A stretch of DNA of 64,000 bases from a virus: IMG/VR virus record IMGVR_UViG_3300020474_000993; one strand, given 5' to 3'. The translations under genes were made by a program, and so were the position numbers. Below, piece by piece: positions 1 to 64,000 of the stretch (positions are counted from its first letter, which is position 1; the number at the start of each line of letters is the position of its first letter). The notes below the pieces were generated by a model. The model made no database searches and was not told the origin of the DNA. It worked only from the letters and a program-made list of their open reading frames with translations.

Positions 1-51
1 CGAGGCTTTTTCACCTAAAGACATTGCCCATAGTTTCCATAATTTTTTCAT
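1..51 (-). CDS. 5' part of a small conserved T4-like hypothetical protein (MKKLWKLWAMSLGEKAS...), truncated by the window edge
   Basis: ATG at 51 just after the stop of the upstream GT; frame open to the edge; not in the ORF track. Confidence 0.6.
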   Translation of the reverse strand, partial: MKKLWKLWAMSLGEKAS

Positions 52-53
52 CT

Positions 54-866
54 TTACCTCCAATGTTCTAATAGTTTGGGGTCTGCAAGTTCGTCCTGTT
101 TGGTATGTCCTCTACTCTCATCCTCAAACGGTAATAAGTCTACATTAAATACACACAAAATACAATTGGGTCTGTATATACCCACATTCAAATCATCTTC
201 TTCCCATGAACGACCACGATTATATGAGTATGCCATATGTGATGGGAAGTAATCCCACAGTTTAGCACCATACTCTCCCCACCTCCATGAGTGGTAGTTA
301 TCGGTTCCGTCCGTATATGTGAACCATATCTTTTCTTGATTTTTTAAAACATCTTCCCATATAGGTTCACATTGGTCATCACTCCACACTTGACAACTTC
401 CATTCGTGTACGCACCATGTGCTAGTTTAAACTGTCTAGTCTGCATGGGTTTCGGGTCTTGCCACCAAGACCTCATTTTTGTTGGTTGTTCTGTATTGTA
501 AGTTAGAAGTGGTGTAATATCATTTTGAATGATTACATCCAAATCAAAGAAGATGAAGCGTCCTGTCGGCTTATCTGGGCCAAAATTGTGAGTGTTAAAG
601 ACAAAAGTTTTAGGCCTGTCCCAGCAACGAGCCATGCCATACTTAAACTCATCAGCGCCGAACCAGTATTTAGGATGGATGGAATCGATGTCTGGAAATG
701 GGATAACTTTAATATTAGGATCGAGTCCCTTATCGTTATCGGTATAACAGTAGAAATGAAAATCCATTGTCGAAGGTGTATTACGCTTAGACATGTTATA
801 AAGACGGTTAACAAAGTGCGGGCCATATTTTTCTCCCCATTTACTGCAAACTACATTAACTCGCAT
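54..866 (-). CDS. GT-A glycosyltransferase-like protein (CxKWGxKY...DLD family)
   Basis: CSKWGEKY N-terminus, CYTD, FFDLDVII DxD motif; start 866 chosen for the GGAG RBS. Confidence 0.75.
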   Translation of the reverse strand: MRVNVVCSKWGEKYGPHFVNRLYNMSKRNTPSTMDFHFYCYTDNDKGLDPNIKVIPFPDIDSIHPKYWFGADEFKYGMARCWDRPKTFVFNTHNFGPDKPTGRFIFFDLDVIIQNDITPLLTYNTEQPTKMRSWWQDPKPMQTRQFKLAHGAYTNGSCQVWSDDQCEPIWEDVLKNQEKIWFTYTDGTDNYHSWRWGEYGAKLWDYFPSHMAYSYNRGRSWEEDDLNVGIYRPNCILCVFNVDLLPFEDESRGHTKQDELADPKLLEHWR

Positions 867-3372
867 GACAATCTCCACAATTTCTAGTACAAACGCTGAG
901 GGGTTTCCTCTTCAAATGTTGACTTATATTTTCAAAGTCGTGGTTATAAATTATTTCGCCAATGTTAAATTTTGTTGCATCATTATATTTAAAATTATAT
1001 GTATAGTCAATCGGGTGATATGGAAATAGTTTGTGTTCCATAACATCCCTAGCGATGTAAGCACATGGAAAAATGTTGCCTTGTGAATTCACATAAAAGT
1101 ATTCACTTTTCCTCGCGTCACACCACACTGGTTCTTTTTCTTTCATCTTAGGTTTCTTAGTTCGCACTTCCTCTTCTTTCTTAAACCTTTTTAATGTCTC
1201 CAAACTTATTGGAATGTCACTAGCGATACTGTCACTAACCTTAGTTTCATTCTCAGTGGGTTGAGTAGGAAGTACATGTTCAACCCTATCTACAAAAGGT
1301 AGGTCTTTTATATATGCCTTGAATGTCTGTACTGTAATCGTACACCCCAATTTTTCTTTAAAATAACAACAAATTGACTCAATGTGGTCACAATTGGTTG
1401 GGTCAGTAATTTCACATATAAATGTAACCCATTGTAACTTGAAATTTTCAACCACAGTTTTGATAGATTCAAGTGTATGTTCTTTACCATTGACAAAGAT
1501 GTCGTTGAATTCATTCCCAGTATCATTTTGTTTGGTGGATAGTTGTATTAATGCACCTTCTGGATTGCCATCATCATATAATCCTGTGTATAAGTCACTA
1601 TATTGTTCTCCATGCATTTGAAAATACTTGACAAGAGTATCATTATCTTTTACATTACTTTGATTTATAACAGATATAAGTTCTTGTTTAGGCATGATGT
1701 TATACAATCGTTCAAATACTTTCTCATAATCTTCTTTGTAAAATAATTCTTTTAGGTTCTGTAGATAATATTTTTTATAGAGAGATTGCACATCCTCAGT
1801 AGATGCGTCCCAAAATACTCTTTGCATCCCATGTTCTTTAATGTTGTCCATAACATCTTTTTTGATTTGGGGTAGTGTGTTTTTATCCCACAATCTTTTG
1901 TACAACGCGAAACATTGTAGAAAACTTATATTCCAGAAATATCTAACAGGCCCAAGTTCTTTTGCTTCATCAAATGCAGTTAGGTGAGATTTGTATATGT
2001 ATCTTTGTTTATAGAGGTCATATATATCATCTGCATCTTTGTTCCAGTATAGGGACTCATCACCTTGTAGTAGCACAGGGTCATCTGGATAGTCAGCAAG
2101 AAACTTTTTGTGCATCGATATCATATCACCAGAGTCGTATAGTTCCTTGATAATCTTTCTGTGGTGTGGTTCTATTTGTCTTATAAAGATAAGGTCAGAT
2201 ATCTCCCTTTCTAATTCTGGTACATGTACCTTCACTTCAGAAATTGTACCTTTAAAATATTCATCTAATTCTGGGAAATCTTTTATCATTTTTTCTGATA
2301 AAGACTGCAAATCATTTGTTTCAATGAGTTCTTTTATATCTGATATTGTCTCTTTGTCCATATAGTTTTCTTGTAGCATACTATCTGTTAGAGATTCAAA
2401 TCCAATCCATTCTCGTAGTGTTTCAAATTCCTTTGAATATTGTTCCCAATCTTGTTTCAATTGAGGTAAATCTTTAAGAAATTTTTCTTCTAGTGTATCG
2501 TAGTCTTTGGTACGCAGAAGTTGGGATATCTTATTGGTATGTTTGTTTTTATCAAAAAAGTTTTCTGGGAACTTAGGCAACCATAGTTTTTCAAATTCTG
2601 TTTTACCATGCCAGTGTATTAATAAGTTATAGTCTCTCAACTCATGTGGTTTTAGGTTATTTTTATTCCTACCACCAATCGATGCTTCAAAGATACAAAA
2701 CTTTGAATTTTCTCTATACAGGTGTTGCGTGACATCATTGGGATGTTGTCTTCCTCTATTGTAGGAGTAAACCCAATCACTAGGTAGGAACGACCAATAG
2801 TTATCGCCTACTGCTTGATGTTCTCTATATGGGTAGTAGTTGTCGGTTCCTTTCCAAAAGGTTTTAAACACGGTGTCCTTGTGTTTCATTACATCGTTAT
2901 AAATCTTTTCCCCTTGGTCAGTACACCATAACATGACACTAGAGTTATACAATGTGCCACGCATATCTGTAAACCTTCTGTCATTGAGAACTTTTGGATT
3001 TTCCCAATTTGAATAAATCATATGTGGAGTTTTTGATAGTTCAAATATGTCATCGATGTTGTTTTGGATAATGACATCTAAATCCAGATAGCAGAAAGGG
3101 CCTTTAGTTTTTAACCAGTGGTGGGAATTTAAGACAAGAAACTTTGCTCTATCCCAACAATAGTTTTCTTGACCAAACCAGTACCGTGGATGTAGTGGTT
3201 CTACATTCGGGATAGGTCTAGTCTTTATTGATTTCTCTATTCCTTCTGGTTCGTCTGTGTAGCATATAAACTTAAACCGTTTGGAATAGTTTTGCTGAAC
3301 CATTTTGTAGAGATTGTTTACATATTCTGGGGAGTACTTGTTACCCCATTTCATGCAAAGAAAGTGCATCAT
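856..3372 (-). CDS. Fusion: glycosyltransferase + helical repeats + degenerate radical SAM/SPASM domain
   Basis: N-terminal CMKWGNKY/CYTD/YLDLDVII; C-terminus aligns with the radical SAM at 39708 but lacks CxxxCxxC. Confidence 0.7.
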   Translation of the reverse strand: MMHFLCMKWGNKYSPEYVNNLYKMVQQNYSKRFKFICYTDEPEGIEKSIKTRPIPNVEPLHPRYWFGQENYCWDRAKFLVLNSHHWLKTKGPFCYLDLDVIIQNNIDDIFELSKTPHMIYSNWENPKVLNDRRFTDMRGTLYNSSVMLWCTDQGEKIYNDVMKHKDTVFKTFWKGTDNYYPYREHQAVGDNYWSFLPSDWVYSYNRGRQHPNDVTQHLYRENSKFCIFEASIGGRNKNNLKPHELRDYNLLIHWHGKTEFEKLWLPKFPENFFDKNKHTNKISQLLRTKDYDTLEEKFLKDLPQLKQDWEQYSKEFETLREWIGFESLTDSMLQENYMDKETISDIKELIETNDLQSLSEKMIKDFPELDEYFKGTISEVKVHVPELEREISDLIFIRQIEPHHRKIIKELYDSGDMISMHKKFLADYPDDPVLLQGDESLYWNKDADDIYDLYKQRYIYKSHLTAFDEAKELGPVRYFWNISFLQCFALYKRLWDKNTLPQIKKDVMDNIKEHGMQRVFWDASTEDVQSLYKKYYLQNLKELFYKEDYEKVFERLYNIMPKQELISVINQSNVKDNDTLVKYFQMHGEQYSDLYTGLYDDGNPEGALIQLSTKQNDTGNEFNDIFVNGKEHTLESIKTVVENFKLQWVTFICEITDPTNCDHIESICCYFKEKLGCTITVQTFKAYIKDLPFVDRVEHVLPTQPTENETKVSDSIASDIPISLETLKRFKKEEEVRTKKPKMKEKEPVWCDARKSEYFYVNSQGNIFPCAYIARDVMEHKLFPYHPIDYTYNFKYNDATKFNIGEIIYNHDFENISQHLKRKPLSVCTRNCGDCHAS

Positions 3373-3994
3373 AATATTTTTTTCTCAAATCGTAATTGAC
3401 TTCATTCTGTCCATTTAATAGAACAACTGGATAATCTGGTTTTATTTGATGAGCTCTCGGTGAGGTATCTGTTTCCATGTCTACCCCAGCAAGAAATGAA
3501 TATATCAACCCCTTGGGGAATGTTCTCTTGAACATTTTTTCATCATATAAAAAGTTATCATCCTTACCTTGATATTTATGCAAGTTGTAGTCCCAGTTTT
3601 TAAAAAAGTTCTCTGTTATATAGGCGGCATTATCACAGTGCCATGCCATAACACTAGAGTTCCACATTCCACCAAAGTCTTTCCAGTAGGTTTCACATAT
3701 AGTAGGTTCATCACAGTATTCAAATAGTGGGCCAAGGTCTCCCTGTACGATTACATCTAAGTCTAAATATAAAGTTGGGCCACCGAAATTACTTTTTAGG
3801 AGTACAATTTTTTCCCAGTTTCCGATACATGTGCTGATGCGTTGGGTTAATATTCCTTGTTCTAGTCCAGAGTTGTCATCTGTGCGACACCAGAAGTTGC
3901 CGCCTCGTAGATAAGGTTTACACATATTATAAATAGTGTTTACATCATTGGAAGAGTATTTGTTTCCGTATTTTAGTGTAACAATAGATCTCAT
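3341..3994 (-). CDS. GT-A glycosyltransferase-like protein
   Basis: TLKYGNKY, CRTD, YLDLDVIV, WNSSVM; start at 3994 avoids overlap with the divergent gene. Confidence 0.7.
   Translation of the reverse strand: MRSIVTLKYGNKYSSNDVNTIYNMCKPYLRGGNFWCRTDDNSGLEQGILTQRISTCIGNWEKIVLLKSNFGGPTLYLDLDVIVQGDLGPLFEYCDEPTICETYWKDFGGMWNSSVMAWHCDNAAYITENFFKNWDYNLHKYQGKDDNFLYDEKMFKRTFPKGLIYSFLAGVDMETDTSPRAHQIKPDYPVVLLNGQNEVNYDLRKKYYDALSLHEMG
3928..3935 (+). promoter_or_regulatory. T4-type late promoter TATAAATA for the 4016 gene, embedded in the opposite-strand GT
   Basis: Exact gp55 consensus about 80 nt upstream of the ATG. Confidence 0.55.
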
Positions 3995-4015
3995 AAATTT
4001 AAAGGTATATATTCC

Positions 4016-4351
4016 ATGGCAAAAAAAGTAATCAAAAATATAACCATAGACCAAGGTTCTACTTTCAGCGATACCATTACTGTTACAACAGATGGTTCAA
4101 CTGTTAAAAACCTTACTGGCTATACAACAACATCACAGTTTAGAAAAAGCTATGACAGTACTACTTATACAAGTTTTACAACCGCTCAAGTGGACGCTAC
4201 TGGAGTTATAACCTTATCTCTTACTGCAACACAAACCACCGCACTCAAGTCTGGTAGGTATGTGTATGATGTAGAGATTGCTAACTCTCCCGAAGTATTG
4301 AGAGTACAGGAAGGTATCATTACGGTATCCCCACAAGTAACAAAATCATAA
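4016..4351 (+). CDS. Conserved small virion structural protein (beta-rich)
   Basis: IDQGSTF...GRYVYDVE...EG.ITVSP.VT pattern typical of T4-like marine phage virion proteins. Confidence 0.6.
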   Translation: MAKKVIKNITIDQGSTFSDTITVTTDGSTVKNLTGYTTTSQFRKSYDSTTYTSFTTAQVDATGVITLSLTATQTTALKSGRYVYDVEIANSPEVLRVQEGIITVSPQVTKS

Positions 4352-4361
4352 GGAAAAGGAA

Positions 4362-4511
4362 GTGAGCAATATTAGAGATTGGCGTGTTAAACAACAAGAC
4401 ATGACTGAGTTAAACGGAGATGGCAATAGAGACAGGGGTAGGTATGGGGAAGATGAACCCAAACAAATCCAAGAAGATAAGCCTGTCTCGGAAGCCAAAA
4501 AGGAAAAATAA
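4362..4511 (+). CDS. Small hypothetical protein, 49 aa (MSNIRDWRVKQQDMTELNGDGNRDRGRYGEDE...)
   Basis: GTG start after AAGGA; TAA overlaps the next ATG; fills the gap exactly. Confidence 0.55.
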   Translation: MSNIRDWRVKQQDMTELNGDGNRDRGRYGEDEPKQIQEDKPVSEAKKEK

Positions 4512-6025
4512 TGGATGAGTTGACTAAACTTTTTGAGGCAATTGCAAAAGAGAAAACAAGGACTCTTGATTTGCAAAAAGAAGAAGTCCTCAAGCAAGTT
4601 AAAAAAACTGAAAAGAAAAACGCCCATCGTTCCAAAGTAAAAGAAGACTTTTGGGGGGTGTTTAAGAGCGAACTCAAAAAACTTTCCGAAGAAGAAGAAC
4701 AAAATAAAAATAAGTTAGAAAAGTTAGAGGAAATCAGAGATGAGTTCAAAGATGTAACTCCAATATTATATAAAGAAGAGGTTGAAGAAGAACAAAAATC
4801 AGTTGCTCCCGACTTCCTTGTAGACATCGACCCACAAAAAATGGCAAATGAGTTTGATATTACTCCAGTTAGTAAGATATCAGAAGTGATTATGCCATAC
4901 TCAAAAGAACCATATCAATTAAAAGACCATCCCACGGAACTCATTGAACAACCAGAGGACAATCAAGACCCAGACATTTTTGCCTTAGAGTCAAAAGTTA
5001 ATGAGTTAGAAATGAAGTATGCTGGTGCGGTAGAAGAAATAGAAGAGATAACGGAAGAAGCGCAACCAGAGACATTTAATGTAACTAAAGATGCTTACAG
5101 TGCGGTTATGGATGTTCTTAGTCTCAGACCTGTAGAGAAGAAAGACAAGGATGAAAGACAACTACAAGAACTTGCTGTACAATATCTTGCTGAGAAAAAA
5201 CAAGTTGTACAGGAACAGGTTGATGAAACCGCAAGTGTTCAAAAACAAATAGCAGATATCAATGCGAATATACGACAATTAATATTGGGTATGCAAGGTA
5301 TCGGTGGCGGTGGTGAGGTTCGACTAGAACGCTTAGATGATGTTGACCGTTCATCCGCTACAACAGACGGTAGGTTCCTACGATATAGTTCTTCCACTAA
5401 GAAGTGGGAAGGTGTTGCAATTGATACTGGTGACCAAGCTGCAATCCTAGATAATTCTGGAACACCATCACTTGCAACAGGTGTGACTGCATCTGAAATT
5501 AGAACATTAATTGACGCCCAACAATCTGGTTCTTATGTAACCCTTAGTGGATTGTCTGTGGGTAGTGAAGCATCCGCATCTGGTGATGGTGGGATAGCAT
5601 ATAATAATAGTACTGGTGTATTTACATACACACCACCAGATTTATCTACGAAGGCAAACCTTGCTAGTCCAGCGCTTACTGGTAACCCAACTGCGCCGAC
5701 ACAATCTGCAAGTGATAACAGTACGAAGATTGCTACAACTGCCTATGCTGATACAGCAGTTGCGAACATTGTTGATTCATCACCGGCAGCTTTAAATACT
5801 CTGAATGAACTTGCAGCTGCTTTGGGAGATGATGAAAACTTCTCTACTACAGTTACAAATAGTATTGCTACTAAAGCACCGTTGGCTAATCCAGTATTAA
5901 CAGGAACACCAGCTGCTCCAACCGCTTCAACAGGTACTAACACAACACAGATTGCTACTACAGCATTTGTAAAACAAGAGATAGACGCTCTCAAAGCCTT
6001 ACTATACGCTTACGACCAATCCTAA
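4511..6025 (+). CDS. Fibre/whisker-like structural protein
   Basis: Acidic coiled coil, GGGGEVRLERLDDVD motif, two KA.LA.P.LTG.P.APT tail-fibre repeats and PAALNTLNELAAALG; wac-like position before gp13. Confidence 0.65.
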   Translation: MDELTKLFEAIAKEKTRTLDLQKEEVLKQVKKTEKKNAHRSKVKEDFWGVFKSELKKLSEEEEQNKNKLEKLEEIRDEFKDVTPILYKEEVEEEQKSVAPDFLVDIDPQKMANEFDITPVSKISEVIMPYSKEPYQLKDHPTELIEQPEDNQDPDIFALESKVNELEMKYAGAVEEIEEITEEAQPETFNVTKDAYSAVMDVLSLRPVEKKDKDERQLQELAVQYLAEKKQVVQEQVDETASVQKQIADINANIRQLILGMQGIGGGGEVRLERLDDVDRSSATTDGRFLRYSSSTKKWEGVAIDTGDQAAILDNSGTPSLATGVTASEIRTLIDAQQSGSYVTLSGLSVGSEASASGDGGIAYNNSTGVFTYTPPDLSTKANLASPALTGNPTAPTQSASDNSTKIATTAYADTAVANIVDSSPAALNTLNELAAALGDDENFSTTVTNSIATKAPLANPVLTGTPAAPTASTGTNTTQIATTAFVKQEIDALKALLYAYDQS

Positions 6026-6029
6026 GTCT

Positions 6030-6037
6030 TATAAATA
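6030..6037 (+). promoter_or_regulatory. Late promoter TATAAATA
   Basis: Consensus upstream of gp13. Confidence 0.8.
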
Positions 6038-6072
6038 GTCAAAGTATTAAAACTATTTAAATAGGGGTTCAC

Positions 6073-7029
6073 ATGGCTTTATCCACAAGACAAGGACTCA
6101 TCGACTATTGTTTACGAAGGTTAGGACACCCTGTAATAGAAATCAATGTCGATGAAGACCAAATATCAGATAGAATCGATGATGCCTTTCAACATTGGAA
6201 CGAATATCATTTCGATGGTGTAGAAAGGGCATATGTCAAACACAAGTTAACTGGGTCTACCTTAACTTTAACAGGTAGCGCAACCTTCACATCGGGTGAA
6301 ACAATTACTGGTGGAACTTCTGGTGCAAAATCAACAGTCCACTCATCAAGTTCTGGAACTTCAGTAGTTTATGAAAGAACAAGTACTGCTGAAGTATTTG
6401 AAGCGAACGAAACAATTACAGGTTCGGACTCTGGAACAACTGCAACTATTCAAAGTATATCTAAAGGTGATATAGAAAACGGTTATATACCAATAGGCAA
6501 TGATATTCTAAATGTTGTTAGGGTTTTCAAATTTGGTGCATTGATAGGCAGTAAATCAGATGGATTATTTGATGTGGACTATCAGTTTGCAATGAATGAT
6601 TTATATAATCTACTATCTGCTGATATAACATACTACGCTATGGTCAAGACTCACATGAATTTATTAGAAAGTATATTTAGAAATGAGAGACCAATTAGAT
6701 TCAACAGAAAAACTAATAGATTATATCTGGACACAGATATGGACGCGACCTTTAATATAGATAACTATATTGTTGCGGAAGCATATGCTATATTAGACCC
6801 CACTACATACACCGAAGTGTATGATGATATGTTCTTGAAAAGATATGCCACTGCTCTTATTAAAAGACAGTGGGGTGAGAACATGAAAAAGTTTGGGGGT
6901 ATCGCGTTGCCGGGCGGAGTAACACTTAACGGTGACCAAATATACGGAGAAGCAATCAATGAAGTTGCAGTCATAGAAGATGAAATGCAATTAAAATATG
7001 AATTGCCACCTATGATGATGACAGGGTAA
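6073..7029 (+). CDS. gp13: Neck protein gp13
   Basis: YCLRRLGHPVIEINV, KRQWGENMKKFGG.LPGGVTLNG; synteny. Confidence 0.92.
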   Translation: MALSTRQGLIDYCLRRLGHPVIEINVDEDQISDRIDDAFQHWNEYHFDGVERAYVKHKLTGSTLTLTGSATFTSGETITGGTSGAKSTVHSSSSGTSVVYERTSTAEVFEANETITGSDSGTTATIQSISKGDIENGYIPIGNDILNVVRVFKFGALIGSKSDGLFDVDYQFAMNDLYNLLSADITYYAMVKTHMNLLESIFRNERPIRFNRKTNRLYLDTDMDATFNIDNYIVAEAYAILDPTTYTEVYDDMFLKRYATALIKRQWGENMKKFGGIALPGGVTLNGDQIYGEAINEVAVIEDEMQLKYELPPMMMTG

Positions 7030-7033
7030 GTCA

Positions 7034-7786
7034 ATGGCTACGAATGTTTATTTCCAATCAGGCAATACCAGTGGTACTACTAACGAACAGCGTCTAGTAG
7101 AAGACTTGGTTATTGAAAGTCTAAAGATATATGGACACGATGTTCATTATATGCCTAGGACTTTGGTAAACAGGGATACAATTTTTGATGAAGATGAATT
7201 ATCCAAGTTCACACAACAATACCCCCTTGAAATGTACATGGAGAATGTCGAAGGATATGAAGGAGAGGGTGAACTATTTACCAGATTTGGTATAGAAATT
7301 AGAGACCAAGCAACTTTTATCCTATCTAAAAGACGATGGGAACAAATGGTTGACCGAGAAAAAGATAGTGGTGGCACTTTTCAGTTAGACGCGAGACCAG
7401 CAGAGGGTGATTTGTTGTACTTCCCCAAGACAAAATCTTTATTTGAGATTAAACTTGTGGAGTTTCAAAATCCTTTTTACCAGTTAGGAAAAATTTATAC
7501 TTTTAGGATGCAATGCGAACTCTTTGAATACAGTTCAGAAAGACTTGATACTGGTGATACGGATATTGATGGAATCGAAGACTTACAAAGTCTTGACATT
7601 CTACAGTTCCAGTTCCAATTAGAAAACGGAGACTTGCTGAAACAAGAAAATAATGACACTCTGATACTAGAAAGTTTCCAAACTAGTAGGGGTAATACTG
7701 GTGTAGATAATGCAGACTTTGATGCATGGCAAACTGCATCTAATATACTTGACTTTACGGAGTCTAATCCATTCGGTGAAATATAA
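7034..7786 (+). CDS. gp14: Neck protein gp14
   Basis: ESLKIYGHDV.YMPR, PFYQLGK.Y, CELFEYS; synteny. Confidence 0.92.
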   Translation: MATNVYFQSGNTSGTTNEQRLVEDLVIESLKIYGHDVHYMPRTLVNRDTIFDEDELSKFTQQYPLEMYMENVEGYEGEGELFTRFGIEIRDQATFILSKRRWEQMVDREKDSGGTFQLDARPAEGDLLYFPKTKSLFEIKLVEFQNPFYQLGKIYTFRMQCELFEYSSERLDTGDTDIDGIEDLQSLDILQFQFQLENGDLLKQENNDTLILESFQTSRGNTGVDNADFDAWQTASNILDFTESNPFGEI

Positions 7787-8781
7787 TGTTTAAAAATAAA
7801 CAATTTTATAATCAACATACACGCAAAGCTATTATTGCATTTGGTACTATCTTTAATAATATCCAAATAAATAGAGTTAATGCTGGTGGTGTTACTGAAC
7901 AAGTTATTCGGGTTCCTCTTTCATATTCTACAAAACAAAAGTTTCTGACTAGGATTGAGGCAATTCCAGATACGGAATCTCGTGGAGAGGTTGCAATTAG
8001 TTTGCCTCGCATGGGGTTTGAAATTGTAGGATTCCAATATGACCCATCAAGAAAGGTCTCACCCATACAAAAAAACATAACTACTAGTGGTGCAGAAACC
8101 AATTCATATAAAACAAGTTTCGTATCTACACCATATGATATGAATATGTCTTTGTATGTTTTTGCAAAGAACCAAGAGGATGCCTTACAAATAGTAGAAC
8201 AAGTGTTCCCATACTTCAACCCAGATTTTAATGTGACTATAAATGATTTGCCTGAGTTGGGTATAAAAAGAGATATCAAAATAACTTTGGATAGTGTTAG
8301 TTATGAAGATACCTTTGAAGGTGCATTTGCAGACAGACAAGCTATTAACTGGACACTTAACTTTACAATGAAATTAAATTATTATGGATTTGTAGATAAA
8401 CAATCATTTATCAAAAAAGCAATAGCACAAACATATGAGAATAATGACTTTCTAGGGCCTAGAGTTCAACAGTCGTTCTCAGTTGGGACTACACTACCAA
8501 CCGCAACCGCTACAATAGGTAGTGGTTCGGTAACAGATTTTACTATAACATATGGTGGAGCGGGATATACTAGTCCACCTAACATTACTCTTACTGGTAA
8601 CGCGAGGGCACATGCCGAGATTACTAATGGAGAAGTAACAAGTATTGTTATAGATGATGCTGGGAGTGGTTATTCAGAAGCACCTACTGTGACATTTGAA
8701 GAACCACCTAATTATAATGCAGACCCCTATAAGGATGACCCATATAGGTTCGTGGAGGAGTTTGACCAAACTTATGTATAA
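7786..8781 (+). CDS. gp15: Tail terminator/sheath stabiliser gp15 with C-terminal beta-rich extension
   Basis: AFGTIFNNI, LPRMGFE, QIVEQVFPYFNP. Confidence 0.9.
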   Translation: MFKNKQFYNQHTRKAIIAFGTIFNNIQINRVNAGGVTEQVIRVPLSYSTKQKFLTRIEAIPDTESRGEVAISLPRMGFEIVGFQYDPSRKVSPIQKNITTSGAETNSYKTSFVSTPYDMNMSLYVFAKNQEDALQIVEQVFPYFNPDFNVTINDLPELGIKRDIKITLDSVSYEDTFEGAFADRQAINWTLNFTMKLNYYGFVDKQSFIKKAIAQTYENNDFLGPRVQQSFSVGTTLPTATATIGSGSVTDFTITYGGAGYTSPPNITLTGNARAHAEITNGEVTSIVIDDAGSGYSEAPTVTFEEPPNYNADPYKDDPYRFVEEFDQTYV

Positions 8782-8783
8782 CT

Positions 8784-9227
8784 ATGCCAAAAAATAAAGT
8801 ATTTGATGCACTCGATAAAACATTCAACACCGTAACTACAGAAATTGCTGAAAAAAAAGGTGGGGCTATCGCTGTGCCCGATAAAGAAGAAGAAAAACTA
8901 GACAAGGACTTTGAGGAAGCAAGAAACCTTTTAAAGCGTTCTGCTGAGTACGCGGAAGAAGCCGCTCAAGGTATCTTGCATGTCGCTACCAATAGTGACA
9001 ACCCTCGTGCCTATGAAGTTGCTGGACAAATCATCAAGACTATGGGTGAACAAGCTAAAGACATGATGGAAGTCCAAGAGAAGAAACATCGAATTGAAAA
9101 AAATTCGGATGCACCCAAGACTATTAGTAAGACAACTAACAACCTAGTATTCACTGGAACAACTTCAGAACTTATGAAACAATTGAAAGCAGAGAACGAA
9201 AAAATTATAGACCATGAGCAAGATTGA
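8784..9227 (+). CDS. gp16: Terminase small subunit gp16
   Basis: PRAYEVAGQ, NNLVFTGTTSEL; synteny. Confidence 0.9.
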   Translation: MPKNKVFDALDKTFNTVTTEIAEKKGGAIAVPDKEEEKLDKDFEEARNLLKRSAEYAEEAAQGILHVATNSDNPRAYEVAGQIIKTMGEQAKDMMEVQEKKHRIEKNSDAPKTISKTTNNLVFTGTTSELMKQLKAENEKIIDHEQD

Positions 9228-10842
9228 ACAATCATATCACGGTAATCCTAATCTAAAACAAATTGGATATCTACACGATTTTTCTAAAGAACAACTAGAA
9301 GAATTAATTAAGTGTGAAAGTGACCCCATTTATTTTATAGAGAATTATTGTAAAATAGTTACATTGGATAAAGGTCTACAAGCTTTTAAACTGTACGATT
9401 GTCAGAAGAAAAAAGTTGATTTCATTATGAATAATAGAAAAACTATTCTAATGGAAGGTAGACAGCAAGGTAAAACAGTAACAGCTGCCGCTTGTCTGTT
9501 ACATTACACGGTTTTTAATAGTGACAAGACAGTTGCTATCATGGCAAACAAAACTGCGGCTGCCAGAGAAGTGTTAAACAGATACCAAACTATGTATGAG
9601 AATCTTCCTATCTGGATGCAACAGGGGGTTAAGACATGGAACAAGGGTGATGTAGACTTGGAGAATGGTTCTCGCGTGTTTACATCTGCAACCACTGCCT
9701 CTGGTATTCGGGGTAAATCAGTTAACTGGTTGTACATTGATGAGGCTGCAATCATACCAAACAATATAGCAGATGAATTTTTTGCATCTGTGTACCCTAC
9801 TATCTCTGCTGGTGAGACCACAAAAATTCTTTTGACATCTACACCATTGGGATATAATCATTTTTGGAAGTTTTGGAATGAATCGGACAAGGGTACTAAT
9901 GGATTTGACAATATGTTCATTCCATATACTGAAATTCCAGGCCGAGATGACGATTGGGCAGAAGAACAACTTAAATTATTAGGTGAGGTTAAGTTCAACC
10001 AAGAAGTTTTATGTGACTTCTTAGGGTCAAGTAATACATTGATTAACGGTAAATCCCTTGGGGTAATGTCTTCAATAGACCCAATTTATAAGAAAGATGG
10101 TCTGGACATTTATGAAGAACCTCAAGAAGATAAATATTATGTCATATCGGCAGATACCTCTAGGGGTATCGGTGGTGACTACTCTGCTTTTATAGTAGTG
10201 GACATCACTCAAATGCCGTTTAAGGTTGTTGGTAAGTATAGGGATAACAAAGTTTCCCCATTATTATATCCAGATTTTATTAGTAAAGTCGCAAAAGATT
10301 TTAATGATGCTTATGTGTTACTTGAGACAAACGATATAGGTCAACAAGTAGTAGATATACTTCACCAAGAACTAGAGTATGAGAATATTTTTAGTTGTGT
10401 ACAGGAAAAGAACAAACAATATGTTTCGCCTGGCTTCGGAAAACAAAGTACTCTAGGGGTGCGAACATCAAAAGCAGTAAAAAGACAGGGATGTTTGGCA
10501 CTAAAAAGTTTGATTGAAGAACAGAAGTTCTTATTATTTGATGCTGAGTGTATAAGTGAACTCTCAACTTTTGTTGAAAGAAGTGGTACATTTGCTGCTG
10601 ATGAAGGTTACCACGATGACCTTGCAATGTGTATGGTACTATTTGCATGGTTATCTACTAATACATTCTTTAAGGATTTGACTAATGTTGATATTCGTGA
10701 CAATTTGTATAATTCACAAATGAGAATGATAGAAAACGATTTGACACCATTTGGACTTGTTGTTAATGGACATGAACCAGAGGCAGAAGTGATGGGTGGT
10801 GACTATTGGATATGGGCAGATGAGAAAGAAAAAATTTTATAA
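9214..10842 (+). CDS. gp17: Terminase large subunit gp17
   Basis: RQQGKT Walker A, YIDEAA Walker B, HDDLAM nuclease motif. Confidence 0.97.
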   Translation: MSKIEQSYHGNPNLKQIGYLHDFSKEQLEELIKCESDPIYFIENYCKIVTLDKGLQAFKLYDCQKKKVDFIMNNRKTILMEGRQQGKTVTAAACLLHYTVFNSDKTVAIMANKTAAAREVLNRYQTMYENLPIWMQQGVKTWNKGDVDLENGSRVFTSATTASGIRGKSVNWLYIDEAAIIPNNIADEFFASVYPTISAGETTKILLTSTPLGYNHFWKFWNESDKGTNGFDNMFIPYTEIPGRDDDWAEEQLKLLGEVKFNQEVLCDFLGSSNTLINGKSLGVMSSIDPIYKKDGLDIYEEPQEDKYYVISADTSRGIGGDYSAFIVVDITQMPFKVVGKYRDNKVSPLLYPDFISKVAKDFNDAYVLLETNDIGQQVVDILHQELEYENIFSCVQEKNKQYVSPGFGKQSTLGVRTSKAVKRQGCLALKSLIEEQKFLLFDAECISELSTFVERSGTFAADEGYHDDLAMCMVLFAWLSTNTFFKDLTNVDIRDNLYNSQMRMIENDLTPFGLVVNGHEPEAEVMGGDYWIWADEKEKIL

Positions 10843-10845
10843 ATA
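10838..10845 (+). promoter_or_regulatory. Late promoter TATAAATA
   Basis: Consensus upstream of gp18. Confidence 0.8.
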
Positions 10846-10905
10846 ATTGTTAGGAATAACTATTTAGTCAAGATAGATTAAAAACGAAATACGAAGGAGA
10901 ACAAA

Positions 10906-12858
10906 ATGGCTTTCCAATTATCGCCGGGCGTCTTAACGAAAGAACAAGACCTTACTAATGTTGTCCCCGCTGTAGCCACCACAATTGGTGGAATATCGGG
11001 AGACTTCCAATGGGGGCCTGCTCATGAGATTGTTGCTGTAAGTAGCGAAAACAATCTTGTAGAAAGGTTTGGTAAACCCACATCAAGTGTATATTATGAC
11101 CACATGGTAGCATCAAGTTTCTTGGCTTACGGTTCACAACTGTTAACTATCCGAGAAGTTGGTGCAGCTGCTAGAAATGCAGTGAGCACTGGTACTGCTG
11201 TAATAATTAAAAACCGAGGACTGTATGACGAGAACTATGCATCTGGTCAAGGTAGTGTTGGCCCTTGGGCTGCAAAGTATGCTGGTACTCTAGGTAATGC
11301 TCTTAAAGTAGAAATTGCAGATATCACTTCTGCATCTGGATTATCAGTCGGTTCAACAACAATAACCGCTGCTGGTTCTGGATATTCAGCCGCAACAGTA
11401 ACATTTTCTGACCCAACAGGTGTAACTCCTGCTAACGGTGGTATTACTGCTACTGGTACGGTTGCTTTAAGTGGTAACAATGTTCAATCAATCACAATTA
11501 CAAATCCAGGCTACGGATATACATCTGCGCCTACATTGACAATTGGTGGTGATGGTTCATCTGCAACTGCAACTGCTACGCTACAAACCGCGTGGACATA
11601 CAAAGACCAATTTGATTTTACACCAACCACAACAACACACGCTAAGAACAATGGCGCAACATATGACATGGTTCATGTTATCGTTATTGACGAAACAGGT
11701 GAAATCTCTGGAACTGCTGGAACAGTCCTAGAAAAATTTGCTGGACTTTCCAAGGCATCTGATGCCAGAGATGATTTAAATCAAACAAACTTTTATAAAA
11801 ATGTAATTAATGACCGTTCAGAATGGATATACTGGATGGATTATCCTACTACTGTCACATCGACATCTGGTAGTGCATGGGGAAGTTCTTCTGCTGGAGG
11901 AACTAGATTTGAAACATTGTCTGGTTCTGCTGCTGGAGATGTCTCAACTTCACTTGGAAGTGGTGTTGATGCTGCTCCTGCTACTGCTGACTTACAGTCT
12001 GGATATGGACTTTTCGCAAATGACGAATTAGTAGATGTTAACTTAATACTTAACTCTGCACACGCGACTGCTGTAGGAGATTACATTATCGATAATGTTG
12101 CTGAGATTCGTAAAGATGCAATGGTATTCATCTCACCACAGAGAAGTGCTGTAGTTAATAACGAAGGTTCAGAAGCAACATCAATTATTTCAACATCTGA
12201 CCTTAATGCATATACTCGCTCATCATATGCAGTGTATGATTCTGGTTGGAAATATATGTACGACAAGTACAATGACCGATATGTCTACATTCCTTTGAAT
12301 GGTGATATCGCTGGTACTTGTGTAGTTACAGATAAAGCAGATGACCCTTGGTTCTCGCCAGGCGGACTTAATAGAGGACAGATTAAAAATGCAATCAAAC
12401 TTGCATGGTCACCTAATAAGGCACAAAGAGATACACTTTACACTAAAGGTGTAAACCCTGTAATCTCAACGCCAGGCAATGGTATCATATTGTTTGGAGA
12501 CAAGACAATGCTTGATACACCAAGTGCATTTAACAGGATTAATGTCCGTAGGTTGTTTATTGTTCTTGAAAAGGCAATTGCAACTGCTGCTAAATTCCAA
12601 TTATTCGAGTTCAATGATGCTTTCACAAGGGCACAATTTACTGCTCTAGTAGAACCTTTCTTACGAGATGTTCAAGGACGAAGAGGTATCTTTGATTTCC
12701 GTGTAGTATGTGACGAAACAAATAACACAAGTGCTGTAATAGACGCTAATGAGTTTAGGGCCGACATCTTTGTCAAACCTGCCAAGTCTATTAACTTCAT
12801 CACTCTGACTTTTGTTGCAACCAGAAGCGGAATTTCTTTTGAAGAACTTGGCGGTTAA
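10906..12858 (+). CDS. gp18: Tail sheath protein gp18
   Basis: MAFQLSPGV, RINVRRLF, FEFND, KPAKSINFITL. Confidence 0.97.
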   Translation: MAFQLSPGVLTKEQDLTNVVPAVATTIGGISGDFQWGPAHEIVAVSSENNLVERFGKPTSSVYYDHMVASSFLAYGSQLLTIREVGAAARNAVSTGTAVIIKNRGLYDENYASGQGSVGPWAAKYAGTLGNALKVEIADITSASGLSVGSTTITAAGSGYSAATVTFSDPTGVTPANGGITATGTVALSGNNVQSITITNPGYGYTSAPTLTIGGDGSSATATATLQTAWTYKDQFDFTPTTTTHAKNNGATYDMVHVIVIDETGEISGTAGTVLEKFAGLSKASDARDDLNQTNFYKNVINDRSEWIYWMDYPTTVTSTSGSAWGSSSAGGTRFETLSGSAAGDVSTSLGSGVDAAPATADLQSGYGLFANDELVDVNLILNSAHATAVGDYIIDNVAEIRKDAMVFISPQRSAVVNNEGSEATSIISTSDLNAYTRSSYAVYDSGWKYMYDKYNDRYVYIPLNGDIAGTCVVTDKADDPWFSPGGLNRGQIKNAIKLAWSPNKAQRDTLYTKGVNPVISTPGNGIILFGDKTMLDTPSAFNRINVRRLFIVLEKAIATAAKFQLFEFNDAFTRAQFTALVEPFLRDVQGRRGIFDFRVVCDETNNTSAVIDANEFRADIFVKPAKSINFITLTFVATRSGISFEELGG

Positions 12859-12893
12859 TAGAGATAAATAAAAAAAGTTAGGAGAAAAAACAG

Positions 12894-13412
12894 ATGAATA
12901 TTGAAGAGTTTAAAGCCAGACTAGGTGCTGGAGGTGCGAGACCTAATCAGTTTAGGGTAAAGCTTGCCTTCCCTTCCTATGTAACTGGTGTTGACCCATC
13001 GTACAGTTTGCTCGTAACTGGGGCCGCCCTTCCCGCTTCCAATGTAAACCCTGCTATCATACAATATCGTGGTAGGGAAATCAAACTTGCAGGCGAAAGG
13101 ATTTTTGACCCTTGGACTATTACAGTCGTAAATGACTCAGATTTTAGTCTACGAGCACCATTTGAAGCTTGGATGAACGGTATGAATAACCGCGAAACCA
13201 ATGAAGCTATTACTTTGGAACCATCTGGTTACCAGAGTGATATTGTTGTAGAACATTTAGATAGGAATGACAAAGTGTTAGAGAACGGAACTTACACATT
13301 AAGAAACGCATTTCCTATTCAGATGTCAGAGATTGCACTAAACTATGCACAGAATGACATCTTTGAAGAATTTACGGTGACATGGCAATACACACATTAT
13401 GATGTAGAATAA
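12894..13412 (+). CDS. gp19: Tail tube protein gp19
   Basis: GARPNQF, YRGR..KLAGER.FDPWTITV.ND. Confidence 0.95.
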   Translation: MNIEEFKARLGAGGARPNQFRVKLAFPSYVTGVDPSYSLLVTGAALPASNVNPAIIQYRGREIKLAGERIFDPWTITVVNDSDFSLRAPFEAWMNGMNNRETNEAITLEPSGYQSDIVVEHLDRNDKVLENGTYTLRNAFPIQMSEIALNYAQNDIFEEFTVTWQYTHYDVE

Positions 13413-13438
13413 TCTACAGGTTGAAGAAGGTATAAATT

Positions 13439-14956
13439 ATGGAATTATTTGGATTTGAAATAAAAAGATCCAAGTCAGAGTCGGAAAAAAGTTTTGTTCC
13501 GCCACATGACGATGGGTCAATAGAAAGTATAAAAGCTGGTGGATACTACGGTACTTACTTTGATATAGAAGGAACTGCTAATAGTGAGACCATGCTTATT
13601 AAGAGGTATAGAGATATATCTCAAATGGGGGATGTTGATGCGGCCATTGAGGATGTTGTCAACGATGCCATTGCAAACTTGGATGATGAGAAACCTGTTA
13701 AGTTAAATCTTGACAATGTTCAACAATCTGCCACGGTGAAAAAGGCGATTGTATCTGAGTTTGATGGGGTTCTTAGGATGTTGGATTTCAACACTAGGGC
13801 CCAAGATTATTTTAGGCGATGGTATATTGATGGAAGAATATTCTTTCACAAGGTCATCGACACTGAAAAGCCTAAAGAAGGTATAAAGGATGTTCGTTAT
13901 GTTGACCCAAGGAAAATCCGAAAGGTCAGAGAGATTAAAAAAGAGAAAGATAAATCAACTCAAGTAACTCTCGTTAAAGATGTACAAGAATATTTTGTGT
14001 TTGATGAAAAGGGAATTGCCACCAACTCGCAACTGTCCTATAGGTCAGAAGCAGTTAATGAAAAGGCAATCAAGGTTAGCAAAGATTCCGTTACATATTG
14101 TACATCGGGACTAGTTGACCAAGATAGGAATATACCACTTTCCTATCTTCACAAGGCGATACGCCCTGCTAACCAATTGAGAATGATGGAGAACGCAGTG
14201 GTTATATATCGTATCACACGCGCTCCAGAAAGAAGAATTTTTTATATAGATGTTGGAAATCTGCCAACAGGAAAGGCGGAACAATATCTAAAAGATGTTA
14301 TGAGTCGCTATAGAAACAAACTTGTTTACGATAGTGACACTGGTGAAATAAGGGATGACAAGAAATTTATGTCAATGCTTGAAGACTTCTGGTTACCAAG
14401 GAAAGAAGGTGGCAGAGGAACAGAGATTCAAACATTGCCAGGCGGTGCTAACTTAGGTGAGATTGAAGATGTAGTTTACTTCCAAAAGAAACTATACCAA
14501 TCTCTCAATGTCCCTGTTTCAAGATTGGAACAGCAGACAGGATTAAACTTTGGTAGGTCTGCCGAGATTACTAGAGATGAACTTAAATTTACTAAGTTTG
14601 TTTCAAAGTTGAGAAATAGGTTTAGTGGGATATTTGATGACCTACTAAAAACTCAACTGGTTTTAAAAGGGGTCATTAACGAGGAAGAATGGCCAGATAT
14701 TAAGAATGACCTACAGTATATGTTTGCAAGTGATGCTTACTATACTGAGTCTAAAGACCAAGAGGTTCTTAGAAGTAGGTTAGAAATATTAAATGGTATA
14801 GTTCCATTTATGGGACAATTGTTTAGTAAGGAATATGTGCAGAAAAATATCATGCGATTCTCTGACGAAGAGATAAATATGATAGAAGGACAAATTGCAG
14901 CTGCCCAAGAAGCAGAAGCTGGTAATGAAATAACTAATGGAGATAAAGATGAGTGA
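13439..14956 (+). CDS. gp20: Portal protein gp20
   Basis: RAPERRIFYIDVGNLP, EDFWLPRKEGGRGTEI. Confidence 0.97.
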   Translation: MELFGFEIKRSKSESEKSFVPPHDDGSIESIKAGGYYGTYFDIEGTANSETMLIKRYRDISQMGDVDAAIEDVVNDAIANLDDEKPVKLNLDNVQQSATVKKAIVSEFDGVLRMLDFNTRAQDYFRRWYIDGRIFFHKVIDTEKPKEGIKDVRYVDPRKIRKVREIKKEKDKSTQVTLVKDVQEYFVFDEKGIATNSQLSYRSEAVNEKAIKVSKDSVTYCTSGLVDQDRNIPLSYLHKAIRPANQLRMMENAVVIYRITRAPERRIFYIDVGNLPTGKAEQYLKDVMSRYRNKLVYDSDTGEIRDDKKFMSMLEDFWLPRKEGGRGTEIQTLPGGANLGEIEDVVYFQKKLYQSLNVPVSRLEQQTGLNFGRSAEITRDELKFTKFVSKLRNRFSGIFDDLLKTQLVLKGVINEEEWPDIKNDLQYMFASDAYYTESKDQEVLRSRLEILNGIVPFMGQLFSKEYVQKNIMRFSDEEINMIEGQIAAAQEAEAGNEITNGDKDE

Positions 14957-15233
14957 AACAGATAATGTAGAAGTAGAAATTGCTGATGAAGTAACACCAC
15001 AAGATGCTGTCAGAAACATGATGGATAAGTGGGCAGACGGTGATTATACTGGAGCAAATGATGAGTTTGCAAAAGCTATGGGTACAAGGGCGGATGAATT
15101 AGTATCTGCTAGGAAAGAAGATATATCAAATGCGATATTTAATGACCCAGAACTTCAGAAGATGGGACTTGAAGCTGCACCAGAAGAGATAGAACAAACA
15201 GAAACCGAAGGGGAAACTGATGAAGACATTTAA
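14949..15233 (+). CDS. Acidic prohead core protein (gp67-like position)
   Basis: Highly acidic, directly after the portal. Confidence 0.55.
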   Translation: MSETDNVEVEIADEVTPQDAVRNMMDKWADGDYTGANDEFAKAMGTRADELVSARKEDISNAIFNDPELQKMGLEAAPEEIEQTETEGETDEDI

Positions 15234-15573
15234 AGAGTTACGCGAAGAAGCGCAACCAGTAGAAAAACCTAGTAAGGAAAAAGCTACTGCTAACCATCCT
15301 GCTGAAGACGGCACGGAAGGTGATGTCAAGCCCCCAAAACAGGGAAGTTCGGATGACCCTAAACTCACACATATGTGTGCATTGAAGGTAGTCCATCCCA
15401 AATTCGGTGAGGGAAAACCGATAGTAGGTGAGCACGCTGAACCTAATAAAGAAGGGGAAATTGCTTGGTATCGGGTTATGTTTGAACATGGAGTGGAAAT
15501 GTGTGAAACTTATTCTCTTGACATTTTACAAGAGGGCGCACACGGCAATCATTCCAAGAAAAAAGGATATTAG
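15220..15573 (+). CDS. Hypothetical head-associated protein with capsid-targeting-like N-terminus
   Basis: MKTFKELREE resembles the T4 internal-protein leader MKTYQEFIAE. Confidence 0.5.
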   Translation: MKTFKELREEAQPVEKPSKEKATANHPAEDGTEGDVKPPKQGSSDDPKLTHMCALKVVHPKFGEGKPIVGEHAEPNKEGEIAWYRVMFEHGVEMCETYSLDILQEGAHGNHSKKKGY

Positions 15574-15583
15574 GAGAAACTAA

Positions 15584-15973
15584 ATGGCAGTCGTAGTCGA
15601 TGTTTTAAAACTTACTCAAGTACAAGGAGTATGTGCCGTTCGTGGGACAGCTGCGACAGGTACTATTGCTCTTGCAACCACTCTGAAAAAGAGTACGGAG
15701 ACTCAAAGTTCTCCTAAGGCAGATATAAAAGCCATTCATTGGACTTTATCTGCAAGTGCAAGTGCAAAGATACAAAGGAATAGTGATGTTCTCTATGAAT
15801 TAACAGAGAGCGGGTCACTAGATTTTTACGGATTCAATGACAATCACCAGAATGACCAAGATATAGAAGTCGTTATTGCTGGTGGTGCAGGCGGAACGGT
15901 AATAGTAGAGACTGCCAAGATAAGTGGATATGGTTCACAACAACACCAAGGTGCAGATGGAGACTTAGGATAA
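15584..15973 (+). CDS. Hypothetical structural protein
   Basis: GGAG RBS, coupled to gp21, within the head block. Confidence 0.55.
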   Translation: MAVVVDVLKLTQVQGVCAVRGTAATGTIALATTLKKSTETQSSPKADIKAIHWTLSASASAKIQRNSDVLYELTESGSLDFYGFNDNHQNDQDIEVVIAGGAGGTVIVETAKISGYGSQQHQGADGDLG

Positions 15974-16626
15974 TGAAACTCATAACAGAAACAACAGAAG
16001 ATATTAAGTATCTAAAAGAAGAAAGTAACGGTAAGACAAATCTTTTTATTGAGGGAGTTTTCCTACAATCTGACCTTAAAAACAGGAACGGTAGAGTATA
16101 CCCACGCGAAATTATGCAAAGGGAAGTAGACCGTTATGTAAAAGAAAGCATCGACAAGAAAAGGGCAATGGGTGAATTAGGACACCCAGACGGCCCAACA
16201 ATCAATTTAGACCGTGTATCACATATGATAACTTCTTTGAGAGAAGACGGTTCCAATTATATTGGAAAAGCAAAAATTCTTGATACACCTATGGGAAACA
16301 TCGTAAAGAACCTTATTGACGAAGGTGCCTCCCTTGGTGTGAGTTCTAGGGGACTAGGAACTTTAAAAGAAAAGAATGGCATCAACGAGGTACAAGATGA
16401 CTTTGTACTATCAACCGCTGCTGATATAGTAGCAGACCCATCCGCTCCAGACGCCTTTGTAAGAGGTATCATGGAACACAAAGAGTGGGTAATGGTTGAA
16501 GGGGCTTGGATGGAACAGGACATAGACCTTGCAGTACGGAGAATTAAGAGAACTAATATCCGTGAACTGGAAGAAGCAAAGATGGAAGTGTTCAGTTCAT
16601 TCATGGATAAGTTATCAAAAATCTAA
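15973..16626 (+). CDS. gp21: Prohead protease gp21
   Basis: NRNGRVYP, GELGHP, GVSSRGLG, DIVADPSAPDAFV. Confidence 0.97.
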   Translation: MKLITETTEDIKYLKEESNGKTNLFIEGVFLQSDLKNRNGRVYPREIMQREVDRYVKESIDKKRAMGELGHPDGPTINLDRVSHMITSLREDGSNYIGKAKILDTPMGNIVKNLIDEGASLGVSSRGLGTLKEKNGINEVQDDFVLSTAADIVADPSAPDAFVRGIMEHKEWVMVEGAWMEQDIDLAVRRIKRTNIRELEEAKMEVFSSFMDKLSKI

Positions 16627-16631
16627 AGATT

Positions 16632-16639
16632 TATAAATA
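16632..16639 (+). promoter_or_regulatory. Late promoter TATAAATA
   Basis: Consensus upstream of gp22. Confidence 0.8.
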
Positions 16640-16676
16640 AATACAGTATAACGCAAATCTCAAAGGAGAAATTAAC

Positions 16677-17915
16677 ATGGGCGTAGAAAGCAAAATAAGA
16701 GAAATGCTCGCAAAGGGTAAGGAAGTAGAATCCGCTCTTAACGAGGAGACTCAAGAACTGGATGAGGCAGGAGCAGCTGAAAATCTAAAACCAAACGCAA
16801 CTGGTGGTGATTCAAGTAATCCAACTCAAGGGAACTCAAACCCTAATCCAGAAATTCAAGACCTTAGTGGAACTGGAGACAAGCATGGTGGTTTAACATC
16901 TGCTATTGGCACCGCTTCCGCATCAAAAATCGGTGACGCACCAAGACCTGCTAATTCAGGCGCTGGTCAGGCACCAAACTATGACGGTGGTACAGATACC
17001 GCATCCGTAGTTGCTCAGAAATCTTCCGAAGGTATTCGTGAAGACGAAGAGATTGAAGACGAAATAATCGCTGAAGATGAAGTAGAAACTGAAGAAGAAG
17101 AAGTTGTTACTGAATCCGAAGTAGAGGAAGTAGAATCAGAAGAAGAGGAGGACACAGAGGTGTCAGAAGATCAAGAAGAAGAAACTCTGTTTGAAAACGA
17201 CATCAAAAACCTTTTCGCTGACGAGGAACACCTCTCAGAAGAATTTAAAGTAAAGGCTGCTGAATTATTTGAAACAGTAGTCACTGCAAGACTTGCTAAC
17301 GAAATGGAATCCATTCAGAAAGAACTTGAAGAACAATCCAATATGGAAAGAGAAACCTTCAAGGAAGAGATGGTTGGTAAAATTGACCAATATCTCAACT
17401 ATGTCGCTGAGAACTGGATGAAAGAAAACGAGCTTGCAATAGAGCGCGGTCTTAGGACTGAAATAACAGAAGACTTTATTAAGTCACTGAAGAATGTATT
17501 CGCAGAACACTACATTGAAGTACCACAAGACAAGTACGATGTATTGGGCGAAATGCAAGACGAAATTGAGTCGCTTAAAAAGAAACTCAATGAGTCAGTT
17601 GAGGCGCAGATTAATCTTACCACTGATAGGGAATCGCTAATGCGTTCCAAAGTTATCGGTGAGATAACTGAAGATTTAACATTAACAGAAAAAGAAAAAC
17701 TTACTTCTTTACTTGAAGATGTTGAATTCGGAAGCAAAGAGATGTTTGCAGAAAAAGTAACTGTTGTTAAAGAGAACTATTTCCCTAAACAAAAAGAGGT
17801 TCTTTCAGAAGAGTCAGATTCAAAACTGACTGATACTGTACCAGAATCTATGCTTGAAGAGGGTAGTGTAGTTAACAAGTACGCTCAAGCGATTTCCAGA
17901 CAACTTAAAAAATAA
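16677..17915 (+). CDS. gp22: Prohead scaffold gp22
   Basis: Acidic; YLNYVAENWMKENELAIERGLR; synteny. Confidence 0.92.
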   Translation: MGVESKIREMLAKGKEVESALNEETQELDEAGAAENLKPNATGGDSSNPTQGNSNPNPEIQDLSGTGDKHGGLTSAIGTASASKIGDAPRPANSGAGQAPNYDGGTDTASVVAQKSSEGIREDEEIEDEIIAEDEVETEEEEVVTESEVEEVESEEEEDTEVSEDQEEETLFENDIKNLFADEEHLSEEFKVKAAELFETVVTARLANEMESIQKELEEQSNMERETFKEEMVGKIDQYLNYVAENWMKENELAIERGLRTEITEDFIKSLKNVFAEHYIEVPQDKYDVLGEMQDEIESLKKKLNESVEAQINLTTDRESLMRSKVIGEITEDLTLTEKEKLTSLLEDVEFGSKEMFAEKVTVVKENYFPKQKEVLSEESDSKLTDTVPESMLEEGSVVNKYAQAISRQLKK

Positions 17916-17921
17916 GTTTAT

Positions 17922-17929
17922 TATAAATA
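17922..17929 (+). promoter_or_regulatory. Late promoter TATAAATA
   Basis: Consensus upstream of gp23. Confidence 0.85.
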
Positions 17930-17969
17930 CCAATAGGTAACAACCAAAGAAAGTAAATAGGAGACTACA

Positions 17970-19232
17970 ATGTATCTTTCAGAAGAAATCCAAAAAAAGT
18001 GGAGTCCAGTATTGGATCACCCCGACCTTGGCGAAATCAAGGACGGCTACCGTAAAGCGGTAACTGCTGTCATTCTTGAAAACCAAGAGAAGGCACTTGC
18101 CGAAGAGAAGAATATCACTGAGGCAGTCCACGCAAATAATATGTCAAGTGCAGTTGACACTTATGACCCCATCCTTATCTCATTAGTAAGACGAGCTCTT
18201 CCTAATTTGATGGCGTATGATGTCTGTGGTGTTCAACCAATGACAGGGCCAACTGGTCTTATCTTTGCCATGAAATCACATTATACTTCACAAACAGGAA
18301 CAGAAGCCCTGTTTAACGAAGCTGATACTGATTTCGCTGGTACAGGTACGCACGCTGGTTCAAACCCAGTTGACGGAACATATACAACTGGTACTGGTGT
18401 AACTAGAGACAACGCAGAGTTGTTTGGTGACACTGTAACTTTAAACCAAATGGCGTTCTCAATTGAGAAAACAACTGTAACCGCTAAGTCACGAGCTCTT
18501 AAAGCAGAATATACTGTGGAACTTGCTCAAGACCTTAAAGCTGTTCACGGTTTAGACGCTGAGTCAGAATTGTCAAACATTCTTTCTCAAGAAATTCTCG
18601 CTGAGATTAACCGAGAAGTAATTAGAACTATCTACAAAGTTTCCAAGACAGGTGCTGCTTCGACTGCATCCGCTGGTACTTTCGACCTTGATGTTGATTC
18701 AAATGGTCGTTGGTCTGTAGAAAGGTTCAAGGGTCTCTTGTTCAACATTGAACGAGATGCTAATGTTATTGCTCAAGATACTCGTAGAGGGAAAGGTAAC
18801 TTCATCATCTGTTCTTCAGATGTTGCCTCTGCATTATCAATGGCTGGTGTATTAGATTACACTCCTGCTCTTGATACTAATCTTAATGTTGATGACACAG
18901 GTAACACTTTTGCTGGTACTCTTAACGGACGCTACAAAGTGTATGTTGACCCTTATTCTGCTAACACTGGTGCTGCTAGTCAGTTCTATGTCTGTGGTTA
19001 TAAAGGAACTTCACCATATGACGCTGGTTTATTCTACTGTCCGTATGTACCTTTACAAATGGTTCGTGCGATTGACCCATCTACCTTCCAACCAAAAATT
19101 GGTTTCAAGACTAGGTATGGTATGATTGCTAACCCATTCGTAGTAGACGGTTCTGGTAACACAGATGGTGATACATTCACTGCTGACAGAAATCAGTACT
19201 ATAGGTCTGTAAAAGTTACTAACCTTATGTAA
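17970..19232 (+). CDS. gp23: Major capsid protein gp23
   Basis: GVQPMTGPTGLIFAM, ELAQDLKAVHGLDAE, FQPKIGFKTRYG. Confidence 0.98.
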   Translation: MYLSEEIQKKWSPVLDHPDLGEIKDGYRKAVTAVILENQEKALAEEKNITEAVHANNMSSAVDTYDPILISLVRRALPNLMAYDVCGVQPMTGPTGLIFAMKSHYTSQTGTEALFNEADTDFAGTGTHAGSNPVDGTYTTGTGVTRDNAELFGDTVTLNQMAFSIEKTTVTAKSRALKAEYTVELAQDLKAVHGLDAESELSNILSQEILAEINREVIRTIYKVSKTGAASTASAGTFDLDVDSNGRWSVERFKGLLFNIERDANVIAQDTRRGKGNFIICSSDVASALSMAGVLDYTPALDTNLNVDDTGNTFAGTLNGRYKVYVDPYSANTGAASQFYVCGYKGTSPYDAGLFYCPYVPLQMVRAIDPSTFQPKIGFKTRYGMIANPFVVDGSGNTDGDTFTADRNQYYRSVKVTNLM

Positions 19233-19274
19233 CAATAAGAGTTGGGACAACCAACCTAAAAACAAAAGTTTTCG

Positions 19275-19301
19275 AGGGAGTCTTAGGACTCCCTTTTTTT
19301 T
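19275..19301 (+). terminator. Intrinsic terminator after gp23
   Basis: AGGGAGTC-TTAG-GACTCCCT followed by a T run. Confidence 0.9.
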
Positions 19302-19305
19302 GGGC

Positions 19306-19334
19306 TTGACATTTGTTATAAATAGCAGTATAAT
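19306..19334 (+). promoter_or_regulatory. Nested promoters: sigma70 TTGACA-17-TATAAT with late TATAAATA (19317-19324) in the spacer
   Basis: Exact match to both consensus sequences. Confidence 0.8.
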
Positions 19335-19358
19335 ATTAATCAATTTAGGTTTAGAACA

Positions 19359-19946
19359 ATGGCATATACAGTAAATCCATCGGTATCAGAAGGTAATTTT
19401 GCAGCCCAGTCGGGTTCAGAACTTGATTACCTACGCCCTAATGGATTTAAATTTCAAGTTCATAACATACCAAATGTGTCTTTCTTTTGTCAAGGTGCAA
19501 ACATTCCCGATATGACTATCGGGTTCCCTGTACAAACTACACCGTTACAGGACATACCATTTCCCGGCGACAAACTCACTTTTGGTGACCTAAATATAAG
19601 ATTCCTAATACAAGAAAATATGACAAACTATATCGAATTGTATAACTGGTTGGTTGGATTAGGATTCCCAGAAAAACATTCGCAGTTTACAGACTTTGTT
19701 AAATCACAAGGTTGGAGAACTGGTGGTCAAAAACCTGCTAAGCAGGAGTCTATTGGTCAAGTCAGTGATGCAAGTTTGTTTGTCTTGGATTCTAATAACA
19801 ACCCTAACATGGAAATTTTATTTAGAGATGCTTTCCCAATCGCATTGAGTGGGTTAGACTTTGATATATCTGGTGGTGATTCACCTTACTTCACAGGACT
19901 GGCATCTTTCAAATATAGGATATTTAATATTAAATCTGTAACTTAA
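19359..19946 (+). CDS. gp3: Tail tube terminator gp3
   Basis: FFCQGANIP, PGDKLTFGDL.IRFLI.ENM.NY.ELYNWL. Confidence 0.88.
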   Translation: MAYTVNPSVSEGNFAAQSGSELDYLRPNGFKFQVHNIPNVSFFCQGANIPDMTIGFPVQTTPLQDIPFPGDKLTFGDLNIRFLIQENMTNYIELYNWLVGLGFPEKHSQFTDFVKSQGWRTGGQKPAKQESIGQVSDASLFVLDSNNNPNMEILFRDAFPIALSGLDFDISGGDSPYFTGLASFKYRIFNIKSVT

Positions 19947-19962
19947 CACCCAAGGATATATT

Positions 19963-20406
19963 ATGGCTACATTGAATGAACTTCAAGATATGTGGGCTGA
20001 AGATTCAAAAATTGACGAACTAGATCTTGGTTCTGAATCTACCAACACACCAAATCTTCACGCGAAGTATGTGACACATCTCGCTAACTTTAAACTACAA
20101 CAAAGAAAAGCACAGGCGGACTTGGCTAGACTCGAAAGAGTTAAGTCAGAATACTTTCGTGGTGAACTATCTAAAGAGGAACTTGACCAGTTAGGATGGG
20201 AACCTTGGTATAAAAACTCTGTTCTTAAATCTGATATGCGTTCAGTGTTGGACGGTGATGCCGATGTTATCAAACAACAAGATAAAATTTGGTACTTAGA
20301 AACAACTGTAGATTTTTTAGATAGGGTATTGCGTAGTTTGAATTCAAGGACATGGGACATAAAAAATGCTGTTGAATGGAATAAAACACAATCTGGCTTA
20401 TTGTAA
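19963..20406 (+). CDS. uvsY: Recombination mediator UvsY
   Basis: W..DSKID...P.LHAKY; RTWDIKNAVEW; synteny. Confidence 0.88.
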   Translation: MATLNELQDMWAEDSKIDELDLGSESTNTPNLHAKYVTHLANFKLQQRKAQADLARLERVKSEYFRGELSKEELDQLGWEPWYKNSVLKSDMRSVLDGDADVIKQQDKIWYLETTVDFLDRVLRSLNSRTWDIKNAVEWNKTQSGLL

Positions 20407-21891
20407 ATGATTTTTGTCAAACAAAAAGACCATGTGCATATGCATGTGGAAGCCTCTGACGAAGGCATAACAAAAGAGATATCAGACTTCTTTACCTTTG
20501 AAGTGCCTGGCGCTTCCTTCATGCCGTCATATAGAAACCGTCATTGGGACGGTAAGATTAGACTGTATAATTATACTAAGAGAGAACTATATGTTGGTCT
20601 TTTACCCTACCTATTAGAATTTGCAAAACAACTTGAATATGAAGTCAAGTTAGAGATGGGTGAGATTGGTGAAGAGATGTCAAAAGAAGAGGTTAGAGAG
20701 TTCGCCACAAGATTAAAACTTCACAGTGATAGAAAACCTATACAGATAAGAGACTATCAAGAAGACGCTGTATTCGATGCAGTCAACGGTGGGAGAACTC
20801 TTTTACTTTCACCTACCGCTAGTGGTAAATCCCTCATAATATACAATCTGGCGCGATATCATCACGCCTTAGGACGAAAACAACTTATTGTAGTCCCTAC
20901 TACCAGTTTGGTAGAACAAATGTACGGAGACTTTGCTGATTACTCCACACACAATGGTTTTAATGTGTCGAAGTATTGTCATAGGATATACGGTGGTAAA
21001 GAGAAATCAAACAAAGCTGACATAGTTATATCTACATGGCAATCTATCTACAAGTATCCAAAGAAATGGTTTGAAGAATTTGATGTGGTGTATGGTGATG
21101 AGGCACATCTATTTAAAGCAAAGTCTCTAATGACTCTCATGGACAAATGCACCAACGCCAGATTTAGAATAGGAACTACTGGTACACTGGATGGTACAAA
21201 AACACACAGACTAGTCCTTGAAGGTGTGTTTGGTAAAGTGTATAAGGTTACCACCACAAAGAAACTCATGGATAAAAAAGAACTCGCGGAGTTAAAGATA
21301 ATCTGTATGTTGATAGAGTATACAGACGAAGAAAGAAAGTTAGTATCAAAGATGCCATATAAAGAAGAGATGGATTTTCTGGTAGGTCACGCTGGCAGGA
21401 ACGATATTATTAGTAAATTAACAATAACGCAGAAGGGTAACACCCTGTTACTTTATCAGTTCGTAGAAAAACATGGCCAGGTTTTATATGATAAAATAAC
21501 TAAGATGACAGACCGCCCTGTCCATTTTGTATTTGGTGGCACAGAGACAGAACAGAGAGAAAAAATTAGAGCACTGACAGAAAAGTCTGACAACACAATC
21601 ATCATTGCCAGTTACGGAACCTTTTCTACAGGTATAAATATTAGAAACCTTAATAATATTGTATTCGCCTCGCCTAGTAAAAGTAGAATCAGAAATCTAC
21701 AGTCAATCGGTAGAGGGCTTCGCAAGAGTGAGATAAAAACAAAGTGTAATTTGTTTGATATTGGAGATGACCTTTCTTGGAGAGAACGAAAAAATTATAC
21801 ACTTAATCATTTACTGGAAAGAATCAAAATGTATAATGAAGAGGCTTTTGATTACAAGGTTGTAAAGATAGATTCAAAAGGAAAGATATGA
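20407..21891 (+). CDS. uvsW: SF2 helicase UvsW
   Basis: SPTASGKS, DEAH, QSIGRGLR. Confidence 0.96.
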   Translation: MIFVKQKDHVHMHVEASDEGITKEISDFFTFEVPGASFMPSYRNRHWDGKIRLYNYTKRELYVGLLPYLLEFAKQLEYEVKLEMGEIGEEMSKEEVREFATRLKLHSDRKPIQIRDYQEDAVFDAVNGGRTLLLSPTASGKSLIIYNLARYHHALGRKQLIVVPTTSLVEQMYGDFADYSTHNGFNVSKYCHRIYGGKEKSNKADIVISTWQSIYKYPKKWFEEFDVVYGDEAHLFKAKSLMTLMDKCTNARFRIGTTGTLDGTKTHRLVLEGVFGKVYKVTTTKKLMDKKELAELKIICMLIEYTDEERKLVSKMPYKEEMDFLVGHAGRNDIISKLTITQKGNTLLLYQFVEKHGQVLYDKITKMTDRPVHFVFGGTETEQREKIRALTEKSDNTIIIASYGTFSTGINIRNLNNIVFASPSKSRIRNLQSIGRGLRKSEIKTKCNLFDIGDDLSWRERKNYTLNHLLERIKMYNEEAFDYKVVKIDSKGKI

Positions 21892-22307
21892 CAAACGAAC
21901 CGAAAATAATTTGTTTTGATAGTGGATTACAGATAGTAGCAGAGGTAGAAGAAGCGGAAACGCTAGACGCGATTGGTGTTATTAAAGTTCACTATCCAAT
22001 GGAAATTCTAAGAGTACCAATGTCGATGACCCACGAAGCATATTCCATAAGACCGTGGATGTCATTCTCAAGTGCTACTGTATTTGAAGTAAATAAAAAT
22101 AATGTGGTTGCCATGGCGCCACTCGGTGAGGGGTATTATGAAGGATACGAAAATTTAAAAAATGGATATTTTAATAAACCGATGGGTCTCCCATCTTCAG
22201 ATTTTGAGGAGTACTACGAAGAAAACGAAGAACCCCCAATGGATGAAGACACCTTAAAGGAAATGATAGACGAGGTATTGGGAAAAAAGAAAAGGATATT
22301 ACATTAG
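21888..22307 (+). CDS. Conserved hypothetical protein (possible Sm-like fold)
   Basis: Conserved position between uvsW and gp55; beta-rich N-terminus, acidic tail. Confidence 0.55.
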   Translation: MTNEPKIICFDSGLQIVAEVEEAETLDAIGVIKVHYPMEILRVPMSMTHEAYSIRPWMSFSSATVFEVNKNNVVAMAPLGEGYYEGYENLKNGYFNKPMGLPSSDFEEYYEENEEPPMDEDTLKEMIDEVLGKKKRILH

Positions 22308-22333
22308 CTATAACTATCCTTAAACGACAACTT

Positions 22334-22363
22334 ATTATACAGGATATCTAAAGCAGTTGTCAA
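22334..22363 (-). promoter_or_regulatory. Antisense sigma70 promoter TTGACA-18-TATAAT
   Basis: Perfect hexamers on the minus strand; no minus-strand gene downstream. Confidence 0.55.
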
Positions 22364-22396
22364 GTAGTTTTTTAATTATTTTTTATTAATTAATGC

Positions 22397-22425
22397 TTGA
22401 CTTTTGATTAACATTACTATACAAT
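22397..22425 (+). promoter_or_regulatory. sigma70 promoter for gp55 (TTGACT-17-TACAAT)
   Basis: Consensus spacing with an AT-rich upstream tract. Confidence 0.75.
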
Positions 22426-22435
22426 GGGTAACATT

Positions 22436-23041
22436 ATGACTAAGAAATCAGAAACAAATCGACATTATGTCAATAACAAGGAATTTTTGGCGGCGATGAC
22501 TGCATACCGCGAGTCGGTATTGGAAGCTGCGGAAAAGGGTAAACCTAAACCTCGCGTAACAGAATACATAGGCGAGTGCATGGTTAAGATTGCCAATCAC
22601 TTGGCATACAAATCAAATTTTGTCAACTATACTTTCAGAGAAGAAATGATTCTTGATGGTATAGAAAATTGTATTACATACATTGACAACTTCAATCCAG
22701 AGAAATCCAAGAATCCATTTGCATACTTTACGCAGATTACATACTATGCTTTTCTGAGAAGGATTCAAAAGGAAAAGAAACAACTTGACACTAAGTACAA
22801 GTATATTCAGAATCTTGACTTACAATCCATCCTAGATGGTGAAGAAGGACAGGGTGGTTCTGCTGAATTTGTGGAGTATATGAGGAAACAAATAGATGAC
22901 TCAGAGAAACATAAAGCTCAATACGCAGAACAAGATAAAAAGGTTCCCAAGAGGAGACCTAAGTATCTGGATGACAAGGCAGCTTTAGAGATGGCAAAAG
23001 AGAAAATACCCCAGTTGAAAGAAACTGAAAAAAGTTCTTGA
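22436..23041 (+). CDS. gp55: Late sigma factor gp55
   Basis: HYVNNKEF, NPFAYFTQI.YYAFLRRIQKEKKQ. Confidence 0.96.
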   Translation: MTKKSETNRHYVNNKEFLAAMTAYRESVLEAAEKGKPKPRVTEYIGECMVKIANHLAYKSNFVNYTFREEMILDGIENCITYIDNFNPEKSKNPFAYFTQITYYAFLRRIQKEKKQLDTKYKYIQNLDLQSILDGEEGQGGSAEFVEYMRKQIDDSEKHKAQYAEQDKKVPKRRPKYLDDKAALEMAKEKIPQLKETEKSS

Positions 23042-23066
23042 CTTCTGCCCTAAAACCATGTATACT
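23038..23066 (+). promoter_or_regulatory. sigma70 promoter (TTGACT-17-TATACT)
   Basis: Consensus; heads the denV-druA-grx-NTase-GT-gp47-gp46 unit. Confidence 0.75.
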
Positions 23067-23103
23067 GTGGTTTATATAAAGTTTAATTGGAGTTTTCTTT
23101 ATT

Positions 23104-23643
23104 ATGAATATATTTTATTTACATAAAACCCCTACCATATCAGTAAAAATGCATTGCGACAAACATGTCGTAAAGATGGTTATTGAGTATGCTCAGTTAT
23201 TATCTACTGCCCACAGAATGTTGGATGGTACACAATGGACTGATGCATCTAGTGGTAGGAGAATCAAACGGTGGCGACTAGACAATTCCAACATGGATGG
23301 TGTCTTGTACAAAGCGTCACATATCAATCACCCATCTGCCATATGGGTTCGTGAAAATCAGAAACAATATCAATACATGTATAACATGTTTGTTAACCTA
23401 TGTGACGAATACACATACAGGTATGGTAAGATACACATGACTGATTCCAAATTGCGTGACCTATTGTCTGAGTCACCAAGTAACATGGCACAGGGGTTGT
23501 TTCGAGAACCACCACAGTGTATGCCAGATTACTGTAAACAGTCCAACGCTCTTGATGGATACAGAACCTATTACAGAGAAGAGAAGAAGGGATTCGCTAA
23601 GTGGACTAAACGCGAAGTACCAGAGTTTATGAATGTCGCATGA
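23104..23643 (+). CDS. Pyrimidine-dimer DNA glycosylase (DenV-related family)
   Basis: MNIFYL...HCDKHVVKM..E.AQLLSTAH, H.NHPS..W. Confidence 0.75.
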   Translation: MNIFYLHKTPTISVKMHCDKHVVKMVIEYAQLLSTAHRMLDGTQWTDASSGRRIKRWRLDNSNMDGVLYKASHINHPSAIWVRENQKQYQYMYNMFVNLCDEYTYRYGKIHMTDSKLRDLLSESPSNMAQGLFREPPQCMPDYCKQSNALDGYRTYYREEKKGFAKWTKREVPEFMNVA

Positions 23644-24752
23644 TTTTATCCAAAGAAGATACCATATATGCAAGTAAAATAGTCGTAGATTACTTCTCAA
23701 AGTTTGAGAGGATTGACGATTACTTTCGTGCAAGAAAAATTGAAAGGGTGAAGGCTTTGCCTCCACCTCTTTTTGGTATGAGCGTAGAGGATGATATGTT
23801 TCAGAGTTGGGACATGCATCCAGAAGAAATGAATTTTGAAGTTGTTCAAATGAACAATGAGGTGTTTGACCAGATGTTAGAGATGACTGCATCTTTTTCA
23901 CCAGACCAAGCGCCAGGCAAAGAATTAAAACTGATTGTGAAGGAAACGAATACAAACACAGCAGTTGGTTTTATCAAGTTGGGTTCCCCTTTAATAAACT
24001 CCAAACCAAGGAATGATTTCCTTGGAGGGGTTCCCGACTTGCCTATCTTTAACAAGAGGGCAATCATGGGGTTTAATATAGTTCCAGTACAACCATTTGG
24101 ATTTAATTATCTAGGTGGTAAGTTACTGGCTGCAATTTGTTGTTCGCATGAAGTACGAAGGATGTTGAACAAGAAATATAATACAGAGTTCTGTTTGTTT
24201 GAGACTACATCTTTATATGGTAACATCAAGGGTGCTAGTATGTACGATGGTATGAAACCTTTTCTAAGATACAAGGGTGATACTATGTCATCGTTCTTAT
24301 TGACTATGGGTGAGGAAATTTACTTTCACCTACGCGATTGGTTTGAAGAGAAGAATGGTGGCGAAGTTCTTATTAAAAAAGATGCTTCCAGTAGAAAACT
24401 AAAATACCAAACAAAGATGATACAAGTTCTCAAGGCAAACTTAAAGGAACATGACACAAAAGCATTTGAAATGTTTGACGGTGTAATCAAGAAGTCAACC
24501 GATGTGACTACACAAAAAAGATTCTATATGTCAGAGTATGGTTATTCAAATACAAAAGATGTTCTTCTAGGTAAAACAGAACAGTTAGAAAAAGCAGAAA
24601 ACTTTGACAGGTTTGAACTAGAAAATGTTATTGATTGGTGGAGAAAGAAAGCCGTCAAAAGATATAGCAACTTGGTATCCGATGGAAGAATACGAAAGGA
24701 TTTGGAAGTCTGGAATTCTGAAACAATTAACAAAATAGATATAATAAGATGA
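23640..24752 (+). CDS. DruA/DUF4338-like protein
   Basis: PFGFNYLGGKLLA and ETTSLYG...S.Y motifs recalled from the DruA family. Confidence 0.65.
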   Translation: MILSKEDTIYASKIVVDYFSKFERIDDYFRARKIERVKALPPPLFGMSVEDDMFQSWDMHPEEMNFEVVQMNNEVFDQMLEMTASFSPDQAPGKELKLIVKETNTNTAVGFIKLGSPLINSKPRNDFLGGVPDLPIFNKRAIMGFNIVPVQPFGFNYLGGKLLAAICCSHEVRRMLNKKYNTEFCLFETTSLYGNIKGASMYDGMKPFLRYKGDTMSSFLLTMGEEIYFHLRDWFEEKNGGEVLIKKDASSRKLKYQTKMIQVLKANLKEHDTKAFEMFDGVIKKSTDVTTQKRFYMSEYGYSNTKDVLLGKTEQLEKAENFDRFELENVIDWWRKKAVKRYSNLVSDGRIRKDLEVWNSETINKIDIIR

Positions 24753-25000
24753 ACATAGAAATTTACTCAAAACCAGATTGTCCCTACTGTGACAGGGCAG
24801 TGCATATCGCACAACAAATTATCCAAGAAACAACACACATCAAGTACGAAAAGAAAATGTTAGATGAAGATTTTACATTTGAAGAACTACTTGAAAAATC
24901 ACCTAACGCGAGAACCTTTCCACAGATATTTGTGGACGGTGAATTGATTGGTGGATTCAATGACTTTGAAAAAATGGAGTGGTGGGCTGACAGACAATGA
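24749..25000 (+). CDS. Glutaredoxin
   Basis: CPYC, RTFPQIF, IGGF. Confidence 0.92.
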   Translation: MNIEIYSKPDCPYCDRAVHIAQQIIQETTHIKYEKKMLDEDFTFEELLEKSPNARTFPQIFVDGELIGGFNDFEKMEWWADRQ

Positions 25001-25395
25001 AAATAGGATTTACTTGTGGTGCATTTGATTTATTACATGCTGGACATGTAGTTATGCTTGAAGAAGCAAAAAACAACTGTGACTTTCTTATGGTGGGATT
25101 ACAAACAGACCCCACACTAGACAGGTCAGATAAAAACAAACCAGTACAAAGTATATACGAGCGATACATTCAGTTGTATGGTCTCAGATATGTTGATGAG
25201 GTTATCCCATACGACAGGGAAACTTGTTTGATGGATATCCTAACCACTAAAAGTATCGATGTTCGATTTATCGGTGAAGAGTATAAAGATGAGATGTTTA
25301 CAGGGAGTCATTTACCCATAGAGGTTTACTATACCAGTAGAGCACACACTTTCTCTTCTACAGATTTGAGGAAGAGAGTACAAAGGGCAAAGTAG
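24997..25395 (+). CDS. Glycerol-3-phosphate cytidylyltransferase-like NTase (TagD family)
   Basis: GAFDLLHAGH HIGH motif, VDEVIPY, R.H.FSST. Confidence 0.88.
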   Translation: MKIGFTCGAFDLLHAGHVVMLEEAKNNCDFLMVGLQTDPTLDRSDKNKPVQSIYERYIQLYGLRYVDEVIPYDRETCLMDILTTKSIDVRFIGEEYKDEMFTGSHLPIEVYYTSRAHTFSSTDLRKRVQRAK

Positions 25396-25396
25396 C

Positions 25397-26383
25397 ATGA
25401 AAATAACATGTGCAAGATTGAGGTCTAATGTAAAATACGAAGGCCCACTACAAACAGTATTGGATAGTTTTTTAGAGAACTATGTTAAATGGATGAGGGC
25501 AAACCCTCAACATGAGTATGGGACTTACAACATATCATTTGATGGCACAAGACCCAAGAGAACGCCAGAATCAATTGAATGGGCTGATGTAATAGTCATC
25601 CCCAGTGATAGTGAGTTTAGATATCATGGTGAGTTACAGATGAATCCCAAAGACTTGGCGAAGTCACAGTCTCACATGGACACTATCATTCCATTCTTCA
25701 AAGACAAACATGTTGTTGTGATGCGAAGTGATAGAGGTGACACGGAAAGACTATATAGAGAAGAGACATTGCAAAATGTCCCTATCAAATCTTACACAGA
25801 GATTGATGAGATTGATTTTTCTGGTAACATACATGGAATGAAGTATCACTTTATACGCAATAAGTTTGGTAATCCTTTATTTACTGAAGCTAAGAAGACT
25901 GACTTTGGTTATTGGGGTAGAATGAAAACAGGATGTGACCGCGATAAGATTATCAGAAAGATTTATCGTGACCCAGACTTGACCACCACTTTGATTGGTG
26001 GATTTCCGTCTGGTATTAAGAGACAATCCTCGTGGATAAAAGATTGGAATCAACTGTATCCTTTGTTAGAACCAAATAGATGGACACTTTGTTTTAACTG
26101 GAAGGATGAAACTGCTACTACATCTAGGTATGTAGAGGCACTTGCAATTGGTATGATACCTTTTGTTTGGAAACAATACGACAAGAATAATACATATAAC
26201 ATAGATGATTGGCAAAGAATTGAAGACTTTGATGACTTAAAATCTAAGGTAATGGATTTGAGAAATGAACATCTACTGTTAAGGAGATTAGAAGAATATA
26301 GAATGAATTATGGTAGAGTACTTTTGACACTGGATGAATACTACAATCAGTTTGCTGAAAGGATAGATGGAGCAACTGCATGA
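25397..26383 (+). CDS. DNA beta-glucosyltransferase-like GT-B enzyme
   Basis: KKTDFGYWGRMKTGCDR and TTSRYVEALA...YD align with T4 BGT as recalled (KKTLDVIYGGSFRSGQR; ITLRVWETMA...FD); sits in the T4 agt position before gp47. Confidence 0.65.
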   Translation: MKITCARLRSNVKYEGPLQTVLDSFLENYVKWMRANPQHEYGTYNISFDGTRPKRTPESIEWADVIVIPSDSEFRYHGELQMNPKDLAKSQSHMDTIIPFFKDKHVVVMRSDRGDTERLYREETLQNVPIKSYTEIDEIDFSGNIHGMKYHFIRNKFGNPLFTEAKKTDFGYWGRMKTGCDRDKIIRKIYRDPDLTTTLIGGFPSGIKRQSSWIKDWNQLYPLLEPNRWTLCFNWKDETATTSRYVEALAIGMIPFVWKQYDKNNTYNIDDWQRIEDFDDLKSKVMDLRNEHLLLRRLEEYRMNYGRVLLTLDEYYNQFAERIDGATA

Positions 26384-27432
26384 AGATAGCTTTAGTTAAT
26401 GATACACATTTTGGTGCGAGGTCAGACAGTTTGCCGTTTGATGCGTATTTTAGAAAATTTTACGATGAGTTTTTCTTCCCCACATTGGCGGAGAGAGAAA
26501 TTAAAACTGTTATGCACTTGGGTGATATCTTTGACAGAAGAAAGTATATGAATTACAACACACTCAAGAGTTGTAAGGAGTATTTCTTTGACCAAGCAAA
26601 AGACCTAAATATAGATATGCATGTGGTGCCAGGCAACCACGATACCTATTTTAAAAATACCAATGATGTTAACGCGCCAGAACTTTTATTACAAGAGTAT
26701 AAGAATGTCACTGTCCACCCAGAAATTACAGAGTTAGAATTCGATGGGAGAAAAATTTTATTTGTTCCTTGGATATGCAGTGATAATTACGAGTCTACTA
26801 TGGCGATGGTCAAAAGAACTGACGCAGAAGTATGTTTCGGACACTTTGAATTTGCTGGGTTCCAAATGTACAAAGGTCTTCCGAATGAGCATGGAATGGA
26901 TCATAATGCCTTTGAGCGCTTCGATTTGGTTTGTTCTGGTCATTACCATCACCGCAGTGCTAGGGATAATGTGGTCTATCTTGGTAATCCTTATGAAATT
27001 ACATGGTCTGATTTTAACGACAATAGAGGATTCAATATCTATGATACGGAGACTAATGAGTTAGAGTTTATGCAAAACCCATTTAGAATGTTTCACAAGA
27101 TATTCTATAATGATGTTGATGATGATGTTGAATATGATTTGACAAACCTAGTGGGTGGATGTGTAAAAGTTATTGTTGTAAAGAAAGAGAACTTTGGTAA
27201 GTTCGACAAACTAATTGACTCACTGTACAGTTGTAATTTGGTTGAGTTAAAAATTATAGAAGACTTTTCTGAGTTTGAAGACAATGCTGTTGGTGAGATG
27301 GATTTAAAATTAGATGATACAATTACTTTATTGAATGACTATGTTGACAATACTATTACTGATTTGGACAAAAGTAGACTCAAGACTTTATTACAATCCT
27401 TGTATGTAGAAGCTCAACACCACGAGAATTAA
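26380..27432 (+). CDS. gp47: Recombination endonuclease gp47 (Mre11-like)
   Basis: DTHFG, LGDIFDRR, GNHD, SGHYH. Confidence 0.96.
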   Translation: MKIALVNDTHFGARSDSLPFDAYFRKFYDEFFFPTLAEREIKTVMHLGDIFDRRKYMNYNTLKSCKEYFFDQAKDLNIDMHVVPGNHDTYFKNTNDVNAPELLLQEYKNVTVHPEITELEFDGRKILFVPWICSDNYESTMAMVKRTDAEVCFGHFEFAGFQMYKGLPNEHGMDHNAFERFDLVCSGHYHHRSARDNVVYLGNPYEITWSDFNDNRGFNIYDTETNELEFMQNPFRMFHKIFYNDVDDDVEYDLTNLVGGCVKVIVVKKENFGKFDKLIDSLYSCNLVELKIIEDFSEFEDNAVGEMDLKLDDTITLLNDYVDNTITDLDKSRLKTLLQSLYVEAQHHEN

Positions 27433-27435
27433 TTT

Positions 27436-29106
27436 ATGATAACATTTGAAAAGATAAGGTGGAAGAACTTTCTATCTACAGGGAATAGTTTTACCGAAAT
27501 AGAATTCAACCGAAGTCCCAGTACTCTAGTGGTTGGGGAAAATGGTAGTGGTAAATCTACTATGCTTGATGCTGTATGCTTTTCGTTATTCAATAAACCA
27601 TTCCGTAAGATTAGTAAGACACAGTTAATTAACTCTATCAACAATAAAAAAATGGTAGTTGAGATTGAGTTTAGAATAGGTCAGAAAGAGTTTAAAGTTA
27701 TTAGGGGTGTGAAACCTAGTATCTTTGAGGTTTATTGTGATGGTCAGATGTTAGACCAAGATGCAGCTGTAAGAGATACACAAAAGTATCTTGAAGAGAG
27801 TGTTCTGAAAATGAACTTCAAATCTTTTACGCAGATTGTTATATTGGGTAGTGCTTCATTTACACCATTCATGCAGTTGCCTACCGCATCTCGCCGTGAA
27901 ATCATTGAAGACATTCTTGACATTGAAATATTTACTACCATGAATCAAGTATTACGCGAGAAGATTTCTTTTCTTAGAGATGAGATTAGAGATGTAGAAA
28001 CCGAAGTAGAAGTAGCTAAATCTAAAGCAACTGTTCAAAGAAAATATATTGAACAATTGGAAAAAGATAAACGAATCAAAGTCGAAAATATTAAGGAGAA
28101 AATTGATGCCATCATCGAGGCGACTACTGAACTTGAAACAGAACTTTCAAAAGCAAGCACAGAGAAGGAGGGTCATGATGACCCGAAAGAACGGAAACGC
28201 AAACTGGATGGTCTCAAAGACAAACTCGACTCCAACCTCAGAAAGGCAAGAAAAGAACTCGACTTCTACCATGACACAGACGAATGCCCCACCTGTAAAC
28301 AAGGACTGACACACGATTTCAAAGAAGAAAAACAAAGAGAAAAGTCTGATAGAATAGAACAACTAGAATCTGGTTTAAAGGACATGGATGTTGAGTATGA
28401 AACAGTACATAAGTCTATAGAGTCCTATGATAAAATTGTTACTGAGATACAAGAGATTCAAAGTGAGATGATTACTCAAGAAAGAATGAAGAATAGAATG
28501 ACTTTGGAACTCAATGAGGCAGAGACTAATGTCGCAGATATTGATGAAGAAAAGAATAAACTAAAAGATATGGCGGTTGACCTAACCACCAAGAATAAGT
28601 TGAAAACTGAAAAGGGTGAAGAACAACATTACAATACTGCTGCTACTAGTCTGCTCAAAGATACAGGCATTAAGACTAGAGTTATCAGACAGTATTTACC
28701 AATCATTAATCAACTGGTAAATAAATATTTGGCTGCGATGGATTTCTTTGTTCACTTTGACTTGGATGAAAAGTTCAATGAGACAATTAAGTCCAGACAT
28801 AGAGATAGATTTTCTTATTCTAGTTTTAGTGAGGGTGAGAAACAAAGAATAGATTTAGCACTACTATTTACATGGCGAACTATTGCCAAGATGAAAAATA
28901 GTGCAAGTACCAACCTGTTATTACTTGATGAAGTATTTGATAGTTCTTTAGATAATAATGGTGTTGATTATGTAATGAACCTATTGCAAACAATAGGCGA
29001 GGAAACCAATGTGTTTGTGATTTCTCACAAGGGTGACCAGTTATTTGATAAATTTAGAAATCAAATTAAATTTGAAAAGATAAGAAACTATAGTGTGATG
29101 TCATGA
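27436..29106 (+). CDS. gp46: Recombination ATPase gp46 (Rad50-like)
   Basis: GENGSGKS, CPTC hook, FSEGEK, LLDEVFD. Confidence 0.97.
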   Translation: MITFEKIRWKNFLSTGNSFTEIEFNRSPSTLVVGENGSGKSTMLDAVCFSLFNKPFRKISKTQLINSINNKKMVVEIEFRIGQKEFKVIRGVKPSIFEVYCDGQMLDQDAAVRDTQKYLEESVLKMNFKSFTQIVILGSASFTPFMQLPTASRREIIEDILDIEIFTTMNQVLREKISFLRDEIRDVETEVEVAKSKATVQRKYIEQLEKDKRIKVENIKEKIDAIIEATTELETELSKASTEKEGHDDPKERKRKLDGLKDKLDSNLRKARKELDFYHDTDECPTCKQGLTHDFKEEKQREKSDRIEQLESGLKDMDVEYETVHKSIESYDKIVTEIQEIQSEMITQERMKNRMTLELNEAETNVADIDEEKNKLKDMAVDLTTKNKLKTEKGEEQHYNTAATSLLKDTGIKTRVIRQYLPIINQLVNKYLAAMDFFVHFDLDEKFNETIKSRHRDRFSYSSFSEGEKQRIDLALLFTWRTIAKMKNSASTNLLLLDEVFDSSLDNNGVDYVMNLLQTIGEETNVFVISHKGDQLFDKFRNQIKFEKIRNYSVMS

Positions 29107-29636
29107 ACGATTTAGAATTATTACCATTAAACCATCCTATGATGAAAGTTGCGCCTGAACCATTTGATTTTGAAAATGAAGATGCAGAGGAGTTTGCTGA
29201 ACTAATTTGGAACAGACAGAAGGAACTTGGTGGGGCAGGATTGTCAGCAAACCAAGTAGGGCGTAACGCGAGGATGTTTACTATGGGCGTAGACAGGGGA
29301 GAAGATTATAATTATAGGAGAGTGTTGTTTAACCCAGAGTTGACCGCATATAGTGAAGAGACAGAACCTATGGAAGAAGGGTGTCTGTCGGCGCCTGGCA
29401 TCACGCTGATGGTGCGTAGACCTATTAGGTGTACCATGAGTTACAGAAACGAAAAGAATGAGGTGGTATTGGAAGAGTTTGATGGTCTATGGGCAAGAGT
29501 TGCCTTACACGAGTATGACCATATGTTAGGACAAAACTTTACACAAAGGGTGTCTCAATTAAAATTGGACAGAGCGATAAAGAAAGCAAAAAAATTCAAT
29601 AAAAGGCTGAAAAGAGCTATTGAAATGAATAAATAG
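29103..29636 (+). CDS. def: Peptide deformylase
   Basis: GAGLSANQVG, EGCLS, HEYDH. Confidence 0.93.
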   Translation: MNDLELLPLNHPMMKVAPEPFDFENEDAEEFAELIWNRQKELGGAGLSANQVGRNARMFTMGVDRGEDYNYRRVLFNPELTAYSEETEPMEEGCLSAPGITLMVRRPIRCTMSYRNEKNEVVLEEFDGLWARVALHEYDHMLGQNFTQRVSQLKLDRAIKKAKKFNKRLKRAIEMNK

Positions 29637-29664
29637 AACATGAGAATGAACAGAGACCGAAACG

Positions 29665-30135
29665 ATGGCATATAGTAAGGAAGTAGTAGAAAGATTTAAC
29701 GCAGTAACAAATAACCCAGAAGCTCATGGGGTGGGTAGATTTGACCCAAATGACCCCAATGTAGCAACAGGACTGACAGGCGCGCCGGCATGTGGTGATG
29801 TCATGAAATTAGACCTTAAACTTAATCCCGAAACAGAGATTATTGAGGATGTTAAGTTTAAGACATATGGTTGTGGGTCAGCTATCGCATCATCTAGTAT
29901 GTTTGTAGATATGCTGACAGGATTACACATCGATGATGCGAAGATGATTAAAGATAAAGACATCGCTGATGCCCTAGCACTTCCGCCCATCAAGATACAT
30001 TGCTCGGTACTTGCAGAAGATAGTATCAAGAAAGCAATACAAGATTGGGCTGAAAAGAAGGCTGGTCGTAATACTACATGGTTAGACGAAATTACCATGC
30101 CCAAAGAGGAACCAAATGCAGATAACATTAACTGA
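29665..30135 (+). CDS. iscU: Fe-S scaffold IscU
   Basis: GAPACGDVM, FKTYGCGSAIASSS, LPPIKIHCSVLAE. Confidence 0.95.
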   Translation: MAYSKEVVERFNAVTNNPEAHGVGRFDPNDPNVATGLTGAPACGDVMKLDLKLNPETEIIEDVKFKTYGCGSAIASSSMFVDMLTGLHIDDAKMIKDKDIADALALPPIKIHCSVLAEDSIKKAIQDWAEKKAGRNTTWLDEITMPKEEPNADNIN

Positions 30136-30439
30136 AGATGCTAAGAAATATTGGACAAGACTTTTAGATGAGAAACCTAGTGCAAAGTATGTACGACTTG
30201 GCGTCAAGGGTGGCGGTTGCGCCGGATTTAGTTACACATGGGATTATACTGATAATAGTGATCGTGGTGTATTAATAGAAGATATATTAGTTGTAGATGA
30301 CTACGCGGAAATGTTTTTGCATGGTAGTGAAATAGTATTTGAAAAAGACCTAGGCGGGTCTCACATTCAAGTAACCAATCCAAATGAAGTAAGTGCCTGT
30401 GGGTGCGGAGAAAGTATACAATTCGCATCGGCAGTATAG
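30116..30439 (+). CDS. iscA: A-type Fe-S carrier IscA/ErpA
   Basis: GGGCAGFSY, NPN...CGCGES. Confidence 0.92.
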   Translation: MQITLTEDAKKYWTRLLDEKPSAKYVRLGVKGGGCAGFSYTWDYTDNSDRGVLIEDILVVDDYAEMFLHGSEIVFEKDLGGSHIQVTNPNEVSACGCGESIQFASAV

Positions 30440-30445
30440 GAGTCG

Positions 30446-30583
30446 ATGATTAACGAGAACGAACTTGAACAATGGGTAAAAGACCATCCCATTCTAGCCA
30501 ATGCCGTACTACCATCATGTATAGTCTTAGGGGCGGTGACAATGCAGGCTGGTTTAATATTATTGATTGATTGGATAGTATAG
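30446..30583 (+). CDS. Small membrane protein, 45 aa
   Basis: AGGAG RBS; MINENELEQWVKDHPILANAVLPSCIVLGAVTMQAGLILLIDWIV. Confidence 0.55.
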   Translation: MINENELEQWVKDHPILANAVLPSCIVLGAVTMQAGLILLIDWIV

Positions 30584-30592
30584 GAGAGAAAC

Positions 30593-30958
30593 ATGGCAGA
30601 TGATTTTGATTTTGGATTTACCGCAGTAGATGACATACCAGCTGGAGAACGAGTTGAACAACCAGTACAAGCTGAAATCCCAACAGACCAGATAGATAAG
30701 ATAATGGATAAACTAGAACAACTAGAGTCTAGGATTCTTGCCTCTGATAATTCTGGTATGATAAACGAACACAGGGCATTACTGGAAAGTGATGTCGCTA
30801 CCAAACTACGCGATGCGGAAGATTTGATATTACCATTATTGAAGAATCTCAAACGCAATCCAGAAAAAGATTATATTCATTGGCCAAACAGGGATGTAAT
30901 CATAGACAAACAAATTGAAAGAATTACAGCAGTAACGAGATATTTCGAGAGAATTTAG
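30593..30958 (+). CDS. Conserved hypothetical protein
   Basis: DFDFGFTAV and PLLKNL..NPEKDYI.WPNR pattern of T4-like marine phages. Confidence 0.7.
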   Translation: MADDFDFGFTAVDDIPAGERVEQPVQAEIPTDQIDKIMDKLEQLESRILASDNSGMINEHRALLESDVATKLRDAEDLILPLLKNLKRNPEKDYIHWPNRDVIIDKQIERITAVTRYFERI

Positions 30959-30959
30959 T

Positions 30960-31655
30960 ATGACAAAGATTTTGGTCACTGGCGATAGTTTCGCTGCTGG
31001 CGAATGGTCTAGGGAAGATTACACACAAAAAGTTACTCATGGTGGATTAGCTGAATATCTATCACAAGATGGATATGATGTAAAACATTTACCATTTCCC
31101 GGCAATAGTAATTTTTTTATTATAAGTCAATTAACCAACACACCCACCGTTGATTTAATAATTTTCTTTTGGTCTGCCTCGATAAGAGACCTCAAACAAA
31201 GAACTGGTACTGAAAAGAACTCAGACACAAAGATTAATAAAAATCAACTTTTAAATTTTAGAGATTTATTTCATCATCAATCTTTTAAAGATTTGAACAG
31301 ACTTTGTGAGTTGAAAAGAACACCTTGTATTCTGATTGGTGGTGTAGAAGATTTGCCGAGTTGGTTTGTTAAGACTGATTGGATTAATCCCCTAGTCCCA
31401 AGTTTCATGGATATTGCTTATCCAGACTCACCCATAAAACCAATGTTAAGGGATTGGGTTGGTAGTATGGGTGGGTCAGCCTTTGATATATTTGATGAAG
31501 ACCTATATAATGATATTGAGATATCCCAAGATTATTGGGAAGGGATGGTGAAACACCAACCCGATACCCATGACCCCCATCCAAATAGATGGGCTCACAA
31601 AAAACTATATGAATATATACAGGGAGAGGTTAAGAAATATGGGCAAATTCTATAG
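30960..31655 (+). CDS. SGNH/GDSL hydrolase-like protein
   Basis: GDSF, G.SN, D.HPN..AH. Confidence 0.65.
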   Translation: MTKILVTGDSFAAGEWSREDYTQKVTHGGLAEYLSQDGYDVKHLPFPGNSNFFIISQLTNTPTVDLIIFFWSASIRDLKQRTGTEKNSDTKINKNQLLNFRDLFHHQSFKDLNRLCELKRTPCILIGGVEDLPSWFVKTDWINPLVPSFMDIAYPDSPIKPMLRDWVGSMGGSAFDIFDEDLYNDIEISQDYWEGMVKHQPDTHDPHPNRWAHKKLYEYIQGEVKKYGQIL

Positions 31656-31818
31656 GAGAAAGACATTGAAAACTGGAGAAACAATGGAGGATTTACTAAC
31701 CCAAACTGAACATCAAAAACAGAAGATTGGATTCCAAAAGAAATCCCTAGATGACCAGCAAAAAGCGATACAAGAACAGCAAAAAGCGATAGAAAAATTG
31801 ATTTCAGACCAAAAATAA
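31639..31818 (+). CDS. Small coiled-coil protein
   Basis: GAGG RBS; QQKAI repeats. Confidence 0.5.
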   Translation: MGKFYRRKTLKTGETMEDLLTQTEHQKQKIGFQKKSLDDQQKAIQEQQKAIEKLISDQK

Positions 31819-31844
31819 TTGAAGTTTTTTTCTTTTTCTCATTA

Positions 31845-31902
31845 AATCAATGGCTTACGATGGCAGAAAAGTGTTGACTTCTGCTATGAATTGTGCGATC
31901 AT
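31845..31902 (+). promoter_or_regulatory. Early promoter TTGACT-17-(TGc)GATCAT with an upstream IHF-like site AATCAATGGCTTA
   Basis: Same architecture as the promoters at 34410 and 51535. Confidence 0.7.
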
Positions 31903-31930
31903 ATACTTGTAATTGAGATTGAGAGAGAGT

Positions 31931-34360
31931 ATGGACATATCAGATAAATCACTACTTGCGAAACTCCTCGCCACTGAGGATGTTTCGATTGAACATAGGA
32001 ATGTACCTACCGCGTACTTCGATTTGAAGTCTAGGAAGATTGTACTTCCCAATTGGAAGGACATGCCTGATTTCTTGTATGATTTATTGATTGGTCATGA
32101 AGTTGGTCACGCTCTCGTAACTCCCGCTGAAGGTTGGCACTCTGCCTCTTCTAGTAAGGGTGCAAATTTCAAATCATTCTTGAATGTCGTAGAAGATGTT
32201 AGGAATGAGAGACTAGTTAAAATCAGATATCCAGGCTTGGTCAAGTCATTCTATAAGGGATATCAAATGCTTTACAAGAAAGACTTTTTCGGTCTTTCAA
32301 AATTACAAAAGACTCCCCAAGAATTACCACTAATTGATAGAATCAATCTTCACGCTAAGGTTGGTGCTTTCCTTACTCTACAATTCACTGCTGAGGAACA
32401 GGTCATACTTGACAAGTGTTTCGCTGCTGAGACTTGGGATGAGGTTGTCGCCATCGCTGAGGAATTATATGATTTCTCTAAGAATGAAGATGCGATGCAA
32501 GATCTTTTAGAAGAACAAGGCATGGGTATGCCTCAGTTTGGTGAAGATGAAGATGACTTTGACCAAGATGAAAATGGTGAATGGTCAGAGTCACCATATG
32601 GTGAAGAGGAGTCTGAAGAGGGCGACTCTGAGTCTGGTGAAGGTGAAGAGACTGAATCTGTAGAAGGTGAAGAAGGTGACGCTCAGTCTGGTGAAGGTGA
32701 AGAGACTGAAGAAGAAACTGAAGAGACTACTGCTTCTACTGAAGAAGATAAAAATACTGAAGACGCTGCTGAGTCTGGTGATAGACCAGAAGATGGCGAT
32801 ATCATGGAAGGTTCTGAAAATTCTGAGGGGTATAACCCCCATGATTTCGATGACGCGGAACCTAAGTCATTTACCGATGAGGCTTTTAGAGAGAATGAGG
32901 GCAACCTAGTAGAATCTGGCAAGACCAATGGTGTTGTTACTGCTACCATGCCTAAGTTCAAGTCTAAGTACTTTGTTTTCCCAACTACCGATGTTTGGCC
33001 TACTAAAGATTTTGAGTATGTTTGCGGTGGAAGGTATGATAACATTGCTGCTGGTTCTGCTCAAGATGTAGAGAAAGATTTACTTGACGAATTCATGAAA
33101 AGAAACAAGGCGTCAATTAATCAACTAGTTATGCAGTTTGAGATGAAGAAAAAAGCCACCCTACTAAGGAAGGCCAAAATCAATAAAACTGGTAAGTTGA
33201 ATGAAGATAAGTTGTGGGCATACAAGTTGACTGAAGACTTGTTCCTATCAAGTACTACTGTGCCAGATGGTCAGAACCATGGCATGATGATGTTTGTAGA
33301 CTTCTCTGGTTCAATGGGTAGACACATGGCTGGTACTATTGAACAGACACTAATTCAAGTTGCCTTCTGTAAAAAAGTTGGTATCCCATTTGATGTGTAC
33401 GGTTTTTCAAACTGTGCTAACTCTCTCCAAGGTGAGAAGTTCGGAAATGCTTCTAGGGGTTCTGCTTTCCAATCTTGTGAAGAGGGTGAGTTGTTTATTG
33501 AGTCTGGTGGGTTCGCTCTGCTTCAGTTGATATCTTCTGAATTGCCTCAGAGTGAGTACAATAGATGTTTCAAAAAGTTACTTGGTTACAAAACTTCATT
33601 TGAGTGGAGAGATATGAAACCAAGAATGGAAAGATACGATGTACCTTACCATCTTTATCTTGGTTCTACTCCGCTGTCAAGTTGTATGATAGTTGGTGCT
33701 AAGATTGCTAAGAAGTTCAAGGAAAGAAATAGAATTGAGGTTATGAACACAATCGTTCTTTCCGATGGTGGAAACACTTCTGATTTAGAAGTAATCTCGG
33801 ATGGTGAGTATGAAGAGAATGGTAGGTTCAGATATTCAAATGCCATTCAAAAAGAGTTTGGTCATGGATACGGCGAAGAAAGAACTGACATTGGTAAATT
33901 CCAATTGAGAGGCAACGGTCTGTCAGTTACCACTAACATCAAAGGGATGTATGGAACAAACTACGGTAGGGTCAGTTATGAAAGTGCTACTGCTGTTACT
34001 TTTGACTACTACAAAAAGTTTGTCGGTTCCAGAATAGTTCACTTCTTCTTAGTTGATAACAACATTAGAGAAGCGAGACAGGCGTGGACTGATATGACAG
34101 GTGAGTATGCCGAGTATGATGAAAACTTTGCTAAAGAAAAGGCAACTAACTGGAAAAACAATAACTTCATGTCTTGCCAGTCTAAGTTGGGAAGTGATGC
34201 TACCTTCATTCTGAAGGGTGCTAAGTCTCTTAATGAAGAGGCAGAGTTTGAAGTCAGTTCTGATAGTAAGGCTGACATTTTGAGAGGGTTCAAGAAATTC
34301 CAGAAAGGCAAGTCCAATTCCAGACAGTTCTTGAACAGATTTATTGATGAGGTCGCGTAA
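31931..34360 (+). CDS. CobT-like protein: HExxH peptidase-like domain, acidic linker, VWA domain
   Basis: HEVGH, DFSGSM MIDAS, LSDG; paired with the CobS-like ATPase. Confidence 0.85.
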   Translation: MDISDKSLLAKLLATEDVSIEHRNVPTAYFDLKSRKIVLPNWKDMPDFLYDLLIGHEVGHALVTPAEGWHSASSSKGANFKSFLNVVEDVRNERLVKIRYPGLVKSFYKGYQMLYKKDFFGLSKLQKTPQELPLIDRINLHAKVGAFLTLQFTAEEQVILDKCFAAETWDEVVAIAEELYDFSKNEDAMQDLLEEQGMGMPQFGEDEDDFDQDENGEWSESPYGEEESEEGDSESGEGEETESVEGEEGDAQSGEGEETEEETEETTASTEEDKNTEDAAESGDRPEDGDIMEGSENSEGYNPHDFDDAEPKSFTDEAFRENEGNLVESGKTNGVVTATMPKFKSKYFVFPTTDVWPTKDFEYVCGGRYDNIAAGSAQDVEKDLLDEFMKRNKASINQLVMQFEMKKKATLLRKAKINKTGKLNEDKLWAYKLTEDLFLSSTTVPDGQNHGMMMFVDFSGSMGRHMAGTIEQTLIQVAFCKKVGIPFDVYGFSNCANSLQGEKFGNASRGSAFQSCEEGELFIESGGFALLQLISSELPQSEYNRCFKKLLGYKTSFEWRDMKPRMERYDVPYHLYLGSTPLSSCMIVGAKIAKKFKERNRIEVMNTIVLSDGGNTSDLEVISDGEYEENGRFRYSNAIQKEFGHGYGEERTDIGKFQLRGNGLSVTTNIKGMYGTNYGRVSYESATAVTFDYYKKFVGSRIVHFFLVDNNIREARQAWTDMTGEYAEYDENFAKEKATNWKNNNFMSCQSKLGSDATFILKGAKSLNEEAEFEVSSDSKADILRGFKKFQKGKSNSRQFLNRFIDEVA
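32631..32710 (+). repeat. 26-bp direct repeat (32631-32656, 32685-32710) in the acidic linker
   Basis: AGTCTGGTGAAGGTGAAGAGACTGAA twice, 54 nt apart. Confidence 0.85.
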
Positions 34361-34442
34361 GTGGTTGAATTTAAAGGGAAAGAAAATGAAAATAATTTCG
34401 TTTTGGCCCTTGACATTTGCTCCCAAATATGGGATCATGATC
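34358..34442 (+). promoter_or_regulatory. Early promoter TTGACA-17-(TGg)GATCATGATC with an upstream IHF-like site
   Basis: Near-identical to 51483-51567. Confidence 0.75.
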
Positions 34443-34472
34443 AGGTAATTGAGAAAAAGTGAGAGGTAAATT

Positions 34473-35711
34473 ATGAGTGTAAAACAAAAAGAACAGTTCC
34501 TTCAGGCCCTTGCCGATGCGAACAATTCCGCGTCTGCCGTGTTCTCCAAAGCGGAGGCAATGCAGATTGCAAAATCAAGTGGGTTGAAAAATCCCATGTG
34601 GTTTTTTAAAGAGTGTAAAGTTGGTAGAAACCAATTTTCGCCAAACATGGCAACTCTAATGACAGTGGGTAATACTGCTCTCAAACCTGTCGCTGCTGAG
34701 GCGACTGCCCTTGAAGAGTCAGTATCTACCCTAGAACCGATTGAGACAATTCAATCGCAGCCATTAGATTCCAAGATTGTAAAACAGGCAAAACTTGCGG
34801 TGGAAATAGATAACTTAGTTCCAGATTCAGATAGTACTTATGTCCCATTTGGGTTTCATAAAGATTTGGTGAACATCATCAAGTCTGGTATGTTCTATCC
34901 TACATTTATTTGTGGTCTATCTGGTAACGGTAAGACTATGATGGTGGAACAAGTTTGTGCCAAACTCAAGAAAGAAGCTATTAGGGTTAACATCTCTATC
35001 GAAACCGATGAAGATGATTTAATCGGTGGCAATACTCTTGTCGATGGTAATGTTGTTTACAGGGAAGGCCCTGTTCTGACTGCCATGAAGAGGGGTGCGA
35101 TTCTTATCCTAGATGAGATTGATAGGGGTTCTAACAAGTTGATGTGCCTTCAGGCAATCCTTGAAGGGAAACCTTACTTCAATAAAAAGTCTGGTGAGGT
35201 CATCACGCCTGCTACTGGTTTCAATGTGATTGCTACTGCGAACACTAAGGGTCAAGGTTCCGATGACGGTAAGTTCATGGGTGCTCAAGTTCTTGATGAG
35301 GCGTTCCTAGAAAGGTTTGCTATCACGGTTGAACAAGAATATCCATCTAGTGTTCAAGAGAAAAAAATCATTATGAACAAGATGGGTGTCGCTGAGTGTG
35401 TCGATGAAGACTTCGCTGACAAGTTGGTCATGTGGGCTGACATAATCAGAAAGACTTTCTATGAAGGTGGAATCGATGAGTTGGTTTCTACCAGAAGATT
35501 GGAACACATTGTCAAGGCATATGCCATGTTCTCTGATAGACTCAAGGCAATTCAGTTGTGTGTCAATAGGTTTGATACCGACACCAAGACTGCCTTCATT
35601 GACCTTTACACTAAGGTTGATGCTGGTGCCTCTGTTGAAGAGTTGATGGACACTCCTACCGATGGTTCTACTGAAGAAACTTCTGAGGGGAATGACACTT
35701 ATGACTTCTAG
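34473..35711 (+). CDS. CobS-like MoxR-type AAA+ ATPase
   Basis: GLSGNGKT, ILDEID, TANTKG, FLERF, STRRL. Confidence 0.9.
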   Translation: MSVKQKEQFLQALADANNSASAVFSKAEAMQIAKSSGLKNPMWFFKECKVGRNQFSPNMATLMTVGNTALKPVAAEATALEESVSTLEPIETIQSQPLDSKIVKQAKLAVEIDNLVPDSDSTYVPFGFHKDLVNIIKSGMFYPTFICGLSGNGKTMMVEQVCAKLKKEAIRVNISIETDEDDLIGGNTLVDGNVVYREGPVLTAMKRGAILILDEIDRGSNKLMCLQAILEGKPYFNKKSGEVITPATGFNVIATANTKGQGSDDGKFMGAQVLDEAFLERFAITVEQEYPSSVQEKKIIMNKMGVAECVDEDFADKLVMWADIIRKTFYEGGIDELVSTRRLEHIVKAYAMFSDRLKAIQLCVNRFDTDTKTAFIDLYTKVDAGASVEELMDTPTDGSTEETSEGNDTYDF

Positions 35712-35979
35712 TCCAGACTATAAGTATAATGAAGGAGCTCTTATCAAAGAGCTCCAATCTTATATTGATAACACTTATGGTGAACATTATTCACAAAACA
35801 GTTTTCAGGCAACCGAGTTTATTATTGATGGTGGCCATGGTGAAGGGTTTTGTATCGGTAATATTTTGAAGTATGCTCAGAGATATGGCAAGAAAGACGG
35901 TTATAACCGCAAAGATTTAATGAAAGTATTGCACTATGCAATCATCGCCCTCCATGTACACGATTTGGAGCACGATTAA
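35701..35979 (+). CDS. DUF3310-like conserved protein
   Basis: HYS...GFCIGNILKYAQRYGKKDG..RKDL.K..HY. Confidence 0.75.
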   Translation: MTSSPDYKYNEGALIKELQSYIDNTYGEHYSQNSFQATEFIIDGGHGEGFCIGNILKYAQRYGKKDGYNRKDLMKVLHYAIIALHVHDLEHD

Positions 35980-35985
35980 CCAGTT

Positions 35986-36057
35986 TGCCCCCAGCGGGCA
36001 GTCGGGGCTTGATACGCCTCTCTCTTACTCTCTCACAAGAAGTATCAAGTTCCCGAC
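35986..36057 (+). ncRNA. Candidate structured RNA: small GC hairpin plus long stem with a CU-rich loop
   Basis: TGCCC/GGGCA; GTCGGG.CTTGATAC / GTATCAAG..CCCGAC enclosing GCCTCTCTCTTACTCTCTCACAAGAA. Confidence 0.55.
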
Positions 36058-36065
36058 AACTTTAT

Positions 36066-36073
36066 TATAAATA
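36066..36073 (+). promoter_or_regulatory. Late promoter TATAAATA
   Basis: Consensus upstream of 36106. Confidence 0.75.
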
Positions 36074-36105
36074 AGAGAGTAAGAAATAAATTAGAGGAAT
36101 GAACA

Positions 36106-36465
36106 ATGGCATATAGATTAACTTACACTAGTACTCGACCAGACACATCGGCAGATTGGTATTTCTTTTATGAAACCGCTGATGCTGGATTTGAGACTAA
36201 TGCGACACATTTTAGAAACTGGCTTGACGCGAGAAGTGATGTAACTGTTACTTTGACTGTGGCAGAAGATAATCTTTCTTTTAAATGGGAATTAGATTTT
36301 GCTGATGAAGCAGCTTACGATGCATTTGTAGTTGATAGGACTGCCCTGTTTGCAGCTGCTCCTTACAATGGCACTGCCCATTTACAGGAAACAGCTTACT
36401 TGGATTACTTATCTGCTAACAGTATGACTGGCGCTGAGACTCCAGCAGGCGGAGCAGAAGTCTAA
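36106..36465 (+). CDS. Late-expressed acidic hypothetical protein
   Basis: GAGGA RBS, late promoter. Confidence 0.65.
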   Translation: MAYRLTYTSTRPDTSADWYFFYETADAGFETNATHFRNWLDARSDVTVTLTVAEDNLSFKWELDFADEAAYDAFVVDRTALFAAAPYNGTAHLQETAYLDYLSANSMTGAETPAGGAEV

Positions 36466-36479
36466 AGTAAAATAAGGGG

Positions 36480-36509
36480 TTGACATTTGCCCCTAACAAA
36501 TGTTATTAT
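36480..36509 (+). promoter_or_regulatory. sigma70 promoter for gp45 (TTGACA-18-TATTAT, extended TG)
   Basis: Consensus-like. Confidence 0.65.
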
Positions 36510-36537
36510 ATGATGTTTAATTTGATTGAGGTATATT

Positions 36538-37188
36538 ATGAAACTATCTAAAACAACTTTGGAGTTGTTGAAAAACTACGCCACCATTAACACAAATCTT
36601 TTGGTTAAGGAAGGTAGTAGTTTGTCAACCGTGTCCGCTTCTAAGTCAATTCTTGCAAAGGGCACAATCGAAGAGAGCTTCCCACAGGAGTTCGCAATCT
36701 ATGATTTGAATCAATTCTTATCTCTGGTCACCATGAGTGATGATACTGAGATAGAATTTTCAGATGAATATCTAACCTGTAAGTCTGGGGCTGGTAGATT
36801 TAAATTCTACTATGCAGAACCATCTATTATTGTGGCCGCACCAGACAAAGAAATTGAACTTGATAATTTCTATCAGTTCAACATCACCAAAGAACAACTC
36901 AATACTATCTATAGGGCAGCAAGTGTAATCTCTGCACCTACTCTTAGTGTTGTTTCTAATACTGGTGGTGTAACAATGAGTGTTGGTGACCCGAATACTC
37001 CTAAGAGTAATTCATTCACCACAGACATTGGTCAGGCGAATGTACAATTCGATGCTAGACTTAGTATAGAGAATCTAAAAGTAATCGCAGATGATTATGA
37101 GGTTACTGTTAGTCAGAAGAAAGCTTTTAAGTTTTCAAATTCAAAAAGAACTTACTTTTTGGCACTAGAACCGAGTTCAAATATTTAA
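36538..37188 (+). CDS. gp45: Sliding clamp gp45
   Basis: MKLSK.TLELLKNYATIN, FAIYDLNQFLS, YFLALE. Confidence 0.93.
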   Translation: MKLSKTTLELLKNYATINTNLLVKEGSSLSTVSASKSILAKGTIEESFPQEFAIYDLNQFLSLVTMSDDTEIEFSDEYLTCKSGAGRFKFYYAEPSIIVAAPDKEIELDNFYQFNITKEQLNTIYRAASVISAPTLSVVSNTGGVTMSVGDPNTPKSNSFTTDIGQANVQFDARLSIENLKVIADDYEVTVSQKKAFKFSNSKRTYFLALEPSSNI

Positions 37189-37358
37189 TGGCTTGGGTTG
37201 AAGGAATGATTGCCGTTTATGGAATGATATTATCTTTCATGGCGGGATGGTTAATGCCGAGAGGTAATTTTATTAGAAAATTTCAGTTGTGGTTAACCAA
37301 AAGAATATACAATTGGTTGGCTCATGAAAAAGAAAAGATTAAGGAGAAAAGTAAATGA
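37188..37358 (+). CDS. Small membrane protein, 56 aa (MAWVEGMIAVYGMILSFMAGWLMPRG...)
   Basis: TAATG and ATGA coupling on both sides. Confidence 0.6.
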   Translation: MAWVEGMIAVYGMILSFMAGWLMPRGNFIRKFQLWLTKRIYNWLAHEKEKIKEKSK

Positions 37359-37969
37359 AGATTGAAGTTGGTCAAAAGTTACCAGAAGACATCACTTTCC
37401 ACATGAGGGTAAGGGATGAAAAAATGGTAGAGGCTGGTGATGAAAATCCATATCAGTGGCAACTAGTTAACTCAAGTGACTTGTTCAAGGACAAGAGGGT
37501 TGTACTGTTTGCTTTGCCTGGCGCATTTACTCCAACATGTTCAACATATCAATTACCAGATTATGATAACAACTATGAGTTGTTCAAAAGAAATGGTATT
37601 GATGAAGTATACTGCCTGTCTGTTAATGATAGTTTTGTTATGAACAAATGGGGTGATTGGTTAGACATTGATAATGTAAAACTAATTCCAGATGGAAGTG
37701 GTTTCTTTACAGAAGCTATTGGTGCTTTGGTGAAGAAAGACAACTTAGGATTTGGGCCAAGGTCTTGGAGATATTCAGTCCTTGTCAATGATGGGGTTGT
37801 GGAAGTAGCATTTGTCGAGGAAGGATGTGAAGACGATTGTCCTGCTGACCCATATGAAGTATCTGACCCACTGACCATGATGAATTACATTCAAACTGAA
37901 AGTCCTGTAGGACAACAATATGAGTTAAATCTTCAAGATGGTGCTGGAACAGACGAAACATTTGCATAA
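37355..37969 (+). CDS. Peroxiredoxin (Prx5/type II)
   Basis: LPGAFTPTCS, SVNDSFVM, RSWRYS. Confidence 0.93.
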   Translation: MKIEVGQKLPEDITFHMRVRDEKMVEAGDENPYQWQLVNSSDLFKDKRVVLFALPGAFTPTCSTYQLPDYDNNYELFKRNGIDEVYCLSVNDSFVMNKWGDWLDIDNVKLIPDGSGFFTEAIGALVKKDNLGFGPRSWRYSVLVNDGVVEVAFVEEGCEDDCPADPYEVSDPLTMMNYIQTESPVGQQYELNLQDGAGTDETFA

Positions 37970-38753
37970 AGTTGATTATGATTTAAAACCTTTATCGAAG
38001 GAACTCGCAATCGATTTTATACAGACGCATCATTATTCACCGATGATGCCTAAACTAACAAAGCATTATCTAGGATGTTTTCTCAATGGTGAATTAGTAG
38101 GTGTATTGACTCTAGGCTGGGGAACTCAACCTAGACAGACAATCAATAAAATGTTTACTGGTCTGGAGTCAAAAGATTATTGGGAGATTGGTAAGATGTG
38201 CATGACAGATGAAATGCCAACCAACTCCGAATCACAAATGATATCTCAATCAATAAAATGGATAAAGGAAAATACACCAGAGGTATCGTTCCTTTATACA
38301 ATGGCAGATGGTATCATGGGTAAATGTGGATATGTATATCAGGCAAGTAATTTTCTTTATGGTGGACAATACTTCACTCAAGTATATGAGATAAATGGAG
38401 AGAAGGTTCATCCGAGAGCTACAAGAAAATTATGCGAAGAGAACGCAAGGTTCTCTGGCAAAGACAGGATTTTTTGGTTGACTTCAGACTTTATGAAAGA
38501 GAAGGGAATCAAAAAAATAGAGGGATATATGTTTAGATATATCTTTCCGCTGAATAAGAAGGCAAAAAAATTATTAAAAAAATCAAATATGGAATGGACT
38601 AGGGTATACCCCAAAGACCACAATCTAAAATGGTTTGACAAAACATCCAATCCGAAGTTTGAAATTGAACAACCCCACTTCACATATGAAGAAGTTCTAC
38701 ACAACGCGAGAAACATATCTGGTGGTGGGGCATCTTTAAGAGGTATATTATGA
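37938..38753 (+). CDS. Mom-like DNA adenine-modification enzyme (GNAT fold)
   Basis: HHYS, NSES..IS, TMADG...GYVYQASNFLY.G. Confidence 0.75.
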   Translation: MVLEQTKHLHKVDYDLKPLSKELAIDFIQTHHYSPMMPKLTKHYLGCFLNGELVGVLTLGWGTQPRQTINKMFTGLESKDYWEIGKMCMTDEMPTNSESQMISQSIKWIKENTPEVSFLYTMADGIMGKCGYVYQASNFLYGGQYFTQVYEINGEKVHPRATRKLCEENARFSGKDRIFWLTSDFMKEKGIKKIEGYMFRYIFPLNKKAKKLLKKSNMEWTRVYPKDHNLKWFDKTSNPKFEIEQPHFTYEEVLHNARNISGGGASLRGIL

Positions 38754-39517
38754 GCAAAATTGTTTTAGTATCTGGTGGATTTGACCCACTACATAAGGGA
38801 CACCTTGACCTATTGAAAGAAGCTAAGAAGATGGGTGACCATCTATCGGTAGGTCTCAATAGCGATGCGTGGTTAACTAGAAAGAAGGGGTCACCGTTCA
38901 TGTCACAATGGGACAGAATGGATATGTTGATGGAATTAGAATGTGTTGACCATGTAGTTCCTTTCAATGATGATGACGATACTGCCAAAGACTTTATAGA
39001 AAAAGCATTAGGCACATGGGGAATAGACCACAAGTTTTTATTTGTGAATGGTGGTGACAGGACAGAAGATAATATTCCAGAGATGGAACTGCGAGAAAAG
39101 TTTTCTCATGCTCATTTAGAATTTGTTTTTGGTGTTGGTGGAGATAAAACTTATTCTAGTAGTTTGGTAAACAATGTAGAAAGAGCTTGGGGTGACTATA
39201 AAGTTATTCACGAGGAACAAACTGCTAAGGTAAAAATATTGAATATTGATATTGGTAAAAGTATTAGTTACCAAAGACATTTTTATCGTGGAGAAATCTG
39301 GCATATCGTAAATGGTATGGCAATGATTAAAACCAGCAAAGGTAGGTTAGAGAATTATACATACGACTACTTGACTTCTGGTCAACACTTTAGTATAATA
39401 CCCTACGAATGGCATCAAGTGACAAATGTGGGTAATGAACCCCTAAAGATAATTGAAATTCAACATGGTTCTTATGTCGAAGAAGATGATATTGAACGCG
39501 AGGAGATAGTTCATTGA
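38750..39517 (+). CDS. Cytidylyl/adenylyltransferase (RfaE-like) fused to a mannose-6-P isomerase-type cupin
   Basis: GGFDPLHKGH, NGGDR; R.WG.Y, SYQRH..R.E.W, IIEIQ.G...EDDI.R. Confidence 0.85.
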   Translation: MSKIVLVSGGFDPLHKGHLDLLKEAKKMGDHLSVGLNSDAWLTRKKGSPFMSQWDRMDMLMELECVDHVVPFNDDDDTAKDFIEKALGTWGIDHKFLFVNGGDRTEDNIPEMELREKFSHAHLEFVFGVGGDKTYSSSLVNNVERAWGDYKVIHEEQTAKVKILNIDIGKSISYQRHFYRGEIWHIVNGMAMIKTSKGRLENYTYDYLTSGQHFSIIPYEWHQVTNVGNEPLKIIEIQHGSYVEEDDIEREEIVH

Positions 39518-39705
39518 AGAAGAAAGGTATTAAGGAAAGACGAATAGTCGCCTTAAAAAATTTGGAGAAGTCAAAGTTTACCCCAAAACAGGTAAAGTCT
39601 GGCAAGTTTGTAAAAGGTAAGCCTGAGATGGTAGACCGTTCTGAAGACAACTGGAACATCAAAAAAGATTACCAGATTGAGGTGCTTAAGAAAAGAGTAC
39701 AGTAA
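39514..39705 (+). CDS. Small basic hypothetical protein
   Basis: Coupled start and stop; Lys-rich. Confidence 0.55.
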   Translation: MKKKGIKERRIVALKNLEKSKFTPKQVKSGKFVKGKPEMVDRSEDNWNIKKDYQIEVLKKRVQ

Positions 39706-39707
39706 TC

Positions 39708-41441
39708 ATGTTTGATTACAATCTAATAGATGAATATCAGATTGAGGTTACTACTTACTGTAACGCCGCTTGTCCTCAATGTCCGAGGAATGTAAACGGT
39801 GGTAAGACTAATCCCTATCTACCAGTTTGTCATTTAGATAGAGATGTAATAGATGTTGCATTTCCTAAGTCCCTAGTAAAGAGACTGAGACAGGTTTTCT
39901 TTTGTGGCAGTTATGGTGACCCTATTATGCATCCAGAGTTCTTGGATATACTCAAGGATTTTAGGAGTAAAAACCCAACTCTGCATCTCTACCTTCACAC
40001 TAACGGAGGAGTCCGTGATATTAAATGGTGGGAAGAGATTGCTGAAGTGCTGGGTGACCATGGCAAAATTGATTTTGGTATTGATGGAATATGGGATACC
40101 AATCATCTTTACCGAAGAAATGTAGATTTTTCTCGCGTGATTGAAAACGCGAAAGCATTTATAAATGCTGGTGGAAAAGCACAATGGAACTATCTGGTAT
40201 ACAAACACAATGAACACCAGATATCAGAAGCAAAAAAGATGTCTGAAGAACTGGGGTTTGATGATATACTGTTTAGGTCAACTGGTAGGTTTATGAACCA
40301 CAAAACTCTTACTGAGTTAGAAAAGTGGCCAGTGCAAAACAGAGATGGTGAAATAGAATATTATTTAGAACCACCCACAGACAAACAGTACCACAATAGT
40401 AGTGTTGAGAATCTACCCAGACTACATGAAGAGTATCCAGATATAAAGGATTACTTCAACGAGACCAAAATAAAATGTGACGCTCTCACTGGAAAGAAAG
40501 TGGCAATTACTGCCGAAGGTTTAGTCTTACCATGTAATTTCTTTGAACACAATCTTTACGACATGAGATTTCATAAAAGAGATTCATTTCCTAGTAGTAA
40601 TGATTATCACTTTGATGAAGATGGCAATAACCAAGTTATGTCTCTTATCAATAGACATAATGGTGATGACCAGAATTTAAACATTCACAGTCAACCATTA
40701 GATAAAATTTTTAAAAGTGAGTTTTGGAAAGAGATTGTATGGTCATGGGAACAAGATATAGGGTGTGGCAAAATATTTGAGTGCGCTATGACTTGTGGAC
40801 AGAAGTTAACTAAAGTATGGGATCAAAATAAAAAGATGAAAGAAACTTATCGATATTATATCACAGGTAACAATCGCGGATTGGGACTAGACTTAGCAAA
40901 ACATTTTAATGGTGATGGATGTTCCAGAAGTACTGGCCAGATGCTTACTGATATTACAACTAAGGTTGGTATTCAAAGAATAGTAGAACAAAGTTTACAC
41001 TATGATGTGTTTATCAATAATGCATTTGATGGCCCGCCAGATGAACCTTGGGGTAATTTCGCTCAAGTAAATTTATTGTTAGCGGTATTTAAGGCATGGA
41101 AAGAAGAAAACAAGTCTGGATATATTTTTAATATCGGAAGTACTGGGGCATTAAGTGCCAGAGTTAGTCATGACAGATATGCAATTGCTAAGGACGCCCT
41201 TGCTACCGCGAGTAGACAATGTTCCAAGGCATTTAAAGATGACCTAGTTAAATTTAAAACTACCTTGATTACGCCAGGCAGATTGGACACACCATTGAGT
41301 AGAGGTAGAGAAACATGGACAGGCAACGGTGTGAAAACGCTTGACATTTGCAAGTTTATAGAGTATACTATGGGCATAGAAAATAATAGTATAATTGAAG
41401 ACATCATTATTGATGTTAATTTGGAGTATGGTAATGAGTGA
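39708..41441 (+). CDS. Radical SAM/SPASM(twitch) enzyme fused to a C-terminal SDR oxidoreductase
   Basis: CNAACPQC, GDP, HTNG; C...PC...C...CG auxiliary cluster; ITGNNRGLG, FINNA, YAIAK. Confidence 0.85.
   Translation: MFDYNLIDEYQIEVTTYCNAACPQCPRNVNGGKTNPYLPVCHLDRDVIDVAFPKSLVKRLRQVFFCGSYGDPIMHPEFLDILKDFRSKNPTLHLYLHTNGGVRDIKWWEEIAEVLGDHGKIDFGIDGIWDTNHLYRRNVDFSRVIENAKAFINAGGKAQWNYLVYKHNEHQISEAKKMSEELGFDDILFRSTGRFMNHKTLTELEKWPVQNRDGEIEYYLEPPTDKQYHNSSVENLPRLHEEYPDIKDYFNETKIKCDALTGKKVAITAEGLVLPCNFFEHNLYDMRFHKRDSFPSSNDYHFDEDGNNQVMSLINRHNGDDQNLNIHSQPLDKIFKSEFWKEIVWSWEQDIGCGKIFECAMTCGQKLTKVWDQNKKMKETYRYYITGNNRGLGLDLAKHFNGDGCSRSTGQMLTDITTKVGIQRIVEQSLHYDVFINNAFDGPPDEPWGNFAQVNLLLAVFKAWKEENKSGYIFNIGSTGALSARVSHDRYAIAKDALATASRQCSKAFKDDLVKFKTTLITPGRLDTPLSRGRETWTGNGVKTLDICKFIEYTMGIENNSIIEDIIIDVNLEYGNE
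41341..41369 (+). promoter_or_regulatory. Internal sigma70 promoter for gp44 (TTGACA-17-TATACT)
   Basis: Near-perfect consensus inside the 3' end of the rSAM-SDR gene. Confidence 0.7.
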
Positions 41442-42363
41442 ATTTTTATGGGTGGAGAAATATAGACCCCAAACTATTTCCGATTGTGTTCTACCAGATA
41501 GAATCAAAAGTATTTTTCAAGAGTATGTTGATGCTGGTGAAATATCCAACATGCTTTTGTGTGGCACCGCTGGTACAGGAAAGACCACGGTTGCAAAAGC
41601 ACTTTGTAATGAACTTGGTTGTGACTTTATTGTTATCAATGGTTCGGATGAAAGTGGTATTGATGTATTGCGTACTAAGATAAGAGACTTTGCTAGTACG
41701 GTAAGTTTTGAAAGTAAACCCAAAGTTGTGATTATGGATGAGGCGGATTATCTAAATCCCAATTCCACGCAACCAGCACTTAGAGCTTTTATTGAGGAGT
41801 TTTCTGGCAATTGCAGATTTATTTTCACATGCAATTTCAAGAATCGAATCATCGAACCTCTTCACAGTAGAACATCTGTTATTGAATTCAAACTCAATAA
41901 GGATGAAAAACAAAACATGGCTGGATTGTTTCTTAATAGAATGAAACATGTATTGGATTCTGAGGGAGTCACATATTCTACTCCAGTTCTCGCTGAGTTG
42001 TTAATGAAACACTTCCCAGACTATCGTAGGGTTCTAAACGAACTACAACGGTATTCGCGTAGTGGTACAATCGATGAGGGTATCCTAAGTAACATTGCTG
42101 AGATAAACACCAAGGGATTGATTGACAGTCTCAAGGATAAGGATTGGAAGAAGATGCGACAATGGGTAGTCAACAATGTTGACAATGACCCACAAGGTGT
42201 CTACAGGAAGGTCTATGACTCTCTTATCGATAAGGTGAAACAAGTACCCCACTTGGTACTATTGATTGCTGACTACCAGTACAAGAGTGCATTTGTGGCA
42301 GACCAAGAGATTAACTTGACCGCGTGTCTAACTGATATCATGGCGAGTGTGGAATTTAAATGA
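41434..42363 (+). CDS. gp44: Clamp loader large subunit gp44
   Basis: LWVEKYRP, GTGKTT, DEAD, PLHSR. Confidence 0.96.
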   Translation: MSEFLWVEKYRPQTISDCVLPDRIKSIFQEYVDAGEISNMLLCGTAGTGKTTVAKALCNELGCDFIVINGSDESGIDVLRTKIRDFASTVSFESKPKVVIMDEADYLNPNSTQPALRAFIEEFSGNCRFIFTCNFKNRIIEPLHSRTSVIEFKLNKDEKQNMAGLFLNRMKHVLDSEGVTYSTPVLAELLMKHFPDYRRVLNELQRYSRSGTIDEGILSNIAEINTKGLIDSLKDKDWKKMRQWVVNNVDNDPQGVYRKVYDSLIDKVKQVPHLVLLIADYQYKSAFVADQEINLTACLTDIMASVEFK

Positions 42364-42803
42364 TTGAGGGGTTAGGTGAACCAGTAAAGACCTATGATGC
42401 TGAAGAGTTCAAGGTAAAGAAAAAAGCAATCAGTCCCTTTGATTTTGCGAACAGTATCAACTACAGTAAAGAGGATTTGATTGTAGATGATTGGTCTGAG
42501 AAACAGTACAATGCTTTTATTGTGAACAAGTCATTGTCTCATGGAATGGATACGGTTGTGGCATCTAATGAAATGAATGCTAGACCACACCTTGATGCAA
42601 AATTGCAGTATGATTTTCTAAGGGGACTTGTTCGTAAGAAGAAAAGATTTAACAAGTGGTTGAAACCAGAAAAAGAAGAACATCTGGAAATAGTAAAAGA
42701 ATATTTTGGTTATAGTAATGTCAGAGCTCAAGAAGCACTTAGACTTTTGACTGACGAAAACATCATGGAGATAAAAAAACTTTTAACAAAAGGTGGAAAA
42801 TAG
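42360..42803 (+). CDS. gp62: Clamp loader small subunit gp62
   Basis: LQYDFL...RKKKRF.KW, VKEYFGYS..A. Confidence 0.92.
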   Translation: MIEGLGEPVKTYDAEEFKVKKKAISPFDFANSINYSKEDLIVDDWSEKQYNAFIVNKSLSHGMDTVVASNEMNARPHLDAKLQYDFLRGLVRKKKRFNKWLKPEKEEHLEIVKEYFGYSNVRAQEALRLLTDENIMEIKKLLTKGGK

Positions 42804-42855
42804 AAAAACCATAAATACTTTTCATATTAATTAACAAAATTATGAAGGTATTATC

Positions 42856-43272
42856 ATGGTGGATGATTTTTTTGACATTGATTTTCCAGATTACAAACCA
42901 GTAGAAGTATTATTAGAAAAGGAAGATGACTTCCTAAAGGTTAGGGAAACTTTGTCTCGTATTGGAGTGGCATCAAAGAAAGACAAGACATTGTATCAGT
43001 CTTGCCATATTCTCCATAAACAGGGTAGGTATTTTATAACTCATTTCAAAGAACTTTTTGCTCTTGATGGCAAAGAAGCAGATTTGACAGATAATGATTT
43101 AAAAAGAAGAAACGCAATATCCAAACTGCTGAGTGATTGGGGTTTGGTAAAACTTCTTGATAAATCAGTTGAAGAAGACATGGCTCCATTGAGTCAGATA
43201 AAGATTTTGTCCTTCAAAGAGAAGGATGAATGGTCGCTCGTTACTAAATATAATATCGGGCGAAAACGATAA
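42856..43272 (+). CDS. regA: Translational repressor RegA
   Basis: DFLKVRETLSRIGVAS, LYQSCHILHKQGRY.I.HFKELF. Confidence 0.97.
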   Translation: MVDDFFDIDFPDYKPVEVLLEKEDDFLKVRETLSRIGVASKKDKTLYQSCHILHKQGRYFITHFKELFALDGKEADLTDNDLKRRNAISKLLSDWGLVKLLDKSVEEDMAPLSQIKILSFKEKDEWSLVTKYNIGRKR

Positions 43273-43296
43273 CCCTAAACGCACAGAAGGAGAGCT

Positions 43297-43683
43297 ATGA
43301 AGGGAAAAGTGGCGGCTATGGTCGCATTGGTTTTTATGATGGCAATACCTCTTGAATCCATCGCTGAAGAGGAAAAAAACAGGATTCACACACTCTGTAA
43401 ACAAGAGATTAAACAAAACTATTCCGACTCACTCGCAAGAATAAGACTCAATGGATTTGCTAAACAAAACCGCAAACCTATTGCAAAATATCGCGTAGCG
43501 ATTGAGGGAGGACAGACTTTGTTCCTAAGATGTGGTATTGACCCCACTTCTGGTTCCATTATGGTCTGGGATAGAGATGATTTTTACAGAATTGCTAAAC
43601 TGAGTGAAGGTCTTCAAAAGAAAATCAATGAAGAACTTGCAATCATTATGCATGGGATGGTTTTAAAATTAAACAACGGATAA
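43297..43683 (+). CDS. Hypothetical exported protein
   Basis: Signal-peptide-like N-terminus; two Cys. Confidence 0.55.
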   Translation: MKGKVAAMVALVFMMAIPLESIAEEEKNRIHTLCKQEIKQNYSDSLARIRLNGFAKQNRKPIAKYRVAIEGGQTLFLRCGIDPTSGSIMVWDRDDFYRIAKLSEGLQKKINEELAIIMHGMVLKLNNG

Positions 43684-43698
43684 AATTAAATTTTTGCC

Positions 43699-43736
43699 CT
43701 TGATTTTTGGAAAAAAGTCCCCATATATTATAAATA
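43699..43736 (+). promoter_or_regulatory. sigma32-type promoter CTTGAT-14-CCCCATAT plus late promoter TATAAATA (43729-43736)
   Basis: Matches the RpoH consensus upstream of hsp20. Confidence 0.7.
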
Positions 43737-43742
43737 ACAGTA

Positions 43743-43797
43743 GTAGATGCTCGGGTGAGGTCTACACTTTAACTCGCTTAATAAGGAGAAAACTATG
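43743..43797 (+). promoter_or_regulatory. ROSE-like RNA thermometer in the hsp20 5' UTR
   Basis: Hairpin 43743-43765, then CUCGCUU pairing with SD AAGGAG with a bulged G. Confidence 0.65.
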
Positions 43798-44247
43798 AAT
43801 ACTTTAAGCACACAAGCGCACTGGGATAATCTTGTCTCAGCGTTTCCACAAATCCGCAGACAATTCGTTGGTTTCGATAGGGTAGTTGATTTACTCAATC
43901 AGAACTTTGAAGTATCTGTGCAAAATTTCCCACCATTTAATATAGAAAAACTAGATGATGAAAACTACGAGATTCAAATGGCTCTCGCTGGTTACAAAGA
44001 ATCTGATTTAGATATTACTGTGGAAGATGGCACTCTTACTGTAGAAGGTGGCCAAGAGTCGGGGGAAGACGAATCAAATTTTATTCACCAAGGTATAGCA
44101 CAAAGAAAATTCCGTAAGGTATGGAGTCTAGCTGACACTGTAATAGTGAAAGATGCTAAACTCACTGAGGGAATTCTTAGAATATCCTTGGAGAATCAAA
44201 TCCCAGAGGAGAAGAAACCTCAAACAATCAAGATTAAAACTAAATAA
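43795..44247 (+). CDS. Small heat-shock protein Hsp20 (IbpA-like)
   Basis: FPPFNIE, ALAGY, FIHQGIAQRKF, GIL.ISLE..IPEEKKP. Confidence 0.95.
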   Translation: MNTLSTQAHWDNLVSAFPQIRRQFVGFDRVVDLLNQNFEVSVQNFPPFNIEKLDDENYEIQMALAGYKESDLDITVEDGTLTVEGGQESGEDESNFIHQGIAQRKFRKVWSLADTVIVKDAKLTEGILRISLENQIPEEKKPQTIKIKTK

Positions 44248-44258
44248 ATAGTTTTATC

Positions 44259-44285
44259 GGGGGGCGATATTTGCCCCCCATTTTT
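44259..44285 (+). terminator. Intrinsic terminator after hsp20
   Basis: GGGGGGC...GCCCCCC followed by ATTTTT. Confidence 0.85.
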
Positions 44286-44299
44286 GAAAAGGAAATATT

Positions 44300-44707
44300 A
44301 TGACAAAGAAAAAGAAAGTAGTGAAGGAAGTAAAGATTCCTAATCCAGAAATGGAAGTCACCGAAGAAGAACTTGAGAAACAACAACTTCCACCAGCTTC
44401 ATTGGTGGGTGTAAAGTCTGCTGGTACGGCTGAAATTATCTGTTACTTACAGAAAGATGATGAGGGCGGTAGATATATTTTATCAAACCCAGCTCAGATA
44501 TCTTATTTGCCTGTTGAAGGAAAACAGGGACAATTTAAAATTGCATTTGTTCCACAAACTCCATCAAGTACTGGTACTTTATTTGTACCGTATGGCAAAC
44601 TTGAATACTTGTTTGAAGTCAAACCAGATTTGGCTAAAGAGTATCAAGACAAGTTTGAACACACCGCAGTAACACAGACAAAGAAAAAACCAAAATTCAC
44701 TGGTTAA
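44300..44707 (+). CDS. Hypothetical protein (possible Sm-like core)
   Basis: Conserved position between hsp20 and gp43. Confidence 0.55.
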   Translation: MTKKKKVVKEVKIPNPEMEVTEEELEKQQLPPASLVGVKSAGTAEIICYLQKDDEGGRYILSNPAQISYLPVEGKQGQFKIAFVPQTPSSTGTLFVPYGKLEYLFEVKPDLAKEYQDKFEHTAVTQTKKKPKFTG

Positions 44708-44804
44708 AAAATTGCTCGAAAAAGGTAGCGCTTTTTATATCAAAAATAGCGCAAAAAATAAATCCTCGGCCAAAAACGCCTGTAGGATTTTCAAAAAATA
44801 ATGC

Positions 44805-44833
44805 TTGACTTCTGATGTCTGTTGTGTTATTAT
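44805..44833 (+). promoter_or_regulatory. sigma70 promoter for gp43 (TTGACT-17-TATTAT, extended TG)
   Basis: Consensus-like, downstream of an A-tract region. Confidence 0.7.
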
Positions 44834-44860
44834 ATCTCTAAATGAAAAATCGGTTTTATT

Positions 44861-47362
44861 ATGTCTAACTTCTATACCTATGCGTGGCAATATGGAAATT
44901 CAATCCTTACTCGTGGAGTGAGGAATGGTAAGCGCTTTACTGAGAAACATCCATTCAATCCTACATTGTATGTTAGAAGCAATGAGGAATCTGAATTCAA
45001 AAACATCGATGGTCATTATCTAAAACCAATTCAGTTTGGTGACAACGGTGATGCTAAAGAGTTCCTAGACAAATATTCTAAAGTAGATAACTATCCTATA
45101 TACGGTCAAACTGATTTGACTTATCAGTATATAGCTTCTATGTATCCCCATAATATCGAATTTGACCTTAGTAAGATGAATATCTGGTCAATAGATATTG
45201 AGACAACAGCAGAACATGGTTTCCCAGACACGGAAAATCCTATTGAAGAAATCCTGTTGATTACTATGGTAAACAATTACACCAAAGAAATATTTACATG
45301 GGGTTCTGGTGAGTGGAAGCCTGGCGAAGAGACCAAAGACCTACCAGTTACATATACATATTGTTCCGATGAGTTTGACTTGTTGGAAAAGTTTATGACA
45401 TGGTGGGCGCAAGATTATCCAGATGTAGTTACTGGTTGGAATCATGAACTGTTTGATATGCCTTACTTAGTTGGTAGGATTGACAGACTATTTGGTGACT
45501 CAGCTAAAAACAATCTTAGTCCATTCGGTATGACTAGGAAGAAAACTGTTCGCGGTCATAACAGAGAGTTATTGAAGACTGACATCAAGGGTGTCATTCA
45601 ACTTGACTATATGGATTTGTACAAAAAGTTTACTTACACCTTCCAAGAAAGTTATCGACTTGATTACATTGCTGAAGTAGAACTAGGTAAGAAGAAACTG
45701 GAATCTGGATTTGAAACATTCCGCGAGTTCTACGAGAATGATTGGAATAGGTTTATTGACTATAACATTATCGATACTGTTTTGGTTGACGAACTTGATG
45801 ACAAGATGAAATTCTTGGAACTTATTATCACTATGGGATATGACTGTAAATGTAACTACAATGATATCTTTTCATCTGTGAGAACTTGGGATTGTTTGTT
45901 ATATAACTTCTTACTTGAAAAGAACATTATGATTCCTCAGAAGAAGGAACACTTCTCCAAGGGATTCGCTGGTGGTTATGTCCAAGACCCGAAAGTGGGT
46001 AAGTACAAGTGGGTGGTATCAGTTGATGCGACTTCCCTATATCCATCTATCATCATGCAACACAATCTATCACCAGAGATGTTGGCAGAGGGACACAAAC
46101 CCCTAGACTGTACAGTTGATAGTATTCTGGAAAGGAAACACTCAACTAAAAAATTGGTGGAGGCAGACTTATCGATGGCTGCTAATGGTTACTTGTTTGG
46201 TAGAACATCTCAAGGATTCATGGCAGAAATTACTCAAAAGTTTTTTGACGATAGACAGAAGTACAAAAAACTCATGAAGAAAGCAGAACAAGAGTATGAG
46301 GATACAAAGAATCCTAAACTCAAAAATGATATCGCCAAGTTTAACAACTTCCAGATGGCAAGAAAGATTCAATTGAACTCTCTCTTTGGTGCGATAGGTA
46401 ACAAATGGTTCAGATATTTTGATGAAAGGATTGCAGAGGCAATCACATTGAGTGGACAACTTATTATCCGTGACACAGGTAAAGCGGTGGATGAGTTTCT
46501 AAACAAGTTTCTTGGCACAGAAGATGAAGTCTATTCTTTCTATACTGATACAGATTCTTGTTATGTTACACTGGACAAGATGGTAGAACTTCACATGAAG
46601 GATAAGTCTCAAGAAGAGATAATTGATATCCTTGATAAGTTTACGGAAGATAAACTAGTACCAGCAATCAATGGTCGTATGGCAGAGTTGGGTGACTACA
46701 TGAATGTATTCCAACCCAAGATAGATTTCAAACGCGAGGCAATTGCCGATACAGGTATATGGGTTGCAAAGAAACGATACGCATTGAATGTATGGGACAA
46801 TGAAGGTGTTAGATATCACGAACCCCATCTAAAAGTTATGGGTCTGGAGATTGTAAGGTCTTCCACACCAGCACCAGTTCGTTCAAGTCTCAAAAAGGCA
46901 GTTGAGTTATGTTTGAACAAAGATGAAAAAGAATTACAGGATTTCGTTGAGAATACATGGCAGGCATTTAGTAAGATGTCTCCAGAAGAAATCGCTTTCC
47001 CACGCGGTTGTAATAACATAGATAAGTATTCATCACGCGAAACAGTTTACACCAAGGGAACTCCGATGCATGTTCGGGGCGCATTGGTCTACAATCACTT
47101 GCTTAGGACTCAGAAACTAGAGAAAAAATATCAAGTTATCCAAGATGGTGACAAGATTAAGTTTCTCTATCTGAAGGAACCTAATCATGTGAGAGAAAAT
47201 ACCGTAGCGATGAATGGTCTAATGCCAAAAGAGTTTGACTTACATCGATACATAGATTATGAAACAATGTTTGAGAAAGCATTTATTGACCCATTGAATA
47301 CTATTGTTACTAGTTTGGATTGGAAGACTAGACCAGTGGCAACATTGGAGTCGTTATTTTAG
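44861..47362 (+). CDS. gp43: DNA polymerase gp43 (family B)
   Basis: DIET exonuclease, DATSLYPS, KIQLNSLFG, YTDTDS. Confidence 0.98.
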   Translation: MSNFYTYAWQYGNSILTRGVRNGKRFTEKHPFNPTLYVRSNEESEFKNIDGHYLKPIQFGDNGDAKEFLDKYSKVDNYPIYGQTDLTYQYIASMYPHNIEFDLSKMNIWSIDIETTAEHGFPDTENPIEEILLITMVNNYTKEIFTWGSGEWKPGEETKDLPVTYTYCSDEFDLLEKFMTWWAQDYPDVVTGWNHELFDMPYLVGRIDRLFGDSAKNNLSPFGMTRKKTVRGHNRELLKTDIKGVIQLDYMDLYKKFTYTFQESYRLDYIAEVELGKKKLESGFETFREFYENDWNRFIDYNIIDTVLVDELDDKMKFLELIITMGYDCKCNYNDIFSSVRTWDCLLYNFLLEKNIMIPQKKEHFSKGFAGGYVQDPKVGKYKWVVSVDATSLYPSIIMQHNLSPEMLAEGHKPLDCTVDSILERKHSTKKLVEADLSMAANGYLFGRTSQGFMAEITQKFFDDRQKYKKLMKKAEQEYEDTKNPKLKNDIAKFNNFQMARKIQLNSLFGAIGNKWFRYFDERIAEAITLSGQLIIRDTGKAVDEFLNKFLGTEDEVYSFYTDTDSCYVTLDKMVELHMKDKSQEEIIDILDKFTEDKLVPAINGRMAELGDYMNVFQPKIDFKREAIADTGIWVAKKRYALNVWDNEGVRYHEPHLKVMGLEIVRSSTPAPVRSSLKKAVELCLNKDEKELQDFVENTWQAFSKMSPEEIAFPRGCNNIDKYSSRETVYTKGTPMHVRGALVYNHLLRTQKLEKKYQVIQDGDKIKFLYLKEPNHVRENTVAMNGLMPKEFDLHRYIDYETMFEKAFIDPLNTIVTSLDWKTRPVATLESLF

Positions 47363-47370
47363 GAGATACT

Positions 47371-48429
47371 ATGAGTACATTAGATAAATTAAAAAAGAAC
47401 TCAACGATAAAACAAACTGAAATTTTATCCAAGAGTAAATTTCTGAACAACAAAGATGTTGTACAGACAACTGTTCCCGCTTTGAATGTGGCGTTGAGTG
47501 GTAAATTGGATGGTGGACTTGCTACAGGTCTAACAGTTTTTGCTGGCCCATCTAAACATTTCAAAACTGCTTTTGCCATGTTATTGTCAAAATCTTATTT
47601 GGATAAATACGAAGATGGAGTGGTGTTATTTTATGATTCAGAGTTCGGCGCTCCTCAAGGATATTTCGACAGTTTCGGCATAGACACAGATAGAGTTATT
47701 CATACACCTGTCACAGACATAGAACAACTCAAACACGATGTGATGTCCCAACTCCAAGGTATTGAAAGAGGTGACCGTGTAATTATAATTGTGGACTCAG
47801 TAGGTAACCTTGCCTCGCGTAAAGAAGTAGAAGATGCGATAGATGGTAAGTCAGTTGCCGATATGACTCGTGCAAAACAAATGAAATCCCTGTTTCGTAT
47901 GGTGACTCCTCACCTAACAATCTTAGATATTCCAGCGGTGGTTGTAAACCACACATACAAAGAAATCGGTTTGTTCCCCAAAGATGTAGTGTCTGGTGGA
48001 ACTGGTGTTTACTACAGTGCTGATAATATCTTTATTATAGGTAGACAACAAGAAAAACAAGGGAAAGATGTTGTAGGATACAACTTTATTATCAATGTCG
48101 AGAAGTCAAGATTTGTTCGGGAGAAGTCCAAGATACCCATTGAAGTTACATGGGAAGGTGGCATCAGCAAGTGGTCTGGTCTCCTTGATATGGCTCTTGA
48201 GTCTGGTCATGTTGTCAAACCATCAAACGGATGGTATGCGAAATCTGATGACCCAGATGCGCCGAAATTCAGACTTAAAGATACATACACAAAAGACTTT
48301 TGGATACCTATCCTTAGTGAAAAAAGTTTCATCCAGTGGATTGAGGATAGATATTTAATGTCAGCAGACTCCATCATGCAGTCTGAAGTAAGCGAAGAGG
48401 ATATTAAGGATGCTTACTCCGAAGTGTGA
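47371..48429 (+). CDS. uvsX: Recombinase UvsX
   Basis: GPSKHFKT, YDSEFG, DSVGNL. Confidence 0.96.
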   Translation: MSTLDKLKKNSTIKQTEILSKSKFLNNKDVVQTTVPALNVALSGKLDGGLATGLTVFAGPSKHFKTAFAMLLSKSYLDKYEDGVVLFYDSEFGAPQGYFDSFGIDTDRVIHTPVTDIEQLKHDVMSQLQGIERGDRVIIIVDSVGNLASRKEVEDAIDGKSVADMTRAKQMKSLFRMVTPHLTILDIPAVVVNHTYKEIGLFPKDVVSGGTGVYYSADNIFIIGRQQEKQGKDVVGYNFIINVEKSRFVREKSKIPIEVTWEGGISKWSGLLDMALESGHVVKPSNGWYAKSDDPDAPKFRLKDTYTKDFWIPILSEKSFIQWIEDRYLMSADSIMQSEVSEEDIKDAYSEV

Positions 48430-48586
48430 TAAATGTGGGACTAGTATCGATGAAGAAAATGATGCTGGAATATGTTTTCGACATGCTGACGGAGATGCAT
48501 ATCTCTGTGAGAAATGTGTAGAAGAAGTGAAACGAGATTTTTATAATGAGATTAGAACAAACAATACTATCGAATCTGATACATAA
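48410..48586 (+). CDS. Small zinc-finger-like protein, 58 aa (MLTPKCDKC...LCEKC...)
   Basis: Two CxxC motifs, GAGG upstream; bridges uvsX and gp41; not in the ORF track. Confidence 0.6.
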   Translation: MLTPKCDKCGTSIDEENDAGICFRHADGDAYLCEKCVEEVKRDFYNEIRTNNTIESDT

Positions 48587-49925
48587 CGAAGATTATGTCA
48601 GACAAGCAATTGCACATTTAAAGGCATCTTATTTCCTAGATGCTGAGTATCGTGAGGTATTCAGATGTATTCGTGATTATGTCACGGCATACAATTCCCC
48701 ACCACAAGCAAGCGCGCTTAAAATTGCACTACAAGATAACAGAAAGATTACTGAAGACCTTTACGAAAAATGTGAGGAACTTATTAATGGTCTTGGTGAA
48801 TATGAGGTTGATAACAGATGGTTGATTGACCAAACAGAAAAATTCTGTAAGGACAAGGCAGTTTACAATGCTATCATGCAATCTATTCAGATTATCGATG
48901 GACAGGATAAAACATATTCAGTAGATTCTCTGCCTTCTATATTGTCAGATGCTCTTAGTGTTGGTTTTGATAATAACATTGGTCACGATTATGTTGGTGA
49001 CGCGGAAGCACGATTTGATTTCTATCACAGGCACGAAGAAAAATTACCATTCGACTTAGAATATTTCAACAAGATTACTGAAGGTGGATTGATAAACAAG
49101 ACACTCAATATTGCTCTTGCTGGTACAGGTGTGGGTAAATCTCTTTTCATGTGTCATGTGGGTGCAGCCATGATTGCTCAAGGTAAGAATGTTTTGTATA
49201 TCACATTAGAGATGGCAGAGGAAAGAATCGCTGAAAGAATCGATGCGAACATGATGGATGTTTCCATGCAAGATTTGAGAGACCTATCCAAGTCTATGTA
49301 CACAGACCGTATTAAGAAAATTCAAAACAAAGTTGATGGCAGATTGATTGTTAAAGAATATCCAACTGCAACTGCCCATGCTGGTCATTTCAGAGCACTT
49401 CTTGAAGAGTTGAAACTCAAACAAAACTTTTCTCCAGACATAATTTTTATCGATTATCTAAATATTTGTGTGAGTCAACGACTCCGAAATAATGCTGGTG
49501 CAAACTCATATACCATAGTCAAGGCAATTGCTGAGGAACTAAGGGGACTGGCAGTAGAGTATGATTTACCAATAGTATCCGCAACCCAGACCACGCGAGG
49601 TGGTTTTAACAACAGTGATGTTGACTTGACAGATACTTCAGAAAGTTTTGGTTTGCCTGCTACTGCTGACTTGATGTTTGCTCTTATAAGTACAGAGGAA
49701 TTAGAACAACAAGGTCACATGATGGTTAAACAATTGAAGAATAGATATAGTGACCCGACAAGAAACAAACGATTTATGATTGGAGTTGATAGGGCGAAGA
49801 TGAGATTGTATGATTTAGAAGATGCTCAACAAAATCTAGTAGACTCTGGACAGGTAGATGTACAGCCAGTTTTTGACCAAGGTGCCTTTGGACAAAGATT
49901 AGGCTTGGGGGATATTAAAGTATAA
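48546..49925 (+). CDS. gp41: Replicative helicase gp41
   Basis: AGTGVGKS, IDYLNI, SESFGLPATAD, KQLKNRY. Confidence 0.97.
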   Translation: MRLEQTILSNLIHNEDYVRQAIAHLKASYFLDAEYREVFRCIRDYVTAYNSPPQASALKIALQDNRKITEDLYEKCEELINGLGEYEVDNRWLIDQTEKFCKDKAVYNAIMQSIQIIDGQDKTYSVDSLPSILSDALSVGFDNNIGHDYVGDAEARFDFYHRHEEKLPFDLEYFNKITEGGLINKTLNIALAGTGVGKSLFMCHVGAAMIAQGKNVLYITLEMAEERIAERIDANMMDVSMQDLRDLSKSMYTDRIKKIQNKVDGRLIVKEYPTATAHAGHFRALLEELKLKQNFSPDIIFIDYLNICVSQRLRNNAGANSYTIVKAIAEELRGLAVEYDLPIVSATQTTRGGFNNSDVDLTDTSESFGLPATADLMFALISTEELEQQGHMMVKQLKNRYSDPTRNKRFMIGVDRAKMRLYDLEDAQQNLVDSGQVDVQPVFDQGAFGQRLGLGDIKV

Positions 49926-49928
49926 ATA
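49921..49928 (+). promoter_or_regulatory. Late promoter TATAAATA
   Basis: Consensus immediately before the lysis cassette. Confidence 0.75.
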
Positions 49929-49933
49929 GGGCT

Positions 49934-50317
49934 ATGATTAGTAAAGTATTATTAGGTGTAATATTAGCTGGAGGCTTTGTTGGGTATTTGTACTACACAA
50001 ATACGCAAGCAGAACTTATTGAGCTCCGAGAATATAATATGGCGATGGAATTACAAGTCGCTACACAAAATGATACCATAGATAAGATGTCTAAACAATA
50101 CGAAACACAGGCAAAAGCGCTTGGTGAGTTGACTTCAAAGAATGCTGTTATTGAAGCAGAGATGACAAGATACCTTGACATTTTCCGCAGACATGACCTT
50201 AGTAAACTTGCAGCTGCTAAACCAGGCCTTATTGAACCAAGGGTGAACAATGCGACAAAAGATGTATTCGACAGTCTCGAAACTGATTCCAGTTTTGAGT
50301 TTGATACTGATAATTAA
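49934..50317 (+). CDS. Putative i-spanin
   Basis: N-terminal TM helix plus coiled coil; KPGLIE..VN; overlapped by a lipoprotein gene. Confidence 0.7.
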   Translation: MISKVLLGVILAGGFVGYLYYTNTQAELIELREYNMAMELQVATQNDTIDKMSKQYETQAKALGELTSKNAVIEAEMTRYLDIFRRHDLSKLAAAKPGLIEPRVNNATKDVFDSLETDSSFEFDTDN

Positions 50318-50681
50318 CGGTTGTAGTTTAATACCAAAACAACCGCGTGAGGTAGAAATCAAAACGATAGAGGTGCGTGTGCCTATACAGCATCCTGTAT
50401 ATCCTCGACCAATAGATATGAAAGAACCAAAGTGGTATGTTGTATCTGACAAAAACTTAGACGAATTCCTAGTTAAAATAGAAAAAGAATCTGGAAAGAT
50501 GGTCTTTATGGCAATGTCTGTACCAGATTACGAATTAATGGCGTATAATCTCCAAGAGATTAAACGATATGTAAAAGAAACCAAAGAAGTGATAGTGTAT
50601 TACCGAACCGTTATGTCTGATGATGAAGAAAAAGAAAAAGTCACAGGAGAGAAAGATGACGGAAGAGGAAACAAAAACTAA
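50250..50681 (+). CDS. Putative o-spanin lipoprotein
   Basis: Lipobox-like LIINGC, Pro-rich segment, overlaps the i-spanin 3' end. Confidence 0.7.
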   Translation: MRQKMYSTVSKLIPVLSLILIINGCSLIPKQPREVEIKTIEVRVPIQHPVYPRPIDMKEPKWYVVSDKNLDEFLVKIEKESGKMVFMAMSVPDYELMAYNLQEIKRYVKETKEVIVYYRTVMSDDEEKEKVTGEKDDGRGNKN

Positions 50682-50982
50682 AATATTACCAGCAGATGTA
50701 AATGGTGATGGTAAAGTTGATGACGAAGAAAAGGCGATGTATATGGAATTTAAGCGTAGAGAGCTTGAAGACCAAGATGCAATGCGAGACAGTCAACGCA
50801 AGATGGCATGGTTTGCTTTGGGTGGTATGTTATTATATCCATTCGCCGTTGTACTCGCTGTGTTATTTGGATTGGAACAAGCAAGTAAGATTCTAGGTGA
50901 TATGGCAGCTACTTATTTTGTTGCTGTTGCTGGTATCGTAGCAGCTTTCTTTGGGGCTCAGGCTTTCCAAAAAGGCAAATAA
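50656..50982 (+). CDS. Putative holin with an EF-hand-like loop
   Basis: DVNGDGKVDDEE plus two TM helices; adjacent to spanins. Confidence 0.5.
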   Translation: MTEEETKTKILPADVNGDGKVDDEEKAMYMEFKRRELEDQDAMRDSQRKMAWFALGGMLLYPFAVVLAVLFGLEQASKILGDMAATYFVAVAGIVAAFFGAQAFQKGK

Positions 50983-51063
50983 TTTAAGAGGTGTAAAATC
51001 AAATCTTCTCCGAATCAGTGGTTTCAGATTCCCCTTACAATATCAGAAGAACTGAAGGAGGAA

Positions 51064-51498
51064 TTGCTCACATTCGATATAGCTAATGCTAAAAATTATT
51101 TTATACACGAACCAGAAGAAAACCATAGACTAGAATTTTTAGAAATATCATTGGACATGATTAAAGAGGTAGCTGATAAGTTCATGGTATCACCTACTAA
51201 GGCTACACTGGTTGCTATTGCTCCCACCGATATTGTTCCATGGCATGTCGATGGTCTGTCCCACGATTACCATAGACCAGCGATAGCTTGTTTTCCACTA
51301 TTTCCCAATTCTAAGACCTATGAATGTACTGAGTACAGGGATGGATTTGTGCCATATTGTGACTCTTACATCTTCAACACGCAAGAAGAACACAGGGCAA
51401 AAGCACTGGATACGCGAAGATTAAACCTACAAATATGGTTCCAACAGGACTTTAAGGAACTAAAAAAATTGTCCGATGAAGGTAAGTTGTTGATTTAA
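51064..51498 (+). CDS. 2OG-Fe(II) oxygenase/cupin-like protein (start uncertain, possibly 50998)
   Basis: PWHVD...FNTQEEH...R.NLQI. Confidence 0.55.
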   Translation: MLTFDIANAKNYFIHEPEENHRLEFLEISLDMIKEVADKFMVSPTKATLVAIAPTDIVPWHVDGLSHDYHRPAIACFPLFPNSKTYECTEYRDGFVPYCDSYIFNTQEEHRAKALDTRRLNLQIWFQQDFKELKKLSDEGKLLI

Positions 51499-51567
51499 CT
51501 AGGGATTTATTTTCACTTTTTTTCGCTTTGGCCCTTGACATTTGGGGTAAAATATGAGATCATGATC
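51483..51567 (+). promoter_or_regulatory. Early promoter TTGACA-17-(TGa)GATCATGATC with an upstream IHF site
   Basis: TAAGTTGTTGATT is the reverse complement of WATCAANNNNTTR; near-identical to 34410. Confidence 0.75.
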
Positions 51568-51594
51568 ATATAAATTAGAGAAGTGAGAGAAAAT

Positions 51595-51945
51595 ATGCAA
51601 AAAGAAATCGAAAACCTAAAAGAATTGATAGTGAATGACTATCAAAACTGGACATCTAGGTCTGCTTATTCAGACGAAGAGAGGGACAAAGAAAGGGTCG
51701 CTGAATTCGCCTCTAAAATAGAGGTATCAGAAGGTCAGAAATACATCAAAATAATTTCTGACAGGTCTGTTTGGGGTTTCATCGTCAAGACTGAAACCGA
51801 TAAATTATTCCAAAAGGGTGACATTTTGAAACCCGCTGGTTGGGCTGCCCCCGCTAGGAACAAACCTAGAGGCAATGTCTTTGAGATGTTGGGTGGTAAA
51901 GGAACTGGTTGGGTAAGATGGACTGGCCCACAGTACTTACGGTAG
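51595..51945 (+). CDS. Conserved early hypothetical protein
   Basis: GDILKPAGWAAPARN.PRGNV...WTGP.YL phage family motif. Confidence 0.7.
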   Translation: MQKEIENLKELIVNDYQNWTSRSAYSDEERDKERVAEFASKIEVSEGQKYIKIISDRSVWGFIVKTETDKLFQKGDILKPAGWAAPARNKPRGNVFEMLGGKGTGWVRWTGPQYLR

Positions 51946-51954
51946 GAGGCAGTT

Positions 51955-52365
51955 ATGAGTAGATGCAGAATGGATTCAACTTGTGGAGACACAATTGCTG
52001 AAAAAGGTTATCTTAAAACCCAGATAGAAAAATGGGAAAAGATATCCGATGAATTATCTTCAACAGTTAGTCGAGTCAATGATGAGACTAAAGTTATCAA
52101 GTACAACGATGTTCCTAGTAACATTTACTTGAAGGTTGAAAGTATTGCTGAAGAGTTGAAACTTTCTGACGCACAGAAAAAGGAACTTGAATCTAATATT
52201 GAATATCAAGTTCGCCAAGTGCGTGAGGCAGTTAACAATCTTGAGTCTGAAATTTACAAACTAGTAGAACCATTTGAAGAGTTGCAAAGGGATGCTGAAA
52301 ACAAGAAAGATGATTTTGAGTACGAACTTGATGACTTGGAATGGGAACTAGAAAAGGCTTCATAA
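51955..52365 (+). CDS. Acidic coiled-coil hypothetical protein
   Basis: GGAGG RBS. Confidence 0.6.
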   Translation: MSRCRMDSTCGDTIAEKGYLKTQIEKWEKISDELSSTVSRVNDETKVIKYNDVPSNIYLKVESIAEELKLSDAQKKELESNIEYQVRQVREAVNNLESEIYKLVEPFEELQRDAENKKDDFEYELDDLEWELEKAS

Positions 52366-52371
52366 ATATTA

Positions 52372-52456
52372 TAGGCAATTACAGAGTGCCTGCTAAAGTC
52401 TGTAAAGGTTGATGACCGAACATCCATGAGGGGAATGAAAACGCCCCTCGTCTTTT
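52372..52456 (+). ncRNA. Candidate pseudoknotted small RNA or leader ending in a terminator
   Basis: AGGCA/TGCCT stem; loop TTACAGA pairs with TCTGTAA; GATG/CATC hairpin; GAGGGG/CCCCTC followed by TCTTTT. Confidence 0.55.
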
Positions 52457-52471
52457 ATATATGGAGAAATT

Positions 52472-52744
52472 ATGAATCAAAATGATATAGTATCGGTGAT
52501 TACACCCGCTGGTGAGTTTATAGGTAAACTTGCTTTAGAAACAGACACGCGATTGAAATTGAATGACCCACGCATGTTGATTACAACAAATGAAGGCATG
52601 GGGTTTGCTAGGGGAGTTTGTCTTACTGGTGTTGAAAATCCAGATGAGATGACTTTTTATTCTGGCGGGATTGTTTTTGTTTCCCCGACCAATGAAGATG
52701 TACAAAAATCTTATCGTAAATTTACAAGTGGGATTATAACATGA
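52472..52744 (+). CDS. Sm/Hfq-like fold hypothetical protein
   Basis: DIVSV.T..GEFIGKL......L.DPR pattern. Confidence 0.55.
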   Translation: MNQNDIVSVITPAGEFIGKLALETDTRLKLNDPRMLITTNEGMGFARGVCLTGVENPDEMTFYSGGIVFVSPTNEDVQKSYRKFTSGIIT

Positions 52745-52962
52745 CGGAAAAATTGCAAAAGATTGCTGATGAAATTTCAAAGTGGGATGATGAACACGAA
52801 CCACTTGCCCAAGAAATTTTGGATGCATACAAGTTTATATATAGATTACTAGACCCAGAAGGGTTTGGATTTGCTGTATCCGCTGAGGTTAGGGATGCTG
52901 CTCGAGTAGTCGTAGGACTAGAACCAGTGGAACAAAACTTATATAAGACCAAGGATGAGTGA
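52741..52962 (+). CDS. Hypothetical protein
   Basis: Coupled ORF; LLDPEGFGFAVSAEVRD. Confidence 0.6.
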   Translation: MTEKLQKIADEISKWDDEHEPLAQEILDAYKFIYRLLDPEGFGFAVSAEVRDAARVVVGLEPVEQNLYKTKDE

Positions 52963-53329
52963 GGATACCAAACAACTAGAATTAGACCTAGATTTCCCAA
53001 AGGAAGAAGAGAAGGAGCCAGAGGTGTCCCATCAAAAATTCGCCCCAGAAGAAATAGAAAATTCAAATCGCATATTTAAGTCTGCTACACCAAAATATGA
53101 CCTTAGTTGGTATGTGAAATGGATTTCATCTATATTAATATTAGTAGCACTTACAATTAGAGCTGCTGATTACCCACGCATATATGATATGTGGTTTGGG
53201 TTTTTTGGTATGATTGGATGGACTTATGTGGGAATTCTTTGGAAAGATAGGGCGATTATCATCATGAATGTTATCAGTACAATCCTTCTGGCTATAGGTC
53301 TCTTAACACACTATAGAGGATTATTTTAA
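52955..53329 (+). CDS. Membrane protein (three TM segments)
   Basis: SWYVKW, GW..VG.LWKDRA. Confidence 0.65.
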   Translation: MSEDTKQLELDLDFPKEEEKEPEVSHQKFAPEEIENSNRIFKSATPKYDLSWYVKWISSILILVALTIRAADYPRIYDMWFGFFGMIGWTYVGILWKDRAIIIMNVISTILLAIGLLTHYRGLF

Positions 53330-53649
53330 TGCCACTTTACGAAATCGAAAACACCGAAACAGGTGAAATCTTTGAAGTTATGATGAAGATTGATGACAAA
53401 GAAAAAATGTTACAAAAAAATCCACATTTCAAACAAATTCCAAGCGCTCCCAATATCAATAAAGGTGGTGTGGGTGACAGGGTTAAACCCGATGGTGGAT
53501 TCAAAGATGTTTTATCTAAGATTGCTGATGCAAATCCAACATCTAAACTTGCTGATGACTATGGAAAGAAAGATAAAAAATCAGTCGCTGTCCGTGACAG
53601 TATGAAACGAGTCAAAAAGAAATTAGGTTCTATTACAGACGGTTCATAG
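53329..53649 (+). CDS. Conserved hypothetical protein (FmdB-like N-terminus)
   Basis: MPLYE..N.ETGE, GFKDVLSKI...NP. Confidence 0.65.
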   Translation: MPLYEIENTETGEIFEVMMKIDDKEKMLQKNPHFKQIPSAPNINKGGVGDRVKPDGGFKDVLSKIADANPTSKLADDYGKKDKKSVAVRDSMKRVKKKLGSITDGS

Positions 53650-53653
53650 TATT

Positions 53654-54094
53654 ATGAAGATAATGACATTGTGGGGTGAAGAAGAAGTTCATAACACAAG
53701 AATGTGTATACACTGTAAACAGGTAAAACACGAAGAAGAATTTGGTATAAGGTCATATACGAAAAATGGAGTTAAATCAGAAAGAAGAAATGATTGCAAT
53801 TCCTGTCGTAAAAAAGAAACTAAAATAAGAAATCAATTAAAGAAACAATATCCTAGACCTATTAATAAGGACTATAGATGTCCTAGATGTAATAGAAGTC
53901 AACAAGACTTTATTGATGAGGGTAGATTTGTTCATACCAAGAAGAAGTCTATATTTGTTTTAGACCATGACCATGAAACAGGACAATTCAGAGGATGGAT
54001 ATGTGACTACTGTAATACTATATGTGCAAGAGCATACGATGACCCCAGTATATTAGAGGCAAATGCAAGGGCATTAAGAGAATTCAGATTGTGA
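53654..54094 (+). CDS. Endonuclease VII-like (His-Me) nuclease
   Basis: CPRC, LDHDHETG.FRGWIC..CN plus an N-terminal CxxC pair. Confidence 0.85.
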   Translation: MKIMTLWGEEEVHNTRMCIHCKQVKHEEEFGIRSYTKNGVKSERRNDCNSCRKKETKIRNQLKKQYPRPINKDYRCPRCNRSQQDFIDEGRFVHTKKKSIFVLDHDHETGQFRGWICDYCNTICARAYDDPSILEANARALREFRL

Positions 54095-54134
54095 ATATTA
54101 CCATTATCCGATATTGATTTTTACTGCTATTCCA

Positions 54135-54142
54135 TATAAATA
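54135..54142 (+). promoter_or_regulatory. Late promoter TATAAATA
   Basis: Consensus. Confidence 0.75.
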
Positions 54143-54197
54143 TGTTAGTGTCAAATAATTGACACACTCGATTCATAACCGAAAAGAGGACATTGTT

Positions 54198-55070
54198 ATG
54201 AAATGGTTTAAAATCATTACTGCAATCTTTTTGATTTCAGTAGTAAATGTGGGGTGTGCTTCAGCCTCTGGTGGTAATTACTATGAAGCAGTGCAAAAGG
54301 CAGCAGAAGCGAAAGCGAAAGTGTCTGAAGCACGATATCGAGCTCTTGCTCAAGTCGCATCTAGTGGTGATGGTCAGGCTGCATCCGCAGCTGTTATGGC
54401 AATCGCACTATCTAATGATGCTACAATTGTTCCACAGTATGTCGAATCTTCTGCTCTGAAATGGGCGCAAGTCTTGACACCAACTATCGGAACACTAGGA
54501 TTGGGTATCGTTCAAGCAAATGTTGCTAAGAACGCTGCTAACAAGGCTGCTGAAGTTCAAATGGCTTCTATGCAGGCCAATGCAGATATCCAACTAGGTC
54601 AACAAAGTATGATTAGTAACATGGGTGGACAGTGGGCTGATGTCGCAGCTGCTGGTGGGCAAGCAACAGTAGATGTTGCTCTCGCTGGATTTGGTGCATT
54701 GAATACCGCTGGTGACCAGACTGTTACACTCGGTCTCGCTGGGTTGGATACTGCTACAGTTGGTATGAACAATCTCAATGAGTTGGGTCAGTTTGGTATG
54801 ACTACTATTGGTGCAGTCTCTACCACTGGTATGAACAATCTCGTTGGGTTGGGTCAGTACGGTATTGATGCAGCTGAAACTCTAGGTATTCAAGGTATGT
54901 TGGGTATTCATGAGACCAATGAAGATTGGTTAACTTATACCGCTAGTAGTGATACTAACTTTGCTACGATTCTCGCAGACTTTAACGCGACAATCAAACA
55001 ATTTGGAACAGATTTGGGAACCCCTATCACATGTAACGCTGATGCAAACGGAGTGTTTACTTGTCAATAA
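54198..55070 (+). CDS. Ala/Gly-rich lipoprotein with internal repeats
   Basis: Signal peptide plus VNVGC lipobox; GMNNL..LGQ.G repeats. Confidence 0.65.
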   Translation: MKWFKIITAIFLISVVNVGCASASGGNYYEAVQKAAEAKAKVSEARYRALAQVASSGDGQAASAAVMAIALSNDATIVPQYVESSALKWAQVLTPTIGTLGLGIVQANVAKNAANKAAEVQMASMQANADIQLGQQSMISNMGGQWADVAAAGGQATVDVALAGFGALNTAGDQTVTLGLAGLDTATVGMNNLNELGQFGMTTIGAVSTTGMNNLVGLGQYGIDAAETLGIQGMLGIHETNEDWLTYTASSDTNFATILADFNATIKQFGTDLGTPITCNADANGVFTCQ

Positions 55071-55084
55071 TTACATAAAAGTTG

Positions 55085-55117
55085 TATAAATATAGGGGAC
55101 AATAAGTCCCCTTTTTT
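55085..55117 (+). terminator. Terminator AGGGGAC-AATAA-GTCCCCT followed by a T run, abutting late promoter TATAAATA (55085-55092)
   Basis: Perfect stem plus U tract. Confidence 0.85.
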
Positions 55118-55134
55118 AATTATGAGGTAATATT

Positions 55135-55581
55135 ATGGAAAAGAAAGAAATAAAGAAAGTATTGGATGGTGCAGAATTCGTGATGAAGGACATGCCTGAA
55201 GAGTTAAAAGAAGTTTTGAAAACACAAATTGTGAATCCAAAACTAATGGATGAATTTGATAACTTATACGATGAAGATATCGATGCTGAAACAGTCAAAG
55301 CATTATCCCACGCATTAGAATTAGACTACATTGAAAAATGGAAAGTCTTTGCTCAAATGAAACTCCTAGAAAAGAATTTTGCTATTGCTGAACAGGCAAG
55401 GGTTGCTTTGCGTGAACAATTAACAACTGCTAATGCCAATGTTCAAGTTCTTTTGAGGAACTATGAAGAGAAAAAAATTGGATTAGACCACGAAATAAAA
55501 GAGAAACTAAAAGTAAAAGAAGAACTTAAATTAGTTCGTGCTGAATTGAAGAACCTTAAAAAGAAGACGCCTGAATTATAA
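55135..55581 (+). CDS. Coiled-coil hypothetical protein
   Basis: GAGGT RBS. Confidence 0.6.
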   Translation: MEKKEIKKVLDGAEFVMKDMPEELKEVLKTQIVNPKLMDEFDNLYDEDIDAETVKALSHALELDYIEKWKVFAQMKLLEKNFAIAEQARVALREQLTTANANVQVLLRNYEEKKIGLDHEIKEKLKVKEELKLVRAELKNLKKKTPEL

Positions 55582-55615
55582 ATAGTGGCAAACAAAATGT
55601 TTATGGAAAGAGTTA

Positions 55616-56869
55616 ATGGTCGGATTTTTATCATATCTAAACGAAGATGCACAGGGCAAGAACCTACATCTTGAACACCTAGAAGACGAAATATTAAATT
55701 TCGGAATAGGTGGAGCTCGTGGTGCAATTAATTTCTTACAGGCATTGAGAGATATGTTGTCGGGAAGTTCTCGTTCATCCGTAAATATGACAGTTAAATG
55801 GGACGGTGCTCCTGCTATATTTGCTGGTATTGACCCCAGTGATGGTAAATTTTTTGTTGCTAAGAAAGGTGTATTCAATAAGACACCACTATTATATAAG
55901 TCCACACAAGAAATAAACAAAGACAGTAAATTGCCACAGGCATTAAAACCCGCCTTTACAATCGCGTTACAAGAATTTAGCAAACTCGGCATCAAGAGTG
56001 TATTACAGGGTGACTTAATGTTTACACAGGCATCTCTTGAATCTGAAACTATAGATGGTGAGAGGTACACCACATTCCAACCAAACACTATAGTCTATGC
56101 TATTCCAAAGATGTCAGAACTGGAACAAAGAATTAAAGCTGCTAAGATTGGTGTTGTTTGGCACACATCATATACAGGTAACACATTAGAAGGTATGAAG
56201 GCATCTTTTGGTGTAAACATTAGTAGTCTTAGAAAATCAAGAAGTGTCTGGATGGATGATGCTAGTTATAGAGATACTAGTGGAACTTCTACATTTACGC
56301 AAACAGAGACATCTGCTGTTACTACAAAACTATCCGAGTGTGGTAGAATATTTAAGAAAATAAATTCAGCACAATTAAACAATTTCTTAAAATTTCAAAA
56401 TGGGTTTTCTGGAAAAATGGTTGGCGCCAATATCAAAACCTATAATAATTCAAAAGTAAAGGTTGGTGCGAAGATAACTAATGTCTCTGGCCATGTGTCT
56501 GGATACGCAAAGTGGGTAGAAGACAAATTTGATACAGAGATAAATAAGTTAAAAACGGAACAGTCACAGAAAAAACTAGAGATAAAAAAGAAAGAAACTT
56601 TAAGGGAACTAAATCAATATACTGCTCTTCTTATAAATGTTATCAATTTTCAGAACTCTATGGTAGATGCTAAAATGATAATTGTTAGTAAACTAAATAG
56701 AGTAAAACAGTTGATGGATACTTTTGTCAGAACTAAACAAGGATTTAAAGTTACAAATCCAGAAGGATATGTTGCAATCGATAGGGTGTCTGGTAATGCT
56801 GTTAAACTGGTAGACAGAATGGAATTTAGTTATAATAACTTTACTGCAATTAAGGCGTGGGATAGATGA
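55616..56869 (+). CDS. DUF6267-like protein with ATP-dependent ligase/NTase motifs
   Basis: NLHLEHLED, KWDG, QGDLMF, EGYV, VKLV; late promoter at 55577-55584. Confidence 0.7.
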   Translation: MVGFLSYLNEDAQGKNLHLEHLEDEILNFGIGGARGAINFLQALRDMLSGSSRSSVNMTVKWDGAPAIFAGIDPSDGKFFVAKKGVFNKTPLLYKSTQEINKDSKLPQALKPAFTIALQEFSKLGIKSVLQGDLMFTQASLESETIDGERYTTFQPNTIVYAIPKMSELEQRIKAAKIGVVWHTSYTGNTLEGMKASFGVNISSLRKSRSVWMDDASYRDTSGTSTFTQTETSAVTTKLSECGRIFKKINSAQLNNFLKFQNGFSGKMVGANIKTYNNSKVKVGAKITNVSGHVSGYAKWVEDKFDTEINKLKTEQSQKKLEIKKKETLRELNQYTALLINVINFQNSMVDAKMIIVSKLNRVKQLMDTFVRTKQGFKVTNPEGYVAIDRVSGNAVKLVDRMEFSYNNFTAIKAWDR

Positions 56870-57453
56870 AAACATTAGTATATGCATTTGGAAGGATGAA
56901 CCCGCCTACTGCTGGTCATGGAAAACTTGTACAGAAGGTAAAACAACTTGCTCAAAGAGAAAGAGCAGACCACCTTATTGTAGTTAGTCACAGTCAAGAT
57001 AAACATAAGAACCCATTGACCCCACAGAAAAAAGTTGCCCATCTTAAAAAGATGTTCACAGGAACTAAATTCAAGGCATCTGATAGAGTCAACCCAAACT
57101 TCATAAAACAATTAGGTCTACTTACAGGAAAGTATGATAAGGTTATTATGGTTGCTGGTTCAGATAGGGTTCAAGAATTCCAGAGGATACTGGATAGATA
57201 CAATGGTAAGGATTTTAAATTTGACGAAATAGATGTAATCTCTGCTGGACAAAGAGACCCAGACGCGGAAGGCGTAACTGGTATAAGTGCTAGTAAGATG
57301 AGACTGTTCGCCAAGAACAATGATTTTAACTCATTCAAAAGAGGGTTGCCCGCTGGTTATAGTGGGTCTCAAGCTTTATTCAAAGATGTGAAGAGTGGGA
57401 TGGAGTTAAAGGAAGATAAACACTACACTTTTTCACAATTTTTAAGAGGATAA
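56866..57453 (+). CDS. HIGH-motif nucleotidyltransferase (cytidylyltransferase/NMNAT-like)
   Basis: FGRMNPPTAGH, GSDR, SASKMR. Confidence 0.85.
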   Translation: MKTLVYAFGRMNPPTAGHGKLVQKVKQLAQRERADHLIVVSHSQDKHKNPLTPQKKVAHLKKMFTGTKFKASDRVNPNFIKQLGLLTGKYDKVIMVAGSDRVQEFQRILDRYNGKDFKFDEIDVISAGQRDPDAEGVTGISASKMRLFAKNNDFNSFKRGLPAGYSGSQALFKDVKSGMELKEDKHYTFSQFLRG

Positions 57454-57456
57454 AAT

Positions 57457-58119
57457 ATGTCAAAATATCTAAAGGGTTTATTACCCACAACAGGATTGAA
57501 GTTCGACCCTAGTTCGGCACCTCATGGATACGCAGACCCCACTTCTAGTGGCGATGCTTTTTTACCAGACCTTGATTTCCCAAATGGGAAATGGGGATTA
57601 TTCGGGGCAAAATCAAGTGGGCCTGGCATCAGTGAACCAACTGATTTACCAGATGAATACTATGAAGAAGTAGCAGATAGAGAAGAACTTCTTGAACAAC
57701 TAAAAGAGGATGAAGGAGTAAAATATGAAATCTATCTCGACCACCTTGGGTACGCCACCTGTGGTATCGGTCATCTCCTCAAAGATGGGGACGAAGAATA
57801 TAACAAAGAAGTCGGAACCGAAGTCTCAGAAGAAAGAGTCATTGAACTCTTCAAACAAGATATCGGAATTGCCTGCCGAGACGCCGTTAATTTATACGGC
57901 TGGTCTGGATTTTGTGAGTGGCCAGAGGAAGTCCAAAATATCTGTATTAATATGATATTCAATATGGGTATGACTAGACTTAGCAAGTTTAAAAACATGC
58001 ACAAGGCATTAGAACAACAGAATTGGAAACAAGCAGCCATTGAAGGCCGCGACTCTAAATGGTACACACAAGTAACCAATAGAGCAGAAAGATTAATGAG
58101 TAAACTTGAAGAAGTATAA
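57457..58119 (+). CDS. T4-type lysozyme (GH24) with an N-terminal extension
   Basis: EG....Y.D.LGYAT.GIGH, NM.FNMG, S.WY.Q..NRA.R. Confidence 0.88.
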   Translation: MSKYLKGLLPTTGLKFDPSSAPHGYADPTSSGDAFLPDLDFPNGKWGLFGAKSSGPGISEPTDLPDEYYEEVADREELLEQLKEDEGVKYEIYLDHLGYATCGIGHLLKDGDEEYNKEVGTEVSEERVIELFKQDIGIACRDAVNLYGWSGFCEWPEEVQNICINMIFNMGMTRLSKFKNMHKALEQQNWKQAAIEGRDSKWYTQVTNRAERLMSKLEEV

Positions 58120-58166
58120 ACTGTATTTACACGGACGAATACACAAACAGGGAAGGATATGAACAA

Positions 58167-58751
58167 ATGGAGTGGATACTAGATTTAGCTATGACTTTTT
58201 GGATGTGGACGGTATTAATTGCCATCATCTTGATAGGTTGGATTATTGATAGATTAGACATGAGGGAAGAGACAGGATTAACATTTTCAATGAAGGAAAT
58301 GCCAGTCTTAAAACCAATTGTCATAGAGACAAAGGGTAAGGGGTTTTGGAAATCAATGCTTCATTGGTTTTTGTCTACAAGAAATTGGGAAGTAACCAAA
58401 GACTGGCACTACACAATAGATGATATTGAGTATGTTATTCCGAAAGGATTTCAGTTTGATGGTGCTAGTATTCCAAAATTTCTGAGAACATTTTTTTCTC
58501 CAGTAGGTATAATGCTGGTTGGTGGATTGGTACATGATTATGGATATAAGTATGAGACTTTGCTAATGAAAGGCAAAAAGAAAACAGTTGGAATTAAAGA
58601 CCAAAAGTGGATGGATGAAGTATTCAAAGACATTAATATTAATGTTAATGGGTTCTATCTATTTAACATTCTATCTTATTGGTCATTGAGATTGGCTGGA
58701 TTCATTGCTTGGAATGGGCATAGGAAACGGAACTTATCACCAAATATTTAA
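58167..58751 (+). CDS. DUF1353 family protein
   Basis: IPKGF.FDGASIP, VHDYGY. Confidence 0.8.
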   Translation: MEWILDLAMTFWMWTVLIAIILIGWIIDRLDMREETGLTFSMKEMPVLKPIVIETKGKGFWKSMLHWFLSTRNWEVTKDWHYTIDDIEYVIPKGFQFDGASIPKFLRTFFSPVGIMLVGGLVHDYGYKYETLLMKGKKKTVGIKDQKWMDEVFKDININVNGFYLFNILSYWSLRLAGFIAWNGHRKRNLSPNI

Positions 58752-58763
58752 TAAGGTTAAATT

Positions 58764-58979
58764 ATGACAGAAGTAGAATTGGTACAAAAATATAGCAACA
58801 AACTTGCTGAGTTGAACGAATTGCGAGACAGTGGTATGCTTAGTTTTGACGAATATAATGATTTAGTTGAGGACTTTCGAGATGTAAAAGCAATCGAAGC
58901 AGATATTGATGACCCCAAGTTAAAAGTATTTGCTAGTGCGGTAGTCAATAGTGTCTCATCCCAGATTAAAACATTATAA
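58764..58979 (+). CDS. SHOCT-like small protein
   Basis: LNELRDSGMLSFDEY. Confidence 0.6.
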   Translation: MTEVELVQKYSNKLAELNELRDSGMLSFDEYNDLVEDFRDVKAIEADIDDPKLKVFASAVVNSVSSQIKTL

Positions 58980-58990
58980 ATAGTCTTACT

Positions 58991-61336
58991 ATGGAAAAGA
59001 CTTTTGCAGACTTTGTAGACATACCAGAGCTTGAAGAAGGTGTCAATGACCCTGCCATTTTCAAGGCAATTTTCCTTGCCGGCGGGCCTGGGTCTGGTAA
59101 GTCTTTCATGGTTGGACAAACAGGTCTAACTGGATTGGGTTTCAAGATAGTCAACTCCGACCAACAATTTGAAATCGCCTTAAAAAAAGCAGGATTAACT
59201 CAAAAACCAGAAGACATATTCTCAACAAAAGGTCAATCTCTCAGAGACCGAGCTAAATTACTCACTGGAAAAAAACAAGATGGATATCTTGGTGGTAGAC
59301 TTGGATTAGTCATTGATGGTACTGGTAGAGAGTACGACAAAATCTCAAAACAAAAAACAGAACTAGAAAAACTGGGATATGAAACTGCCATGATAATGGT
59401 AAATACATCCCTACAAACTGCTGTTGGCAGAGACCAAGCAAGAGACAGGACATTGGGTAAGGCCGCTATCACTCCAATGTGGAAAGCGGTTCAGACAAAC
59501 ATTGGTAAATTTTCAAACCTTTTTAAACAAAATATGTACATCGTAGATAATTCGGATGGTGCAGATTTTAAAAGAGGTGCATTGTCTGTATATAGAAGTC
59601 TTATGTCTTGGTCAAAGAGACCACCTCAAGACAGGCGGGCAAAAGCATGGATTAAAAACGAAAAACAAAAACGCAATATCAAAGAAGAAAAAAAGAACTG
59701 TGGATGTGGACAAGACCCTTGTATCACATATGGCAAAAAAGAATTAAAACAAAAAATTAAAGAAGAATTACCACCGCATTTAAAAAGACATTTCGATAAG
59801 AAAGGAAATGTAGTACAGGGTACATGGAAAGATGGTAAGTGGAGTCCGAACAAGAAACAACCAAAAATCAAGACCACTATCAGAGATGTGACACCAAAAG
59901 GATATGGCCCAACCGAAGATATCAAGAACATGGATATGGGTGATGTAATCACAGATTTCTATAATAGTGATGCACCTCAGTTCAAAGGTAAATCTAAAAA
60001 GAAACGCAGAGAGATGGCGATTGCCGCTAAACTTTCTACTGAAGGAGTTTTTGACAGGGATTCTAAATCAAACTCTTTTAACAGAACTAAGTCTAAAACC
60101 ACAAAAGTAAAAATGGGTACTAAGGGTGGTAAACCAGTATACGGAAAATCTACCACACCTCAAGGATTCCCAAAACTATCAGAAGATTTAAGAAAGTGGT
60201 TTGGTAAAGGTAAGAAGGGGGATTGGATTCGCGTAGGCACAGACGGTGACATCAAGGGAGATTGTGCAAGAGAGCCTGGCGAGGGTAAACCGAAGTGTAT
60301 GCCTAGAGACAAAGCACACAGTATGTCTAAAAAAGACAGGGCGACATCTGCCAGAAGGAAACGCAGAGAAGACCCAGTTGCAGATAGAAAAGGTAAAGGT
60401 GGAAAACCAGTAATGGTTAAAACCGATGTCAAAGAAGATGTTCAAATTAGTAGGTACGAATGGGGTAGACCAGATGGTACTGCTTATATGAAAGCGCTGA
60501 CGCCTGGCGAGCCTGGTAAGACAACTAAAAAGAACAGGTCTAACGGAAACAAGAAACATTACAAGGCAGTAATGGAAGCAGGAGATAAAGAAGAATTAAA
60601 ATCAATATCATCTGCAACTCATGACCAAATGCATAAAGATGTAGATGGGACTCAAGATGACTTTGAAGGAATCATTACTCTTGATACTATGGATAATGAT
60701 TGGACTGCAATATTCACAGAACCAGAAATAGAAGCGATTGAACACGAAGTTGATGAACTTTCATTTGAAGATATGATGGGTCTGGGGATGTATGACAAAG
60801 AAGAATTAGAAGACTTTGAAGCATTTGACCAAGATATAGATTGGCATGATGATATACAAATAACTGAGGTTCTATCTATTCAAGGTAGAATGAAAAGGCG
60901 ATTCGCTGCTAGGAGAAATAGACAAAAACTTAAAGTTGCTCGTATGAGGGCATCAAGAAGGGCTGCTGACCCTGCTAGGTTGAAGAAGCGTGCTACTCGT
61001 GGTGCGAGGAATATGCTTAAGAATAGGATTGCTAGGGGTAGGGATTTAACTGCATTGCCACCCGCTGAGAAGGCTCGTATTGAAGGTATGGTAATGAGAT
61101 TTTCTGGATTAGTATCTAGGATTGCTCAGAGAATGATACCTATTGTTCGTAGGAATGAGATGAAAAGATTGAAATCTGGGTCAAGACAGAAATCACAAAA
61201 GGCGAAGAAGTATAATCCTAAGAAAGCATTAGCTTCTGCTTCAAAACAGAAGGGTAAAAAGTTTAAAGCAAGTAAGAAAACCTTTGCTAAACCAAAATTA
61301 GCAAGTAAACCAAAGGCGGCAACAAAAACGAAATGA
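58991..61336 (+). CDS. Multidomain late protein: P-loop kinase (zeta-toxin/PNK-like) plus several small modules
   Basis: AGGPGSGKS, VNSD, IDGTG; late promoter at 58975-58982. Confidence 0.75.
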   Translation: MEKTFADFVDIPELEEGVNDPAIFKAIFLAGGPGSGKSFMVGQTGLTGLGFKIVNSDQQFEIALKKAGLTQKPEDIFSTKGQSLRDRAKLLTGKKQDGYLGGRLGLVIDGTGREYDKISKQKTELEKLGYETAMIMVNTSLQTAVGRDQARDRTLGKAAITPMWKAVQTNIGKFSNLFKQNMYIVDNSDGADFKRGALSVYRSLMSWSKRPPQDRRAKAWIKNEKQKRNIKEEKKNCGCGQDPCITYGKKELKQKIKEELPPHLKRHFDKKGNVVQGTWKDGKWSPNKKQPKIKTTIRDVTPKGYGPTEDIKNMDMGDVITDFYNSDAPQFKGKSKKKRREMAIAAKLSTEGVFDRDSKSNSFNRTKSKTTKVKMGTKGGKPVYGKSTTPQGFPKLSEDLRKWFGKGKKGDWIRVGTDGDIKGDCAREPGEGKPKCMPRDKAHSMSKKDRATSARRKRREDPVADRKGKGGKPVMVKTDVKEDVQISRYEWGRPDGTAYMKALTPGEPGKTTKKNRSNGNKKHYKAVMEAGDKEELKSISSATHDQMHKDVDGTQDDFEGIITLDTMDNDWTAIFTEPEIEAIEHEVDELSFEDMMGLGMYDKEELEDFEAFDQDIDWHDDIQITEVLSIQGRMKRRFAARRNRQKLKVARMRASRRAADPARLKKRATRGARNMLKNRIARGRDLTALPPAEKARIEGMVMRFSGLVSRIAQRMIPIVRRNEMKRLKSGSRQKSQKAKKYNPKKALASASKQKGKKFKASKKTFAKPKLASKPKAATKTK

Positions 61337-61809
61337 TAAAATTTACAGAACTATTAGAAAAAAATGTACCGACCAATCCAAAGTTATGGTCTAAGTTTAA
61401 ATCACAGGCGAAATCAAAGTTTGATGTCTATCCCTCAGCATACGCGAATGGGTGGGCTGCCAAACAATATAAGAAAGCTGGTGGTGGATGGAAGACTGTA
61501 TCAGAAGAACTATCAGAGGAGACTGGCGAACAAATCACCATCATTAGTGAAGAGGGTGAAAAGAAGAAAGTCAAACTGGGTAAAGTTCAGAGAGGCGGTA
61601 GTAAGAAATTTTATGTACATGTCAAAAACGATAAAGGTAATGTTGTCAAGGTATCGTTTGGTGACCCAAATATGGAAATAAAACGAGATGACCCAGAACG
61701 CAGAAAGTCATTTCGTGCAAGGCACAATTGCGACAATCCAGGCCCTCGCTGGAAGGCAAGATACTGGAGTTGTAAGCAATGGAGGGCCGGTTCCAAAGTA
61801 GAGGATTAG
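61333..61809 (+). CDS. Two-domain basic protein common in large phages
   Basis: PSAYANGW..K.YK..GG.W; VSFGDP.M.IKRD.PERRKSFRARH.C. Confidence 0.7.
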   Translation: MIKFTELLEKNVPTNPKLWSKFKSQAKSKFDVYPSAYANGWAAKQYKKAGGGWKTVSEELSEETGEQITIISEEGEKKKVKLGKVQRGGSKKFYVHVKNDKGNVVKVSFGDPNMEIKRDDPERRKSFRARHNCDNPGPRWKARYWSCKQWRAGSKVED

Positions 61810-61810
61810 T

Positions 61811-62050
61811 ATGATTGAGTGGTTAAAAAAGATATTCTACGAGGAGTGGGAAATAACAATTTTCTATCCTGCTGAAACTAGAGTATTAGCAGATGGAACC
61901 AGAGTCGAAAGTCTAAAACCAAAAACATATAGGGCAAAAGCTCTAAAAAAGATATCTGAGAAACATTTTAAGTTTATTGATACTGAAGGTGTACTACATG
62001 AAATAAAAGTAGTCAACCCAGTTGGATACGATATTAAAAAGGTGTATTAA
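61811..62050 (+). CDS. Hypothetical protein
   Basis: GAGG RBS, coupled. Confidence 0.6.
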   Translation: MIEWLKKIFYEEWEITIFYPAETRVLADGTRVESLKPKTYRAKALKKISEKHFKFIDTEGVLHEIKVVNPVGYDIKKVY

Positions 62051-62253
62051 TGGAAGGACAAAGTATTAGTTCAGTTCCACCTGTATCCAGTATTGCTTCT
62101 TCATGGAGTGATAGACAGGTTGTTACAAGAGTATATTCTGGTGATAATGGACAAGTTAAAGTTCAACAGGATATATACAATATAACTGTATATGACGCGA
62201 TGGGTAACAAACAAACTGTGACAACTTCACACAGTATTGATTACCTAGTTTAA
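62050..62253 (+). CDS. Hypothetical protein
   Basis: TAATG coupling. Confidence 0.55.
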   Translation: MEGQSISSVPPVSSIASSWSDRQVVTRVYSGDNGQVKVQQDIYNITVYDAMGNKQTVTTSHSIDYLV

Positions 62254-62333
62254 TTATGTTCCTGTGATTGGTATCCCTAGCACTTGAACTTTATAAATAA
62301 TACCTATAAACGAATTTATATTGGAGATACCAA

Positions 62334-64000
62334 ATGTCCAGCAACTTAGACAGAATAATTAGAGAAGTCCTCACAGAAGGACAAAGTACTCTATTAGAAG
62401 CGGATATGTCAAGGAGACTTGATATGTTAGTGAGACAGGGATTAATGCCTGCATCACAATTACCTATTTTAAAACGCGGTTTAGAGAAATTCAACCAAGG
62501 TAAAGTGCCTGCTCCGAATGAAAGAAACGCGGTCAACACACTATTAAACGGTATGATGTTCATCGTATTGGGTGACGATACTGTATTCAATAGAGCAAGA
62601 ACCTCTGTACAACAGAAAAAATATCAAACAGAAGACTTAGAGGAATGTAAATCCGAAGAAGATTTCAAACCTCATATGATGTATGACCCTAAGACAGGCA
62701 AAGGCGTAAAAGCAGAAACTTACGAAGACCATGTAAAATTAGATAAAAAGGGATATACTCACGAGAAACCAGATGTTACTGAAGAATATGAGATAGTATC
62801 TGAAGCATATAAAACTGGTCACAAGTCTTATACCGATGCAGTTAATCACGCAATGGATCATCACAAAAAAGGTGGATTAGAATCTTCAGCAGATGACAGG
62901 GCACAACATATAGGTCTGGATTCCAAAAAGCCAGGCGAGGGTAAAACTACTCGCGTGAATCTTCCTGCTAAAGATAAAAATGGCAAGAAACATATGGTTC
63001 ATATGCAAGTCTATAACAAGGGTGGTTCACATCCATATGAGTTAAACACATACTCAAGTACAACAAAAGCATTGCAAAAAGAAGAACAACAGTTAGATGA
63101 GTATGGTGCAATGAGAAACGATAATCCATCTGCAAATACTGGTGGAATGAGAATTTCAAATAAAGACGCAGCTGCTGCCAAAGAAAGAGCAAAGAAAAAG
63201 AGTGCAGAGAAACGCGACAAGTTATCAAACATTATCAAAAAGAATACCATCCAGAAGGGCCCCATGAAAGGTTACATGACGGATGAAACTAATCAAGAGG
63301 AACAACAAATGAAAATAGATTGGTCTAAAAATCCTTTCGCTCAAGCAAAAGCAATGGAGGAAGGTGCATTTAAACGAATGGCCACCGATGCTGAAGAAAA
63401 TAGATTAGCCGCAGAAAGGAAGGCCAAGAAATTATCTGCTAAGAAAAGTAAAGAAGAAAAAGATACAGACCCCGGCATAGAGGAATCTGAATATTCAAGA
63501 CCCAAAGAGAAATCTGAGGACGAAACCAAAAAGATAAAGGCAAAGATGAAGGCGAAAGCAGAAGAAAAGCCTAACTATCAATCAGAAGGTGTCGCTAAGA
63601 ATACTCTTGATATCTATCAGGCACATGCTGATGCGAAGGGTAAGAAAACCCTCAAGTCTATTAGTAAACAAATGAATAAGGCGGTTACTAAAGCCAACGC
63701 AAAACTAAAGGAAGACTTAGAAGGTTTACCAGAGTTGGATGACATGGACTTAGAGATGCAAGAGAACTATCAGTCACCTACTAAGAACAACTATTCTGAT
63801 AAAGAACTTAGACAGGCCAAAGGTATCGCATTTGATAAGAGATACAAAGGTGGTAACATGACAGGTGCTGCTAAGGCAATGGAAAAAATCAAGAAAGGTT
63901 TATCCGACCATCCTGTTGCCTCTAAAGCATTACGAAAGGCAAATGAAGAACATTTAAAAGCCGAATATATTGACATGTTTGATGTAGAAAATTTCTCAGA
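62334..64000 (+). CDS. Large late multidomain (probably head-internal) protein, truncated by the window edge
   Basis: TATAAATA at 62292, GGAG RBS, MSSNLDRIIREVLTE...; frame appears open to 64000; not in the ORF track. Confidence 0.75.
   Translation, partial: MSSNLDRIIREVLTEGQSTLLEADMSRRLDMLVRQGLMPASQLPILKRGLEKFNQGKVPAPNERNAVNTLLNGMMFIVLGDDTVFNRARTSVQQKKYQTEDLEECKSEEDFKPHMMYDPKTGKGVKAETYEDHVKLDKKGYTHEKPDVTEEYEIVSEAYKTGHKSYTDAVNHAMDHHKKGGLESSADDRAQHIGLDSKKPGEGKTTRVNLPAKDKNGKKHMVHMQVYNKGGSHPYELNTYSSTTKALQKEEQQLDEYGAMRNDNPSANTGGMRISNKDAAAAKERAKKKSAEKRDKLSNIIKKNTIQKGPMKGYMTDETNQEEQQMKIDWSKNPFAQAKAMEEGAFKRMATDAEENRLAAERKAKKLSAKKSKEEKDTDPGIEESEYSRPKEKSEDETKKIKAKMKAKAEEKPNYQSEGVAKNTLDIYQAHADAKGKKTLKSISKQMNKAVTKANAKLKEDLEGLPELDDMDLEMQENYQSPTKNNYSDKELRQAKGIAFDKRYKGGNMTGAAKAMEKIKKGLSDHPVASKALRKANEEHLKAEYIDMFDVENFS

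Follow-up and report, generated by a model that had tools for sequence, protein, structure and literature searches.

GATC appears to be kept by selection at a class of early promoters in a GATC-purged marine T4-like phage

Selection via synonymous codon choice has stripped nearly all GATC from the genome of an uncultured marine T4-like myovirus. In roughly one in three of its early promoters of host type, selection nevertheless appears, from sequence comparison, to keep GATC as a word, and not merely a weak -10 box. This pattern suggests that what these promoters respond to is a mark placed on GATC by the host, with methylation the probable candidate.

Results

The window, the whole 64,000-nt stretch of DNA that was analysed, belongs to a phage whose closest cultured relatives by MCP are the OM43 phage Melnitz (69.5% identity) and the pelagiphage HTVC008M (68%). 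Near-identical DNA was present in marine metagenomes from at least seven studies, and the phage is common. The main comparison genomes (G001 and G005; 137 and 161 kb, 83% and 91% complete) are ~87% identical to the window and share both its purge and its promoters. A scan for the MCP across 185,579 species genomes recovered only misbinned phage contigs (≤69% identity) in MAGs of a dozen unrelated phyla and gave no host call, and a BLAST search of the promoter and surrounding 5 kb against 50,697 phage records returned nothing relevant and found no cultured phage with a GATC-class promoter.

GATC occurs 16 times in the window, compared to 214 occurrences expected from base composition (37.8% GC) or 240 under a Markov model (observed/expected = 0.07), an exact count that bears out an earlier note on this DNA in which about 14 sites had been found by eye and the word was described as nearly purged. 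The avoidance is written into codon choice, as that note had observed for Asp-Pro and Asp-Gln: where the next codon begins with C, Asp is encoded by GAT 7 times and GAC 144 times, compared to 850 and 371 times in other contexts. Further, ATC is never used for Ile after a G-ending codon (0/247), and Ser following xGA is encoded by TCN twice and by AGY 21 times. The purge is lineage-specific, being seen in L001–L011, G001, G005 and G008 and not in L012–L017, G002 and G003, and thus has all the marks of restriction- or recognition-site avoidance: an observed/expected ratio low beyond composition, synonymous choice and restriction to a lineage. Eleven of the sites (719, 3987, 13467, 17169, 18015, 20023, 26899, 30260, 32501, 40821 and 62856) lie within open reading frames; the remaining five (31897, 34433, 34439, 51558 and 51564) are non-coding and fall in three promoters, with no other GATC in the window outside open reading frames. 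A phage nuclease that spares its own GATC-poor genome was considered and rejected, given the 16–34 remaining sites and the lack of any match to such a nuclease family. Two other words, beyond those remarked on earlier, are also scarce in the window, with ACGT absent (61–214 expected) and CCGG present 10 times (45 expected). The residual CCGG sites are all coding, so retention at promoters is peculiar to GATC.

The three promoters share the architecture TTGACw-N14-TGn-GATCAT(GATC), with -35 elements starting at 31874, 34410 and 51535, all on the + strand. Promoter 1 (31874–31902) has the -35 TTGACT (31874–31879), a 17-bp spacer ending TGc and the -10 GATCAT (31897–31902) with its single GATC, and precedes a gene of ~810 aa (31931–34360, +) assigned to phrog_459 (‘peptidase’; a CobT/VWA-like partner of the next gene). 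The start of this gene is likely the ATG at 31931 rather than the TTG at 31913 given by the ORF tool; the G005 ortholog begins MDITSK. Promoter 2 (34410–34442) has the -35 TTGACA, an N17 spacer ending TGg, the -10 GATCAT (34433–34438) and a discriminator GATC (34439–34442), the two GATC making the 10-bp palindrome GATCATGATC, and lies upstream of a CobS/MoxR-like AAA+ ATPase (34473–35711, +; AAA_5, CbbQ_C; 412 aa). Promoter 3 (51535–51567) likewise has TTGACA, an N17 spacer ending TGa, GATCAT (51558–51563) and a second GATC (51564–51567), reads GATCATGATC and precedes a gene for a DUF7717-like protein (51595–51945, +; likely start ATG 51595). One assembled RNA contig begins at 34468, though the RNA contigs are short and patchy and unable to show 5′ ends.

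All three are sigma70-type extended -10 promoters: the -35 is near TTGACA, the 17-bp spacer lies within the 17 ± 1 bp of the type, TGn stands at -15/-14, and the hexamer has an A in position -11 and a T in position -7. In each, GATC occupies -12 to -9 and so overlaps the -10 region in the manner of IS10 and IS50, and in two of the three it also occupies -6 to -3. The five sites and the shared TTGAC(A/T)-17-TGnGATCAT motif thus stand as the earlier note had given them. They are also enriched by position beyond chance, since only ~0.03–0.05 GATC are expected within the -10 windows and the Poisson probability of at least three promoters being struck is ~1e-5. As had also been claimed, the other strong promoters use TA-type boxes: about nine further TTGACw-N17/18 promoters in the window have TATAAT, TACAAT, TATACT or TATTAT, including those on the + strand (19306–44840) with -35 starts at 19306 (TATAAT), 22397 (TACAAT), 23038 (TATACT), 36480 (TGtTATTAT), 39371 (TATAAT), 41341 (TATACT) and 44805 (TATTAT), and one on the - strand at 22363.

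A scan blind to the -10 sequence placed GATC within the -10 window of 3/9 promoters in the window, 5/14 in G001 and 6/17 in G005, compared to 0/43 in two non-purged relatives (Fisher p = 2.5e-4). Promoters hold 5/16 of the residual GATC in the window, and 10/27 and 12/34 in the two ~87% identical relatives. These frequencies bear on an explanation in which GATC has no function, and is tolerated in deliberately weak, TG-dependent boxes because occupancy and melting by RNA polymerase shield it from a host nuclease. Every GATC-class promoter is indeed an extended -10 promoter with two non-consensus positions, and for phiX174 it has been suggested that the transcription machinery protects GATC from MutH (PMC5014478). 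This explanation nevertheless seems improbable, as it leaves unexplained why no such promoter occurs among the 43 of the non-purged relatives, where GATC is free, and why a G-to-T change is never encountered, although this one substitution would abolish the site and yield a better box.

It also leaves unexplained which weak boxes are absent. Among the four possible (G/C)AT(G/C)AT boxes, only GATC-bearing ones occur in the real promoters of the clade, with no GATGAT or CATCAT and no CATGAT followed by a base other than C; where CATGAT is used, the next base is C in every case. In relaxed scans of IMG/VR, neither NATCATGATC nor GATCATGATN turned up in any clade member. The class therefore takes the forms TGn-GATCAT or TGt-CATGAT-C, usually with a second, discriminator GATC giving GATCATGATC, and GATC stands in three registers relative to the hexamer (-12 to -9, -9 to -6 and -6 to -3). 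Among 32 unique promoter variants belonging to five families, the G and C needed to complete the GATC words are invariant, and variation occurs in the spacer, at the n of TGn and at the base following the motif. The completing bases are non-consensus for sigma70, yet constant across the clade. Conservation is high throughout the promoter and leader region, so the invariance of these bases is only moderately above that of their surroundings.

Orthologous promoter sets, picked by the downstream protein, carry GATC in every member of the purged clade and TATAAT-type boxes in nearly all others, so that the motif is conserved in relatives across the clade. At promoter 1, GATCAT is unchanged in six unique variants, and the more distant G008 has TGtCATGATCAT, a 3-bp shift in register with GATC still present. 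Promoter 2 is kept in all close relatives (L001–L007) and reads TGtCATGATCA in L010 and L011, and the corresponding position in non-purged relatives is TATAAT, GATAAT, TAGAAT or TAAGCT. Promoter 3 reads GATCATGATC in 16/16 purged-clade orthologs, and nearly all non-purged orthologs are TATAAT-type.

This persistence weighs against a historical accident, in which one or two GATC-containing cassettes were copied to several genes, like the mobile early-promoter cassettes of T4-type phages, and await purging. Copying has some basis in that upstream flanks are common to two promoters at a time, giving two pairs (CobS and DUF7717; an 815-aa gene and the ‘MAYV’ gene), and the number of independent origins is accordingly smaller than the number of promoters suggests. 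An accident is nonetheless very unlikely, as the sites persist in lineages only ~74% identical in DNA (G008) or 80% identical in CobS protein (L010 and L011), independent CATGATC promoters precede other genes, and coding GATC mostly turn over. Even among the three ~87% identical genomes, only 3/15 alignable non-promoter GATC columns are retained in all, compared to 5/6 promoter GATC.

Searches for phage-borne writers and readers of GATC covered the families of Dam (two families), N6_N4, N6_Mtase and C5 methylases (PF02086, PF05869, PF01555, PF02384 and PF00145) as well as SeqA, MutH/Sau3AI and DpnII, and none was present in G001 or G005, at 83% and 91% completeness. A dam gene elsewhere in the phage genome, for which the earlier note had proposed to look, thus has no counterpart in these relatives; phage-borne GATC writers and readers are likely absent, and any methylation would have to come from the host.

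The same searches bear on a reading in which a DNA-binding protein of phage or host origin recognises GATC, or as a dimer GATCATGATC, and by overlapping the -10 represses or activates the class, with methylation optional. The sequence GATCATGATC is a perfect palindrome and invariant across four promoter families, the register of GATC varies against the hexamer as expected of a competing binder, and an IHF consensus lies upstream of two of the three window promoters, suggesting architectural control. The palindrome is present at 34433 and 51558 and absent from single-site members (GATCAT at 31897 and the CATGATCA forms), leaving just the 4-bp word in common among the members. With SeqA, MutH and DpnII families absent in the relatives, and no binding protein or other candidate regulator found, such a protein is an unlikely explanation.

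Discussion

Of the several readings, the best is that these are methylation-sensitive promoters similar to those of IS50 and IS10, to which a probability of roughly 0.4 is given. The purge implies that some host enzyme reads GATC, while the type of enzyme is not implied. A host system of this kind, either a restriction-modification pair or Dam with MutH, would drive the purge, and its methyltransferase would mark the few GATC that remain. In GATCAT, the methylatable adenines would be the non-template A at -11, which sigma flips out as melting is nucleated, and, on the template strand, the A opposite T-10, with a second GATC adding two more adenines to the melting region. The ease with which these weak, TG-dependent promoters open could then depend on methylation state, and fully methylated virion DNA may be transcribed differently from un- or hemimethylated new DNA, in either direction (on when methylated or on when unmethylated). 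The outcome would be replication-coupled timing of an early or middle gene set (CobT-like, CobS-like, DUF7717 and others). The argument from A at -11 would fail if the purge stems from a restriction-modification system with an m5C or m4C methylase, and the several registers agree no less well with a GATC-binding reader than with RNA polymerase being affected directly.

A methylating host is plausible, as GATC ranks first in frequency among the methylated motifs of marine prokaryote MAGs (PMC8919816), and the precedent for Dam control invoked in the earlier note is sound: the IS50 transposase promoter has two overlapping GATC, is Dam-sensitive and rises ~8-fold upon mutation of the sites (PMC4265352), and the IS10 pIN promoter is Dam-sensitive as well (Roberts 1985, as cited in PMC4265352). 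By the account in PMC4265352, Dam methylation lowers output from the IS50 and IS10 promoters, so that replication transiently alters their activity. Like the phage promoters, IS50 (Tn5) T1 and IS10 pIN belong to the sigma70 type and have GATC that overlaps the -10 region; unlike them, they are single transposon promoters in a Dam+ host with normal GATC density, whereas here a whole promoter class lies in a lytic, GATC-purged phage, with methylation as its putative reader. As described in PMC3701705, N6-adenine methylation sites also overlap the -10 and affect expression at the MamA-dependent promoters of Mycobacterium tuberculosis, a non-phage system differing in motif, organism and direction (methylation favours expression).

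GATC avoidance is established for the enterobacteriophages T7 and phiX174 (PMC5014478), and restriction-site avoidance is described for phages generally (PMC6286503); the present phage resembles these in the strong under-representation of a 4-bp palindrome, the synonymous choices and the lineage specificity (PMC5014478; PMC6286503). Melnitz and HTVC008M are, like this phage, T4-like, marine and GATC-depleted, with 23 GATC in Melnitz (498 expected) and 24 in the first 50 kb of HTVC008M (130 expected). To our knowledge, no positively retained promoter subset of sites has been described in an avoiding phage. TTGAC-N17 promoters contain none of the 23 Melnitz GATC, and, unlike this phage, Melnitz purges CGCG and not ACGT. 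The idea that a GATC purge always brings promoter GATC was rejected on these grounds, since Melnitz and the L039/L040/L073 lineage are purged and lack them; the device would be lineage-specific and does not accompany the purge in general. At the Hsp20 promoter of G001, GATCAT seemed to have arisen de novo, the window and G005 having TATATT and TATTAT; this apparent gain was also set aside as evidence, since the -10 in question belongs to a promoter of sigma32 type (CCCCATnT) and not to a sigma70 promoter.

The methylation switch proposed in the earlier note is therefore supported in part. The purge is selected, the promoter GATC are conserved and beyond chance, and the Dam-control precedent stands; the search for a phage methyltransferase came up empty in the 83% and 91% complete relatives, and the purge alone, as Melnitz illustrates, does not predict the promoters. 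A fuller form of the idea, for phages that have no methylase of their own, has host GATC methylation acting as a clock coupled to replication: with the rest of the genome purged, the mark would be confined to the -10 or discriminator of about a third of the sigma70-type promoters, and the virion-derived or newly replicated state of the template would decide transcription of this dedicated class. This form is tentative and rather doubtful.

How ocean T4-like phages separate early from later transcription by the host polymerase is poorly understood, and a promoter class that senses the methylation of its own -10 would, if true, constitute a timing device without a dedicated protein. Within one genome, a single 4-base word would then be under opposing selection, a clean case from nature, with GATC removed where the host enzyme harms the phage and kept where it is informative. 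Even if methylation is not what is read, GATC appears to be positively constrained at these promoters, and that constraint would need an explanation.

Purged tetranucleotides in a marine T4-like phage

The near-purge of GATC from the window, estimated by eye in an earlier note made from the sequence alone, was borne out by exact counting (16 observed vs. 214 expected from composition or 240 from a Markov model), and GATC was similarly rare in two IMG/VR relatives compared in full at 86–88% DNA identity to the window, G001 (137 kb; 27 vs. 459 expected) and G005 (161 kb, 91% complete; 34 vs. 555). The purge operates through synonymous choice: Asp before a C-initial codon is mostly written GAC, as that note had observed for Asp-Pro and Asp-Gln (GAT 7 vs. 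GAC 144; 850 vs. 371 in all other contexts), the Ile codon ATC never follows a G-ending codon (0/247), and Ser after xGA is encoded by TCN in 2 cases vs. AGY in 21 (911 vs. 355 in other contexts). ACGT is absent from the window (0 vs. 61–214 expected), G001 (0 vs. 154) and G005 (0 vs. 173), and CCGG occurs 10 times in the window vs. 45–78 expected. The ACGT purge is stronger than that of GATC and, because the more distant G008 (~74% DNA identity; GATC 38 vs. 218 expected) and contigs L010/L011 are GATC-depleted yet not ACGT-purged, also younger. Other marine T4-like lineages (L012–L080) purge different 4-mers, with CCGG, ACGT or GATC at zero depending on the group.

Profile searches identified T4-type genes in the window (tail sheath, portal, scaffold, major capsid, UvsW, gp46, DNA polymerase B, UvsX and gp41), the major capsid protein shares 69.5% identity with OM43 phage Melnitz, 68% with pelagiphage HTVC008M and ~62% with cyanomyoviruses, and there was no DNA-level match among phage records; the window thus comes from an uncultured T4-like marine myovirus. 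Marine metagenomes from at least seven studies contain near-identical DNA. In four marine metatranscriptome runs from three studies, contigs matched parts of 31700–51690 at ≥99%, the longest covering the Hsp20 region (43498–44343). A sigma32-type heat-shock promoter, CTTGATT-N13-CCCCATAT (43699–43726, + strand), lies there upstream of the phage Hsp20 gene (43795–44247); its box in G001 is CCCCAGATCAT, a lineage-specific GATC outside the sigma70 class. This promoter type, together with IHF consensus sites, points tentatively to a proteobacterial host. The IHF consensus WATCAANNNNTTR is matched perfectly at 31845–31857 (+) and 51483–51495 (−); these sites precede the −35 elements of two GATC-class promoters by 29 and 52 bp, and no such match was found within 130 bp upstream of eight other checked promoters, including the GATC-class promoter at 34410.

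A conserved promoter class with GATC in the −10 box

Outside open reading frames, the only GATC in the window are five sites (31897, 34433, 34439, 51558 and 51564) in three promoters, which share TTGACw, a 17-bp spacer ending in TGn, and then GATCAT, extended to GATCATGATC in two of the three. The earlier description of these promoters proved correct in every checked detail, as did the TA-type boxes ascribed to other sigma70 promoters (~nine further strong promoters have TATAAT-like −10 boxes). Mechanical ORF starts at TTG 31913 and GTG 51583 are probably wrong; ATG 31931 and ATG 51595 are favoured because orthologs and purine-rich ribosome sites support both.

The positional enrichment that the earlier note had proposed checking was pronounced, both within the window (three −10 windows carrying GATC by chance, Poisson ~1e-5) and across relatives. 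A scan anchored on the −35 element and on gene starts found GATC in the −10 window of 3/9 promoters in the window, 5/14 in G001 and 6/17 in G005, vs. 0/21 in G003 and 0/22 in G002, both of them complete relatives that are not purged (6/17 vs. 0/43, Fisher's test p = 2.5e-4). Promoters hold 10/27 residual GATC in G001 and 12/34 in G005, where further class members precede a phrog_10415 gene, a 64-aa gene and two small-gene operons (TGtCATGATC), alongside one promoter of the form TAGAATGATC and another whose spacer contains GATC. G008 retains GATCATGATC at two promoters and has TGtCATGATCAT before its 815-aa gene.

Orthologous promoters were gathered via the downstream protein, a selection blind to the −10 box. 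Upstream of the CobS-like gene, TTGACw-N17 precedes a −10 box in almost all of ~70 contigs of marine T4-like phages; this box is GATCATGATC in the GATC-purged close relatives L001–L007, TGtCATGATCA in L010/L011, and TATAAT, GATAAT, TAGAAT or TAAGCT in all non-purged lineages. The DUF7717 promoter has GATCATGATC in 16/16 purged-clade loci and a TATAAT-type box in ~60 others, and non-purged lineages provide two exceptions (TGtCATGATC in L252/L256, TATATTGATC in L249).

Constraint on the GATC word

GATC words were kept in 32/32 unique promoter variants from five families, with variation in the spacer, at the n of TGn and in the base that follows the motif. IMG/VR scans in which the first G or last C of GATCATGATC was freed returned zero extra clade members; the extra matches were unrelated non-purged contigs resembling coding-sequence coincidences. 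Only two of the four possible (G/C)AT(G/C)AT hexamers, GATCAT and CATGAT, occur in real clade promoters, with CATGAT followed by C in every case, and GATGAT, CATCAT and CATGAT+A appear only as coding-sequence coincidences without TGn. Two promoters with a 3-bp register shift still have GATC in the −10 region. Retention in all three genomes was 5/6 for promoter GATC vs. 3/15 for other GATC (p = 0.014; 0.07 when counted per promoter), and promoter retention is GATC-specific because residual CCGG sites are all coding.

Paired promoters share upstream flanks, 'tttggcccTTGAC' at the CobS and DUF7717 promoters (34396–34415 and 51521–51540) and 'gaggcagctttt.cTTGAC' at the 815-aa and MAYV gene promoters of G001/G005, which suggests copied promoter cassettes; that GATC simply has not yet been purged from such copies is quite improbable. 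G-to-T at −12, which would remove GATC and improve the box, was never seen at these promoters. That GATC is tolerated in promoters kept weak on purpose, where polymerase would shield it, is considered unlikely. Five lines of evidence and the absent −12 substitution make it well supported, from sequence comparison, that the GATC word itself is under positive constraint at promoters and removed elsewhere in the same genome.

Possible readers of GATC

The phage dam that the earlier note suggested seeking elsewhere in the genome did not turn up: no methyltransferase family (D12 Dam, T4-type Dam, N6_N4, N6_Mtase or C5) and no DpnII, MutH/Sau3AI or SeqA family was found in G001 or G005, so any GATC reader or writer would be host-encoded or novel. 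The purge implies a host enzyme recognising GATC, with candidate causes including a GATC restriction-modification system, in line with site avoidance (PMC6286503), or Dam together with MutH, an explanation put forward for enterobacteriophages (PMC5014478, citing McClelland 1984, Deschavanne and Radman 1991). Among motifs methylated in marine prokaryote MAGs, GATC ranks first in frequency (PMC8919816), and a GATC-methylated clade is known among marine Caudovirales vMAGs (PMC9516812).

The simplest reader would therefore be RNA polymerase itself, sensing m6A. The top-strand adenine of GATCAT would be A-11, the base flipped out by sigma in sigma70-promoter structures, and all four adenines of GATCATGATC would fall within the melting segment. 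We give this methylation-sensitive reading a probability of roughly 40%. The variable register of GATC at promoters counts against it; a GATC- or palindrome-binding protein could accommodate such shifts and, with no SeqA family in either relative, is a doubtful reader of these sites. That the host methylase may make m5C or m4C also counts against polymerase sensing of m6A, as does a purge that needs no GATC promoters, seen in the L039/L040/L073 lineage and in cultured Melnitz (MZ577097.1; 23 GATC vs. 498 expected, none in a promoter). Melnitz has an HhaI-like methylase gene and almost lacks CGCG (1 of 61); cultured HTVC008M has 24 GATC vs. 130 in its first 50 kb, and GAATC 5 of 40.

GATC avoidance and Dam-sensitive promoters are each already known separately; their combination, a near-complete GATC purge with a conserved promoter class carrying GATC in the −10 box, was not found in the literature searched. 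The nearest documented parallel is provided by the promoter of the IS50 transposase, which has two overlapping GATC and becomes ~8-fold stronger once these are made Dam-insensitive (PMC4265352); IS10 pIN is a second. For this phage, a methylation switch at the GATC-class promoters is plausible.

Follow-up and report, generated by a model that had tools for sequence, protein, structure and literature searches.

The DNA analysed here (the window, that is the whole stretch of 64 kb) is part of the genome of an uncultured marine T4-like myovirus, for which cyanomyoviruses are the nearest cultured phages, with gp45 identity of only ~41%. Around the hairpin that is the subject of this study the plus strand carries a cobT-like gene (31931–34360), cobS (34473–35711) and a DUF3310 gene (start at 35662 or 35701, end at 35979), the last one before the hairpin, which closes the cobS unit; gene starts were assigned with a simple heuristic caller. 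The end of the DUF3310 gene is followed by a spacer of 126 nt, an ORF of 119 amino acids (36106–36465, plus strand) and the genes of the sliding clamp gp45, of a peroxiredoxin (Prx) and of a Mom-like protein. The 119-aa ORF always stands right after the hairpin element and before gp45, and searches of its protein in Pfam, PHROGs and Atlas gave no family or function. An earlier note on this DNA had described in the spacer a stem with a CU-rich loop, matches of this loop to the leaders of the cobT-like gene, cobS and gene 51595, and a further match in cis, and all of them are present in the sequence at the positions given below.

A metagenome scan and a profile search with the 119-aa protein returned close relatives alone (at least 74% identity), and diverged lineages with cobS 65–80% identical were found via cobS-anchored loci and a covariance model of the close relatives. 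The synteny is constant across lineages (cobT, cobS, DUF3310, the element, the 119-aa homologue, gp45, Prx), and the 119-aa homologues occupying the same position in diverged lineages are 30–38% identical. In L068:5576–6203 (also in L069) the 119-aa gene is present in tandem duplicate, its two homologues being 33% and 28% identical to that of the window. About 1.1 kb of extra DNA separates the DUF3310 gene from the element in L081:2685–3812 and L093:5432–6559, and in this lineage the element has not parted from the 119-aa gene, its match with the cobS leader being retained. The DUF3310 protein of many close relatives (L002:317–380, L005:229–290) has an extra C-terminal tail of ~20 amino acids with the end EDDIPF, similar to the acidic tip at the C-terminus of bacterial SSB proteins; the tail is absent in the window (35970–35979), L001, L003 and L013. 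The assumption of a different upstream gene in relatives was rejected, as it is the same DUF3310 gene with this extra tail. In cultured cyanophages P-SSM2 (L164, 132801–135924) and S-CAM9 (L165, 114123–116360) cobS is also near gp45, the genes between them overlap or abut, and no intergenic element was found. Thus, the element has no cultured system, because tight packing of genes in these two phages leaves no room for it.

The 119-aa gene is preceded on the plus strand by the motif TATAAATA at 36066–36073. It was found in 15 copies in the window, all on the plus strand, against 5.2 expected, and most of them precede genes, so that by copy excess and placement in front of genes it is predicted to be a T4-type late promoter; at this site it is conserved in all lineages. 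It is abutted by a GA box, AGAGAGUAAGA (36074–36084, plus strand), a perfect 11-nt complement of the loop segment 36023–33, which occupies positions −32 to −22 of the 119-aa gene. Further downstream on the same strand are the Shine–Dalgarno sequence (SD) AGAGG at 36093–36097, which can pair with the loop segment CCUCU, and the ATG at 36106. The box as a general feature of late promoters was rejected, being absent at 14/14 other TATAAATA sites. Directly before gp45 there is a strong sigma70-type promoter (TTGACA-18-TATTAT with TG, 11/12) at 36480–36509. Thus, the late 119-aa gene has an early unit on either side, the cobS unit upstream and the one with the sigma70-type gp45 promoter downstream.

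Folding of the plus-strand RNA gives a small GC-rich hairpin just 3′ of the DUF3310 stop codon (35986–36000, stem 35986–90/35996–36000), followed by the main hairpin (36001–36057) with the 5′ arm at 36001–36015, the loop at 36016–36041 and the 3′ arm at 36042–36057. The main stem of 14–15 bp with a 1×2 internal loop belongs to the centroid fold; the MFE structure of RNAfold pairs the GA box with the loop instead, while the centroid retains the hairpin. The CU-rich loop of the window has 26 nt and the cost of keeping it open is only 0.4–0.7 kcal/mol. According to duplex predictions its pairing core is located on the plus strand at 36017–36033 and consists of the anti-SD segment CCUCU (36017–21) and the anti-box segment UCUUACUCUCU (36023–33), while the 3′ part CUCUCAC, extending to 36036, is complementary to GUGAGAG of early leaders. 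YUNR U-turn motifs occur in the loops at chance expectation. The hairpin was assigned to RNA of the plus strand, because G-U pairs occur in its stem.

Among the close relatives (n = 18; 12 distinct sequences) all 14 pairs of the stem are formed in every sequence (100%); three of them show compensatory changes, and G-U intermediates occur. The loop and the GA box are unchanging across the 12 distinct sequences, so that at the depth of the window's clade they show no covariation with each other, and the nucleotides separating the box from the SD are free to vary. In 18 distinct homologues from diverged marine T4-like phages, whose stems are wholly different in sequence, double changes were registered at 19/19 pairs of the two hairpins: 14/14 pairs of the main stem, which is 98% paired there, and 5/5 pairs of the small hairpin, retained at the same place. 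The share of paired cells is 96.7% versus 61% in shuffles and 33–45% with slid partners, in an alignment that was itself fitted to the covariance model. The architecture is constant and includes the small hairpin, a stem of 13–19 bp, a CU-rich loop of 19–32 nt, a U-tract, TATAAATA, the leader and ATG. The element is single-copy per genome, and its attribution to a repeat family was rejected, as no further copies of the loop or the element turned up, either in the window or in the three related genomes searched; a mismatch-tolerant search of the window for the loop motif also gave no excess of copies. Rfam had no match over the whole window at the gathering threshold and only chance-level hits (E 0.15–6) for 35800–36300. 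These data show that the element is a genuine RNA structure kept in evolution; it belongs to the 3′ UTR of the early unit cobT/cobS/DUF3310, where the earlier note had placed its hairpin.

The stem, GC-rich at its base and with a U-tract right behind it, stands downstream of the last gene in the cobS unit, as in intrinsic terminators. Four to eight U residues (often 6–8) stand behind the stem in nearly all lineages, the window's own tail AACUUUAU (36058–36065, plus strand, right after the stem) being weaker. The short loop of intrinsic terminators (about 3–8 nt) is replaced here by 26 nt, and a consensus terminator scan misses the hairpin because of this oversized loop. In our reading it is an intrinsic terminator that adjoins a T4-type late promoter and whose oversized loop has a function of its own, and we infer termination from this arrangement.

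Pairing of the loop with leaders was scored as duplex energy plus opening energies, since pairs between a loop and a distant strand are crossing pairs, for which RNAcofold-type folding is unsuited. For the window and the majority of lineages the bipartite duplex predicted by RNAduplex with the leader of the 119-aa gene is the same: the box, which begins at position 1 behind TATAAATA, is engaged by the 3′ half of the loop and the SD by its 5′ half, with the variable spacer bulging out between them. The loop matches both the GA box and the downstream SD in ~2/3 of lineages, and there, as in the window, the prediction comprises 5 bp on the SD and 8–11 bp on the adjoining box. The 11-nt match that the earlier note had seen at the 5′ end of the late transcript is maintained across lineages and covaries with the loop. 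The compensatory change UUAC:GUAA (window's clade) to UCAC:GUGA was found in L091/L076, and the change of ACUCUCU:AGAGAGU to ACUUCUCU:AGAGAAGU in L084/L090 amounts to four double changes. Compared with permuted lineages, own loop–box pairs are favoured with P 0.0013 for energy and 0.003 for match length, and own loops with the whole downstream leader with P 1e-4, in permutations that ignore phylogeny.

In phage T4 late transcripts start about 6 nt behind the late promoter motif. With a start assumed by this rule at 36079, net pairing of the loop with the leader would fall from −17.1 to −9.3 kcal/mol, as the late mRNA would be without the loop and would keep only about half of the box. The suggestion of the earlier note that the late leader possibly acts as a sponge for the loop is not supported; with such a start, escape from the loop would fit better, because half of the box would be lost from the late mRNA. 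Four lineage groups (L081/L093, L078/L075, L080/L089 and L109) have no GA box, and their downstream pairing is at the level of the SD, 4–6 nt and −5.6 to −8.7 kcal/mol.

The partner found in all lineages is the leader of cobS. In the window its promoter TTGACA-17-GATCAT occupies 34410–34438 (plus strand), the leader extends to 34472, and the predicted pairing site at 34450–34468 on the same strand covers the SD with net energy of −18.3 kcal/mol. The match GUGAGAGGUAA begins at 34459, and in the window itself it is only 7 nt perfect, or 11/12 with a bulge. Perfect matches between the loop and the cobS leader range from 7 to 13 nt with a different solution in each lineage, against a median of 4–5 nt for other genes. 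They include 13 nt in L072 (AUUGAGAGAGAGU), 10 nt in L081, L109 and L111 (GAGAGAGGUC), 10 nt in L091 (GAGAGAGUGA) and 9 nt in L080 and L089 (GAGAGGAGU), while L066 has 18 bp with two bulges. In nearly every lineage the match covers the SD (−8 to −20); the exception is L078, where 11 nt (UAUAGUUAGGA) are perfectly matched further upstream in the leader, and this sequence is not a GA repeat. For own lineages the means are −19.1 kcal/mol and 9.2 nt, and for permuted ones −16.1 kcal/mol and 7.6 nt. The own energy was not reached in any of 20,000 permutations (P < 5e-5), and for match length P was 0.00025–0.0004; these tests ignore phylogenetic non-independence and should be read as ~6–7 independent solutions, not 10–14. 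Control leaders of gp45, Prx and DUF3310 gave −7.5 to −12 kcal/mol, 4–5 nt and no lineage effect (P 0.55, 0.68 and 0.10, respectively). The complementarity is, therefore, of the 3′ UTR–5′ UTR anti-SD type known for icaR: the SD of the own unit is matched, and the match is evolutionarily maintained. Since lineages without the GA box retain matches of 9–11 nt with the cobS leader, this leader appears to be the universal partner and the downstream box an addition.

The same lineages bear on the alternative that the loop serves only to mask the late 119-aa gene in cis and that matches with cobS and cobT are a by-product of GA-rich SDs. In T4 genes e, soc, 49 and I-TevI the translation initiation regions are sequestered on early read-through transcripts by structures with the late promoter inside (PMC3014915). 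The likeness is evident, as the phage is of the T4 type, TATAAATA stands between the inhibitory upstream arm and the SD-bearing downstream arm, and late transcripts would be devoid of the inhibitory arm. Besides this precedent, masking in cis is favoured by the duplex of 11 bp and 5 bp with the late promoter between its arms, by the box that always adjoins TATAAATA and covaries with the loop, by the loss of net pairing with the T4-like start and by the location of the 119-aa gene between the cobS operon and the sigma70-type promoter of gp45. However, all four groups without the box preserve the CU-rich loop and its cobS match, one of these matches being other than a GA repeat, the loop pairs more strongly, and with higher significance, with the cobS leader than with the downstream leader, and the box is situated at the edge of the ribosome footprint, not on the start codon. 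The architecture also differs from the simple local stems of T4: the upstream arm is here carried by the loop of another, covarying hairpin, which makes a pseudoknot topology, the main helix forms on the box with only 5 bp on the SD, and in some lineages the downstream arm is absent altogether. Masking in cis as the sole function thus seems unlikely.

The cobT-like gene shows an effect of the same kind as cobS, yet weaker. Its promoter TTGACT-17-GATCAT and leader occupy 31874–31930 (plus strand), and the predicted pairing site (31905–31930, plus strand) runs to the ATG at 31931 with net energy of −22.2 kcal/mol, the match GAGAGAGUA (31923–31931) abutting this ATG. A perfect match of 11 nt (GAGAGUGAGAG) was found in the cobT leaders of L068/L073, and lineage permutation, again with phylogeny ignored, gave P 0.002 for energy. 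Complementarity of the loop to the initiation regions of cobS and cobT, asserted in the earlier note, is thus matched to the lineage, and the covariation of loop and leaders in related phages that it had proposed to look for is seen for cobS, cobT and the downstream leader.

A third promoter of the same type with the leader of gene 51595 (DUF7717-like) is located at 51535–51594 on the plus strand and contains GUGAGAGA at 51583–51590 (net −16.9 kcal/mol). Promoters TTGAC-N17-GATCAT are only three in the window, those of cobT, cobS and gene 51595. Their −10 box GATCAT (31874–31902, 34410–34438 and 51535–51563), with a second GATC just behind, belongs to the window's clade only, and promoters of cobS and cobT orthologues elsewhere (for example, L068:3900–4000 and L091:1900–2003) have TAAGCT, CATAAT, CATACT or TATAAT. 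Leaders of cobS and cobT behind such non-GATC boxes are still complementary to the loop. Early leaders of the GA type (window 31905–31915, 34446–34455; L044–L059) carry a 5′ motif GUAAUUGAGA just after the −10 box and an SD-proximal (G/U)UGAGAG(A/G), so that the promoter and leader look like a duplicated cassette.

Ranking of leaders by their pairing with the loop was carried out for 72 plus-strand leaders of the window (mean −10.0, sd 4.6 kcal/mol) and for all leaders of three near-complete relatives of 161, 166 and 165 kb. Ranks in the window are 1 for cobT, 2 for the cis site, 4 for cobS and 7 for gene 51595. The 161-kb genome, which belongs to the window's clade, has cobS at rank 6, cobT at 2 and the 51595-like gene at 8 of 200 leaders; the corresponding ranks are 1, 2 and 23 of 206 in the 166-kb genome and 4, 9 and 2 of 210 in the 165-kb genome. 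The leader of a 78-aa gene takes ranks 22, 3 and 10 in the 161-, 166- and 165-kb genomes. The cobS and cobT leaders come out near the top, in line with what the earlier note had expected of early genes. In the three genomes perfect matches of at least 9 nt occur in only 1–3% of leaders, always at −8 to −20, and the leaders of cobT, cobS, the 51595-like and the 78-aa gene recur in the top 26 of ~200. Such recurrence would fit a small regulon, though conserved leaders alone would give the same pattern.

The earlier note had tied this regulon to GATC-class early promoters. Sigma70 promoters of the 161-kb relative fall into a GATC-type and a TATAAT-type class, and the leaders behind them differ. 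Four genes with promoters of the GATC type rank 2, 6, 8 and 9 of 200 there, ten genes with TATAAT-type promoters rank 107–196, and among sigma70 promoters only the GATC-type subset has matching leaders; with all promoters of this genome taken together matching leaders are not enriched (MWU P 0.92). For the window's clade, therefore, the tie holds. In the 166- and 165-kb genomes, however, matching leaders are found behind promoters of the common TATAAT or CATAAT kind (MWU P 0.0045 and 0.00015), so that the link with GATC is clade-specific.

Dinucleotide-preserving shuffles of the loop reached the observed energy in 1.4% of cases for cobT, 3.9% for cobS, 20% for gene 51595, 0.8% for the sum of these three and 0.1% for the cis box. 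Shuffled loops still give −15 to −19 kcal/mol on early leaders, and the match of gene 51595 is no better than this (P 0.20). Much of the loop's affinity is low complexity of the (CU)n:(GA)n type. The earlier note was itself wary of low-complexity GA matches equally good in unrelated leaders. The control leaders of gp45, Prx and DUF3310 show nothing, and GA-rich coding sites of the window pair about as well as the leaders. In the window alone the matches exceed chance only partly, and it is covariation of the stem and of the loop with its partners in relatives that appears decisive.

These estimates also leave some room for an ordinary terminator–promoter junction, whose loop is kept, for instance, as a binding site of a protein (S1, RegA or other phage factor) and whose complementarities are coincidental. 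Pyrimidine-rich single strands are known ligands of ribosomal protein S1, and RegA is encoded in all three related genomes; a search for RegB gave no match, yet the control was silent too, which makes this search uninformative. Good binding of shuffled loops to GA-rich leaders and similar scores of coding GA tracts would be natural for such a junction. Against it, the complementary sequences differ from lineage to lineage with compensatory changes, control leaders have neither strength nor lineage matching, and the 11-nt match of L078 is not of low complexity. A mere junction, therefore, looks quite improbable to us.

Structure, conservation, complementarities and covariation of the element are seen at the level of sequence, and the functional reading that we favour goes beyond them: the loop of the terminator hairpin would act as an anti-leader (anti-SD) switch on translation of the cobT/cobS unit, with partners in trans and in cis that depend on the clade. 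We give this reading a somewhat better than even chance. The CU-rich loop would pair with GA-rich translation-initiation regions and block binding of the 30S subunit. Its core partners would be two SD regions, that of cobS and, with a weaker signal, that of cobT, both located at the 5′ end of the transcripts that the hairpin is supposed to terminate. In this case each finished mRNA, or the 3′ fragment left over from it, may turn off further initiation, which would amount to negative feedback or to a timer. The loop could, in the window's clade, also reach in trans the paralogous GA-type leaders of other early genes with GATC promoters. In ~2/3 of lineages, including the window, it would pair in cis, on read-through RNA, with the GA box and with the SD of the gene that follows, and this late gene would remain silent until transcripts begin at TATAAATA, without the loop and half of the box. 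Both repression and its mode, in cis or in trans, we infer from this arrangement.

The same complementarities could in principle reflect a positive or protective effect, if pairing circularises cobS mRNA and shields it from RNase E or exonucleases, or if the 3′ fragment titrates something, and the sign of the effect is not given by sequence alone. However, the paired segment covers the SD (−8 to −20), and in known cases this blocks initiation (PMC3868564, PMC3014915). Repression is favoured because pairing would occlude the SD, and a protective role is, in our opinion, very unlikely. An element acting as DNA (a cruciform, an H-DNA polypyrimidine tract, a recombination hotspot or an origin) could account for nested inverted repeats, a mirror-like polypyrimidine tract and the stable fold of the minus strand, but it is hardly credible, as the plus-strand stem tolerates G-U and U-G pairs, which are mismatches in DNA or on the other strand, the partner sequences are exactly on SD regions of plus-strand genes, and no minus-strand gene is nearby.

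The nearest known analogue of the anti-SD switch is icaR mRNA of Staphylococcus aureus, where a pyrimidine-rich anti-SD motif of the 3′ UTR pairs with the SD region of its own mRNA (PMC3868564). In both systems the 3′ UTR motif is complementary to the SD of its own mRNA, and action both in cis and in trans is conceivable. The phage motif, however, is in the loop of a terminator-like hairpin, and has 17–20 nt against UCCCCUG of icaR without sequence homology; besides, cobT, other early leaders and the next gene are additional candidates for pairing with it.

Enterobacterial CpxQ and SdhX are 3′ UTR-derived (type II) sRNAs, and c4 antisense RNA of phages P1 and P7 is processed from the transcript it regulates, its loop sequences pairing with sites on the same transcript. 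As in the case considered here, these regulators share a terminator or a transcript with the parent mRNA and pair at ribosome-binding sites. The seed of known 3′ UTR sRNAs usually precedes the terminator stem, so that a seed within the terminator loop distinguishes the phage element from CpxQ and SdhX; c4 differs in being upstream of its target. Hairpins of RNAIII, including its terminator hairpin, carry C-rich loop motifs, and Rsa RNAs of Firmicutes are also regulators with C-rich loops (PMC2790875). There, too, unpaired pyrimidine-rich loops target the SDs of several mRNAs, and the terminator hairpin can bear the seed, but those are stand-alone bacterial sRNAs with UCCC, and here the 3′ UTR of a phage with another host carries (CU)n of unrelated sequence.

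Post-transcriptional control in T4-type phages is known to be exerted by proteins RegA and RegB and by simple local hairpins. According to a review on T4, regulatory RNAs of such a type have not been characterised, and related genomes might supply candidates (PMC3014915). The hairpin element, with ~90 nt, conservation, covariation and co-evolving partner sites, would be such a candidate, and our literature search found no description of one like it. One may go further and propose a phage-encoded anti-SD riboregulator that ends the early programme of marine T4-like phages by means of RNA instead of a nuclease: it would accumulate with early transcription, shut the GA-leader regulon in cis and in trans and silence the adjacent late gene on read-through RNA. 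This wider scheme is tentative, and we hold it for possible rather than probable. The element, if it acts as read here, would extend 3′ UTR–5′ UTR anti-SD control, documented mainly in Staphylococcus, to abundant ocean viruses, and would explain unusual (GA)n leaders on a subset of early genes in these phages. For annotators of marine viromes the element would be a new RNA family, and its explicit partner sites make it directly testable by compensatory-mutation reporters despite the lack of a cultured host.

Two other observations concern sequences adjacent to the element and partners of its loop. In the 165-kb genome with DTR (G005) the two longest matches of the loop, 12 nt on the SD, are outside cobS and cobT and belong to genes of 309 and 373 aa (L162:8439–9368 and L156:18997–20118, i.e. 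G005 148439–149368 and 38997–40118). At the 5′ edge of the element most lineages conserve the sequence UAAC(C)AGUU, which includes the stop codon (35977–35985 in the window); its fit to an RNase E-type site is loose, and, speculatively, it could mark processing of a 3′ fragment.

Follow-up and report, generated by a model that had tools for sequence, protein, structure and literature searches.

A four-helix pseudoknotted RNA at a gene boundary of uncultured marine T4-like phages: a candidate RNA family absent from catalogues

T4-like phages are among the most abundant viruses of the sea, and to our knowledge very few non-coding RNAs have been described for them. What, then, is the RNA of about 78–80 nt that an uncultured marine T4-like phage encodes at 52373-52449, in the spacer that separates two of its small genes, and what does it do there? 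It has four helices, two of which interleave to make an H-type pseudoknot. The stretch of DNA analyzed here, hereafter the window, is 64 kb in length and carries the genes for gp43 polymerase, UvsX, gp41 helicase, a clamp loader, an SbcD-like nuclease, and tail and head proteins of a T4-like phage; the polymerase shares only 47% identity with its cyanomyovirus counterparts. The element is a well-supported candidate RNA family: all the helices covary, the core is unusually rigid, and it is absent from the catalogues.

A preliminary description made from the sequence of the window had noticed a pseudoknot, a small hairpin, a GC-rich hairpin, and an octamer CATAAATA at this locus, and all of them are indeed where it had placed them (Table 1). 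In the window, L2 of the pseudoknot consists of one nucleotide, and three nucleotides separate P3 from P4. Is this pairing more than what the base composition of the spacer yields by itself? When the 106-nt spacer was shuffled with its dinucleotides preserved, S1 of at least 5 plus S2 of at least 7 Watson–Crick pairs appeared in 7 of 20,000 shuffles. Minimum-free-energy folding, from which pseudoknots are left out, was uninformative (z = -1.45).

Table 1. Parts of the RNA element and its immediate neighbors in the window.
Feature	Position	Strand	Remarks
TAA stop codon of the upstream 136-aa coiled-coil ORF (51955-52365)	52363-52365	+	CATAAATA (52361-68) is the context of this stop codon
S1, 5′ strand, of the H-type pseudoknot	52373-52377	+	Pairs with 52387-52391; 5 bp; covarying, with C:G replaced by U:A at one pair, and A:U by G:U
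L1, single nucleotide crossing S2	52378	+	1 nt in 16 of 17 variants
S2, 5′ strand	52379-52385	+	Pairs with 52399-52405; changes on both sides at all 7 pairs across the family
S1, 3′ strand	52387-52391	+	Pairs with 52373-52377
L3, A-rich 7-nt linker crossing S1	52392-52398	+	Consensus RCUAAAG; AAG invariant, other letters nearly so
S2, 3′ strand	52399-52405	+	Pairs with 52379-52385
Junction AGGKU, 5 nt	52406-52410	+	GG invariant
P3, 4-bp hairpin with hexaloop ACCGAA	52411-52424	+	Stem 52411-14 / 52421-24
P4, 6-bp GC-rich hairpin with conserved 10-nt loop containing UGAAAA	52428-52449	+	Stem 52428-33 / 52444-49; 5 of 6 pairs covary
U-rich tail	52450-52459	+	With P4, a moderate intrinsic-terminator-like site; tail in 4 of 7 family types
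GGAG Shine–Dalgarno and ATG of a 90-aa Sm/LSm-like gene (52472-52744)	52463-52474	+	Neighbor, outside the RNA

Stronger evidence comes from comparison. Relatives were gathered by a search with the 90-aa protein encoded downstream and then by DNA-pattern scans of IMG/VR and metagenomes, and the element was found in about 60 contigs of uncultured marine T4-like phages. These contain 17 distinct element sequences with seven different sets of pseudoknot stems. In all the 17 variants the four helices, which were marked by position only, are paired with zero mismatches, S2 ranging from 5 to 8 bp in length. In an alignment made with a covariance model, 94% of the cells pair and 16 of the 22 pairs are changed on both sides, and none of 500 shuffles matched this degree of pairing and of both-side change; when the partners were slid by 1–3 columns as controls, pairing was only 35–50%. 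It is to be noted that the support for S1 is independent, since S1 was absent from the model with which the alignment was built. A check of covariation thus finds compensatory changes in every helix, and the compact pseudoknotted RNA that had been proposed from the window alone is real in this sense. Because of the G:U pairs, the fold is specific to the plus strand, namely the strand of the genes.

In contrast to the stems of the pseudoknot, other parts of the element hardly change. The junction AGGKU, the loop of P3, UGAAAA in the loop of P4, and CUAAAG in L3 are near-invariant. Positions 3–8 and 10 of the P4 loop (UGAAAA-N-G) do not vary at all, and the ACCGAA loop of P3 is invariant with one exception, a G-to-U change in the second copy of the contig L024 (ACCUAA). 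The stem of P3 is likewise invariant except in one clade, where GAUG/CAUC is replaced by AGUG/CACU, a double compensatory change. Even when the letters regarded as invariant were freed in relaxed pattern scans, no member altered in the CC of the loop or in the C after GAA was found, and the clade with the altered P3 stem was the only one of its kind. Since the gp41 proteins of the carrier phages are only 57–94% identical, the carriers are far apart, and the core must be under strong selection.

Does such an RNA belong to a family that is already known? The preliminary description had pointed to Rfam as the place to look, and no Rfam family matches the element: the sole match in the 5 kb searched with Rfam 15 was a chance snoU49 elsewhere on the DNA, and the sole match in 126 nt at E of 10 was an 11-bit fragment of PK-repZ over the tail. 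Comparison with cultured phages by blastn against 50,697 phage records gave chance matches only, and a scan for the core in the GTDB representative genomes gave three chance matches in coding-like DNA, the element itself being absent from them. The literal sequence of the core led to nothing relevant in the papers searched. Within the 64-kb window, neither further copies nor an antisense target were found. Neither Rfam nor the cultured phages nor the searched papers contain this family; its pseudoknot is of a known type. Parts of the element may resemble loop C of 5S rRNA, the anticodon loop of tRNA-Phe, lambda boxB, the GAAA-tetraloop receptor, and the box C/D k-turn, but these likenesses do not serve as evidence here. 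Rfam models for 5S rRNA and tRNA gave no match, and tRNA and tmRNA were ruled out by ARAGORN together with the Rfam tRNA and tmRNA models. A model match at 17.8 bits in another contig, G003, was discarded as junk.

The position of the element on the genomes is as regular as its fold. Each of 31 distinct loci has a same-strand ORF that ends 0–13 nt before S1, with the stop codon overlapping S1 in some relatives, and the ORF downstream at these loci nearly always starts 18–32 nt past P4. The flanking ORFs themselves are unrelated: seven families are found upstream and eight downstream, the downstream genes being unrelated hypothetical ORFs. The carriers are syntenic T4-like phages, and the element always lies between gp41 and a pair of phrog_455 and cytidylyltransferase genes, within a variable stretch of small genes. 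There is one copy in a 161-kb contig that is 91% complete, and also one each in three other contigs. As for the phrog_455 pair of the window, adjacent genes for 417-aa and 195-aa proteins (55616-57453), the second of which is cytidylyltransferase-like, match two halves of the phrog_455 profile and may together represent a fused phage enzyme that has been split.

In two contigs, a pair of element copies brackets an inserted gene for a CspA-like cold-shock protein (L024:7650-8082 on the minus strand, and L288:4472-4904). P3 and P4 are common to both copies of these pairs while the pseudoknot stems differ, an arrangement which, judging from the sequences, looks like exchange or insertion of a cassette at the conserved core. 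The element is far from universal: 78 of 79 further T4-like contigs, whose gp41 is about 60% identical, are without it in the 5 kb, or less at contig ends, downstream of gp41. Such a patchy distribution is as compatible with an accessory or anti-host RNA as with a housekeeping boundary signal. Apart from these carriers, three AT-rich viral contigs (L044:2413-2459, L051:1078-1138, and L071 near 9149) have, after a sigma-70-like promoter, only the P3 hairpin, which is preceded by GGGU and directly followed by a strong ribosome-binding site of unrelated genes. These hairpins may be a separate 5′-UTR family sharing the 18-nt core, or may have arisen by chance.

How is the element transcribed? The preliminary description took CATAAATA for a late-like promoter in front of the RNA. 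This is not sustained: such variants occur at chance level, as seen for the 7-of-8 form VATAAATA (13 sites vs 16.3 expected), the motif is gone in relatives, and the stop codon sometimes overlaps S1 there. Exact TATAAATA, on the other hand, occurs 15 times in the window vs 5.2 expected, always on the plus strand and before ORFs, mostly 10–45 nt from the start, and the phage of the window clearly uses a T4-type late promoter of this exact form. Sites at 6030, 10838, 16632, 49921, 54135, and 55577 are among them. The region 49934-50681, just after the late promoter at 49921, holds an Rz-like spanin gene and, overlapping this gene, an ORF that carries a lipoprotein signal and is possibly an o-spanin. 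No promoter-like site was found on the plus strand in or beside the element, the upstream flank being coding and variable. Since there is no room for a promoter between P4 and the next start codon, and the late promoters nearest to the element are those at 49921 and 54135, the genes downstream need read-through.

A terminator had also been claimed to close the RNA, and this claim survives in part. In the window, a GC-rich hairpin is indeed followed by a U-rich tail, and P4 with this tail is one of only four terminator-like sites between genes on the plus strand of the 64 kb. The U-tract is, however, present in only four of the seven types and absent in three (L022/L024 and L226 types), and the conserved 10-nt loop of P4 is atypical for an intrinsic terminator. 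With three types devoid of the tract, termination cannot be the conserved core function. Strong canonical terminators between genes are only three on the plus strand of the window (19274-19295, 44259-44279, and 55094-55112); of these, 19274-19295 and 55094-55112 each adjoin a late promoter, and 55094-55112 has the form of a terminator on both strands. Metatranscriptome contigs equivalent to 52195-52446, from a relative with a compensatory pair in S2, and to 52281-52428 join the upstream ORF to the element, and an RNA-library contig (52393-52543) begins within the element, passes P4, and reaches the downstream gene. These fit co-transcription and read-through, but the support is weak because they are not reads but assembled Logan contigs of depth 2–6, which cannot show ends, strand, or level.

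What can be the function of an element with such properties? The explanation we regard as best, with a probability of about 0.35, is that it is a cis-acting module of the gene boundary. Its structure, conservation, position, copy number, and independence from the flanking genes are established by the comparisons above, and the functional steps that follow are inferred. The element would be transcribed within a polycistronic message of the small-gene region downstream of gp41, and the pseudoknot at the stop codon would serve as a roadblock or boundary against nucleases or ribosomes coming from upstream. The L1 of one nucleotide, the 7-bp S2, and the A-rich L3 are those of the mechanically robust type of pseudoknot. 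P4, with the U-tract in most lineages, would be a leaky intrinsic terminator and a stabilizer of the 3′-end, and the next genes would be reached by read-through past it. The invariant AGGKU, ACCGAA, UGAAAA, and CUAAAG may hold the fold as a tertiary core and may offer a sequence-specific docking site for a putative factor, which would determine the amount of message that continues or survives. The conserved core would, as a by-product, become a seam at which gene cassettes are swapped. If this is the case, phages insulate and meter neighboring genes on long messages by means of an RNA fold, and the type of the fold would be common to T4 gene 32 and to RNA viruses that stop exonucleases. Such a boundary module accounts for the position, the independence from the flanks, and the partial terminator, but not by itself for the rigid core. 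About 26 invariant nucleotides are more than passive punctuation calls for, so a partner or a chemistry is missing from this explanation, and for this reason the rival explanations discussed below are kept.

Known RNAs with a similar architecture are instructive here. The pseudoknot of T4 gene 32 is also of the H-type and likewise occupies an intergenic spacer of a T4-type phage. When it was recomputed (NC_000866; PMC535899), its L1 was a single A, its S2 7 bp, and its L2 0 nt, and the topology of the element is equal, with 0–1 nt between S2 and S1 in both and a total of 28 nt in T4 gene 32 vs 33 nt in the element. The T4 pseudoknot heads the leader of gene 32, and the roughly 40 nucleotides behind it are unstructured, contain UUAAA repeats, and are coated by gp32, whereas in the element two structured hairpins with invariant loops follow and the downstream genes vary. 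Moreover, gene 32 of a close relative is located elsewhere in the genome behind a 17-nt leader that has no pseudoknot. Thus, the element is not a gene 32 operator, and the analogy with T4 that had been drawn for this locus does not extend to an operator of that type.

A second architecture to be compared is coremin (xrRNA-C) of eukaryotic RNA viruses, in which a pseudoknot and a hairpin stall Xrn1 and ribosomes (PMC6546385; PMC10321173). Both coremin and the element have a small pseudoknot with an L1 of 1 nt and a linker with a run of AAA (GUUAAA in coremin and GCUAAA in the element), both have a hairpin of at least 4 bp after the pseudoknot, and both lie just behind an ORF. The AAA run of the linker is essential in coremin, and L3 of the element keeps CUAAAG. 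There are differences as well. Hairpin 1 of coremin has 3–5 bp and a YGAD loop of 4 (or 6) nt, while the loop of S1 in the element is 9 nt, 7 of which are in S2. S2 of coremin has three pairs that are often non-canonical, in contrast to the seven Watson–Crick pairs in the element. The second hairpin comes within 1 nt and can be of any sequence in coremin, but comes 5 nt later with a near-fixed sequence, P3, in the element. Finally, the hosts of coremin are eukaryotic, and those of the element are bacteria, which do not have Xrn1. By analogy, the element may work like coremin, although it is not a member of that class.

The genomic placement of the element recalls boundary cassettes that are already known in phages. 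PeSL (promoter-early stem-loop) cassettes of T4-type phages are conserved regulatory units with a terminator stem-loop, and both PeSLs and the element are found in hyperplastic regions of small genes, as seams for gene gain and loss (PMC2839356). The element differs in that it has no sigma-70-like promoter part and occurs once per genome, while PeSLs occur many times; in addition, an RNA pseudoknot, an invariant core, and covariation specific to one strand set it apart from PeSLs.

If the boundary module leaves the core unexplained, what else might the element be? Small pseudoknot aptamers beside terminators are well known, and one can imagine that the pseudoknot, P3, and the P4 loop make up an aptamer for a metabolite or an ion and that P4 with the U-tract gates read-through, namely that the element is a new riboswitch or attenuator, as was among the suggestions of the preliminary description. 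Covarying helices with invariant junctions and loops are an aptamer-like pattern, and a terminator-like hairpin is followed by a Shine–Dalgarno sequence with no promoter between them. The element is comparable in size to the preQ1-I, SAM-II/V, fluoride, and HMP-PP class riboswitches and has, as they do, a pseudoknot core, conserved junctions, and a terminator-like hairpin next to it. It departs from them by the lack of any Rfam match even at E of 10 on 126 nt and of a switch helix, and by having no downstream gene class in common. Indeed, there is neither a conserved helix competing with P4 nor a covarying partner for either strand of P4, which leaves no classical switch to be seen; the U-tract is missing in three of the seven types, and among the eight unrelated families of downstream ORFs no gene class recurs. 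We therefore consider a riboswitch unlikely. An explanation that we hold to be equally doubtful is that the element is a stand-alone RNA of about 80 nt of a new class that acts in trans: it would be trimmed from the message and accumulate as a stable species, much like the subgenomic RNAs that xrRNAs produce, with the pseudoknot stopping 5′–3′ decay and P4 closing the 3′-end. The ACCGAA and UGAAAA loops would sequester a conserved factor of the host or of its defence; in a variant of this idea, the core would be that of a new ribozyme or aptamer. The pseudoknot at the 5′ edge and the terminator-like hairpin at the 3′ edge suit such an RNA, as do the independence from flanking genes, the letter-perfect core in spite of a patchy, accessory distribution, and the richness of the surrounding region in small accessory genes. 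Against it, no promoter is conserved, the element alone is not enriched among the RNA-library contigs, which are assembled and of depth 2–6, and it is single-copy with no tandem repeats like those of ToxI. Furthermore, P3 alters four letters with its pairs kept, which argues against an antisense seed in P3. An antitoxin mimic of the ToxI type, another of the earlier suggestions and one that falls under this explanation, finds no backing: the tandem repeats of about 34–45 nt are missing, the element is single-copy, and Rfam gives no match. Were the trans-acting explanation true, a DNA phage would be making an RNA decoy for takeover of the host or against its defence.

Two further explanations turn on what happens to the message itself. 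The element could be a small self-cleaving ribozyme of a new class that cuts the polycistronic message at the boundary, since a compact pseudoknot of about 80 nt with an invariant core and no gene link, carried by a phage, is the usual profile of small ribozymes. It is improbable in our estimation: no Rfam ribozyme model matches, and two RNA-library contigs span the region from the pseudoknot to P3 and a third that from P3 to P4, all uncut, although such assembled contigs are weak evidence. If the core does bind a host factor or a ligand, or cleaves itself, the element would represent a new functional class of RNA. The other explanation starts from an AUG in P3 (52412), which in most types shares its reading frame with the UGA in the P4 loop, so that a ribosome translating a mini-ORF (MTEHP...) would melt P3 and P4 in the manner of leader-peptide attenuation. 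The clade with the altered P3 has GUG in place of AUG and a synonymous change in the His codon, which speaks for this explanation. The Thr and Glu codons, however, show no synonymous variation across seven diverged types, codon 3 is UAA in the second L024 copy, the position of the stop shifts among 5, 6, and 8 codons, and no more than 3 nt separate the SD-like AGG from the AUG. Judging from these codons, the mini-ORF is unlikely, and attenuation by its translation is very improbable.

What about the gene that follows in the window? The preliminary description had called the 90-aa protein encoded at 52472-52744 Sm-like, and rightly so: its structure model has a pLDDT of 92.7, and the best matches of the model are all Sm/LSm proteins, with TM of 0.71–0.72 to PDB 3BY7, an LSm-like protein from a marine metagenome. 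This model was made with an alignment of 46 sequences, a version with six sequences having given a pLDDT of 48 and being unusable. It had also been suggested that the RNA is a ligand of this protein, and since the Sm/LSm-like gene starts 22 nt past P4 in the window and in 12 relatives, and the predicted fold of its product (TM 0.71 to 3BY7) is Sm/LSm-like, an operator or ligand can be imagined. The distribution of the two speaks otherwise, for each occurs without the other. Nine close relatives keep the RNA while the Sm-like gene is deleted, and a 137-kb contig (G002) also has the RNA without the gene. Conversely, the 122-kb contig G003 and six other loci have the gene without the RNA, and homologues with 64–72% identity lie 3–4 nt behind other genes near ribonucleotide reductase, again with no RNA. 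The operator or ligand explanation is thus largely refuted by distribution, and we give it next to no weight. At least 77 homologues of the protein exist, and the genes for it adjoin those of ThyX and ribonucleotide reductase in other marine phages. Elsewhere in the window (37938-39517), a Mom-like DNA-modification gene precedes a single gene that has both heptose kinase/adenylyltransferase-like and cysteine-dioxygenase-like parts, and the two genes may be a module for DNA hypermodification.
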